A stretch of DNA of 64,000 nucleotides, taken from contig JAAOMT010000718.1 in assembly GCA_016748015.1 (NCBI GenBank), forward strand, positions 248,001 through 312,000, written 5' to 3'. Shown here piece by piece: positions 1 to 64,000 of the stretch. Source of the DNA: Geosiphon pyriformis uo1. Its lineage: Eukaryota > Fungi > Glomeromycota. A program made the translations under genes and the position numbers. Below the pieces are notes generated by a model. It was not told the origin of the DNA and searched no databases. It saw only the letters and a program-made list of their open reading frames with translations. How positions within the stretch are numbered: the stretch's first letter is position 1; each line of letters begins with the position of its first letter.

Positions 1-1157
1 GTTGAAAAGGCATCATATTTTTAATTTAATTTGGAATAAGGATCTTAAGGTGGTTTGAGTTAAGGTTAAAGGGCATTTTGGTATCTCTGATAATGTTAAG
101 GCTGATTTGGTGGCTGGGGAGGCTGTTCAGTCTCCTTTTACACTGCTGGTTGAAGTTTGTAAGCAGTTTTTGGTGGCTGAAAATACTGCAGTTTCTGGCA
201 ACGCTTGTTATTTTGTTAGGGACATTTTCCAGTCTATTAGTTATGCTTACTGGGAGGCTGGATTTGAGTATGGTGTAATTCCTAATGGGCTGGTTGGAAG
301 TGTGGACTGGATTTCTACTGTAAAAATGTGACATCCCAACTCTCATATACTTGCTGAATTTACTAGTTGGAGTTCTTTGAACTTACATACTTATTTGATG
401 AAGGCTGTATATAAGCATCTTCCAGTGGTGATTTGAAAAAGATTGTATAATAAGAGGTATTTTGGTGTGCTGTGCTTGCTGTATGGTGAGGTGGAGTTTT
501 CAGATCATGCCTTTACATGTGCTTAAAATGTAGCTGTTCATAATAAGATTCTGGTTGAGGCTTCTGTCTATTGGGTTTCTGTGGCTGATGTTTGTGATTT
601 GTCATCTTCCACTATTTTGTGGGCCTGGTCTGTCTGTTTTTTGGATGTTGGCTTGTATTTTATTGTTTGTAAAGGTTTTGTGCTGAATGAGTGATATGAA
701 AAGGCTCAAAATGTTTTTAATAATAAGAAGCAGACTGTTGGTAAGATTGTCAATTTTGTTAGGTTTGTTATAAAATTGTATTATGTGAAAGTGTGGTTGG
801 TGAGGTTTGAACACAGAGTGCAGATGGAAAAAGGTGGCATGGTTGTTAATGGGAATGTAATTTCTGGTCTTTTCTGTAGTGTGTCTTTAATATTGTCTAA
901 CAGGATGGTCAGGTTATTTGGTGTTGTCAAATTTTTTGCTGTTAACTTTGGTTATTGTAGGCTGTGTTGTTTTTTCTCTGGTTTGGATAGCAATGTATAT
1001 GTTAATATAGGTGTGTAGTGTTGCCTTGACTGGCCCAAATGGCTAGTCACATGTAGTAAATACATGAGTTACGTTTAGTTTAGACCACTTAGTTTGGTTC
1101 TATGTGCTAGATAGCAGTTGGACTTTGCTTGTTAAAATGCTTAATAATAAAAAAAAA
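1..1157 (+). mobile_element. Degenerate non-LTR retrotransposon (LINE) 3' end with A-rich tail
   Basis: Decayed zinc-knuckle region (HLPVVI*KRLYNKRYFGVLCLLYGEVEFSDHAFTC). ORF end VWLVRFEHRVQMEK...VNIGV* at 1018, 3' UTR stem-loop 1026-1048, tail AATAATAAAAAAAAA ~1143-1157. Homologous to copies at 28750+, 35176-35509 and 63468-64000. Confidence 0.8.
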
Positions 1158-2800
1158 TACTATAGTTTTGTTTATATTTTTCTTAAAAAAAAATGTTAAT
1201 TTAATAATTTTTTTAAATTTATTTATTAAAAAAAAATTTTTATTTTTGTTATAATAAATCTACTTTTTATTATTAATAAATTAATATTTAATACATAAAA
1301 TTTTTTAATGGATATTTGTATATTTTTTTAATAATTTTAAAGTTAATTTAAATTTATTTATTATCTATATTATAATTCAAATTATTTTAAAAAAAACTAT
1401 TTATTTTGTTAATATTAAAATAGTTTGTTTTAAAAATATTTATTTTTAAATTTAAAAAAGTATTGTTTTTATTATTAGTATTATAATTATTATTAACCAA
1501 TAAAAAATTGTTTATTATTTTATTTAAATTAGTTTTTATATTAAAAAATTGTTTAAAACTATTTAAAAATTTATTTAAATTCAAGTTTAATTTATTATGT
1601 TTAATATTGTTAATAAAAACTTTTTGTTTTTGTTTAAAAGTATTATTTATAAAGCCTGAAAAAAAATTTTTGTTAAATTTTTTTAATTATACTATTATTA
1701 TTAATAATAATAATTAATTTTTAAATAAAAAAATTTAATAAAATTTATATATAAAAAAAAACACAAATAATTTTGTGTAGTTATAAAAATAAAAATAAAA
1801 AAAGTTTGTAAATTGTATTTTTTATATTCTTTAATTTAATTCTAATTATAAAAATATCAAAAAAATTTAATTTATACAATTTGGTTAAATAATAATTAAA
1901 TAATTAATATAAAAATATAAAACAATAATATAATTTACAAAATAATTTATGTAAATTTAAGTTAAATTTTAATTAATAATATTAATAAATTATATAATAC
2001 TTAAAATAAAGTTTTAATATTAATTGGTTTAAATTTAAAAAAATAATAAATATTAAAATTAAAATTATTTATTTAATTCTTTTAAAAATTAATAATAATT
2101 AAATATAATATTAAAAAATATAACAATTTTTAAAAAATATTATTTTAGTTTTTTAATATTAATTTAACTTTTTAAATAAATAAAAATATTTAATAATTAA
2201 ATAATAATACATATTAAAATATAATTTATTTTGTTTTTTAAATAGAAAACAATTTGTTAAAAAAATACTAAATAATATAATTAAATATTAATTTGTATTT
2301 TAATAAATTTATTATTGTTATTATTATTTAACTTATGTTAAATATTATTGTTTATAGCTAAATTATTTTGGTTAAAATAATAAAACAAAACTAACAAAAA
2401 AACCAATTTCAAAACAGTAATAATAAATTTAAATTTTAAAAAACACAAAATTGGTGTTTTAAAAATATTAAAAGAAAAGCTTTTCTAAAATTACAAAAAA
2501 GTTTAAAGTTAATAATAATAGTAATTGTTTTTTTTTTGGCCATTTAAAAAATAATAGTAATAATAGTTAAAAAAACAATAAATTTATTATTAATCTATTA
2601 ATTATAGTTATAATAATATTAAATTGTTTTGATTTTTAATTAATTAAAAATTGCTTTAAATTTATATTATTTAAGAAAAATACTCTGATTGTGAATAAGA
2701 TTAAAAAGTTTTTTATTTTAATTAATTATTAAATTTACTGAAAATATCAATATTAAATATTGAGAAAAATATAAATTTTATATTAAAAATCAGAAAAATT
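1158..2800. repeat. Extremely AT-rich hypermutated repeat relic of unknown origin
   Basis: Near absence of C/G. Composition resembles 28900-35170, where TE ancestry is still recognisable. Confidence 0.55.
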
Positions 2801-3148
2801 TTAGTGGCCGACTATTACAGCACTACTAACTATTTTAGGACGGCCCCAAAGCAGGGGCTATATCTATTTGTTTACTGAGACAAGAGTTTTTTGCTTTCGC
2901 TGTGGGGTTTCCTGCTCATTAATCACACTTATATTTGTTCTATCAAAGGCGCAAAATAAAGGCTTGAAAGTTCCCGAATTAAGCCTTCTTTGGGTTTTCT
3001 AATTTTTCTCCCAATAATCGAGGAAGCTCATCTGCTTCGATAAAGACGCGTTTTCTACTAATATCTCTCCTTCTGGAATTACTACTCATTACAACTTCGA
3101 CCGGCTTTTTCATCTCCATTTGCGGAAAATTGGTTTGATTAAGTCAAC

Positions 3149-6506
<3,358 letters not shown>

Positions 6507-9154
6507 GAAATCAGACCCATCCTTCTTTCACATCCTTACAGCTTCCTTTTATAGATAAAAACATAGCGATCCCAAACAATTAAAGGGTATTGAACAATCT
6601 AGAGAATCAATCATACATAATTAATCTCCAAATTTTCAATGCCTAATTATTATCCATACCTTTCCTTCCTCATGGCTTTATTTTTTGCGTACGTTCAAGT
6701 TACTTTATCCGACTTCACATAATCTCTCATACAAGTTCTTTTCCAACTAACGGTCAAAAACTCGGAATTCAGTATCATTCATTCCTCTTTATCTTCTTTG
6801 TATACATATTTATGAAACACTTCGGGACTTTAGAACTGAGTACTTAGTTGTTGTTGTTGAACAGACGCTTCTTTGTATATTTACTGTGAAATATCTGTTG
6901 AGGCTTTTATATGTTTCCGGTATATCCTGTCGCTCCATTATCCTTTCATAAATATCTATTTTATCTGTATATTTTGGACATTGATTATGAAAAATGAGTT
7001 TGATGGTTAATCGAGGTGGATGATGTCGAAAAAAAACCAGGAAGCATTGTCATTAATATTAACGACATCCAAGATGAACTATTTTGGAAAATATTCTATC
7101 TTTAATGTGAAACTAATTTTTGCGTTAATCAAGTATAAGCTGAGATTTTAACTGTAAATTGATAGTAAATGCTAATAACTCATTGCTTTGATCGACAGTG
7201 CTTTTAGCAAAAGATAATGAGCAAATTTTTAGTATCTTTAACCAAAAATTAATTTGTTTATAAAGTTTTTACTTATAAATTATATAAAATAATTTTCGTT
7301 ATTAACATTTTTAAGTATTAATAATGATTAATGGCAGAAATAATTTTTGAATGGTTAGAAAAGATGATTTAGAATCCAAAGTTTCATTTAATAGGCAATA
7401 CTATGCAAAATTTATTATTTTCTGCATGGTCACTATAGGACCAAGGCTCCATCAAGCAACGCCCAGAGGAAGATTCCCCGAGCGCTATTATCATCTCTAT
7501 CTATCATAATCCCACAATTTTAGTAGTTGTACACTTCGGACCCTCCGATTCTTTGGATGTTGCCACGTTGAATACAAGACTTGGACAATAACGAGGGCCT
7601 CCAATTCTTCGGCTTTGCTGATCAGACGTTGCCAAAAGGGATAATGCGCCCAAAATACATTTTCTGGACAGTTTCTCGTCCAATCTTCTTGTTTTGTGAT
7701 TTACCATGTCCTACACTTCAAAATGAGCAATTAAAACGGCGTCAAATCTGCGTTTAAAGAATCTAATTGATTTCTGATGAATTTCACTTTACAAATGTAT
7801 AATTTTTTGCCGCATCCGAAAATCACCTCATCAAGTCGCTGGGCCATTTTGTTCTTATGCTTCGAGGAGGATACTAATAGGTTATCTTTTTTGGAGATGA
7901 GATCGTCCAAGTACTTGCAAATACGAACTATACAATAAAATGCTCGCCAATCTTGCCTGCATGTTTTGTAGGAGAGTATCATGTAAAAGGTGTATGGACC
8001 CTGAGATCAATGGAGACTGCATGAAAAGAGCCATCCTTTTGTGTTTGGGGAGCTGTTTTTGCGTCCCGCATACCTAGGCAAACTTCCACTCATTAATTTT
8101 CCGATAGTAGATGAGTTGTCATCAGAGATTATCTTTTGAGGAAGGGCCATCTATTATTATGCTTCTTTTTTTTCGAAATGAAAAAGTCACAAAGCACGCT
8201 TGTCATCATCCAGAATGGTAAGCTTATAATTATCTCTAGTAAGCGTCGACGGATTATGGAGATGAATGACATAGAAACAGTTCCACGTGGCTTTCGAAAA
8301 ATTTGTCATTGTTGGTTACAGATCTTTTCGAGATCGAAATGATAGATTGTGTGGAAAGGTCTTGCCGATTTGCATTACGCCTAATTACTTCTTCCCTAGC
8401 GATCGATGCTTCATCGATCATATTCGCGGGTGCTTTACTGTACATAACCAAAACAACAATCCGAAACACACAAAAGTTCGTATGAACTCGCCCCATATTG
8501 CAGCCTTTTGGAGTTTCTTGTCGTCGTGTTCGTTAGCGTCTTTTCCTCCCCGAACATCTGTGTAAAGCTTAAGTTTATCTTGGATGGTTTGAGGCTTTAT
8601 CCAAGTCTGTTGTGATCAACCAATATGGAATTTTTGGTATAAAAGCGGCGATGTCAACTCCAGTAGACAACAGTATTATAAGCAAATCTCGTCAAGCTCA
8701 ACCACCGCTGTCGCTTTTCCTTCGCGCTATTCGCCTGTTCTGACACTCTCGTCGACAGCAGACAAATCTCCTTCTCTGCATGCGGCAGATAAAGACTGTG
8801 TTGCTGGCAAGAGTGTCTTGTGAGAGTTCATGGTTGTCGGGGGTCGCATCGTCAAAGAACCAAGTAATGCAGAATGGAGGAAAAATCTTGCAAGAGGGCG
8901 AAAACAAATCTGGAAAATATATCACAGTGGATAACCACAATTTCTGAGATCATTCCGCGGCTTGTTCATTACAATAGGGTATTAAGTCCTGATCGTTTGA
9001 AATTGACATCGCTGAAAATTTTATTGATAGGCATTATTAAGCCAATCTTTTCATCGGTCACACAAATGTATTATCATATAAATTTTCTTTCTCTCACAAA
9101 AAAAACGCTTTCATCAAATCTAATAAATTTTTATTCAACCAACTCACAGTTAAT

Positions 9155-10463
9155 ATGCGACCAAGAGGCCAGACAAATACTACCTATCCCTCCTCTTCGT
9201 CTTCAACAAAAAAAGTAGCAACACGTGATGAGTGGGAAAAGAAACTTGCAGAAGTCAAAATAAGCAAAACGTGAGTGATTTAAAAACCCTCAAGACCAAA
9301 TTTAAGAGACTTTACATAATGATGTGTTTTGCAAGTTGGGAATCTCTCTGAAAAAGATGAAAGATAAATTTAATTTCTTGCTTCTGAATGATTACGTTTT
9401 GATGATAGAATACTTGATTGGCAACAATAGCATGCTCACAAGACTCTTGTTATTTTTCAAATTGTTGACCGCGACTTTAAATTTTTTCGTATATGCTTAA
9501 TGAAACCATCCAGCGATTTAAATAAATTAGTAATGAACTACTTGGTGATTGAAGGGTATAAAGACGCTGCTGAGAAATTTAGCCAAGAGTGCGGCTTACA
9601 ACCCAATATTGATTTGGAATCGATACAAGATCGAATGAATATACGGAACGCAATACAAAACGGTAATGTTGAAGAAGCTATTGAACGTGTCAACGACTTA
9701 AATCCTGAGGTACGATCTACTTTTCATGTTATACAAAAGGAAACAATGATTAGAAATGTCTCATGCACCACTCTCAGCCCCCGCTACTTTTAGAGGGTCG
9801 ATGATGAAAATCAATCACCTTTCAGTCTTCAATATGAGTTTCTTGCCAAATTTAGTCAAGGCTCGGAGAAAAATTTATTTATTCCTGATAAAAAGTTACT
9901 CACTCCGTTTGGAATTTGCAGATATTAGATACAAACCCAGAGTTATACTTTCATTTGCAACAACAAAGATTGATTGAGTATATTCGTCAAGGTAAAGTAG
10001 CCGAGGCACTCGAATTCGCCCAAGATGAATTGGCACCTCGTGGTGAAGAAAATGTAAGATAAATTTAAAAGGGATAATTATTGATATAATCTGAACGATT
10101 CTCATTCGTTGTTATATCTTAAATTTATCGCAGCCGGAATTTCTCGAAGAGCTGGAACGCACTATGGCTTTGCTAGCCTTTGAGGATACAAGTCAATCAC
10201 CGATAGGTGATTTACTACATCCTGCACAACGACAGCGGACTGCCAGTGAATTAAATGCTGCAATATTAACCTCCCAAAGCCAAGAAAAAGATCCAAAGCT
10301 TCCCAGTTTGTTGAAAATGTTGGTTTGGGCGCAAAATCAACTGGATGAGAAATTGTCTTTTCCTCTAATGCGGAATCTCGCAACTGCTGAGCTGGTTGAG
10401 GACCCAATAACTGGAGGTTCAACAACATCAACCCCTTTCCCGTCTTCGCTTTCCACAACATGA
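9155..10463 (+). CDS. GID8: GID/CTLH E3 ligase complex subunit Gid8 (LisH-CTLH-CRA), 4 exons
   Basis: [16 protein letters not shown]|[22 protein letters not shown] (LisH), [19 protein letters not shown]|[19 protein letters not shown] (CTLH), [13 protein letters not shown]...[14 protein letters not shown] (CRA). Confidence 0.93.
9315..9390 (+). ncRNA. Intronic box C/D snoRNA, SNORD79-like (LSU rRNA 2'-O-methyl-A guide)
   Basis: In GID8 intron 1: box C ATGATGT 9319, guide TGGGAATCTC complementary to conserved LSU GAGAUUCCCA, D' CTGA 9348, C'-like GATGAAA, box D CTGA 9384, short CAT/ATG terminal stem. TGGGAATCTCTCTGA matches the SNORD79 guide+D' as I recall it. Confidence 0.8.
9739..9843 (+). 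ncRNA. Intronic box C/D snoRNA, snR40/SNORD32-like (SSU Gm1271 equivalent)
   Basis: In GID8 intron 2: terminal stem GGAAAC/GTTTCT, box C ATGATTA 9746, guide CATGCACCAC 9762-9771 complementary to SSU GUGGUGCAUG, D' CTCA, C' ATGATGA ~9801, variant box D ATGA 9834. The D'+5 rule lands on the G equivalent to yeast G1271. Confidence 0.78.
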
Positions 10464-10869
10464 AACACACCGTCTAATTCTTGTTTTACAACTTGGATCT
10501 AATCGGAAAAACATTCTGACTCATAAACATTCTACTTCGTTGCTAGTTGCCTAAAATAACAGTTCAGCGGTTATTCACAATGATTGTTTGCTATATTTAT
10601 GTGCAAACAACCCTTTAAGAGTTTACAACTCTCATGTTTAATCGACGCTATAATTAGTCTCCTCATTTATAAGAACTATTCAGCATAATCTCGAGATTTA
10701 CAGATCATAATTTTTGTGTTCTAATTCATTAATTGTCATGGCAATGTATAGGTGTGACTCGATTGCCGAGATAAAAATGCTAAATTTTTATAAATTAATA
10801 ACTCCCTATATTAGGGAACCCATCATTATTTTCCTTTGCTCAACAGACAAAAATCCTGCTGTTTTTCCT

Positions 10870-12276
10870 TCACTGTACCTTGTCCAATGGGCTACATAAT
10901 AAAGTTAAATCAGTGTCATTTGTGGCGAATCAATGCAAAGATTATTCAAAGAAATAGAGTACCGATTAAAGCCACCTCTTCGATTCATATATTGACGATA
11001 TTGTCTTTGCTTCTTGATGTTAACAGCGGAATATTCATTACCCGAGACTTTGGTACCCTATTGAGTGGTTAAATTGGGAAAATGTCTTTTAATTGATAAG
11101 AATCTAGTACGTAATTATATAGCACGAATATGACCTTTGTAGTAGAGAATCCCGCTATCCCTATAAGGGACGTCATTGCTTGCTCGAGGGCCATCATTGC
11201 TTGCTCGGGGTCTTCATCAAGGTTAATGTCAGGCAGAGGGTTACTAGCCACAGCTTGATATGACATAAATAGGATAAAATTTTGGAGACTTCTGGGAAAT
11301 GTTGATCAATCAAATAGAATATAAGATTTGCAAAATACCTTCTTCTGATGGAGGCACTGCCTCTTCTTTTGTACTTTAAATTTGAAAATAAAGAAAGGTT
11401 AATATCTTTGAATATAATTCGCATAAAATATTTCCGAAAATGTAAACCTGGGCGATTGGGACTTTGACTTTCGTCGCTCACGATCGCGATCATGTCTTTG
11501 ATCTAAAGAAAGTTTTTAATAAGGCTTCATCGATTTATTTAAAAAATGCATTGTTTTAATTTCCACTTACCACGACGCTCACGTTCGCCACTTCGGGGAC
11601 TGGGTGGGCCACGATCTAGAGATTAAAGTGAGCAACAACATCAAAACGTGAAATATCGAATGGAAAGCTGATAGGTAAAGAATTGATTTTCCTGATTTTC
11701 ACTACTATATTCATACCTTTTCAGGCTTATCTTTAACAAAGAACTTTTAAAAACACCATCGGACCAAGTCTCGACGCGTATAAAGCTCACAATCCTCATA
11801 GAAAAGTATCTTGGTTGTATCCTTAGAGTTAGACACCCAAAACCTACCTTGGTATTCTATATTAATGGAGCCGAACTCTAAGGATACAACCCTACGCTTT
11901 GTGTTTTTTATACTACCAAAAGTTAGTTTGAAATTACCCACTACTCATTTTTACCTCTTCTACTGTTTGATCGAGATCGAGATCTGTGAGTTCGACCACT
12001 TCTCTCAGGGGACCTTCTTCTTTCTCTACGGTCTCGTTCTCTATGTCGTTCTCTCTGGTTAGGAGGTGACCTGGACCTCCTTTCACGTCTTTCATATTTA
12101 TCCCGGTCCACTCTATCGCGTCGCTCATGGTGAAAGTCATCCGGTGGCCTATCTAGATCACGATAACTTTCAGGAAAGGGATCACGGTCACGATGTTGTA
12201 AGTCTCTGTCGCGATATTCAGAGCGGCCTGAAAGACGACGAGGGTAATCAAAACGGGGAGAAGGGCTTCGTGGCAT
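10870..12276 (-). CDS. SNRNP27: U4/U6.U5 tri-snRNP 27 kDa protein, multi-exon
   Basis: RS/RD-rich N-terminus. C-terminal domain MTSLIGIAGFSTTK|GTKV...KKQRQYRQYMNRRGGFNR|PLDKVQ*. Exon phases join consistently. Confidence 0.9.
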
Positions 12277-13463
12277 CACTAATGGCTAATTTGGTGAGTG
12301 AAGATTTCTAACTCTTTCTGTTGTGGGATTTTCTGAGTCCATAAAGTGGTTTTCTTGATATATAGAATGCTATTGGCTGTAACCGTATGAGATGTTATTA
12401 AATTTGTTAAAAATGATAAAATAAAATAATAATATAAATAGCATTAAGATTGTAATTAACAAAAATAATTTTTATCATATTTAATTATTACATATTTGAT
12501 CAAAATATGGTTAGGTTAAAAATACATGTTTTATTATTTTTAAATATAATTAATTAATTTTATAAAAATTAAAAAATAACATAAATAAAATATTTTTTGA
12601 CATATTAAATTTTTACTTGATTTTTATAATTTTTAACTGTTTAAAAAAAAATCAATCATGTTTTTTTATTTGAATCAAAATATTTGTTGGATTGCTCACG
12701 ATATTGAATATCTTGGGATCAAAATAGACAAAATTTTGAAAGAAAGGTTTATTGGCATTTTAATTAAAATGAGGAATTAAAACTTCATTATTAATTGTCC
12801 AAGTACGGGTTTGATAAAAGATGGATTTCTAATGGTTTGCCCGACCTGCAAGATAGGAGTTATTTTAGCTAATGAGAAAAAATTAAAAATTTGCCTACAG
12901 TTCCTCCGCTCCAAAGTGCATCCAATTTGCCAAATACTGGAAAAATTCATGAATGAGATGTTGGTTTTGAATTTTGATCTCGAATATTAGATGTAGAACC
13001 ACCTCAACATGAAGAGCATTATTTTCTTTTTTTAATACTTGATATGGATGCTTAATTGATTCAACTTAGAAACAAAAAATTAAAATAAATTGAGCACCCA
13101 AATCAGGAATTATAATCACAAGATAAACTACACGCAGTGTGCCTCTGTCTTTTCTTTCTCATTCTTTTTTAAACAACTGAAAAAGTTCTGTAGTTAAAGC
13201 TAAATCGTCTAGCAGCCTTTGTATAATACAAACCAAGTTTGGGGTAAAAGCTTTATGATAATTGAGTAAACCGACATTCAGCATCTGGCTTGGGATTGAG
13301 CCTTAGAGACATAAGAGCAAAAACTTAAAAATAATAGAACTGATTCTTTTCTGTGGTTGTTGTGCTCGGGTCACAAATTCATGTGCACAATTGTGCAGCA
13401 AAAAAATATTAAAACTATATTCGCATTTGCTTTTTAATTATTCCGAAAATTTATTCGATAATT

Positions 13464-14583
13464 ATGTCTGACAATCTCGAACAAACCTTGCAACTTTACG
13501 CAATCCTCAAAAAAGAATTTGAATCCCCACAACCAGATCTCCAAAAATGTGGGTTTTATCTTGCGAAACTTAAGGTGGAACTTTTTGAAATGTTAAAATA
13601 AATCGCATTGTTGATTTTCATCGATTGAGCCGCGCGTCATTTTCTCCCCTCCAAATTTCCTTACTTACTGGCCTTTGTTATGTTGATAGATATCTTTGTC
13701 GCAAATGTCACTTTTATTGCCGGAAGGTGAAATTCCCAGTCCCAAAGAGTTGCTAATTGCACGTAAGTAAATTGTATTAAATACCTGATTCAATTTCATG
13801 CTAAAAAAGTTCATCCCGATATTCGCTAGGTGAGATTTTGGAAATTGGTGCATATTGGAGTGTCCGTGTCAAAGACATACCTTCATTCGAACGATATATT
13901 GCTCAATTACACACCTACTATAGTGACTATAGCTCTTCTCTGCCCCCTTCGCCCCAAATGTATCCTTTGATCGGTCTCAATCTACTGCGTCTGCTTTCCC
14001 AAAATCGTATTGCAGAATTCCACACAGCATTAGAAAACATTGAACCTGAACAGCTTTTGGAGAATGTCTACATCAAACACCCCGTACATTTAGAACAATG
14101 TTTAATGGAGGGAAGCTATAATAAAGTTTGGAATTCGAGAGCTGAAGTACCCGCCAAAGAATATTTATTCTTTATTGATATTCTAATGGGAACAATAAGG
14201 TACCATGGACATCATTTTTTTTTGCAACTATATTAAAATTTTTAATTGAGCTTTTTTTAGAAATGAGATTGCAAGTTGTAGCGAAAAAGCATATTCCAGT
14301 TTGCCTTTAGCCGATGCAGCAACATTGCTCTTCTTCAGTGGCTTACAAGAAGTGCTCAATTTCGCTAGTGAGGTAATACACAAAACGAGTTGGGATTGTT
14401 GGATTTCTTCGAGGTCGATCTCCTATTGATCAATTATCTACATTTCAGCGTGGTTGGAGTGTAAATCCAACTGAAAAAAAAATATACTTCACTACCAAGG
14501 ATGACAACAAAGTGGAGATACCATCAAATAGCATAATTCAACACTCTTTGAATTATGCTCGTGAGTTAGAGCAGATTGTATAA
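13464..14583 (+). CDS. RPN12: 26S proteasome lid subunit Rpn12 (PSMD8)
   Basis: [81 protein letters not shown]. Confidence 0.95.
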
Positions 14584-14844
14584 GCAATCAAGTGTAGTGT
14601 GTGTGACGGTTAGAACAGCCTCCTGAAAAACATGTTTTCTATGTTACCTAATTTTTCTACCAAAGCTCGGGAAAATAGACATAATGTCAATTAAAAAGCT
14701 CTTAATGAAAAGCTTGGCTGTAATAAAATTCAATAAACATCTTAACAAGATAGCTAAAAATTTGACAGATCGATTTTCAACAATTTGCTTCAATTAATTT
14801 GTAAAATAATCTATCTTGCAACAGTTTAAATCTAATTAGGTTGA

Positions 14845-15665
14845 TTATGCAATCAATTGAACAACTCCACCAACCGACTTTATTTTCTCTTCAGCACGGC
14901 GCGAAACATATCTAGCTTTCACTATAAGAGGCTGTGAAGGTAGACGCCCTTTGCCCAAGACTTTGCCATAACCCTAAAAAGACCGGGAAAAGATTAAGAT
15001 TGAAAATTATTATTGTCAAAGTTAGTAAAAATAAAAACACCTACAGCATGAAGAGTATCAATAACGGGAGCAACGTCTGTTCTAGTAGCAAAGTCTTTAC
15101 GCGTCTGGTCACTAACAAGCGTCCATAGCTTGTCTAAATTCACGATAGGACGGTGAAATTTGTTGGTGGTCTTGTGAAAATACCGCATACCGACTTTACC
15201 AAAATACCCTGGATGGTATTTATCCATATTGGTACGGTGGTGATGCTGACCACCAGCTAAACCACGGCCTCCTGGATGCTTTCGATGCTTGCCTATAATA
15301 TCCGAGTATAGAGATTAGCAATATTGGAGACAAATGAGAAGGGTCAAGATTAAGAATTTGGGAAATTATTTACCAACTCGTCCATGACCAGCAGAAACAT
15401 GGCCTCGCTTCTTTCTGTTCTTCTTGAGTCTTGAAGGCTACACAGACAAGCAGGAACAATAAGTTTATATTTGAACATTTTATAAGTTCTTCCTTTTGAT
15501 TTTATAAGAAAAAAGTTTCATTGATTTCAATTCATTAAACAACCCAAGAGTTGAAACAAGTTGAATGTCCTTTCCTCAAATTATTCATCCAATATTTCTC
15601 TCTAAAGTTTTCTACCGAGTTTTTTTCATCATTAAAAGCGTTTAGACGCAAAAATTACTTACCAT
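14845..15665 (-). CDS. RPL28: 60S ribosomal protein uL15 (L28/L27a); first coding exon is ATG only
   Basis: M|[22 protein letters not shown]|[38 protein letters not shown]...GYGKVLGKG...VVQLIA*. Confidence 0.96.
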
Positions 15666-15867
15666 AGTTATATGGACAAACGTAAAGTATAAGACTTCTC
15701 ACTAAGGAAGCAATAATTTTCAAATTTTTATTTTTGCAAGTGACATCATCATCTATAATCAAGAGATAGATTCCGATTACGAACTTATGGATAGTATTTA
15801 TTTGTCTTTTTCAATTAAAAAAATTGTTTATGAGAACACTGTAAGTTGATCTTGAAATATTGAAAAA

Positions 15868-16759
15868 ATGAGACCATTAACGGAGGATGAAACAAAAATT
15901 TTCTTTGAGAAACTTGCCAAATAGTGGGTAATTCTTGAGATATGATCTATGAAATAATTTTTTTGCCTTTGGTACATGCAATTGATAAAAACTTGTGCTA
16001 TTTAAAAATAGTATAGGAAGGAATATTGCACACTTGATCGATCGTTCAGACGAAACGTATTGTTTTCGACTTCACAATGACCGAGTTTATTATATTAGGT
16101 GTGGGGATTGATTAATTTGATTGATTGATTGAGTTCTTTGAAAGAAAAATTTAATTTTTTTTTTACACGCTTTTTGATATAAAATTTTAGTGAATCAATA
16201 ATGAGATCCGCTTTAAGTGTTGGACGAGATCATTTAATATCTTTGGGTGTATGTTTTGGCAAATTCACCAAATCTGGAAAATTCAGACTTCATATCACAG
16301 CTTTGGATTATCTTGCACAATATGCAAAAGCATGTTTTTAATCTTTTTTCAATCAATCAAAAGACTTGATTTTTGTTTCTAAATTTCATTGATAAATTAC
16401 TATCCTTAAATTCTTCGGTTCTCAGTTTAAACTTTGGATAAAACCAAATGGTGAAATGCAATTTCTCTATGGCAATCATATCGCCAAAGCACACATCGGG
16501 CGTATCTCAGAAGACACGCCAGAACATCAAGGTGTCGTAATCTATTCGATGGCTGACATACCATTGGTGAGTTGATAATAAAATCAAAACTTGTTTCAGT
16601 GAAAAATTTGTTTGCTCAAACACAAATATTGTGATTAAGGGATTTGGGGTAACTGCGAGGTCTATGGTTGATGTAAGAAAACTTCAACCCACAGATATTG
16701 TTGCTTTTCACCAAGCTGACATAGGAGAATACTTGCGTGAAGAAGATACACTTTTCTAG
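15868..16759 (+). CDS. NIP7: 60S ribosome biogenesis protein Nip7 (PUA domain)
   Basis: [70 protein letters not shown]. Confidence 0.95.
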
Positions 16760-17189
16760 TAAAAATGACAGATCAGGCAATGATAATAAACCTTAACTTT
16801 TTATATTCAAAAAATTCCAAGGATGAGAAAATTTCCAAATCCTTGTTAAACAAATGATTCACTTTACTGAAAAAAAGATTTGTAAGCATTCTATAACTCA
16901 GGATTAATCGACTTGAAGCGAATTAGACGTTTATTAAAAGAAAAAACATCGAATATTAAATTTTGGCCGGGGCCATTCGAGTCAAGACGACTGACTTTAA
17001 AGTTATTACTAGAAGAGAAAAGGTTGATATCTATACATCGTATATGTACACTGCTACTACAGAGAATATCATTAAATCCAAATAGAATCTGAAATTATCG
17101 CAAAGCAAAGATTATCGATTAATTTTTGAAATGAGTTTGGGGATGCTAGAGGGATTGGAATTAAAATTTTGGAGTGAGGAATTTTCCAT

Positions 17190-17597
17190 TTAAACTTCAG
17201 TGGCGGCAGCACCTTTCTTGGCTTTTTTGGGGAGTAGATTCTGATGAATATTTGGCAAAACACCGCCTTGAGCAATTGTTACATGACCGAGTAATTTGTT
17301 CAACTCTTCATCGTTACGGATAGCTAATTGTAGATGGCGAGGGATGATTCTGGATTTCTTGTTATCGCGGGCAGCATTACCGGCCAATTCGAGGATTTCA
17401 GCTGCCAAGTATTCGAGAACAGCAGCCAAATAAACCGGCGCACCAGCACCCACTCTTTGTGCATAATTGCCTTTACGAAGAAGACGATGGATACGGCCAA
17501 CAGGAAATTGAAGACCAGCTTTAGCTGAGCGAGAAGAACTAGCTTTAACTGACACAGTTGTAGCAGATTTACCACCGGATTTTCCTCCAGAAGACAT
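17190..17597 (-). CDS. H2A: Histone H2A (intronless)
   Basis: [17 protein letters not shown]...[23 protein letters not shown]...[13 protein letters not shown]. Confidence 0.98.
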
Positions 17598-17739
17598 TAT
17601 AAATGAGTTAGTTTTTATTGAGAGTGGCTTAAAGACGACCTAAGATTAGACGTATATTAATTGTTTCGAAAAACTTTGTGCTGACGAAAATTGTGTTGGG
17701 AAGTATATTAAGAGTTTAAAATCCTGAAGGCTATCGTTG

Positions 17740-18100
17740 GGCCCCCTTATTTATATTTCTCTAGGAATCAATTTGCTTTGAATCAAAACAAGAATTTGTG
17801 TCTCATGTGGCGTCAATGATACACGTTAAGTCACGTCTTGAATTCATTGATCAAAAAGTAACACGCGCCTCAACATTCCGTTTTACCCAAAAACGTACTG
17901 GGAAGAACGTGGATTATCCTGATTGTACCATAAACGCCACGGATAAATAACGCGTGATAATCAACCAATCATCATTATGCACTCATGGTGTCAACATTCC
18001 TGAATTCTTTCTTCTTTGGGTTGCTGGCGCGAGTAAAAGTGGCAACGCGTCCATCTGTCATCAATCAAAACAAACTTAAAAATCAACTATAAATAAGGCT
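17740..18100. promoter_or_regulatory. Bidirectional H2A/H2B promoter with symmetric TATA boxes and MCB-like sites
   Basis: TATAAATAAGG on each strand (TATA cores 17748-17755 minus, 18088-18095 plus), ACGCGT at 17950 and 18045, CCAAT ~17965. Confidence 0.6.
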
Positions 18101-18243
18101 GCTCCTGGGACCAACTAAACCACTTTCACTTTTGATCCTGTAACACGACTTGATACACAAAGAAAAAACTTAAATCTTTCAACTATTACCCACAACTAAA
18201 AAAACAAATTCTCTATCTCACGTAACACTATAAAAAAACTAAA

Positions 18244-18648
18244 ATGCCGCCAAAAGCTGAAAAAAAACCTGCTACTACCACTGCCAGCAAGGCTCCTGCT
18301 TCTAAAGCACCAGCCGAAAAAAAAGAAAAAAAGGCTGCAGGTGAAAAAGGAAAAAAGAAGAAAGTCAGAAAAGAAACATACTCTAGCTACATCTACAAGG
18401 TCCTCAAACAAGTTCACCCCGACACTGGCATCTCTAATAAGGCTATGTCAATTCTCAACTCATTTGTTAACGATATCTTCGAACGCATTGCAACTGAAGC
18501 CTCTAAGCTTGCCGCATACAATAAAAAGTCTACCATCTCGTCTAGGGAAATTCAAACGGCTGTCCGTCTTATTCTTCCTGGCGAATTGGCTAAACACGCT
18601 GTTTCTGAAGGGACGAAAGCTGTTACCAAGTATACCAGCTCTAAGTAA
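18244..18648 (+). CDS. H2B: Histone H2B (intronless)
   Basis: [23 protein letters not shown]...[24 protein letters not shown]. Confidence 0.98.
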
Positions 18649-19223
18649 AAGAGTTCATAAATATCATGGATGGATTTTCCTTCGTTTGCTATTCTTGAAA
18701 AATCCCCCTTTTCAAATAAATCTTTATGTGGGTGAGAGAGAATAGTGTAATCATATTCAATAGGTGATTGCTATCATAATCCAAAAATAACAATTTTACT
18801 ATCATTTAGCAATTTCTATTTCGTTTGTATAAATGTCTTTAGAAAATTCTTGGCTTGGCTTGCCTCATTTACGACAAATCTGTATTCTTCATAATATATT
18901 TCTTCCTTACTATTTCCTAGCTGTTGTACGGCACATTGTGAATAAATTTCTTTTTGATCGCTAATATTTTATCTGGAGTGATTTACTGATTAAAGCTAAT
19001 ATGGTTTGATCTAAGCTTATTCGATCATTGTACTTGATAAACCTGGTAATTTCGTGTAGTTAAAGGGCATTCCCTCAACTCGGAAAAGAAAAATTTTATT
19101 TAGCAAAATTACATATTTTACAATACTAATTAAGTGAATAAGATCATCAAAGTTTTCTAAATACAAATAGTTGCCCTAACATTGAATTTTAAATAGTAAT
19201 AATAAGATAAATAAAAAGTATTG

Positions 19224-21045
19224 TCAATCATCTTTTACTACATCTCTTAAATAATATTTGCTTAGGTAGACTCTCAACTTCGCAATCTCTTTAGCAATCG
19301 TTGCTTGTACTTCAGATCGTAATTCGTGTCGTAACCTTTGAATTATAGGATCATTAAGACCATCAATGACTTGATAATCAGGTACCGCTCTAATCTCACT
19401 TACTCCAGGATTTTGGATGTGACTATCACCAGATTGAGATTGTGAATATGCTGGCCGCATAGGAAAACTCTGAGAACTTTGGGATGGTAAATTGGACTCG
19501 AGTAAGGGATCCTCCATTCTTTCCTTTGTATCAAAATATGGAAAAACAGTGGGTGTATAGGCGGGAGGAGGAGCTGGCACTGTTTTAAGGATCTAAAACA
19601 TAAACCATAAAAAAGTAAAAAGTCAATTGACATCCTTCTGAATATTCGGAATCCAAATTTCGACCTACATATCGTTGGACAACTCCCCAAGGATCCACAC
19701 GCCGTGACCCGAGAAGGAGGAAATAAAGTGCACTAAGTATACTGATAAAACCTCCCATATTAGCAGCTAACTGAAGAAGGGTGAATTCAACACGACTATA
19801 ATAGACATCTACAGGATAAATTTGTGTATCTGTTTTAGGATCCGTTCGATAATTGCGCGGTATAATTCGAAAAAGTCCCCAAAGATTTGGGCTGATACCA
19901 AACCCAGAAATGGCAAAACTCGTAAATGTATGATCTAGTTCTACAACTGCGTGAGAATCAAAATCTCCATTGCCGGTGTTACCACCAGTGATAGCATCGG
20001 CGTTGAGATTTTGTATTTTTTCGGTTCTAGTGAAATATGCGTATGATATAGAAGGCTAAAAAAAGGAAAGAAAAATGTAAATACTTTTGTTTACCGTAGT
20101 CATATGGCCTTTTAAATACGTACAATTTTGACTATTTGAAACTTGACATCTTTAGGATCATCCTTTTCGCTGAAAATTCCGTAGAAAAACCATGCGTCAT
20201 TGGTGATAGCACCTAACTATATTATGTAATGATTAGTAGCCAATTTCTCGAAATTCAAATAATACAATTGGGTAAAAACTTACCGTATTATTAGCTCCAT
20301 CATTAGACCATAATGCCAATGCAATTTTCTGAACGGCATTGTTAAATACCAGTGGTTGGCTAGTTGAGGTTTTCTTGATGGGATTTTGAGGGCTAAAAAC
20401 GTCTGAGGAATGGAATGACCCAATTAAATTAGATTACAATAAATAAACTATATTAAAATTTTTAATTCGGTCATGAAAGTGGGGAAACTTACAGCAATAT
20501 TGTCCGGTAAGATTATAATAGCCTCGCATGTTAACAAATGGAGTAGCGTCAATCCTATTGTTGGTAATGTATTCGTCGCATTTTTCACCCTATTAAATAT
20601 AAAGAATCTATCGAGATTCGAAAGGGAACTGATAATTGAAATACATGGGAAAAAATAGGTTTACCTTTGCAAAATCATCATCCGCCGCATTGAAAGCACT
20701 TTTGTAACAATTTAAAGGTTTGTTGAGGTTCATGCCACAGATAACCACCCCAGGAACCTTTTTATGGGGTCAACACAAATCAGACAGAATCTCAATCTCC
20801 AATCTTTCAGAATTCATACTTACAGGTATCTCGGCACGAGGAGACTCTTTTACCGTAACAACGGGTGACCGCACAGCTTCTACCATTCGCCAAATATTCC
20901 AAGCCCCATAACCTGCAATCAACAATCCAATAATGAGCAATATTATTAGTTTCGCCCTACTTTCTTTGGATCTTTTATCTTCATCATATACAAAGGCATC
21001 GACCGTCCCAAAACTTGGGTTATTTGGAGAGTAACTGGAAGCCAT
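19224..21045 (-). CDS. Uncharacterised two-transmembrane protein with large extracellular loop and C-terminal PPxY motif, multi-exon
   Basis: TM1 LIILLIIGLLIAGYGAWNIW, post-TM1 EIP|VPGVVICG, TM2 EFTLLQLAANMGGFISILSALYFLLLG, then SRRVDPWGVVQRY|ILKTVPAPPPAY and a helical tail. GT-AG introns. Confidence 0.8.
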
Positions 21046-21415
21046 TAGTAAGAATTTAGAAGAATTGTATTCTCAAAAAGTATAAACGTGTTATCCGTCA
21101 ATTTGCGTGTAGAAGGCTTTAAATCATGTTTTGCGTCGGGTTTCACGAATTCAAGGACAATACATTTTTTCCCTTCGCCACGCGTACACATTGTACCTGT
21201 ACCATAGAACCGCATGAAAGCTTTGCCAAAATAAAAGTGTCTAAATATATCTAACAAAAAACTTAAGATGTAAATCTAAACTTGATTGCACAATGAAGCG
21301 ATCTCTCAAAAACTATAAATCAGATGTTAAAAATAGAGATATACGTAATCAAGTATCCAAAAATAATTTACAAGTAATTAAAATTTACAAATGATGAAGA
21401 AATTGACAAAATATA

Positions 21416-24400
21416 TTAAGGCGAAAAAAGACCTAAATCAGCAATAGCACCAGCTAAACGCTTATAATCTGCCAAAAGTTCTGCCCAAAAAAATTGAGAG
21501 GGTGAATTTTCCATAGAGAAATCGGTTAAGATGGGAGGCAATTTAATTTTGTACCTGAAACATCAGAAACCCGAAATTCTTCATTTGAACATTCTAAAAA
21601 TCGTTTAATAGGTGGTGGAATTTTTGAGCTTGATTGACCATCATTCTCGGCCTTCATAGTTTCCTGAAGACATAAGATCAACGTCATATAATTAACTCAG
21701 CTAATAAAACACCATAATTAAGAATTTTGCCTACTTCGTCGAGTGGTGGGGCAATGCTGCGATCAATACTAAACCGAGGGATCACATTGAACGGGATGAA
21801 CCGATCCGTTCTATTTTTAACGGAAGTTAAGAAATATCCATTTGAAATCAGATATTTGGGAACGGCCAAAATCATTCTGAATCTTTGTTTAACAGTTGTG
21901 GGAGGGTTTACTTTGATTTGCTGGACTCCTCTATTCCAGCGACTTTTGTACTCGATTTCTCGTTGATTTCTGTGCTTGCCTTTGAAGAATTTAATTCGGC
22001 CAACTCTTTGGCGTCACCTTCCACAGTAAGCCCGTTCAAGATATTATTTGGATTTGTTGATGAAAGCGGGGTTCCAGCGGTAATGTGAACGGGTTTGTCG
22101 GTAATTGGCAACTCAACTGCAGGTATCTCGTTGTAACCAAGTATTCGTCCTACAAGCTTATAAGAGTGATCCATGACTCCTGTAATAACTTTGAGGCCAC
22201 TGTCCGCTACACCCACTATCTCTTGGCCTACTTTACGACTTACAGTAGCGGCTACAGAGCTTTGTTGAAGCTCAACAACATCACTAGGGAATCGGTGCAA
22301 AAATGTGTCCATGGATCAGTGATTTATCTTTAATTCATGAAAGTTACATGATTTTTCTTTCACAAAGAGCCAATTTTAGAGAGATTTAAAGATGAACAAA
22401 CCTGAGAACCTTTGCAGGCGACAATCCCAATCCAACCAAGTCCACATTTTCCAGAAATGCTACGGCAGCCATCTGGCAGATAGAATAATATGGATATATT
22501 AAAAAGCACTGATGGTCAAAAATATAGCGAAAGCACCCCATAATAATAGAACCGTACAATATTGGTCAGACAATAGGATGCTTCACCATGCAAGTGGCTT
22601 CTTATGCGATACCTTTGAATATACCTGGGAAAAGTAAAGAGAGAATATAGATAAGGATCCACAACATTAGATCATGTAATTCTTATGTCGAAAGAATATA
22701 TAGTTGTTGCCCTTTTGGATGGAAAAAATAAACAGTACCTCAAATTTGCCACCAGATTTTGTGGATTATATTTCACAACTATGTAAATTAGCAGTGGTAA
22801 AATCGAGTCGGCATTAGGCCTTGGCATTTCATTCTGTTCATCTTCTTGTGTGGGAACAGGGAGGTTCTTGGAAGTCTGATTGGGTGAAGACGGCATGTTA
22901 TTTAATAAATCTAAGGAAGTAGTGTTAAGGGGAGTATCGTTTTCAAAAGATGTTGAAGTAATTAAATTCTCGATATTGTTTTCTTCCTTAGTAACAGAGG
23001 TCGATATTCCACTAGAAATAATTGATAGAGTTTCCAATGATTCTTTTTCTGAAGAGATAATCTGTGTCTCGTTAGAAGGTTCAACACTATCATAATTAAC
23101 TATGTTTAGAGAGGTTTGGGATAAAATTGTGGATTTAGGCATGTCATTAGTGCTAAATACTTGCTTTGAACTAGATTCGGAATCAATTGAGAGGGGAAGG
23201 GATGAAATATCTATATCAACATTAGGGATATTGGGTTGCTCGTTAATGGTAGTTGAAGAAATATTTTCTTTTTCCAAAGTTCCGTTCTTTGTGGGGATTT
23301 CGGTCGAGGTCTTCTTAGGCTTGCGTTCAAGCGTCTCTGGAATACATATTTCATCGTAGTAAATAAAGGGTATTTGTTTAACGACTTTTAGTGATACTGA
23401 AATAATTTAAGACGACCTACCGACGATAATTCGATGGCATTGAACAATTACATTTAGTTTCGCATTCGGGGCTTTGAACTCGATTAATTTTTGCAATTCT
23501 GCACCAGCTGCTGACACAGCTTCATCGATGTTTTTTCGTTGAGAATCTTTAACATTAACTCCAAGATTGGGTAATCCTATTTCAAGCATGTTGAGGGAAG
23601 CAATCTTTGATTGCAGTTTTTCATCTTGTAGATCATCATCTGCCCATTTAGGGATGAATATACTAATAAAGTTGATAATATCATATTAACAAGAATTCGT
23701 AACCACATGAAAAGCATGGAAGTCTGCTATGGAGGCTTAAACATAATCTGAGTTCAGGAAATTAAGATTTTTGATGTGAAGGAAAATCACTTACTTTTCG
23801 TAAAGATTTGAGCAAACGAGATCTTCAACGATGTCCATTTTGAGATCAATATCAGTTTCTTCGAAACTTGTGTTGGTCTCGAGAAAAGTGCGAACATTTT
23901 CAAAATTTTCCTGAATTCTATCGCATGACGCGCTCTCGGTTCGTGGCGCATCTTTTCGATAATCCCCGATAAACCTAGGATAAAATCATTAAAACATTGA
24001 GAAATTATTTTTCAAATGAATGTGGAATGGTGATCACCACTTATCCTTCAATGTTTCTTATTATTAGGATTCTTCCAAATCCTTTTCATTTTGTATACCG
24101 AAAGATATCCTTAATTTACTTAGATTTGACACAAATTGGTGCTGATAAACTGAATTGTTGATTTGTAATCATGTTTCTTTACCTGTAAATCACGTTTACC
24201 CAGGACTCGGGAAGAGAAATCTCCTCTAATTTTCTCGATGTCTCTAGTTTCAATAAAAGTTCTGTGACATCTTTTTTAGAAATACTTGATCCAAGCACCA
24301 TTGCCTGGATGATTGTACCATGCAAAAAGACATCAACACTTTTTTTGAGTATTTTTATTGTTGAACATTCTTTAAGATTACTAGGTGTGTCAAAATCGTT

Positions 24401-25247
24401 GAAAATAGCTCTGAAAAACAAAGTTCAAGTTCACCTTTGTTAAGAATTTAATAACCACATTTTTTACTAGCTACAGTCAATACTAACTTGCGAATTTTGG
24501 GGTCACTCTTTAAAAGTTGCAAGTATTCTTTTTCTGCGGCTAAAAATCCGGTTGGTATCAGGAATTCCCTATTTTTAAAGAAATATATAAAAAGAAATTC
24601 GATAAAAAATTAAAAATCCTCATGAAGCTATGTACTTACGCTTGCACGAGGCCTTTTATACCGCTTAATGTAATTATTTGTAGTCCTTCACTTCCTGTTT
24701 GACAAAACATTATATGATCTTCTATAATGGTAAGCTCTGACCCTTCAGAAGCAACACTCTTAGACACTGGAAGAACCAAAGTTGCCTTTGAGCCCAATTA
24801 AGATGAGGAAACAAAAACGTGTTAATAAGCGTCTAAAAACTTAATCGAAAATATATGTCTTTGCACCTCTTTATTGAGTAGTAATTCCACAATCGCTGGA
24901 AATTGAAAGGAAGGTTCTTTCAGTTTAGAAAGTATTAAGGCTCCAACCGAACCATTGGGTACCACAATGGTTGAAGGTTTTGGTCGTAAGGAGGAAAAAG
25001 AAGCAGAGGCAGATCTTCTATCGCGGTGATGATATGATTTTCCCGAGTCTTCGTCATCGGTGGGAAGCAAAGGGTGATGGCTTAGTGAGTCGGTGCTTTT
25101 AGCGGGTTTCAGACCACGCAAAGGAGTTAGAAAGGAGTTAGAAATACTGAGTGTGCCTAACTTGTTTGTGCTTGTGGCCATGGGTGAGGGGTCATTTGAA
25201 GAGGAAGGAGGGATGGCCTGAGATGAAGTTACAGAATTAGTCGCCAT
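21416..25247 (-). CDS. VPS9-domain Rab5-family GEF (Muk1/Vps9-like), multi-exon
   Basis: AGAELQKLIEFKAPNAKLNVIVQCHRIIV, low-complexity insert, ADSILPLLIYIVVKYNPQNLVANLR|YIQRYR...GEASYCLTN|MAAVAFLENV, C-terminal LADYKRLA. Confidence 0.88.
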
Positions 25248-25912
25248 ATAAAAGAGATTTTGGGAAGATAAAAATTATAAATGATCAAATATCATAAAAG
25301 GTTATTAAAATCTATCTCGCGTGACCAAAAAGGTGTCGGTCAAATGTTTTATGCTCTAAGACAATTATAGAAATCAGAGTAGATTCAGAACCTTATCAAG
25401 TTAGCAGAGATTTATTATTAAAATGCTTATCTGCTATTTGCATTTGTGAAATTATATAATTTCATGCGACTAACCCAATAGACCCTTTTGGGTTGGGGAA
25501 AAAATTGAACGAATCTAAGGAAAAATCTTTTTGATGGTATCACCAACTGACGACTGTCATTTTACTAAAATTACATCGTAGCCTAGAATCTCTTTATTTT
25601 CTCCACCAGAAAGTCCATTTGAGCGCTACCTCTCTCTTTACGCGAAGATTGAAGTGAACCAAAGCTCCTCCTCAAACCGGTGGCCTTTGACCATATTCTC
25701 GATTCGAAGTAGTTCCATAGGAACTACTTCGTTTTTCTGCTTCCTTCCTCTTTCCTATTATTAATAACACACAAATTATATACAAGCAGTAATTTGTCCC
25801 GGTGACAGCCATCTTACAATAAATAATAGAATTTGGAAGATTTGCAATAGAATTTGGTTTATTCTTATTGCTTTTGTGTACCTAATATTTTAACTGGAAT
25901 TTATCACTTCAC

Positions 25913-27445
25913 ATGATTGAAGATAAATACATTGGGCTCTCCCTAGCCATCTGTTCCAGTTTAGCAATTGGAACCTCTTTTATTATAACAAAAAAAGGTC
26001 TCATTGGCGCGACAGATAAACATGGTAAGTTAATCTCCATTATTTTAAGTTTTTTGTCTTGAAAGAAAGTACTTCAGCAACGGTAATTCACTTTGGCTCT
26101 TTTACTACCGGAAAATTCTAAGGTTCTGCAAGTGATGACCATAAGTATCTAAGAAATCCGACATGGTGGGTTGGAATGTTCACGAGTATGTAAAATTGAG
26201 TATTTATCTCTATTTGTGGTTTTGCTTTGACCCAAAATCGCTCGTAAGGATATTTGCCGATCAGGAATCCATATTTTTTTATTCCTGACCTTTCTGTCGA
26301 TTTTGAAAGTGGTTATCGGTGAATTGGCTAATTTCGCGGCATATTCATTTGCACCTGCAATTCTTGTCACTCCTCTTGGTGCCCTTAGTGTATTGATCGG
26401 GTCAGTATTTTTTTAACAAATCAATTTAAATTCATCTTATTATAAAAACTGTGTTTAACCAAAAATGATTAAATCAAACAGGGCTGTACTTGCATCGTTG
26501 TTTCTCGACGAAAAACTGGGGCGTGATGGAACTGTTGGATGTGGATTATGTTTGATTGGCTCAGTCATGATCATATTACATGCTCCAGGTGATAAAGATA
26601 TTCGCACTGTCGATCAAATTTTGAATTATGCCCTCAAATCTGGTTTGTAAAGATTTTGTTTCCTGGAATTTCAGGAATTTCAATAATATTAACAAAAAAA
26701 CCTTTAACAAACAGGATTTATGACATATTGTTTGTTTGTCCTTATTTTCACTGTTTTTATGATAATAAGAATTGTTCCTAGATATGGAAAGAGGAATCCA
26801 CTGGTCTATCTTTCAATTTGTTCATTGGTTGGATCTATTTCTGTTATGTCTTGTAAAGGATTTGGCATTGCACTAAAGCTGACCTTTGCTGGCAATAACC
26901 AATTCTCCCACCCTTCAACTTATGTATTTGTGATTATATCAGCCGTTTGTATTGTGACGCAAATGAATTATTTTAACAAAGCGCTTGATCAATTCTCCAC
27001 AAATCTGTAAGTTTCAAAAAATTGGTTAAATTATCTTTTTTATTAATTTATTAATACATTTTTTTTTGACCATTTCAAAATTCCATCAAGTGTAAATCCT
27101 ATATATTATGTCTTATTTACAACTTCAACAATAGCAGCATCTGTCATTCTCTTTCAAGGATTCAACACTAGTGATGGAGTAAATGTCGCTAGTCTTTTTT
27201 GTGGATTTTTGACGATATTTGCCGGAGTTTATCTTTTAAATACGGCAAGATCAGAATTCTCCGGCATTTTGGATAAATTACCTATGCATCAAAATGGAAA
27301 TGGGATCGTTCGTGCCTCATTAACAGATGATAGCCGAAATTCAATTGCATTAATAAGAGATGCTACTCTTCTCCGTGCTTTTAACGAAGAAAATATTGGT
27401 TTAACGGAATTACGAGAAGATTCTTCTGAATCAGATGAAGAATGA
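25913..27445 (+). CDS. NIPA-family magnesium transporter
   Basis: MIEDKYIGLSLAICSSLAIGTSFIITKKGL, YLRNPTWWVG, GELANFAAYSFAPAILVTPLGALSV, YLSICSLVGSISV, QMNYFNKALDQF, VNPIYYVLFT. Confidence 0.95.
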
Positions 27446-28074
27446 AGAACAGCGTCTTTTTTACCAGTCATCCATCCACTTTGGATTAGAGTTAGCAGAA
27501 CGAAACAAAAGAAGTGACTTAAAAACAAACTGTCCTCCCATCAACGAAAATTTCACGAGTTATCCTATGATATTGAGAATACCAATTTCTAAGTCTCAAC
27601 AGCGACTGAAGGGTGTCAGTAAACTGAAAATGAAATAATAGATACATTAAATGGATTGGAATACTTATCAAAGAACATTTTCTTAACATATCGTCTTCCC
27701 AATCGCGAAACCTCGTACTGGATGCGAACTATATTATAATGATGTTACTTTCTTTAATGTACATTACCTGATTTTTTGATTTTTTTAGAAATCTTTTAAC
27801 AAAGTACTTGTAATCATATTAATTCCCATTGATCTTATTATATAAAGACATAAATTTACATTCTCTTTTGATTTGCGACTAAATTTTTCTGAAATACAAA
27901 GTTTTAATAGCATTCTTTAGTTCACGTTAATAATATAAATACATAACGCAACATTAGATTATTAAAATTTAGGCATAAAAATGGTTATGTGTGTTTAAGT
28001 CTTTGATTTTGTATTCAATAATTTAACAAAAAAAAACAATTGTTGCAATAGTTTTATTTGATAAATAATTTTTT

Positions 28075-28140
28075 TAGCCTTGATTGGCTCGGGTGACTGG
28101 TCACGTGTAGAAAGTGCATGAGCTGTGTTGTTAAAAAAGA
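28075..28140 (+). mobile_element. Very short 3'-end fragment of the LINE family
   Basis: TAGCCTTGATTGGCTCGGGTGACTGGTCACGTGTAG...CATGAG matches the LINE 3' UTR at 1021-1068. Confidence 0.65.
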
Positions 28141-28751
28141 TATATATATATACGTATACATCAAATACATTATATCTTTAAATTTTAATTATTTTATTAA
28201 TACAGTTTTAATCCAAAAAATCCCAACTCTATAAATTTAAATTAAATTAATATAATCGATAATTATATTATATGTTTTTGAAAATATAGAAAACTTCCAA
28301 TGATAAATATGTAAACCATTTTTTAGAAATGAAGTAATTAATTTCTTTATAATCATTTATTATAATAATTTGTTTAAATTTTGTTATTTCGGGGTTTTTT
28401 TAAATTAAAAAAGTTTCATGTATAAAATGTATATATATATATTTATACCATTATAAAAATCTTGTATATGAAAATTATTTAATAATTAATAATAATGAAT
28501 ATTTTAAAATAAAAAATATTTATTATTACACATTCGATAAAGGCACTAAATATTTTTATCGTTTGTTTAAAATGAAATTATAACAAAAAAATTAAAAAAT
28601 TATTATTATTATTTAGATAGCGACATCTAAGATTTTCTAATAGAAAACAAACAATAAACCTTTTTATTTATATGAGTTTTTTTCCTTTTCTTTCTAAAGC
28701 ATTCAAATGAAATAAATAAATTAATAAATTAATAAATAAATAAAATGAATT

Positions 28752-31300
28752 TATTATTATTATTATTATTATTAAATGCTTACATGTGACCAGCCACTCG
28801 AGCCGGCCAAGGCTACACTACTGCGCAAACCAAAACCAACTGCAAAAGCTTCAACAATGCCGAGCATGTGAACCATTCCATTAGACATACTATTAGATAA
28901 ATCATGTAAATTATAGAGAGCAAATATATTATTGCCAATTAAACCACTTTTCTTTATTGCAGATCTATATTTAGATCTATATAACTACATTTTTTTTCTA
29001 TAATTTATTATTAATTCTCATGTAAAAGAGACCAAAGTAAACAGACCAGTTTAATATTTTTGAAGATTAATACCATCTCAGCAAACCAAATTTTAAAAAC
29101 AAAACTCTTACATAAAGCAATATATAAAACATTATCTAATATATAAGAAAAAAAAAATTATAGAACCAAAAATAACAAAAACAAAATACCAGTAAATAAA
29201 ATCCAAAACTTAGCCAAATCTGTTAACAACTTTATATAAATTGTTGTATCTAATTTGCATATAAAAACATAATCCAAAAACTATATTTTATTATAATAAA
29301 AACAAAAAATTCAAAAGTATTATTTATTATATAACTATTTTTAAATAACAATAAGTAAATATTTATAAACAACTTTATTCAAATAAGTACATAAACTAGT
29401 CATAAATTTACTAGTAAAATTTGATTATATATGAAAATTAAAATATTAAATCAAAAAATACAACACTAGTTTATATTTTTAATTATATTATTGATTATTA
29501 TATTAGTATTTAATCTAATTATCTATTAAACATAACATATTATTTAATATATATCACAAATAAAATAATAAGTATTATCTAAAATTGTTATTTTATTAGA
29601 TTAAAAAAACTTTTTACAAATTAAAACAAAAAAATACAAAAATAAATAAGTAGTCTTATTAATTAAATTATTAATAATTTTATTGTTAATAATATTAAAA
29701 TAATTTTTGATTTTATACTAAATAATTAAAATGGTTTTATTATAAATAGAATTAATAAATTTGCTTTTTTTTAATTCAATAACAATTATAAAAATTTGAC
29801 AATCTTAAATTAAATTTAAAAATACAAGTATTAAAAGTTATTTAACTATTAAAATAAACATTAATTATATTATTATAGTTAAAAATCATAGTTTTTATTA
29901 ACTATTACATATATTAATTACTAATATCATATAATTAACCACTCTATTTTTAAGAAATAATCAATAATCTAATTAATAATCTGATTATTAATCTAACTAT
30001 TAACTTAATTATTAATCTAATTAATAACTTAATTAATAACTTAATTGTTAACTTAATTACTAATTTGGTTATTAATTACTTTAAATAGATATATAAACAA
30101 TATGTTTTTTAGCTTTAAAAAAACATGTTTTAATTTACAAAAATATGTTTTAATATATAAAACATATACAAATCAAAATAATAATAATTTTTTTTAAATA
30201 TTTAATTTTTTCTAATTTGTTTATTTTTTTCAATTTTTTTTAAGTATCTAAATATTTTGTAATAAAAAATTATTTGTTGATATTTATTTGTAATTATTAA
30301 TATTGAAAATATTAAATAAATATTACTAAAAAATATAATTAATATTTAATATTGAATTTTAAAAGTACTAATATAAAACATAGAATTATACTAATATATT
30401 ATTTTTTGTTAATAATATAAATTATTATTTTATTTTTAAATATTCTTATTATTTTTTAAAAAAAATAACAGCTAAAATATTTATAAGACTAATTTTGCAC
30501 ATTAAATTTATACTAATTTAATTTGTTCTTTAAAGTTGAATTTTCTTTTGATTGTTTTTATTATTATATAATTTTGTTTTATTTTGTTATTTATTAACTT
30601 GTTATTCTAATTTATAACAATATTAAATAATAATATATATTGAAAAACCAAAAAAATAGCTTGTAATTTAATTAATATAGATAAATCTAAGCTAAAAACA
30701 TAAATACTAATATTTAAATTCAAATTCTTAAAAATACTATAATATTATTAACTATTTTACAAAAACCCAAACTTTTTAATGAATTATTCATGCAAATACT
30801 AATAATAAATAAATTTGTTTTTATTAAATACTTTTTAATTACAAAAAAAACTACACAAATTATGTATATTTTAATTATTTTAATCATAATTAACAAATAA
30901 AACAGTTATATTTAAACTTTTATTTTAAAAAAATTTAATAATAATATTAAATTATTAAGACATAAACTCTTTAAAATTTAGTTTTTTCTAGTAATAAAAA
31001 GTTTTTTAATTGAAAATTAGTTTATGTTTATTAATTAAATATTTACTAAAAGTCACACCAAAATTTTTTAAAGAATTAATTATTACATAATATAATAATA
31101 TATATTAAAATATTAAATATAAAAAAGCTACCAATGAAATAAAAAGCCATAAGTAAAAAATTTACTAAAATAACATTATAATTTAATAGAATTTTAACTA
31201 TATTAACCAAAAAATTATTAATTAAACTAATTTTTAACTTAATAAAAAATTGCAACAAATTTTTAGAAACTTAATTTGCAATTTACAAATTCAAAAATTA
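28752..31300 (-). mobile_element. Degenerate LINE with (TAA)n tail, interrupted by a solo LTR; 5' boundary uncertain
   Basis: (ATT)n 28752-28775, reverse 3' UTR motif 28781-28820, residual similarity to 63500-63900 (e.g. AAAACTCTTACATAAAGC), increasingly AT-rich inward. Confidence 0.6.
29871..30619 (+). mobile_element. Hypermutated solo LTR of the Gypsy-C family with ATAT TSD
   Basis: Collinear with the reverse complement of LTR 43284-43986 (TATTATAGTTAAAAATCATA ~ TGTTACGGTTGAAACCCATA, decayed 12-mer array, end TTTATAACA). ATAT at 29867-29870 and 30620-30623. Confidence 0.82.
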
Positions 31301-32639
31301 GTGCTTAAAAAACAAATTAATAATATTAAAAATATTAAAAAAAATTAGCAATAATACAATTTTATTTTCAGCTTAAATTTGTTTAAAAAGTTTTAAATTA
31401 TACAAAAAAAATAATATAAAGTTTTATTTAAAAAGTTTCTTAAAAAATTAGCTTTAATTTTTAAGTTTTTACAAATTATTATATTTTATTTTAATACATA
31501 TTTTTAAAAATAAAACTAAATAACAATTAATTACAATACAACAGAAATTAAATACAAAAATTATTTATTTAAAATAGTTTTTTAAAATTATATTGGCAAA
31601 AATTTAATATTAAAATAAGCTTTAGTTAAGTTAAACTTAAAAAACTATTTATTGGCAAAAAAATACCCAAACATCTGTATAACTTTTTTTTTAACAATTA
31701 TAATTAATAATTTACTAATAAATAACGATGTATTAATAATTTATTAATTAATAAAAATATTTTTAATTTTAAAAAATTTACTTATAATATTAAGAACATA
31801 CTGTATTATAAATTAATTATTGCTAATTTATATAGTTTTATTAATAAAAATACTGATAATTAAAAAATATAAAATTTGTTTAACTTTTTACATAACTTAT
31901 TTTGGTTACAAATTTAATATTAATACAATATTTATAAAATTATTTATATTTTTAATCTTATATAATAAAAATTTATAAAAAATTTATTATAGTAAAAAAG
32001 AAAAAATCTTATTTTAATTTAAATTATTATGTAATTTATAGTTATTTATAAATTTAAAATCTATTATAATATAATTAATTTTATTATTATAGATATTACC
32101 AAAAAACTTAATAAATTTATTATATATTTTAATTTTTTGTAAACTGTTTATTAAGTAAGATCAATTAATCAAATTATATACTTTGTACATATTGTTATAA
32201 GTAAATTTAATAATATATAGTCATAATATTTGGTATTTGTAATTAGATAATAAAAGCTGATTAGATGTAAATAAATTGTTTAATTAATTATATTAATTAT
32301 TAATCTCTAAAAAATTTTTGGTCTAAAGTTATATTTATTGAATTTTTTAATTATAAGACACAAAAATAATATTTCTATAGTTATAATATTATAATTGTAT
32401 TTCTTTTTAAGCTAATTAAGTACAGTTATTAAAGTTAGTAATATTTTTTTGCTTTTTTAATAAGCTAATAAAATAAAGTTAATATTTAAATTTAAAGTGG
32501 GCTTTTTTCTTTTATTAAACTATTACAAAGTCTATTTTCAGTCGATTTTTAATGTTATTGCTTTACAAAAAAATAAAAAAATAAAAATAAAAATAAAAAT
32601 AAAAAAATAAAAATAAAAAAATAAAAAAAACTTAATATT

Positions 32640-35175
32640 TTATTAATTATTATAATTAAAAATAATTGATCTAAGTTGTTAAAATTCCAAAAGCAGTTAT
32701 ATTAATTACATCTGGCTTAAACAAAAATAAACAAACAATTAATTAAGTTTTATTAATTAAAATGTTTTAAGATTATAGACTTATAAATAAAATAATAATA
32801 TTTTATTTAGTAAATTTAAAATATGATAGTTAAAAAAGTTTTCTTAAACTAAAAATAGAATAAAAATATTTAATAAATTTTTGTATTTTTTTTTCTATTT
32901 ACTAAAACTAATTATTTTTATATATATTTTCTAGTTTTATAAAATTACTTTTAATTACATATTATTACTAACTATTACTTATTATTTTAGTTATTGCTTT
33001 ATTTGTTTATATTATAATTAGTTATTTTTAGCTATTATTAATAATTTTGTACTTTCTTATATTATTTTGTATTAATTTATGTTATTTCATATTATTTTAT
33101 ATTATTTTATATTATTTTGTATTCTTATATAATGATCATGATTTTTTAATTATTTAGATTGTTTTTTTACTTGGATAATATTATTTTTTTTTTAAAAAAT
33201 TGAGCTTCTGCAAAATCATATTTATCTTCAAAAATTTTTTCCATATAATATTTTAATGCTGTGTTAAATATTGTTTTTTTTAATATTATAAATTAAAAAT
33301 TTGTTATCTGTTTAATATTGTTTATTATAATTATATTTAATATATTGTCTAATAATATGATTAAACTGTATTTAAATATTAAATATAGTTAATATATTGT
33401 TTTGTAATATAATATTAAATTGTTTTTTTTTAACAAATTTTTCTGTTGAATATTTATTTGTTGTTATTTATGTATAATGTTTATAGTTTTAGTTTTTTTT
33501 TTAATTTTAAAAAACTAGTATGTTAGTAGAAACTTTTTTTTATTTTATGAAGATTTTTAATATATATTTTTTAATAATTGGTTTTATAATTAAGTTGTTT
33601 AAAGCTTTTTTGATTTTTTTTATTGTTTTAGTATTTTTTTTTTTTATATAAAACTAGGAATATTTAGTTTTAATTAAATTTTTGTCTTCTTTTTCTTTGT
33701 TTGTATTTCTGTATTATATTTTTTTTATTAATTGTAACTTTATTGGTATTATAAATTATTAAATTGTTTTAAATAGTTGTAAAAGTTTTAGAACATTATC
33801 TAAAAAATTTATACTTAAATTGTTTTTTTTTGCTTTTTTTTTAATTTTTTGGTGTTTATATATCTAATTTACATAATTCAAATTTTTTGTTTATAAATTA
33901 TGTTTAATTATAATGATTGGTTCTAAATTTTATAAAATATTTTCGAATTTAATTAATAAAATTTGTGTTTTTAGTTAAAATATAATTGATAATGATTTTT
34001 GTATTATATAATAAAGTTTTAAATAATTTCTATGAGTGGTTTTTTTTTTAAATTTTGTTTTTTAATTGTAATTTGTATGTTTTATTTTCAACAATTTTGT
34101 GTATATAATATAGTCTGTTCTATTTTAAATCAAATTTTTTATTTTATTGCTTTTTTGCTTTGATACAATATAATAATACTTTGTTTTTAATTTTCAATTT
34201 AATTAATTAGTTAAATAACTAATTATTATGATTTTTTATTTGTTATTTTTGTAAATTACTAATATTGTTAACTGCTGTTTTTTATTTGTTTTTCAGTATT
34301 TTTATGAGCTAATATTTTCTTTGATGTAAGATAACTTTAAAGTTTTCTTTAATAATTGTTTTTGTTAAAAAAAAAAGTATTTCTAATTTAATAAACAATA
34401 TGGTTTTTTTTATATATTAATTCAAATAATATAAATTGAATAATATTTTGCTTTAATATTCAGTATATAACTAATACTAAAAATATAAATAAATCCTATT
34501 CTTGTGTATTTTTGTAACTTATTTTTGCTAAAGCTTTACACAATGTTTAATTAAATTGTTTTATTAATTCATTTATTTACAAATAATATAAAAATAATAA
34601 AAGTTATTTGATTTTAAATTATTAACTTAGTTTTGCCAAAGTGGTATTGACAAAATAAGTTTTTTGATCAAATAATAATTTTTTTGAATATTTATATTAA
34701 CAAATTAAATTTTGGTATATAAATTTAACTATTGTTTGAGTGTTTGTAACTTGAATAGCTTAAACTTTTGGCTATTTGATAAAATAGTTTATGATGACAA
34801 CAATATATTGATTTTTTTTAAAGTAATTAATAAAAATCTAACCAAATTAATCTTAATTCTATTAAATATATTTTTGATTAAAATAAGTTAAAATAATTCT
34901 ATTATTTTGGCTTTTTTTTTCTTTGATAGAAGTTATAATCAAAAACATATTTAAATATATCTTTATATATTGTGGACTAATAATATAAATTAATTGTTTT
35001 TTCTAATATTATGTTTTTATTAAAGTATTTAGTAATTGAATTTAAATACATATTGAACAAAACAGTTTTTTTTTGTGTCTTTTATTATTTATTGTAATGT
35101 GTTATGGTTTTGGTATTCTTATTAGTATAAATATTTATTGTAAATAAAATAATTTCTGGTTTGTTTTTATATGTT
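32640..35175 (-). mobile_element. Heavily decayed Gypsy element D (3' LTR, PPT, 3' ORF, integrase relic)
   Basis: Integrase-like relic ~34200-35170 resembles 55300-56150. Pre-PPT motif GATTTTGCAGAAGCTCAA (33200-33217 minus), LTR edge ~33180. Left boundary approximate. Confidence 0.55.
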
Positions 35176-35509
35176 ATTTTTTTTTTATTTGCTTTACAAG
35201 TGAGGTCTAAACACTATCTAGTGCTATACATCAAAGAATTGATCTAAACTAGGTGTAAATCATGTATTTTCTATATGTGACCAGCCACTCAGGCCAATCA
35301 GAACAACACTAAACAGCTATATGAACCAAAACTGAGTTACTTACACCTGAAAAAAACAAACAAGATTTGTGAAAACCAAAACGAACACCAAAAGCATCAG
35401 CAATGCCAAGCAATTTGATTACTCTAGCTGACAACTCAGAGGCCAAACCAGAAACCGAGATGGAAATCAAACTGTCAAGGAAAATCAACCCATATTTCTC
35501 CATATACAC
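35176..35509 (-). mobile_element. 3' part of LINE split by Gypsy A (continues at 63468)
   Basis: Poly-T (A tail on minus) ~35176-35190, UTR stem-loop 35278-35300, ORF tail YMEKYGLI...FFSGVSNSVLVHIAV*. Confidence 0.85.
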
Positions 35510-36342
35510 TGTTACAGGTAACTATTTCTGGTGTTGGATTAAATAACAAACCTGTAACTTAGTGCTCAAATCTAGTTACAGTTAATAGTGATCTGAAGGT
35601 TTGTGTCTGAAAGATTTGTATCCAAAGGGTTTGGTTGAGTTCTTTGTATAATGGACAGAGATTCAATGGTAATAGTTTTATCTGTAGCTTCCTGAAACCG
35701 CAGTTTTATCAATTTTTTTCTTAGCTTGATGGCTGGTATTTCTCCTGGTAAGCTATCCTCAATTGAGTGTTTTACTCTTATTTCCGAGTCTTTTACCAGT
35801 CACGTTTATCCTAATGTCAGTACTCTGTGCATTAATCCTCAATAGAGTTAGTAAACAACAATAAAATCAAGGCAAAAAATAAAGAAAAGAAAAGAAAATA
35901 AAAAAAGAAAAGAAATAAGCCAAGGCAATTTGCAAGTTAGTATTCTATCAATAGCCATGATTAAGAGCTATTGTTCCAGTGTGATTAAGTATCAATTACT
36001 ATCAACATAAAGTGTTGATAGTGGCAGCAGGTTTAAGATAACAAACAGTTATTTATTTGTGGTTTGGAAAGTTGTTTAGATGAAATCTAAACTGAGAGGT
36101 CTGTCTTTTCAGCTTCTAATCCTACTGCTATATATACATAATTGAGATTCCCCAATTCCTCAATTCTTCACAACAGGAATCCTGGGATTCTTGGAATTTT
36201 GCAATTCCTTTGAGAGAATCCTGTAATTTCTGGAATCCTGCAATTCCTAAGAGGAATCCTGGAATTCCACATTTTACTATGTCTACTTCTGATTGGCTAA
36301 TAACTATGCTAATATATATTCCCTATATTTCTATGAGTAATA
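35510..36342 (-). repeat. 3' LTR of Gypsy A
   Basis: Collinear with 62635-63467, same length. Confidence 0.92.
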
Positions 36343-36650
36343 TTATTCCCTCCTTTTAATATTGAGCTCTGTCGAAATCTAACTCTGTTAATTCTCTTTC
36401 TTGAAGTATTTCTTGAATTTTATTTTCGAGAATTACTTGTGTTATTTAAATCTGTAATTCTTCAAATTGAGCATTGGTGATCTTTCTTAATTGATTACTG
36501 ATAACCGTATCCATTGCTTTGTTGAGTAAAATTTCTGGTTGATCCTGAAATGCTGTGTGTATTTGGTATATGGCTCAAGCCTGTGTGGATAAGTTGTTCT
36601 TTTCCACAAAATATTCTAATTGTTGTAGTATTCTTGTGTTGAATAATTGC

Positions 36651-37538
36651 TGTTACTCATAGAATATAGAAAATATAGTATTATTAGTCAGTAGATATTA
36701 GCCAATCAGAGGTAAACATAGTAAATGTGGAATTCCAGAATTCCTCTCAAAGGAATTGCAGAATTCCAGGAATTTCAAGATTCCCCAACGAGAAATTGCA
36801 GGATTCCAGAATTGCAGGATTCCTCTCATTAGGAATTGCAAGATTCCAGGAATCTCAGAATTCCTGTCACAAAGAATTGAGGAATTGAGGAATCTCAATT
36901 ATGTATATATAGCAGTAGTATTAGAAGCTAAAAAGACAGACCTCTCAGTTTAGATTTAATTTAAGCAACATTCCAGTTCCCAATCATCAAATAAATAATT
37001 ATTCTATATCTCAACACACTCTCTACTATCAACACTTCATGTTAATAGTAATTGATACTTAACCATACTGGAACAATAGCTCTTGATTACGGCTATTAAC
37101 GAGATACTAACAAATTTGCCTTGGCTTATTTTCTCTATTTTCTTTATTTTTATTTTCTTTATTTTATTTTCTTTCTTTCTTTGATTTTGTTGTTGTATAC
37201 TAATTGATTAAAAGATTAAGCACTGAGTTATTGACATCAAAGATAGTCTGGTAAAAGACCCAGAAATAAGGGTAGGATTTTATATATTATTGGATAGCTT
37301 ACCAGAAAGGCACAACTGCCAGACTAAATCTGGCCACCACGCTAAGAAAGAAATTGAGAAAACTCTTGGAAAGATACATCTATTATTGACACTATTGAAT
37401 CTCTGTCTATTATACAAAAAACTCCATCCAAAACTTTTAGATACAACACTTATAAAACATCATCAATAGAAGTAGCTTTTGAGCACCAAGTTATGAGTTT
37501 GTTATTTAATTCAACAGCAGAAATAATCACCTGTAACA
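36651..37538 (+). mobile_element. Solo LTR (A/B family) inserted in the 3' ORF of Gypsy A
   Basis: TGTTACTCAT...CCTGTAACA with flanks TTGC / TCGC (4-bp TSD, one C>T). No PBS follows. Confidence 0.88.
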
Positions 37539-39094
37539 TCGCTTTGTTTTATCTGTATATAGATTCTGGATATTCACATGTTGTCCCAAGTAAAAATAAC
37601 AATAATTTCTTGGAAATTGTTGTATCCACCAATTCCAAGTTTCTTTAGTCAACTCTTGATATAGTAACTCTTTTGTCAACTCTTTTATTGCTAATTTTAC
37701 TTTCACAATGATTTTGTCAACAGTATTTTCTGTTTTCTTCTATGTTCTATATGGTGATGTCTTTCTAGTGTCTTGATATCGGATGGTTTGTTGATTAATT
37801 GTAATTTCCATCTCTTGGTGTTGAATCAATTGAAAGAGTTGTTGTGCTAATGAGTGGATGTTGTCTGTAATTTCCATTTTTCTGATATTTTTTGTTGTGT
37901 CTATTATGTCTTTATATATTCTTTTGATGGATTAATTTAACGTGTTGTTGTCAATGATAATAATTGGTTCCAGATCTCATAGAATCTCCTCTGGTTGGAC
38001 TAGTATCTTTTGTACTCTTAATTATGGAATATTACTGATGGATGGTGGTGTAATGTTGTGATATGGTTTTAGTCAATTTCCATGTGCTGCTTTGGTTAAA
38101 ATTTTGTTATCTAGTCTTAACTTGTAAGCTCTATTCCCTAGAATTTCTTCTATATGAAATGGTCCATCTTATTTGGGGTCGAATTTTCCACTCTATTGTT
38201 TTTCTGCTGTTACTCATAGAATAGAGAAAGTATATTATTATTAGCAAGTAGAGATTAGCCAATCAAAAGTAGACATAGTAAATGTGGAATTTCAGGATTC
38301 TTCTTAGAGAAATTACAGAATTCCAGGAATTTCAGAATTCTCCAGTGAGAAATCGCAGGATTCCAGGAATTCCAGGATTCCTGTTACAAGGAATTGAAGA
38401 ATTGAGAAATCTCAAATATGTATATATAGCAGTAATATTAGAAGCAGAAAAGACAGAATTGACACCAAGAATCCTTAGCTTAGTTACCACAATTCTCAAA
38501 TAAATAATTATTCACTATCTCAAATCCATTCTTTACTATTAACACTTCATGTTGATAATAACTGATACTTAACCATACTGGAACAATAGCTCTTGATCAC
38601 AGCTATTAATAGAATACTAACTTGCAAACCACCTTGGCTTATTTTTTATTTTCTCTTTATCTTTTCTTTATTTCTTTGTTGTCTACTAACTTGATTAAAG
38701 AACTTACTCTTGGAGGACTTACAGAGAAATAAAACTTACTTAAACAATATTTACTCTTGAAGGACTTACGAAGAAATAAACTTGCTTAAACAATATTTAC
38801 TCTTAGAAGACTTATGGAGAAACTGATGTCAGAAAACAGCACTGGTATACACTTATGGAGAATATCGTATCAGGAGAATCATCAACCATCAAGCTGAGCA
38901 AGCAATCGACAAAACTATGGTTTCAAAAAACTACTGATAAACTGTTACCCTTGAATTTCTGTCCATTATACAAAGAACTCAATTGGAAAACCTTCAGATA
39001 AAATATCTTCAGATTATTATCATCACTAATTGCTTTGCGCACTAAGTTACGAGTTTGTTATTCACTTGACACTCCAAAGAATCACTTGTAACAT

Positions 39095-42000
39095 TTGGTG
39101 CTCCCTGTGAGGTATAATTCTACAGAGAACCAACACCAACAACACCATCTAAACGTGGCAGAATCAGAAATTATAGGAGCCAACCACTTAGGATTTGCAA
39201 AATCCTTGTTTCAACAATACAGTCAACAATTAGGATTAAACAGTAATCACTACCCAGCCAAATCAGCCTTCAACTATTACGTCAACAATAAAATCACAGA
39301 CTGTTTAGGAGGAACTGTTAATATCGAGTCAGCAAGAGAAAATTTCTATACAGAATTATTTCAACACACCAACTTACCAAGAAATCACAGTTTTGCCCCA
39401 ATCATCAAGGAAATCAATCAAACCATTGAAAGATACACACAACAACAATTTCCCATTACCTATGCAGACAAAAGTAAAGGAAAAATACAAACACCAGCAG
39501 CAACACCAAAAAAAATACAGTTATCTAGTTGGAAAAAACACAGAGTAGAATCACCAACCACTCCATCACATCACTACATACCTGAAAGCACCATCAATAT
39601 TTTATCAGCAGACACGTCCACATCAATTGTGACATTAACATTTGGAAGATTTCAGTTCCAAAGCAAACAACGGAAAGAAGACTTACTAGGACCATACAGC
39701 ATGTATTTTGAAAGATTTAAATTACGATCTTCAACACCATCAGGAATTCAATCACCAATACCCCAACCAGATTTCAGAGCTGCTACTCCATGGGAATTAT
39801 CAGAAGAAGAAAAGGAAGGAAGTAAAGATCAAGGATTCACTTACCAAAACCCGATCTCAAAAAACTCGGAATTTGGAACCCTGAATGTTCAGACTTAGCA
39901 AAATTAAAACAATCAGAACCCTAATTTAATTAATTAGCCAAACATACCTCCAAATATCATCATCGATTACCCACCAATTGATCCGATAGTCAAACCCATT
40001 CAGCAGCCATCTCAACAACCAAATCTGCAAATCCAACAGCCATAAGGACCACCTCAGCAATTACCACGGCAACAACAACCACTACAGCAACCATAACAAC
40101 AACTAAACATAAACCAAATGACCTATGTACCCATCACCAAGTTAGAAAACTTTACTAGCAAAAAAGTCAACACTTAAGCATGAATCAATAATGTTTCCAA
40201 GGCCATCATAGTGAACAATTGAGACGATGCCAGAGCCCTACAGGTAATCCCATACTTTCTCAAAGAAACTGCCAATTCTTGGTATCAGAGTTTAGCTGTC
40301 AAATCACAAACATTCCAACAATTCAAAACTGTCTTTCTGGGATATTTTAGCAACAATAACAGTATTAATCATCTAGCCAATACTTTTACCACAATCAAAC
40401 AGAATAATACTGAAGCAGTCACAACATACTTAGGATGCTTTCATAGAGTTCTACACCAAATTCAAGCCATTGACGCTATGTATTTTACAGAACCCCAGAT
40501 CCTCAACCAGTTTATTTGTGACCTGCATAGTAGTATTTTGCAACACATATGCTCATTACATCCAGCCAACTTTCAAGCTGTAGTTATACACACTAGAGAT
40601 TTCGAATCAGCTGAGCTAAAAGCCAACCACGCTCAAGCTATAAATTTAGTAATGAATGGATTATCTGATTTGGATTCCAAATTGAAGCAAATCAGTGATA
40701 CCATTAATTAAAAAATTGAGGGATACTTAATTAACAACCATCAGTTCATTTATCAACCTCCCCAAAGATGTAGTAATCAGGGAAATGCCAATCATTTCCA
40801 AAATCAAGCATGTCTATTATCATCAATTAATCAACCATGGCAGCAGGAAACATGTGTCTGCCACAACTGTGGTAAACAAGGTTACATAAGAGCCAACTGC
40901 AATGCTTATAACCAATGATCAGAAAATCAACATCAAAATCCCGATCCCCAATTTCAAACCCAGAATCAATATTAAAATCAAAATCAATACCAAAACACTT
41001 ACCTGCCAATGATGCAGCAGCCAATTTATCAAGCACCAGTATATCAGACTCCAGTTTATTAACTGCAGCCACCAGCAATATATCAACCACAGCCATTTGT
41101 AATATATTAATTACAGCCACAAGTAATCTATCAACCTCAAACCATTCAAATACTACCCCAAAACTTATCTCAACACAGAACCCAAAGACTGAGAATGACA
41201 CAACAAAACTGGAAATCAGTGATAGTTGTCCACCAACTAATCCCCAGTTCTTTCAATGCACCATCAGGATCACATTCTCGGAATTCAGGTACTGGTGTTA
41301 CCCAAAACCCAAATTCTCAGAACTATTTAAGTCTTCTGGTTATCCCAAAAGACGCCACCATCAACAATTCGGGATTCAACCAACAACAAGCACTTACCAA
41401 CAACATTCCACCAGCAACTGTCACCAATGATGAATCGCTTGTGGCCATTTTTTCCTTTGACTTAGAAGAAATGATCAAAATTCTATTGTTCAGTGGAGCA
41501 GTTCTTGAAGAGAAGCCAATCACCATCATGTATACGGATGCCAAAATTAATGGCCACACCATCAAACTGATCTTAGATAGTAGATCAGCTGACAGCATCA
41601 TAACAAAACAACTCATGAATCAATTAGGTTACCAAGTTGACCGAATTGCTAATGCAAAAATTATTACAGTTAATGGAGTGACCAAAACTTCAATAGGCAA
41701 AATAGACAACCTACCTATCATAATTAATGGCATCACAGTACCCATCAAAGTCCTTGTAATGGAAGCCACTTAGTACCAAGCTCTTGTTGGAAATAATTGG
41801 CTATCCAAAACAAATGCCGTACTTGATTGGACAATGCAAGAGCTCTAACTGAGCCAAAATGGTCAACATACTCAGGCACCAGCAGTATGTAGCCACTTTA
41901 AACCAACCAACTCGCAGCCACTAATCAAATTTGAGGAGGAAGCAAAGAAACCAACATGGGAAGCATATCAGGTTTTGTGGGCTGACATCAACCACAATAA

Positions 42001-43283
42001 ACTGCTGTCCATACTTGTCTGAAACAAAGACGATCATGGAAAAAGAAAGCAGAAAGAAAAACATACCTGGGAAACCACCATTGGCACTTGGATTGACAAC
42101 AACCAAAACGAGTTGCCATCTACACTAAGTTGGGAAGAAAAAGGGAAAAGAAAGGAAAGAGAAGACAACATACCAGAGGAAACCAAATCAACAAAAGACA
42201 CCACCAGTGGCTGGACAAGTTTGTACTCCATCCATGAGCCACTGCCACAACCACTACACATACTGCTCAAATACAAAAATTGTGGAAAAAAACTTTCTTC
42301 CATGGAAGCTTGGGTCACACCAGACAAAGATTACTGGACATGAACCCACTATTATTGCAAGCCTTGCCACCATGAATGGTATGGCTACCCAAAAAGACAA
42401 GACAAGTGGAACAACGAACCATGTCTCATTTGTGGCAAACAGTTGCTTGACGAAGGAATGTGGAACAACATTCCTGGTCGAAGAGGAATATACAATGCTT
42501 CATGCCAGTACACAATCTTCATCAGTGACTGGGTGAGTTGTGGCACGCCAATAACTGCCACTTGGCACCAAGCAATCTCTCACCTGGACAGATACCCACA
42601 TGATAAAGACGAGATCTGGTGAATGGTGAATGCCAAAATAGAAAGCACCATGCCCAACAAAATCTTGGAAATCAAGAACAATCCTCCAGAACCAGTTAAC
42701 ATTATCTTAATCCCAAACTCAGATGCTTTTTTTAACATTGAGACCAACCCAGAAGACTTCCACAAACATTATCAAAATTTAGCACCAACCAGAGAGAAAC
42801 AAGAAGAGTGGTTAGCACAGTTAAACACTCAATTATGTGACCACTGTTTAATCCCATGTGACTTTTAATATTGTAATGAATGTAACCTCATTTACAATCC
42901 ACCAATCCATATAATCTACATGATCCCAGAGGAAATCGAACCAATCAGCAGCTGTGCATCGGAATTAGAATTACCATTCAATCCTGATTCAAACTCCAAC
43001 AACGATGATAACAAAAACACTGGTTCCAGTTCTGTTCAAATTGGCAATAACAATAACGATGACGATTCCAACTCAAATTCAAACTCCAACCCAAAATATG
43101 AACAATACATTGCACTGCCAGACCTCTTCAAAGAACAGAAGTTGAAATGGTATAGTGATAATAATGAAGGTATCATACCAGAATGTGTGCATGATACTGA
43201 TGCTGGGTTTGATCTGAAATATCCTGAAAAAGATGTTATAAAATTGGAACCACATTCATGCATCTGCATAAATCTGAAAGTAG
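39095..43283 (+). pseudogene. Gypsy B gag-protease-Cys-rich-dUTPase (N-terminal part), many premature stops
   Basis: CHNCGKQGYIRANC knuckle ~40858, LILDSRSADS protease, HDTDAGFDLKYP dUTPase motif 1. Confidence 0.85.
39096..39112 (+). promoter_or_regulatory. Primer-binding site of Gypsy B
   Basis: TGG-initial 17-mer 2 nt after the LTR, complementary to a tRNA 3' end CCUCACAGGGAGCACCA. It resembles elongator Met or Ile(UAU) tRNA ends; not resolvable here. Confidence 0.75.
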
Positions 43284-46200
43284 TGTTACGGGTTGGAGTA
43301 ACAAGCTAACAGATAGCAAGGAAGAACAGGATTGTAGGGTGATGGAAATAATCAAAGAGAAATTCAACTTTAAAGAGCGAATTGAATGAGTATGAATTCA
43401 ATGTGCAAGATCAGTCTCATAAAATATCTCAGTTGCTATTCTTTTCAAAGATAACTGGGGAATCTAAAAGTAGAAGGATAGTCCGTACTGTCAACAATTG
43501 ATCACTATTGGTATAATTCTATGTCTCATGTCGGTGCTCTTAGAATTCAATATCAGGTATCAACTTGTGCTTTTCAGTCATGTTTATTTAAATAATCTTC
43601 AAATGCTACAATTATATACGTTAAGAAAAGGCCAACAAGTAATCTTTTATCTTAAGATGTTTGGATACTTGAAGGTAAGAAAAGAAAAATTAGCAATAAA
43701 AGAGTGATTGAGATAAAAGTTGTTATTTTTATTTATTTGATTCTTGTCTAAGAAATGATTTTCTACAGCTAAGAGACTTATTGCTTATATAGCTATTGAA
43801 AATAGTCAATGACCAGGTTAATGACTAGGTTAATGATTAGGTCAATGATCAGGTCAATAATCAGGTCAATGGTCAGGTCATTGATCAGGTCAATGATCAT
43901 TATCTAAAAATAGAGTGGCTAATTATATGACATCAGTGACTAATACATGTGATAACTAATAAAAATTATGGGTTTCAACCGTAACATCATTCTCTTCAAA
44001 GAGATTGAGCTCTGGCAAAATCAAGCCATTTATAGGGTATTCTAATTGAAGAGTTTTATCTAACTCAAAACTAACTAGTTTGTTGAAGTCTTTTGTGAAT
44101 AGAGTATATAGTACTTAAGGCAAAATAAGCTTTGTATCCAAGAAACCAAATCTTTGTATAAGAATTTTGGCTCTTTTTGCAATGGTCAAAACTCTTGGGA
44201 CATCTAAACATATAATGCCCAAAATTTCCACTTGTATCTCTGAAGTTGTTTTCTTCATGAGCTTCATTTCTTCTATGATTTCACCAAAATGACCATAGAG
44301 TTCTAGTTGCCTTCCATATGACAAGTTTTTGTCTATGGGCAAGATTTCCTTAATCATTTTTCCAATTGTCATAGAAAGTGTAAGTATTGCTGCTGTTATG
44401 CTTTCCAGCAAATACTTATCTATTTTGCTACCAATTCTTTCTCTTCTGGTAGTGGTTTTCTTTGGTCTAATAACAGTATGTGTTCTACTGTTATCAGTTA
44501 TGGTGGTTTGTTTTCCAATGGTCAGAATAGCATTTGAATAATTTTTGATTCAGTACTCATGGAGAGTATAGAAAACATTTTGAATGTTTTGATCTAGAAA
44601 ATAATTGTTCATATTGATTGAAGATACCTCTGTTTTGGGAATGGTGTATTTATTTATATCTAATTTTTGTTGATCATTTGGGTTGGTATTACCACAACAG
44701 GTAACCAATTAGGTCATTTGTAATATTTCTTGAGTCGTGTGTCATGAACAGGGTGATCATTGAAGATTGTTCTATATTGATTTTGTAAGATATAAGAACC
44801 ATTGTTTAAAACTTTGTTGACTATAAAGAGTCCTTTCCATTGGCTAGAGAATTTATCACCATAGACATTGTCTCTGTCTGAATGGTATTCTAAAACTAAG
44901 TTACCAACACTTAAGGAAAGTGTTTTATATGTTTTCTTTTTTTTAAGCTTCTCTTAGAATTGTTTTATCTTTTCAAAGGCAATTATTTGTGCTTCTACTA
45001 ATAAGTCAAAAATAGTACCAAGTCTTCTTTGCAAAATGTCTTTGTAATTCTCTATTGTTATTTCTTCAAAGGGTATTGTTTCAATATCAGTTTCTATTGG
45101 TAGGATTGCCATTCATCCATAGAGTAGATAAAAGAATTCATAACTTGTTATGTTATGATTCACAGTTCTATAAGCAAACAAAGCTGAAGGCAGTACTTTG
45201 TTCCATAAGTTTGTTTTTTCACTGGTTTTGGCTAGGGTTTCACATAGTGTTCTATTGAAACGTTTTACTAGGCCATTTGTTTGGAGGTAATAAGGAGAGG
45301 AAAGTTTGTGACATATTTCTATTTTTCTGCAAAGTTCTTTAACAAGTGTACTGAGAAAAGCTCTTCTTCTGTTAGATAAAAGTTTTTTGGGGCAGCCATG
45401 GTGACAAATGATATCTTTATAAATGAAATTGGCTATTGAGACTGCTGTTTGGTTTGGAGTGGCTCTTGCTTCTACCCACTTTGTAAGATAGTCTGGAGTG
45501 GCTCTTGCTTCTACCCACTTTGTAAGATAGTCGGTAATTGTGATAATGTATCTGTTGCCATCAAGAGTTATTGTTAAAGATCCAACAATATCTATACCAA
45601 TTCTGTCAAAGAGTTGACCAACAGAGATTGGATGGATATCTTCTTTGCGATTGGGTTTTCCTTTTCTTTGACAGATATTACAGGTTTTGATGTATTCAGC
45701 AATGTCTTTTCCCAAGGTAGGCCAATAATAGTAAGCTAGAGTTTTCTGAATTGTTTTTGTTTTTCCAAAGTGTCCAGCTAATAGATCAGTGTGCATATTG
45801 TAGATCACAATTTCTCTTTTTTCAAATCTGATGACTCTCTGGAGGTGGTCAGGATTTTTTCTATTTTTTTTATAAAGTTGGTTTTGGTGAATCAAATAAA
45901 AATTTGATTGTTTGCGCAAATGTTCTCTTTGTTGTCATGTGTATTTTGGTGGGTATTGTCCTTTACCCAAAAATTCTATTAAGACAGAGTAGTTGTCCAA
46001 GTCCATTATCGTGTTTGTCAAAAAGGGGGGGAATTATTAATAATTAAGTTGGTTTTGTTTGAGAGGGTTGTTCTGTCACTGGATGGTAAGTCTGGAGAGA
46101 GCGTCGGCATTTTGATAATTAGCTCCTTTGCAATGTTGAATATCATAGTTGAATTCATCTAAGTGGAGTATCCAGCAAGTTATCCGTTTGTGTTCTAGCC

Positions 46201-49200
46201 TCTTTTTGTTGCACAGCCAAACCAAAGCTTGGTGATCTGTTATCACCAAAAACTTCACACCAAGAAGATACTTGCTCCAGTAACTGGTGGACCATACTAC
46301 TGCTAAGCATTCTTGTTCAGTGACTGAATAGTTCTGTTCTGCTGGGGAAAGAGTTCTACTGGCATAGGCTATGGCATGTTCTTTGCTATCTTCATCTTTC
46401 TAAGAGAGAATAGTACCAAGTCCAAAGCCAGATGCATCAGTATGGAGAATAAAGGGTTGATCTAGATCAGGTTGCTTGAGGATGGGTTTTGTAACCAGTT
46501 TTTCCTTTAAAGTTTCAAAGACTTTTTGCTGATGTGTTCCCCAATGGTAATTGACATTTTTCCTGAGTAGCTGATTGAGAGGAGAGGCGATTTTGGAGAA
46601 ATCCTTGACAAATTTGTGATAATAAGAGGCCAAACCAAGAAAAGAGCATAGTTCATAAATGTTCATTGGTTGTTTGATGTTTTGGACTTTTTCAACTTTG
46701 GCTGGGTCAGGAAAGATTCCATCTTTTGTAATAAGATGACCAAGGAACTGGGTGGATTGTCTTCCAAAGAAAGATTTGATTGGGTTGATCTTAAGGCCAG
46801 CATTTCTAAGGAGGTCAAAAACCTTTTGCAAATGTTTCAGGTATTCATTCCAGATTTTTGAATATACCATTATGTCATCCAAATAGACTAGAACAAAGTT
46901 TTCCTTAACTGATTCAAATATTTTATCCATTAAGTGTTGAAAGATGGGAGGGGCATTGGTGAGACCAAAAGACATGACTGTGAATTTATAGGTGTCATAC
47001 TTGGTGATAAAAGCAGTTTTCTTTCTGCTTTTTGGATCCATCTCTACTTGCTAGAATCCAGCAGTTAAGTCGATAGTTGAGAAGAAAGCAGCATCCTTGA
47101 ATTGGTCTAACATTGCATCAATCTTGAGAAGTGAATACATGTCTCTTTCAGTGATGGCATTTAATTGGTGATAGTCAACACAGAAGCATAGTGTTTTACC
47201 TTTCTTGAATACTACTACAACTGGGAAAGCCCATTCACTTTTGGTTTCTTGTATGAATCTAAGTTTTTTCATCCAGTTTATCTCTTTCTTGATAAACTCA
47301 TCATTGTGCCAATTGGATTGATAAGGCTTCAAATGGATGGGTCGAGTTTCTCTGGTGGTGATGGTATGTTGTATCACATAAGTATGTCCAGGGGTATTAT
47401 CTTCTTTGGAGATAACTGGGCTATTTCTAGCCAGCAAATTTTCAATGTCTATTTTTCTTTCTTCTGGGGAGAGTTTTTTTTGTTCTACAACCAGTAATTG
47501 GATTTCAAGTGGTTCATTCTCAAAGAACTTCTGTACTTCTTTCAATTCTTCTTTGGGTATCAAACTGATTGGTTCCCAATCTTTGTAATAGATCAGGCAT
47601 GATTTGCATTCATCGCTTGGAGAATACAAGGGTTTGTTGCACCAACACCTGGCACAAGGACCATGCCACCAAAAACTGTATTTGGCTTTTTTGCCAGGTT
47701 TTTTTTCAAAGATTCTTCTAAGAATATCATAATAAGGCCAGCAGATTAGCTTGCCATTTACAATAATTCCTTCTTTATCTGCTTTAATATTGTCCAGTGG
47801 TTTGCCATTGTTGGTAAAGGTGGTATAGGTGAGTTTAGCAGTTTCTTTTTGTTCTTTTTGTTCTTCTTCTTTATCGCTCTCTTCATCATTTGATTGTTCT
47901 TCTTCTTGGTTTTGTTTGGGTACTGGGGGAGTTGTCCAATGGCAACACTTAACCACAATGGATTTCTTACCACATCTGATGGTTAATTCACAAAGTTCAT
48001 AATCAAGCAAAGCTTTTGCTTTCTTAAGCCATTCATTGTCAACAATGATGATGTATTCCTTGGCTTCAGAAACTTTCATGTCAGTTTCAATGCTGATTCT
48101 ATTGATGTGGACAGAAATAGCTTTGGCAATACCTAGTTCTTTCTTTTTGTCACCATGTACGTTGGTTATTGGTCTGGTGGAAGATTCATCAATCTTTCTA
48201 CCAATTGCTTCCAAAAAGTGTTTGGCAATGACACTAACAGATGATCTACTGTCTAGAATTAAGTCAATGAAGTATCCAGCCACTTGGGCTTTACAAATCA
48301 GAGAGGTAACATTGCTGTTGTCAGCAAATTCAGCTTGGTGAGGGCACTTGTTGGTTTTTGGTGTCTTCTTCTTTGGAATCAAGGATTGTGAAGATCTTTT
48401 CTGAACTGTGGGTGGGTCATTAACTGGCCAAAAGTAATATGTGCTGGAGTTTCCATGAGATCTTTAACAACAGAATAGGGTCCAGATTTTTGTACAATTT
48501 CTGGGGGTTCCAACTTTGGGAAATTCTTAAAAACTTTAGTCTTTGGTGGCTTATTGTTATCAGCAGCAGAAGTTGAGGCTTTGTTGGGGTTTAAAACGAA
48601 ATCAACCTTGGCTTTCTTCTTCTTTCTGGTTGGTTCTAAGGTGTTGATTGCTAGTTCATCCATGTTATGGTCATTATCAGTTAAGTTAAAAGTGTAAAAG
48701 GGGTTTTCTTCTGGTTGGCTTGCACTCTCACCCTTTGGAGGTGCACCTACCAGTTTAAAGGCTGATAAACAGTGGCTTTAACTAGGGAATCTTCTCCAAA
48801 GAAATTGATGTTGGCATGATTGGGTCTTTGATTGGGAACATTGTTGTTGTTGTTGAGTTTGTTGTTTTGGTTGTCATTGTTTTTGGGAGCTAGAGGAGGC
48901 AGTGGAAGATTGTTACAATCTCTTGAATAATGTCCAGTTAATTCACAACAATAGCACACAAGTGGGCCACAATTTTGCTGTCTTTGATAGGGAGATTGCT
49001 GGGGCTGGTTAAAATGAGGTTCGTATTTAGGTCTTGGTAGTTGCTAGTTATCTCTAACTGCTTGTGCCAAAGGTTCTAATAACTGGGCAAGATTGGTTGT
49101 GAGTCTATCAATTAATTGTTCATTTGGATCTTGAGTTTGGGCAGCAAAAGAAGCAGCAGCCATTTGAGGGGCAGGAGCCATGATAGAAGCAGGAGCAAAA

Positions 49201-51010
49201 ACTGAAAGTGTAGATCCCAAATGTATTCTTTGGTTGTCTTCAATTCATTGGACAAGTTCAATGGCCATGTTCATTGTAGGGTTGTCTTTTAGGGCCAAGA
49301 AAGGCCAAAGAGCATAAGATAAATTGGTTTTCAATCCTTTTGTGAAAGAATGAATCTTTTGTTCTTCTGTCCAGTTTCTCTCAAAGTCTACACGTTTGAT
49401 TAGCTTTCTAATAGCTTTGGCATATTCAGTCACTACTTCTCCAGGGCCTTGGGTTCTTCTTTCTAATTCCATGCGCCATTTGGATATTAATATTGGGGTT
49501 CTGAATTTGGCCTCAAATTGGGTAGTGAAAGAGATATTTTCTTCTTCAGCATTGATTGGTGTCCATCTGATTATTCTGTGTTGAGCATTGGCATCTGTTT
49601 TTTGTGAGAACCAGGTAGCAGGAGAGTCTTGAAGGTAGCCACCAATGATTTAGAACTTGTATTTTTTATCATACTGGTTGGCTGTGATAGCTCTCTCAAA
49701 ATCATCCAACCATTCAATTGGATCTTGTGCATCACCTCTAAATAGTGGTAGTGGAGTATTGTTTCTTCTTTCTAGAGCAGTTTGTATATCTTGGAGAGCG
49801 GCCAGAATGTTTGCTTGCATGGGGTTATTAGCCATTGGTTCAGAGGTAACTGTTTGTGTAAACAAGTCTGATTCACTTGATAAAAGATCAAAAACAGAGG
49901 CAGTTTGGTAGCTTTCTTCTTCTGTTTCAAAGGAAGTTTCAGTTGTTTGATGGGCAGCAATCCAAATGTGGATTTGATGATTCAGATATTTGAAATCAGA
50001 AGGCTGTTGTTCAAAGGTTGCAGAATATAAGAGCTGATTAATACTGTTGTTTCTTTCTTCAAAGTCATTTTCAAAATAAGCTTGGTTAAAGTAATAGGTT
50101 GTATAAACTATGTAGGTTTCAGCTGAATGCTCATTCAGAAACCAGTTCCAAAAGTCTTGGAATTGTCTACTGGATTGTTCTTCAAGGGAGAAGCAGATCA
50201 AGCAGGAGGGCAGAGGATTAAGTTCAATGAAATCTAGGTTGTTTCTATTGTGTGCTGTAAAGTGTTCTTCTGATTGCTGTGGCAGATATAAGTAATTACC
50301 CATACAATAAGGGAATAAGTGAATTTTGACAATCTCATAGAGAGCACCACTTTTATGTTATGTGTTGGAATAACAAGCTAATGGATAGCAAAGGAGAACA
50401 GAATTGTAGGGTGATGGAAATAATCAAAAGAAAATTCAACTTTAAAGAGCAAATTAAATGAGTATGAATTCAATGTGCAAGATCAGTCTCATAAAATATC
50501 TCAGTCGCTATTTTTTTCAAAAATAATTGGGGAATTTGAAGGTAGAAAGATAGTCCGTACTGTCAACAATTGATCACCACTGGTATAATTCTATGTCTCA
50601 TGTTAGCACTTTTAGAATTCAATATCAGGTATCAACTTGTGCTTTTCAGTCACGTTTATTTAAATAATCTTCAAATACTACAATTATATACGTTAGGAAA
50701 AGGCCAACAAGTAATCTTTTATCCTAAGATGTTCAGATACTTGAAGATAAGGAAAGAGAAATTAGCGATAAGAGAGTAATTGAGATGAAAGTTGTTATTT
50801 TTATTTATTTAATTCTTGTTTGAGAGATGATTTTCTACAGCTAAGAGACTCATTGCTTATATAGCTATTGAAAGTGGTCAATGATCAGGTCAACAGTCAG
50901 GTCATTGATCAGGTCAATGATAACTATCTAAAAATAAAATGGCTAATTATATGACATCAGTGACTAATACATGTGATAACTAATAAAAATTATGGGTTTC
51001 AACCGTAACA
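43284..51010 (-). mobile_element. Ty3/Gypsy LTR retrotransposon C (distinct family) inserted in the dUTPase of B
   Basis: LTRs 43284-43986 and 50356-51010, perfect TSD GTAG/GTAG, PBS TGGTGCTCTCTATGAG ~50334-50349. Gag 50303-, CCHC CYCCELTGHYSRDC, protease LILDSRSS, RT YLDD, RH HTDASG to stop 46076, integrase 46006-44714, 3' ORF from 44612. Confidence 0.94.
44714..46006 (-). pseudogene. Gypsy C integrase as a stand-alone ORF
   Basis: Own ATG at 46006 (MDLDNYSVLIEFL), HHCC (H..GH...CNICQ), core FDRIGIDIVG, ends KKYYK*. Internal stops present. Confidence 0.8.
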
Positions 51011-51014
51011 GTAG

Positions 51015-53131
51015 CACTGGAAATTTCAGCAACAACAATGGTTCAACTAGCATCTAGGAGTAGTTTAGTGAAAAGAGAGATTAATATAAGAAGAGGAATA
51101 ATTGACACAGAATATGTAGAAAATATCATTGCTATACTACAAAATAACTCTGAAAAGACCTATATCATAGAGCCAAATGAAAAAATAGCACAGGCAATAT
51201 TCCTGCCTCTGATGAAAATAGCTCAATTAATATTAGTGGGAAATAAGGAGGAATTAGGGATAACAGCAAGAGGAATACAGAGATTTGAATCAACGGATAG
51301 AATAGATGTACCAGTCAATATGGCAGAAGAAAAAATTATTGACCAAGGAGAAATTATCTCAATGAGTCAAGCAATTTCCATTCCACCATATGGCCAGTAC
51401 ATGGTAGTGATAAAGCAGGAAGTAAAAGAACAGAATCAGATTTTTAAAGCAGAACCAACTCTTTGTGAATCAGGAGAGATTGGACTCATCAATCTCTATA
51501 TACTAGCCAAAGATTACAGCCACATTAAAATTCCTATCTATAATAACACAAGAAAAGTCATAGTAATACCAGCTGGAACCACCATTGGATACTTAAGCAC
51601 TGAAATAAAAAATCAACCACCAAGCACCATTTTGGACTTTCCATAGCTTTGTGGATATGTTGATATCACATCACAAACAATATACAGACAAAATAAATAT
51701 TATTTGTTCCAACCAGAGCAATTGGAACAAATGAACATGGGAAACTTAGATCCACTCCAACATATACAGCTCAAGATATTGCTCAACAATTTCAATGACA
51801 TCTTTGCCAGTAAAAACAAGTTTGGCCGAACTGACATCATCCAGCATCAGATCAAGACTGGAGATGTAATGCCAATTAAACAAAGAGCATACAGAGTACC
51901 ACCAGCTAGCCATGAAATCATTTATCAAGAGATAAACCAAATGCTTAACAATGGGCTAATTTAACTATCAATGAGCCCATGGTCATCACCAGTGGTACTT
52001 GTCCAAAAGAAGAATGGAAAAATCTGATTTTGTGTAGATTACAGGAAACTCAATGGTGTAATTCATGGAGACAACTATTCAATTCCAAGAATACAAAAAT
52101 TATTCAACACTTTTGGTGGAAACAAATGGTTTTCAACATTAGACTTGGACAATGGTTATTGGCAAGTAGCCATGAATCCAGCTGACAAAGAGAAGATGGC
52201 ATTCACCACAAGAGAAGGGAATTTCGAATTTGAAGTAATGCCATTTGGCTTAACCAATGTCCCAACAACCTTCCAACAGCTAATAAAAATTGTGTACACT
52301 GGCTTATTGTGGAAATCAGTAGTTGTGTACTTGGACAACACCAATGTATTCTTAAGAACATTTGATGATTATCTCCATTATTTTCAACAAGTGTTCAAAA
52401 AGCTAAAAAAAGCAGGACTAAAGTTAAATGCAACAAAGTGCTTCTTTGACAAGACAGAACTAAAATTTTTGGGACACATAGTTAGCAAAGATGGCATCAA
52501 AACAGATCCAGAGAAAATAGAGATAGTAAAGAACTTTCCAGTACCAACTAATATGACTGAATTGAAATCATTCTTGGGATTCGCAAGCTATTATCGACAT
52601 TTTATAAAGAACTTTTCAAAGATAGCTCAACTGCTCAATAATCTGCAAACCAAGAATACAAAATATGAATAGACAGAAAGTCAACAAGAAGCTTTTAATA
52701 TTCTGAAAAGAAAGCTCATTCAAGCTCCAGTACTGATCTACCCAGATTACAACAAACCATTCATTATTACTACTGATGTATCAGACCAAGCATTGAGAGT
52801 AGTACTATCTCAGAAGGGACCAGATGGCAGAGAACATCCAATAACATATGCCAGCCGAGGTCTAACACCAGCTGAAAAGAACTATGGAACACCAGAACTA
52901 GAACATTTAGCAATCTATTGGGCAGTTATGAAGTGAAACAAATACTTGAGCCAAAAGTTTGATATATACACAGATTATAAAGGGTTAACATCACTTCAAA
53001 AGCAAGAATTTGATGATGGCCGTCAATCCAAATGAAAAATAGCACTCTCATGATATACTTATACTATACACTATAAGAAAAAAAAAGACAATGGAAATGC
53101 TGACGGCTTGTTGCAAATAAGACAAATCTAA
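51015..53131 (+). pseudogene. Gypsy B dUTPase (C-terminal part)-RT-RNase H
   Basis: RSSL, GIIDTEY, EKIAQAIF, RGIQRFEST (dUTPase motifs 2-5), then VMPFGLTN, YLDN, TTDVS. Confidence 0.87.
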
Positions 53132-53630
53132 GAACATTTCAACTCAAAAATATAACAAAACCAGAACAATACCAACGAAAATATAACAAAAGATAAACAT
53201 ACAAAAATATCAACAACTTCAACATTATATAAACACTCAACAATTCAAGGAGAATTTATCTCAAACAGAATGAAAGAGTATTAAATAACAATCAAAATAT
53301 TTTATTACTCACCAAAATATACTTTATCAGAAAAATAGAAAATTTGATCCCAAATGGAATGGACTATTTCACATAGAAGAAATTCTAGAAAATGGAGCTT
53401 ACAAATTAAAATTAAATAACAAAATCTTGACCAAAGCAGCACATGAAGATTGACTGAAACCATACCACCATATAACATCATTATCTACCAGTAATATTTT
53501 ACAACTGGGAGTACAGAGAATACTAGTCCAACCAGATGAGATTCCATGAGATCTAGAACTAATCATTATCATTGATAACAACACATCTAATTAATTAACA
53601 GAAAGAACATATAAAGACATAGTTGACATA

Positions 53631-54278
53631 ATGAAAAAACACAAAAAAATGGAAATTACCAACAACATCCATTCATTAGCACAACAAATCTTTCAATTAA
53701 TCCAACACCAGAAGATGGAAATTACAATCAATCAACAAACCATTCAATACAAAAGTACTGCAAGGATACCACAACACAAAGTACAGAGAAAACTTGAAAA
53801 TGTTGTTGACAAGATTATGATTAAGATAAAATTGGCCATAAAAGAACAACAAATAGTTGGATTACACCAAGAACTTACCAGAGAAACTTGGACTTGGTGG
53901 ATGCAACAATTTCCAAAAAACTATTGTTATTTTCACTTGGAACAACATGTAAATATCCAGAATTTATACACCAACAAAACAAAATGGTTATTTGACACAA
54001 CAATACTGAAACAACTAGAACAATTTGTAAGAAAGAACAATCTAACCACACAAACTTGAGCCATTTACCAGTTATATATGGGATTTCAAGACCAACCAAA
54101 AATCTTATTCAACACAGCAATAGATACAGTTATGAGTAATCAATTGGGAAAAATGACCAACACCCAATTTGAAGAATTACAAACTCAAATAACACAAGTA
54201 ATACTCGAAAAAGAAGTTCAAGAAATAATTCAAGAGGGGGAATTAAAAGAGTTAGATTTCAATGGAGCTCAATATTAA
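53631..54278 (+). pseudogene. Extra 3' ORF of Gypsy B (unknown function), one internal stop
   Basis: ORFs 53631-54059 and 54078-54278 are in the same frame and end ELDFNGAQY* at the PPT. Homologue in A at ~37890-36356. Confidence 0.7.
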
Positions 54279-56332
54279 AAAGAGAGAATAATGTTACTCA
54301 TAGAATAAAGGAAGTATATTATTATTAGCAAGTAGAAATTAGCCAATCAGAAGTAGATGTAGTAAATGTGGAATTCCAGGATTCCTCTCAGAGGAATTGT
54401 AGGATTCCAGGAATTTCAGGATTCTCCAGTGAAGAATCACAGAATTTCTGTCACAAGAAATTGAAGAATTGAGGAATCTCAAATATGTATATATAACAGT
54501 AGCATTAGAAACAAAAAAAACAGAATTGACACCAAGAATCCTTAGCTTAGTTATCACAATTCTCAAATAAATAATTATTCATTATCTCAAATCTATTCTT
54601 CACTATCAACACTTTATGTTGATAGTAATTGATACTTAATCATACTGGAACAATAGCTTTTGATCACAGCTATTGATAGGATACTAACTTGCAAACCACC
54701 TTGGCTTATTTTTTATTTTCTCTTTATCTTTTCTTTATTTCTTTGTTGTCTACTAACTTAATTAAAGAACTTACTCTTGGAGGACTTATAGAAAAATAAA
54801 ACTTACTTAAACAATATTTACTCTTGGAGGACTTATGGAGGAATAAACTTGCTTAAACAATACTTACTCTTAGAAGACTTACGGAGGAACTGATGTCAGG
54901 AAACAGCATTGGTATACACTTACAGAGGATATTATATCAGGAGAATCATCAACCATCAAGCTGAGCAAGCAATCAATGAAACTACAGTTTCAAGAAACTA
55001 TTGATAAACTGTTACCCTTGAATCTCTGTCCATTATACAAAAAACTCGATTGAAAAACCTTTAGATAAAATATCTTCAGATTATTATTGTCACCAATCGC
55101 TTTGCGCACCAAGTTACAGGTTTGTTATTTACTCAACATCCCAAAGAATCACTTGTAACACCATTTTGGTATGATATAAAAGTACTTTGTCTCCAATCTT
55201 GAATTCAACTGGTTTGTCTGGTAGTTGATTATCATGTCTTTCTTTCTGTTTCTTTTGTAACTTTTATATGTTATCAGCTGCTCTTTTTCATTTGTTTTCC
55301 AATGTTTCCATTAAGTTATATGTTCTTCTTAACAATGTTTCTTGGAAATTTTCTTCTGTTATTGGTTCAATTGGATATGTGTTAACCTTTATCTCAACTG
55401 GTAATGTTGCTGTTCTACCATATATCAATTCAAATGGTGTTGCTTGTGTGGTGTTTTGTTTCATTGTCCGATAAGCAAATAATACTGATGGTATGAACAA
55501 ATCCCATTTGTCCTGGTTTTTTTGGTTGAGTTTTGCTATTGCTTCATACAATGTTCTATTAAATCTTTCAACTAATTTATTGGTTTGTAGATGGTATGGT
55601 AATAATAGTGGTCTTTTTATTCCGAATCTTTGGCTTAGTTCTGCTAATGTTCTATTCACAAAATGGGTTTTTTGGTCTGATAATAGTTCTTTTGGACATC
55701 TATATTGACAAATCAGATCTTAATGGATGAATTCGGCAATAAATTCTGCATCTGTTCTTTGAATTGCTTTGGCTTTTGGCCATTTAGTAAGATAGTCCAT
55801 GGCTACTGCAATATATCTGTTGCCTCTGTTGGTAATTGTTAATGGTCTGACTAAATCGATTCCAATGCGGTCAAATGGTTGTCCTACTTTGATTGGTCTC
55901 AATGGTTTGCTGGGTCTTGTTCCTTCTCTTTTTTGACAAGCATCACAATTTTGCACATATTGGATGATGTCTGGATATATTGATGGCTAATAGTATCTCT
56001 TTCTGGTTCTTTTCATGATTGTTTTTTTATAAAAATGTCCTGCAGTTGGATCTGAGTGCATGTTGAACAGTATTGTTTCCTTTTCTGATTCTGTAATTAC
56101 TCTAGTTGGTTGATCTGAATCTTTTCTATTTTTCCAATAAAGTATATTTTGGTAAGTGATAAAATATTTGGATTGTTGTTTGATCCTCTTTTGTTCTGGT
56201 TAAGATAATTTCTTCTTGAACTGTTGAGTATCTATATAATGTTGAAGTTATTGATATTTTTGTGTGTTTATCTTTTGTTATATTTTCATGAGTATTGTTT
56301 TGGTTTTGTTATATTTTTGGGTTGAAATGTTC

Positions 56333-59300
56333 TTAGATTTGTCTCATTTGTAACAAACTATTAGCATTTTTGTTGTCTTTTCCTTTTTTATAATGTATGA
56401 TATAAGTATATGTCGAAAGAGCCATTTTCTATCTAGACTGTCTTCCATTTCCAAATTCTTTTTTTTGGAGTAATGTCAATCCTTTGTAATCTGTGTACAC
56501 CTCAAACTTTTGGCTCAAGTATTTTTTTCATTTCATAACTGCCCAATAGATTGCTAGATGTTCTAATTCTGGTGTTCTATAGTTCTTTTCAGCTGGAATC
56601 AAACCTCGGCTGGCATATGTAACTGGATGTTCTCTTCCATTCAATCCTCTCTGAGATAGTACTGCTCCAAATGCTTGACCTGATGCATCAGTAGTGATAA
56701 TGAATGGTTTACTATGATCTGGATATATCAATACTGGAGCTTAAATAAGCTTTCTTCTTAAGATGTCAAATGCTTCTTGCTGGGTTTCAGTTCATTCATA
56801 TTTTGCATTTTTGGTTTGAAGATCATTGAGTGATTGTGCTATCTTTAAAAAGTTCTTTATGAAGTGTTTATAATAGCTTACAAATTCCAAAAATGATTTC
56901 AGCTTGGTTACATTGGTTGGTATTGGAAAGTTTTTTACTATTTCTATTTTCTCCAGATCTGTTTTTATGCCATCTTTGCTAATTATGTGTCCCAAAAATT
57001 TTAGTTCTGTTTTGCCAAAAAAACACTTTGTTGCATTCAATTTTAATCTTGCTCGTCATAGTCTTTTAAACACTTGTTGGAGATGATGTAGATGATCATC
57101 AAATGTTTTTGAAAACACATTGGTGTCATCCAAGTATACAACTATTGATTTCCACAATAAGCCAGTATACACAATTTCCATTAGCCATTGGAATGTAGCT
57201 GGAGCATTGATTAAGCTGAATGGCGTAACTTCAAACTCAAAGTTTCCCTTTCTTGTGGTGAATGCTATTTTTTTTTTGTTGGCTGGATCCATGGCTACTT
57301 GTCAGTAATCACTATCCAAGTCTAACATTGAGAACCATTTGTTTCCACCAAAAGTGTCAAATAGTTCTTGTATCCATGGAGTCGGATAGCTGTCTCCATG
57401 AATTACACTATTGAGTTTCTTGTAGTCTACACAAAATCAGATTTTTCCATTCTTCTTATGGACAAGTACTACTGGTGATGACCATGAACTCATTAATAGC
57501 TGAATTAACCCGTTGTCAAGCATTCAGTTGATCTCTTGACGGATGATTTTATGGCTGGCTGATAGTACCCTATATGCTTGCTGTTTGATTGGCATTGCAT
57601 CTCCAGTCTTGATTTGATGCTAGATAATATCAGTTCTGCCAAATTTGTTTTCACTAATGAAGATGTCATTGAAATTATTGAGTAACATCTTTAGTTGCAT
57701 CTGTTGAAGTGGGTCTAAATTTCCCATGTTCATCTGTTTCAATTGTTCTGGCTGTAACAGATAACATTTATTTTGTCTGTAGATGGTTTGTGATGTAATA
57801 TCCACATATCCACAAAGCTGTGGAAAATCTGGAATGCTGCTTGGTGCTTGATCTTCAATTTCCGTGGTTAAATATCTAAGAGTGGTTCCTTCTAACATCT
57901 TTACAACATTTCCAGTGTTGTTGTAGATAGGAATTTTGATATGATTATGGCTCTTGGCTGGTATGTGTAGATTGATAAGTCCAATTTCTCCTGATTCACA
58001 AAGGATTACTTCTGCTTCAAAAATCTGTTCTTGCTCTTTCTCTTTCCTTTTTATTGCTAACATGTATCAGCTATATGGTGGAATGGAAATTGTTTGACCA
58101 GTTAAGATAATTTCTCCTTGGCCAATAATTTCTTTCTCCACCATATTAATTGGTACATTTATTCTACCCATTGATCCAAATTTCTGTATCTCTCTTGCTG
58201 TTATCCCTAATTTTTTCCTATTTTCTACTGAAACTAACTGAGCTATTTTTACCAAAGACAGAAATATTGTTTGTGCTATCCTTTCATTTGGCTCTATAAC
58301 ATAGGCTTTTTCTGAGTTATTTTGTAGCATAGCAATAATATTTCCTATATATTCTGTATCAATTATTCCTCTTTTGATGTTTATTCTCTTTTTTGCTAAA
58401 CTACTCCTAAATGCTAATTGAACTATTGTTGTTGCTGGAGTTTCTAGTGTTATTTTCAGATTAATGCAAGTGCACAAATGAGATTCTAATTTGATGGCAT
58501 CTTTTCCTGGATATCTTAGATCAAATCCTGCATCAGTATCATGTGCACATTCTGACATGATACCTTCATCATTATTACTGAACCATTTCAGTTCTTGCTT
58601 CTTGGTAAGGTCAGGAAGTGCAATATATTGTTCGTAGTTTGAATCGGAGTTTGAATTTAAGTTGGAATCATTGTCATTGTTATAGTCATTTTGAACAGAG
58701 CTGGAACCATTATTTTTGTTATCATTGTTGTCAGAGTTTGAATTGGGGTTGGAACTCGATTCTGATTCTGATGTGTAGCTGTTGATTGGTTCTTCTTCTT
58801 TAAGGATTGTGTAGATCATGTGTGGTAGTGGATTGTAGATAAGGTCACAATTATCACAAAATTGGAAGTCACATGGAATCAAACAGTGGTTACATAATTG
58901 GGTGTTGATTTCTTCCAAGTGTTGCTCTTGCTCTTCTTTTGTGGGTGTTAGATTCTAATAGTGTTCATGGAATTCTTCTGGGCTGTTTTCTAAGTCAATA
59001 AAGGCATCCAGATTGAGAACCAAAACAATGTCTGTTGATTCTGGAGGGTTATTCTTGATTTTCAGAATTTCACTGGGTGAAGTGCCTTCTACTTTGGCAT
59101 TGGCCATTTGTCAGATCTTGTCCTTGTTATGTGAATAGCCATCTAAGTGAGATATAGCTTGGTGCCATGCTGCTGTGATGGGCGTACCATGACTCACCCA
59201 GTCACTGATAAGAACCATGTATTGACATAAAGTGTCATACATTCCTCCTTAACCAGGAATGTCGTTCCACATTCTTTTATCAAGTAATTATTCACCACAA

Positions 59301-62300
59301 GTGAGACATAGTTTGTTGTTCCACTTGTCTTGTCTTTTTGGGTAGCCATATTATTCTCTATGGCAGAACTTGCAATAGTAATGGGTTCATGTCCAGTAGT
59401 CTTTGTCTGACACTACCCAAGCTCCCATTGAGGACAGTTTCTTCCCACAGTTCTTGCATTTGAGAGGTATATATGGTGGCTCTTTTATTGGTTCACATGA
59501 GTATTCTCTTTCCCAGCCACTAGTTATTTTTTCTACAGTGGTGGTTTCTTCAGATATGTTTTCTTCTCTTCCTTTTCTTTTTTCCTTGTTCTTTTCTTTC
59601 CAATCTAGAATTGATGGCATCTCGCTTTGGTTGTTGTTAGTCCAAGCATTGATGGTGGCTTCCCAGGTAGATTCTTCTCTTTGTTTCTCCTTTCCATTGT
59701 CATTGTTGTCCCAAGTAAATATTGGCAGCAGTTCGTTGTAGTCAATGTCGGCTTATAAGACTTAGTATGCTTTCTAGGTGGGTTTTGCTTTTTCTTTCTT
59801 GAATTTGATAAGTGGTGTTGATGGCATGGTGATGGGCTTGAAGTGGCCACACATGGCTGGTATCTGTATGTGTCGACTATTCTGGCTAAGCTGGAGCTCT
59901 TAGGTGTTTCAATCTAGGGTTGCATTGGTTTTGAACAGCCAGTTGTTCCCAATGAGTGCTTGGTATTGAGTGGCTTCTATGATGAGTACTTTGATTGGTA
60001 CTATGATGCCATTGACTTCTATGGGGAAATCATCAATCTCTTCAATGGGTGTTTTGGTTGCTTCATTGGCTGTAATAATCTTGGCACTGGCAGCGTGATC
60101 AATTTGGCAATCTAATTGATCTATAAGTTGTTTTGTGATGATGCTGCCAGCTGATCCACTATTTAGGATCAGTTTGATGGAGTGACCATCAACTTTTGCA
60201 TCAGTGTACATTATAGTAATGGGTTTTTCCTCGAGTGCTGCTCCACTGAACAAAGGTGGGTTGATGGTTTCCTTCAATTCAAAAGGAAAGATGGCTGCAA
60301 GAGATTTATTTTCGGTAATTGTTGCTGGTGGAATATTTTTAGTGAGTGTTGTTTGGGGTGGGTGGAATTCCGAGTTGTTGGTAGTGGCATTTTCTGGAGT
60401 AATCAGGAGACTTAAATAGTTTTGGGAATTTGGGTTTTGGGTGGAATCAGTACCCAGATTCTGCTGTCAAGAGCCTGATGGTTGGTGAAAGGAGCTGGGA
60501 ATCAGTTGATGAACAACCATTACCGATCTCCAGTTTTGAGTGATTCTAGGTTTTGGATTTCCTGATGTCATTTGAGTGGAATTTTGGAGTGGTGTTTGAA
60601 TTGGTTGTTGGGACTGATAAATTATTTGGGGCTGTGGCTGATAAATTACCAGTGGCTGCAGTTGATAAATTGGAGGTTGATATACTGGTGGTTGATAGAT
60701 TGGTTGTTGTGTTATTGGCAGGTAAGTGGTTTGATATTGGTCTTGATTTGGGTAGTAATTTTGAGTCTGAAATCTGCAATTGGGGTTTCGATATTGATTT
60801 TCTAATTGTGAATTGTTGCTATAAAATCGATAGTCAGCTCTAATGTGACTTTGTTTACCACAGTTGTGACAAACATGTGTTTTTGGCTGCCATGGCTGAT
60901 TTTAAAAACAATTTGTGTTTCCTGAATTATTGCATCATTGTGGTGGTTAATAGATTGCACAATTGTCAGCTAAGTATCCCTCTAGTTTCTGATTGATTGT
61001 ATCACTGAATTGTTTTAGTTTGGAATCCAAGTTAGATGATCTGTTCATTACTAAATTTACAGCTTGGGTGTGGTTGGCTTCTAGCTCAGCTGCTTTAAAA
61101 TCTCTGGCGTGGGTGATGGCAGTTGGAAGGTTAACTGGATGCATTAGACATACTCACTGAAGGATGCTACTGCACAATCCTCTAATGAACTGGTTCAAGA
61201 TTTGTGGCACTGTAAAGTAATCAGCTTGAATTGCCTGAATTTGGTGCAGATTTCTATAGAAGTGTCCCAAGTAAGTGGTGACTGTTTCTGTGTCTTCTTT
61301 TTTGATGGTGGTAAATGTGTTGGTCAAGTAATTGATACTATTGTTATTACTAAAGTATCTTAAAAATTCTGTTTTGAACTCATTGAAAGTTTGTGGTTTG
61401 GCAGCTAGGCTTTAATACCATGAGTTGGCAGTATCTTTGAGAAAATAGGGGATTGCTTGAAAAGCTCTACCATCATTCTATTCATTGGTCACTATGGTTT
61501 TTTCAATGTCATTGAGCCATATTTGGGCGTTATCCTCTTTGCTGGTAAAATTGTCAAGTTTTGCGATTGGTACATAGACCATTGGATCTAAGTTGAATTG
61601 TTGTGGTGGTAATTAAAGTGATTGTTGTTGTATGGGTTGTTGGGGTGGTAGTTGAAGTGGCAGTTATATGGGTTTGGCTATTGGATTAATCAGTGGTTGA
61701 TCGATGATGATTACTGGAGGTAAGTTTTGTTGATTTATTAAATTGGAGTTTCGGTTATCTTGAGTTGGTGGTGTCTGAATATTTGGAGTTTCAATTTCCA
61801 GATTTTCTGGATTTAAATTTTGCTGGATTTGAAGATTCAGGGTTTCAAATTCCAGGTTTTCAGTAATCGGGTTCTGGTAAGTGAATTCTTGATCTTCAGC
61901 TTCTTTTTCTTCCTTTTTTTCTGATTCTGTTACTTTTTATGAATCAGAAATTCCGAAATCTGGGGGAGGCAGTTGCGATTGGAGTCTTGATGGCATTGAT
62001 GATCGCAAGTTAAATCCTTCAAAATACATGCCATATGGTCCTAATAACTCTGCTTTTCTTTGTTTACTTTGAAATGGAAATTATCTAAATGTTGATGTTG
62101 TGTTTGATGTGGCTGTGCTAGTAGATGTAATATTAATGGTGCTTCTGGGTGTATAGTGGTATGATGGATTAGTTGAGGACTCAACTCTTGTTTTCTTCCA
62201 AGTAGGTAGTTGTATTCTTTTGGGTGTTACTGCTGGTGTTTGCAGTTTTTCTTTGCCTTTGCTTGCATAAGTAATGGAGTATCTTTGCTGTGTGTAGTGT

Positions 62301-62575
62301 TCAATTTCTTTGTTGATTTCCATGATGATGAAGGTGAAATTGTGATTTGTTGACAGGTTGGTATTTTGAATTAATTTGCTGTAAAAGGCTTCTCTTGCTG
62401 ATTTAATATTTACTGGTGTTTCTAACAGATAGGCAATTTTTTCATTGACATAGAAATTAAAAGCTGATTCTGCTAATATGTGATTGTAATTTAATTCCAA
62501 ATGTTGACAGTAGTGTTGAAATAAAGATTTCATGAATCCTAGATGGTTTGCTCCTATGTTTTCTGATTTTGCCAC
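56333..62575 (-). pseudogene. Gypsy A gag-PR-Cys-rich-dUTPase-RT-RH
   Basis: ORF fragments 62081-62575, 59909-60277 (PR), 58067-58918 (dUTPase DAGFDL, RSSL, GIIDTEY), 57056-57292 (YLDD), 56528-56731 (RH). Confidence 0.87.
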
Positions 62576-62634
62576 TTTTAGATTTGTGTTGGTGCTGGTT
62601 CTCTGTAGAATTATATCTCACAGGGAGCACCAAA

Positions 62635-63467
62635 TGTTACAGGTGACTATTTCTGGTGTTGGATTAAATAACAAACCCATAACTTGGTGCTCAAATCTAG
62701 TTGTAGTTGATAGTAATCTGAAAGTTTGTGTCTGAAAGATTTGTATCCAAAGGGTTTGGTTAAGTTTTTTGTATAATGAACAGAGATTCAATGGTAATAG
62801 TTTTATCCATAGCTTCCCGAAACCACAGTTTTGTCAATTTTTTTCTTAGCTTGATGGCTGGTATTCCTTCTGGTAAGCTATCTTCAATCGAGTGTTCTAC
62901 CCTTATTTCTGGGTCTTTTACCAGTCATGTTTATCCTGATGTCAGTACCCTATATGTTAATCCTCAATAGAGTTAGTAAACAACAATAAAATCAAGGCAA
63001 GAAATAAAGAAAAGAAAAGAAAATAAAAAAAGAAAAGAAATAAGCCAAGACAATTTACAAGTTAGTATTCCATTAATAGCCATGATCAAGAACTATTGTT
63101 CTAGTGTGGTTAAGTATCAATTACTATTAACATGAAGTGTTGATAGTGGCAGCAGGTTTGAGATAACAAACAGTTATTTATTTGTGGTTTGGAAAGTTGT
63201 CTAGATAAAATCTAAATAGAGAAGTCTGTCTTTTCAGCTTCTAATTCTACTGCTATATATACATAATTGAGATTTCCCAATTCCTTAATTCTTCACAACA
63301 GGAATCCTGAGATTCTTGGAATCCTGCAATTCCTTTGAGAGAATTCTGTAATTCCTGGAATCCTGCAATTTCTGAGAGAAATTCTGGAATTCCATATTTT
63401 ACTATGTCTACTTCTGATTGGCTAATAACTATGCTAATATATATTCCCTATATTTCTATGAGTAACA
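62635..63467 (-). repeat. 5' LTR of Gypsy A
   Basis: Followed on the minus strand by PBS TGGTGCTCCCTGTGAG. Confidence 0.92.
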
Positions 63468-64000
63468 ATGCACAATGTTTAGCATGAACTAACCAGACAT
63501 TACTTCTAAAATCAAGACTAAGAGATCACACAAATTTAACAATTTCCAAACCAGCAACTTTGAGATTATAAAAGATGGTGACCGCTTTGCAAAACCAATC
63601 ATTAAAAACAAAACTCTTATAAAGAGCCATGAACAAAAAAGAGTCAAAGACACATGAAGACAACAGCTGTAGAATGCCTGAAGAAGAATAAGAAAAACCA
63701 GAGATTACTTTCCAGGAGTCCACATAGGATTCCAACAATTGATATCGGACAAAATCATCAATCCTGCAAGAGAACACATGATCTAATGTCTCTATATCGC
63801 CACAATATAAGCACAACACACTTGGATATAGTCTATTATAAAAGCACTTCTGAATGGCAACTGGCAGCCAGTGATACAAAGTCTTCATAAAATAAAAGTG
63901 GGCATTAGCCAAAGGTCTGCTAGTAAAACTAGTGGCCATGTGCAAATTAGGGTGTCAAACCAAAGATAAACAGAGCCAGTCAACTTTAGAGAACAAACCA
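63468..64000 (-). mobile_element. Upstream part of the LINE interrupted by Gypsy A (runs off window)
   Basis: LYHWLPVA...CLYCGDIETLDHVFSC zinc knuckle. Frame continues VWLVHAKHCA and joins YMEKY at 35509. Confidence 0.85.

What the first reader, a model, noticed from the sequence alone, without database searches (positions are those of the whole stretch)
35506..63471. A/B-family insertions all target a CpG-containing NCGC site
Seen: the 4-bp flanks are A ACAC/ATGC, B CTGC/CCAT and solo LTR TTGC/TCGC. They reconstruct to ACGC, CCGC and TCGC by transitions only; for A and B the two flanks lost the CpG on opposite strands. A 4-bp TSD restores the host reading frame in each case (CAYMEK, HTKAEKQ, KTKRLFN). 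C-family TSDs (GTAG, ATAT) lack CG. Inference: a sequence-specific integrase preferring CGC, possibly methylated repeat DNA, which would explain nesting and gene avoidance. n=3 only.
Basis: partly seen in the sequence, partly recalled or inferred. Interest (0 to 1): 0.72.

Follow-up and report, generated by a model that had tools for sequence, protein, structure and literature searches.

The report
Fungal retrotransposons that insert at CpG
Three nested insertions of one jumping-gene family, in what is likely a mycorrhizal-type fungus, each duplicated four bases that most likely had a CG pair in the middle, so their integrase likely prefers CpG, as the related Ginger1 DNA transposons do; whether it would sense methylation is untested.

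Summary
The flanks are as described: A ACAC/ATGC, B CTGC/CCAT, solo LTR TTGC/TCGC. Paralogs fix the duplication at 4 bp. A central CG is the likely original at all three (posterior 0.6-0.98). Such CG-derived columns make up only 1.4% of the LTR pairs' dinucleotides, so 3 of 3 is well beyond chance. It also exceeds the known pyrimidine-purine centre rule of 4-bp integrases (Bayes factor 200-1100; 15-70 with family C counted). Corrections: the fourth C is weak (p about 0.03-0.05; B may be CCGT; A reads GCGT in element sense). C's GTAG is a true non-CG site, but the ATAT control is void because that copy has lost nearly all C and G. Methylation targeting is unsupported: genes here hold five times more CpG than the repeats, and non-CG C nests too. 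The elements are Ty3/Gypsy of a Glomeromycotina-type lineage with a stand-alone integrase. The closest known rule is Ginger1 (CCGG/CCGT), but they are not Ginger1 members. No genome was held, so n stays 3. The scan noted the same pattern on another piece of this genome (e1-10582392, unreviewed).

The parts
35506..35509 (+). A target duplication, left copy ACAC (G>A from likely ACGC)
63468..63471 (+). A target duplication, right copy ATGC (C>T from likely ACGC)
35510..63467 (-). Ty3/Gypsy element A (10,109 bp without its inserts), inserted in the 3' end of a LINE ORF
35510..36342 (-). A 3' LTR (833 bp; 63 differences from the 5' LTR)
62635..63467 (-). A 5' LTR, followed by the primer-binding site at 62617-62634
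36647..36650 (+). solo LTR target duplication, left copy TTGC
   Evidence: empty-site contigs
36651..37538 (+). solo LTR of the A/B family inside A's 3' region
37539..37542 (+). solo LTR target duplication, right copy TCGC (CpG still present)
38204..38207 (+). B target duplication, left copy CTGC
38208..55160 (+). element B (9,222 bp without C; LTRs 38208-39093 and 54292-55160), inserted in A's integrase C-terminus; lacks most of its own integrase (deletion junction near 53340)
55161..55164 (+). B target duplication, right copy CCAT (from CCGC or CCGT)
43280..43283 (+). C target duplication, left copy GTAG (non-CG, central TA)
43284..51010 (-). element C (7,727 bp; LTRs 43284-43986 and 50356-51010), inserted in B's dUTPase
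51011..51014 (+). C target duplication, right copy GTAG
29871..30619 (+). C-family solo LTR D, almost fully C>T/G>A mutated; flanks ATAT/ATAT (29867-29870, 30620-30623) uninformative for CG
55161..56271 (-). A integrase (H2C2, DDE core), continuing at 38207-38040 (GPY/F region); separate frame behind a stop; broken by stops
44687..46006 (-). C integrase, separate ORF with YPYY-like N-terminus, H2C2 and rve; broken by stops
35312..35509 (-). LINE ORF C-terminus, host of A; continues at 63468-64000

Best explanation
The A/B-family integrase cuts target DNA with a 4-bp stagger and likely prefers a site with CG at its centre (NCGN, perhaps leaning to CGC/GCG), likely by direct readout of the DNA sequence and not of methylation. 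Shown: 4-bp duplications at all five insertions; a pyrimidine-purine step at the centre of all five; CG still present in one flank and CG-derived in five more; a non-CG site for family C. Inferred: the intasome bends the target at the central step, as 4-bp retroviral integrases do, and A/B adds base contacts that favour CG, as Ginger1 and ZAM do. Also inferred: after insertion both copies of the CpG were methylated with the surrounding repeat and decayed to TG or CA, which hides the duplication. Nesting likely reflects a repeat-rich genome plus selection or chromatin, not the CG rule.
For: TSD length 4 by paralog alignment and by 17 contigs that read through the empty solo site. P(central CG) is 0.85-0.98 for A and B and 0.59-0.90 for the solo under four parameter sets. 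Background of CG-derived columns: 34 of 2351 in LTR pairs, 0.6-2.4% in A-versus-B interiors, 2.8% CG in genes. Bayes factor against a YR-only rule is 208-1143 for the three A/B sites and 15-70 for all four informative sites with a free CG share. Paralogs fit a CG ancestor: the LINE copy has Val (GTG) at A's Ala codon, B has Trp (TGG) at the solo's Arg codon. Precedents: Ginger1 TSDs are CCGG 75% and CCGT/ACGG 24% (PMC2836005); ZAM targets CGCGCg by direct binding (PMC2527525); 4-bp integrases select central YR (PMC4422553).
Against: n = 3 sites in one locus, two of them in the same host element. The split into A/B versus C was made after seeing the flanks. Decay rates and priors are my estimates from three LTR pairs; only 53 of 143 substitutions in the A and B pairs could be polarised (43 GC>AT, 10 reverse), one more being a transversion. 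C, whose integrase lies in the same clade, used GTAG (P(CG) under 0.003). No further paired TSD of this lineage could be obtained.
Confidence: 0.62

Rival explanations
1. Only the general rule applies: a 4-bp integrase that wants a flexible pyrimidine-purine centre, with three CG hits by luck and by the choice of families after the fact.
For: All 5 of 5 TSDs have central YR (p 7e-4), the known rule (PMC4422553). With a 4% CpG background, at least 3 of 4 CG among YR sites has p 0.017, and the scan reads very many windows.
Against: Bayes factor 15-70 for a CG excess even with C counted. Measured backgrounds are 0.6-2.8%, below the 4% of the weakest case.
Confidence: 0.15
2. The integrase or a cofactor recognises methylated CpG, steering new copies into silenced repeats and away from genes.
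For: All three CG sites lie in repeats whose CpG o/e is 0.1-0.3 against about 0.9 in genes. TEs of Rhizophagus carry mCG (PMC8647823, passages). C methylation created strong target preferences for an avian retroviral integrase in vitro (review passage, PMC11054761). No chromodomain is listed for the lineage's hits, so another route to repeats is open.
Against: Non-CG C also nests. LTR elements cover 41% of the Geosiphon genome (PMC11952901), so nesting is common anyway. 5 of 6 target copies decayed, close to the regional rate of about 0.7 per copy estimated, so decay shows later methylation only. ZAM reads CG-rich sites in Drosophila, which lacks appreciable CpG methylation (recalled).
Confidence: 0.12
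3. The integrase reads a stricter CGC/GCG motif in either orientation, not just the central CG.
For: The most likely originals ACGC, CCGC and TCGC all hold CGC; p 0.03-0.047 given a central CG. The B and solo sites also share the three letters that follow.
Against: B is CCGT with probability 0.10-0.29; none of the three is the palindrome GCGC; the p value is marginal and post hoc.
Confidence: 0.25
4. The reconstruction is an artefact: the duplication is not 4 bp, or the mismatched flanks do not descend from one CG-containing word.
For: B's flanks differ at 3 of 4 letters and A's at 2 of 4.
Against: Gap-free paralog alignments only at 4 bp; empty-site contigs; 192 transitions against 4 transversions in LTR pairs, mostly GC>AT; perfect 4-bp TSD at C.
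Confidence: 0.03

Closest known systems
Ginger1 DNA transposons (Bao, Kapitonov, Jurka 2010, PMC2836005; parts 1-3 of 5 read)
   Same: 4-bp TSD with central CG; TGTNR ends (here TGTTA); about 420-aa integrase with YPYY-like motif, H2C2, DDE and GPY/F. Three integrase+Ulp1 proteins (Ginger1 architecture) are among the best 150 of 28,383 profile hits at E<1e-30.
   Different: These are retrotransposons with direct LTRs, gag, protease, RT and RNase H, no long TIRs and no OTU/Ulp1. The TSDs are 1, 1 (0 if CCGT) and 2 letters from the Ginger1 set. The Ulp1 proteins group apart (91/84), outside the clade with A and C (96/88).
Drosophila errantiviruses ZAM and Tirant (PMC2527525, PMC5408687; passages)
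   Same: Ty3/Gypsy LTR elements with 4-bp TSD and a CG-rich target read directly by the integrase.
   Different: Their target is CGCG/CGCGCg (central GC in the listed word) and their ends are AGT..AnT; here the centre is CG and the ends are TG..CA. No errantivirus sequence was in my trees.
4-bp retroviral intasomes such as PFV and MLV (PMC4422553; passages)
   Same: Central pyrimidine-purine step at a sharply bent target; 5 of 5 TSDs here fit.
   Different: There the YR excess is modest (about 63% over 22%) and not limited to CG; here 3 of 4 informative sites are CG.
Ty3/Gypsy integrases of Glomeromycotina (Cetraspora, Rhizophagus, Geosiphon records)
   Same: 40-60% identity, 80-84% over short stretches to Geosiphon proteins; same TGTTA LTR starts in related metagenome loci.
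   Different: No target-site data for them were found in the searches.

Membership tests
Ty3/Gypsy (Metaviridae) | Direct LTRs with TG..CA ends, primer-binding site and polypurine tract | tested here: met
Ty3/Gypsy (Metaviridae) | Domain order gag, protease, RT, RNase H, integrase | tested here: met
   Pfam and tblastn positions
Ty3/Gypsy (Metaviridae) | Integrase with H2C2, DDE core and GPY/F motif; Ty3 is the best solved relative | tested here: met
   (E 8.5e-51)
Ty3/Gypsy (Metaviridae) | Integrase fused in one Pol polyprotein (usual, not strictly defining) | tested here: not met
   stop after RNase H in A, B and C, new Met in C; many relatives are 420-430 aa proteins that begin at this point
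Ginger1 | 40-270 bp terminal inverted repeats, no reverse transcriptase | tested here: not met
   direct LTRs and RT present
Ginger1 | 4-bp TSD CCGG or CCGT/ACGG | tested here: inconclusive
   length and central CG match; exact word in at most 1 of 3 (B as CCGT, 0.10-0.29)
Ginger1 | C-terminal OTU or Ulp1 domain | tested here: not met
   A and C integrase frames stop soon after GPY/F; no Pfam family in the downstream ORFs of B and C
Ginger1 | YPYY motif before the zinc finger | tested here: inconclusive
   present by eye in C and many relatives, Pro missing in A
Ginger1 | Integrase falls within the Ginger1 clade | tested here: not met
   Ulp1-bearing proteins group outside the A/C clade; these are Ginger1-type by architecture, not named Repbase entries
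Errantivirus (ZAM, Tirant) | AGT..AnT ends and CGCG target | tested here: not met
   ends TGTTAC..GTAACA; targets NCGN
Errantivirus (ZAM, Tirant) | env gene | tested here: inconclusive
   an extra 3' ORF exists but has no Pfam or Atlas match
Chromovirus (heterochromatin-targeting Gypsy) | Chromodomain at the integrase C-terminus | tested here: not met
   none listed among the 120 hits; chromodomain-bearing hits lie in another clade
Methyl-CpG-directed integration (hypothetical) | Preference for methylated over unmethylated CpG | not testable with these tools
   no methylation map or fresh insertions available

The most novel reading that the evidence does not exclude
A fungal LTR-retrotransposon lineage whose stand-alone, chromodomain-free integrase reads methylated CpG directly, lands in already silenced repeats, and has its target duplications erased by the same methylation; its CG-centred rule would be inherited from a common ancestor with Ginger1, making it the retrotransposon counterpart of those DNA transposons.
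Probability: 0.12. Interest if true: 0.8.

Novelty: new variant of a known kind. Interest (0 to 1): 0.46.

Why it matters
Sequence-specific targeting by LTR retrotransposons has been called exclusive to Drosophila errantiviruses (PMC5408687). A CG-centred rule in a fungal TG..CA lineage would be a second case and would add a target-site character to the open question of how Ginger1 relates to Gypsy. It also has a practical effect: a CG-centred TSD decays into mismatched flanks, so programs that demand identical TSDs would miss or misdate these elements. If methylation were read, it would be a new route to heterochromatin targeting; that part is untested.

Tried and rejected
No genome is held for the window, so the genome-wide logo could not be made. 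One run holds the DNA, as short contigs; no RNA holder was listed. Two read-laying runs showed empty-site contigs but did not print a consensus of LTR flanks. A 24-letter LTR-end pattern found 0 matches in metagenome contigs. An integrase scan gave 80 metagenome loci and 2 viral loci (one search gave none). Of the 45 of 82 loci of 2.5 kb or more, only L061 had both LTRs with both flanks; it is a distant element (33% identity) with TSD CATA. In 25 closer loci the LTRs that could be delimited ran into the primer-binding site, so no genomic flank was readable. The old A/B-like element at about 32560-35190 is too mutated to give a TSD. The first likelihood model treated the two CpG bases as independent and overrated CG>TA; it was replaced. 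The extra 3' ORF gave no Pfam or Atlas hit, so no targeting domain was found there. No tRNA gene is in the window, so the primer tRNA was not identified. Rejected: ATAT as a negative control; 5-bp or 2-bp TSD; Ginger1, errantivirus or chromovirus membership; LTR divergence as a clock (nested B 81/869 against host A 63/833, p 0.22). Supplements of the papers were not read; Repbase-type TSD notes there may bear on novelty.
Full report
Setting. The window holds fungal genes at about 2.7-27.9 kb (CpG o/e about 0.9), a block of extremely AT-rich decayed repeats at 28-35 kb, and a nest of LTR elements at 35.5-63.5 kb (CpG o/e 0.1-0.3). Self-comparison and alignments give element A (35510-63467, minus strand), B inside A (38208-55160, plus), C inside B (43284-51010, minus), a solo A/B LTR inside A (36651-37538, plus) and a decayed C-family solo LTR D (29871-30619). 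Pfam and tblastn show gag, protease, RT, RNase H and integrase in Ty3/Gypsy order, with a dUTPase in A and B. Named relatives are from Cetraspora, Rhizophagus and Geosiphon, the last at 80-84% over short stretches, so the host is likely Geosiphon or a close relative.

The flanks. Of TSD lengths 0, 2, 3, 4, 5 and 6, only 4 gives a gap-free alignment of the empty site with a paralog for B, solo and C. For A, the LINE copy at 735-880 aligns without a gap at the junction, and protein P0095 has the same spacing. In run X1, 17 contigs leave the stretch at the solo LTR start and continue with the far flank, as empty-site paralogs should. The host peptides CAYMEK, HTKAEKQ and KTKRLFN follow from the translations.

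Is the CG real? The three LTR pairs differ by 192 transitions and 4 transversions. Of the A and B pair differences that could be polarised, 43 were C>T or G>A, 10 the reverse and 1 a transversion; 85 were ambiguous and 5 had no outgroup. With these rates and a CpG decay of 0.7 per copy, the probability of a central CG is 0.85-0.98 for A and B and 0.59-0.90 for the solo, and under 0.003 for C, across four parameter sets. Paralogs agree: Val (GTG) faces A's Ala codon and Trp (TGG) faces the solo's Arg codon. At C's site paralogs keep Val or Ile, so its central T is old and GTAG is a true non-CG target.

Is it more than chance? LTR pairs were duplicated at the same moment as the TSDs and give a direct background: 34 of 2351 dinucleotide columns are CG or CG-derived. 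A-versus-B interiors give 0.6-2.4% and genes 2.8%. For backgrounds of 1.3-4%, 3 of 3 has p 2e-6 to 6e-5 and at least 3 of 4 has p 9e-6 to 2.5e-4. A fairer null is the known preference of 4-bp integrases for a central pyrimidine-purine step (PMC4422553, passages); all 5 TSDs here have one, a feature that transitions do not change (p 7e-4). Against that null, at least 3 of 4 has p 6.5e-4 to 0.017, and the Bayes factor is 208-1143 for A/B alone or 15-70 with C and a free CG share. The excess is real at face value but rests on three sites, chosen after the fact.

Corrections. The fourth C is weak. A is on the minus strand, so its target is GCGT in element sense; allowing either orientation, the chance that all three carry CGC given a central CG is 0.03-0.047, and B is CCGT with probability 0.10-0.29. 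D's ATAT is no control, since D has lost most of its C and G. The methylation step is unsupported. Genes hold 28.1 CG per kb and the nest 5.1, so a CG rule alone points towards genes. C nests without CG. LTR elements cover 41.2% of the Geosiphon genome (PMC11952901, passages). Decay of 5 of 6 target copies is about what the region shows anyway. Methylated TEs are known in Rhizophagus (PMC8647823, passages) and methylation can create retroviral targets in vitro (review passage, PMC11054761; the original paper not seen), so the idea stays open at low odds.

Mechanism. Shown: 4-bp stagger, YR centre, CG excess in A/B. Inferred: target bending at the central step, with added base contacts that favour CG, followed by methylation-driven decay of both copies. 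B lacks most of its integrase, so it was either mobilised in trans or deleted later. No chromodomain is listed for the 120 hits, and the extra 3' ORF has no match.

Comparison. Ginger1 DNA transposons make 4-bp TSDs that are CCGG (75%) or CCGT/ACGG (24%), end in TGTNR and share YPYY, H2C2, DDE and GPY/F with some Gypsy integrases (PMC2836005, parts 1-3 of 5). The lead to Ginger1 came partly from note e1-10606126. A profile of 28 lineage sequences had 28,383 hits at E<1e-30; of 36 of the best 150 that I scanned, 3 carry Ulp1, the Ginger1 architecture. In a 50-row tree, cut by hand from 95 rows to finish in time, A and C lie in a clade with the Glomeromycotina proteins (96/88). The Ulp1 proteins group apart (91/84), and a 100/100 branch separates both from the chromodomain-bearing and animal Gypsy rows (quick tree). 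So the lineage is a neighbour of Ginger1-type proteins, not a member or a shown sister; rows were picked from top hits, which favours closeness. ZAM binds and inserts at CGCGCg (PMC2527525, passages), and Drosophila Gypsy elements have 4-bp TSDs with palindromic motifs (PMC3276498, passages). Passages of PMC12440569, PMC6839031, PMC12863088 and PMC2864245 added nothing on fungal target sites. Searches listed no report of a CG-centred TSD for a fungal LTR retrotransposon; the library lacks Repbase and most subscription papers, and no supplements were read.

Limits. No genome is held. Reads, metagenome and viral scans gave no further paired TSD of the lineage. An unreviewed note on another piece of this genome reports NCGN duplications across every family (e1-10582392); I could not see its data, do not count it as evidence, and family C here does not fit 'every family'.

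Verdict. A real and probably non-random feature: a likely CG-centred target preference in a fungal Gypsy family, a new variant of known sequence-guided integration. The methylation and gene-avoidance story is untested. Interest 0.46.

Noticed in passing
window 35510-63467 (three LTR pairs): 192 transitions against 4 transversions; C>T occurs in all contexts (CA, CT, CC) as well as at CpG, far more skewed than ordinary drift. Could be broad methylation decay or a RIP-like process.
   Followed up: partly
window 28000-35200: Repeat block at 11-23% GC with C and G almost erased; holds LINE fragments (about 28776-29800), solo LTR D and an old A/B-like element (about 32560-35190), next to normal genes.
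   Followed up: partly
window 58208-58558 (-), and 43150-43283 plus 51011-51250 (+): dUTPase between protease and RT in A and B; C inserted into B's copy.
   Followed up: partly
window 56271-56350 (-) and 46006-46080 (-): Integrase is a separate ORF behind a stop after RNase H; many relatives are 420-430 aa stand-alone proteins.
   Followed up: partly
window 53340: B has lost most of its integrase (zinc finger and DDE core) by one deletion.
   Followed up: partly
window 53595-54275 (+), paralog in A at 37900-36359 (-): Extra 3' ORF after the integrase in A and B, no Pfam or Atlas match; the solo LTR sits in A's copy.
   Followed up: partly
window 39094-39111, 62617-62634, 50334-50349: A, B and C share nearly the same primer-binding site although A and C integrases are distant; the tRNA was not identified.
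   Followed up: no
window 37540-37546 and 55162-55168: The solo and B target sites, both in host A, are followed by the same three letters TTT G after the duplication; may be chance.
   Followed up: no
window 38208-55160 versus 35510-63467: Nested B has slightly more LTR divergence (9.3%) than its host A (7.6%); not significant (p 0.22), but LTR dating is unreliable here.
   Followed up: yes
window 17190-18648 and 3447-6506: Divergent histone H2A/H2B pair and a kinesin-like gene in the gene-rich part (names recalled from the translations, not from a call).
   Followed up: no
L061:5500-11671: Complete distant Gypsy element with a perfect 4-bp TSD CATA, centre not YR.
   Followed up: no
proteins P0156, P0195, P0228: Integrase plus Ulp1 proteins (Ginger1 architecture) among the closest relatives of the fungal integrase profile; P0156 and P0195 carry no name, P0228 not looked up.
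   Followed up: partly
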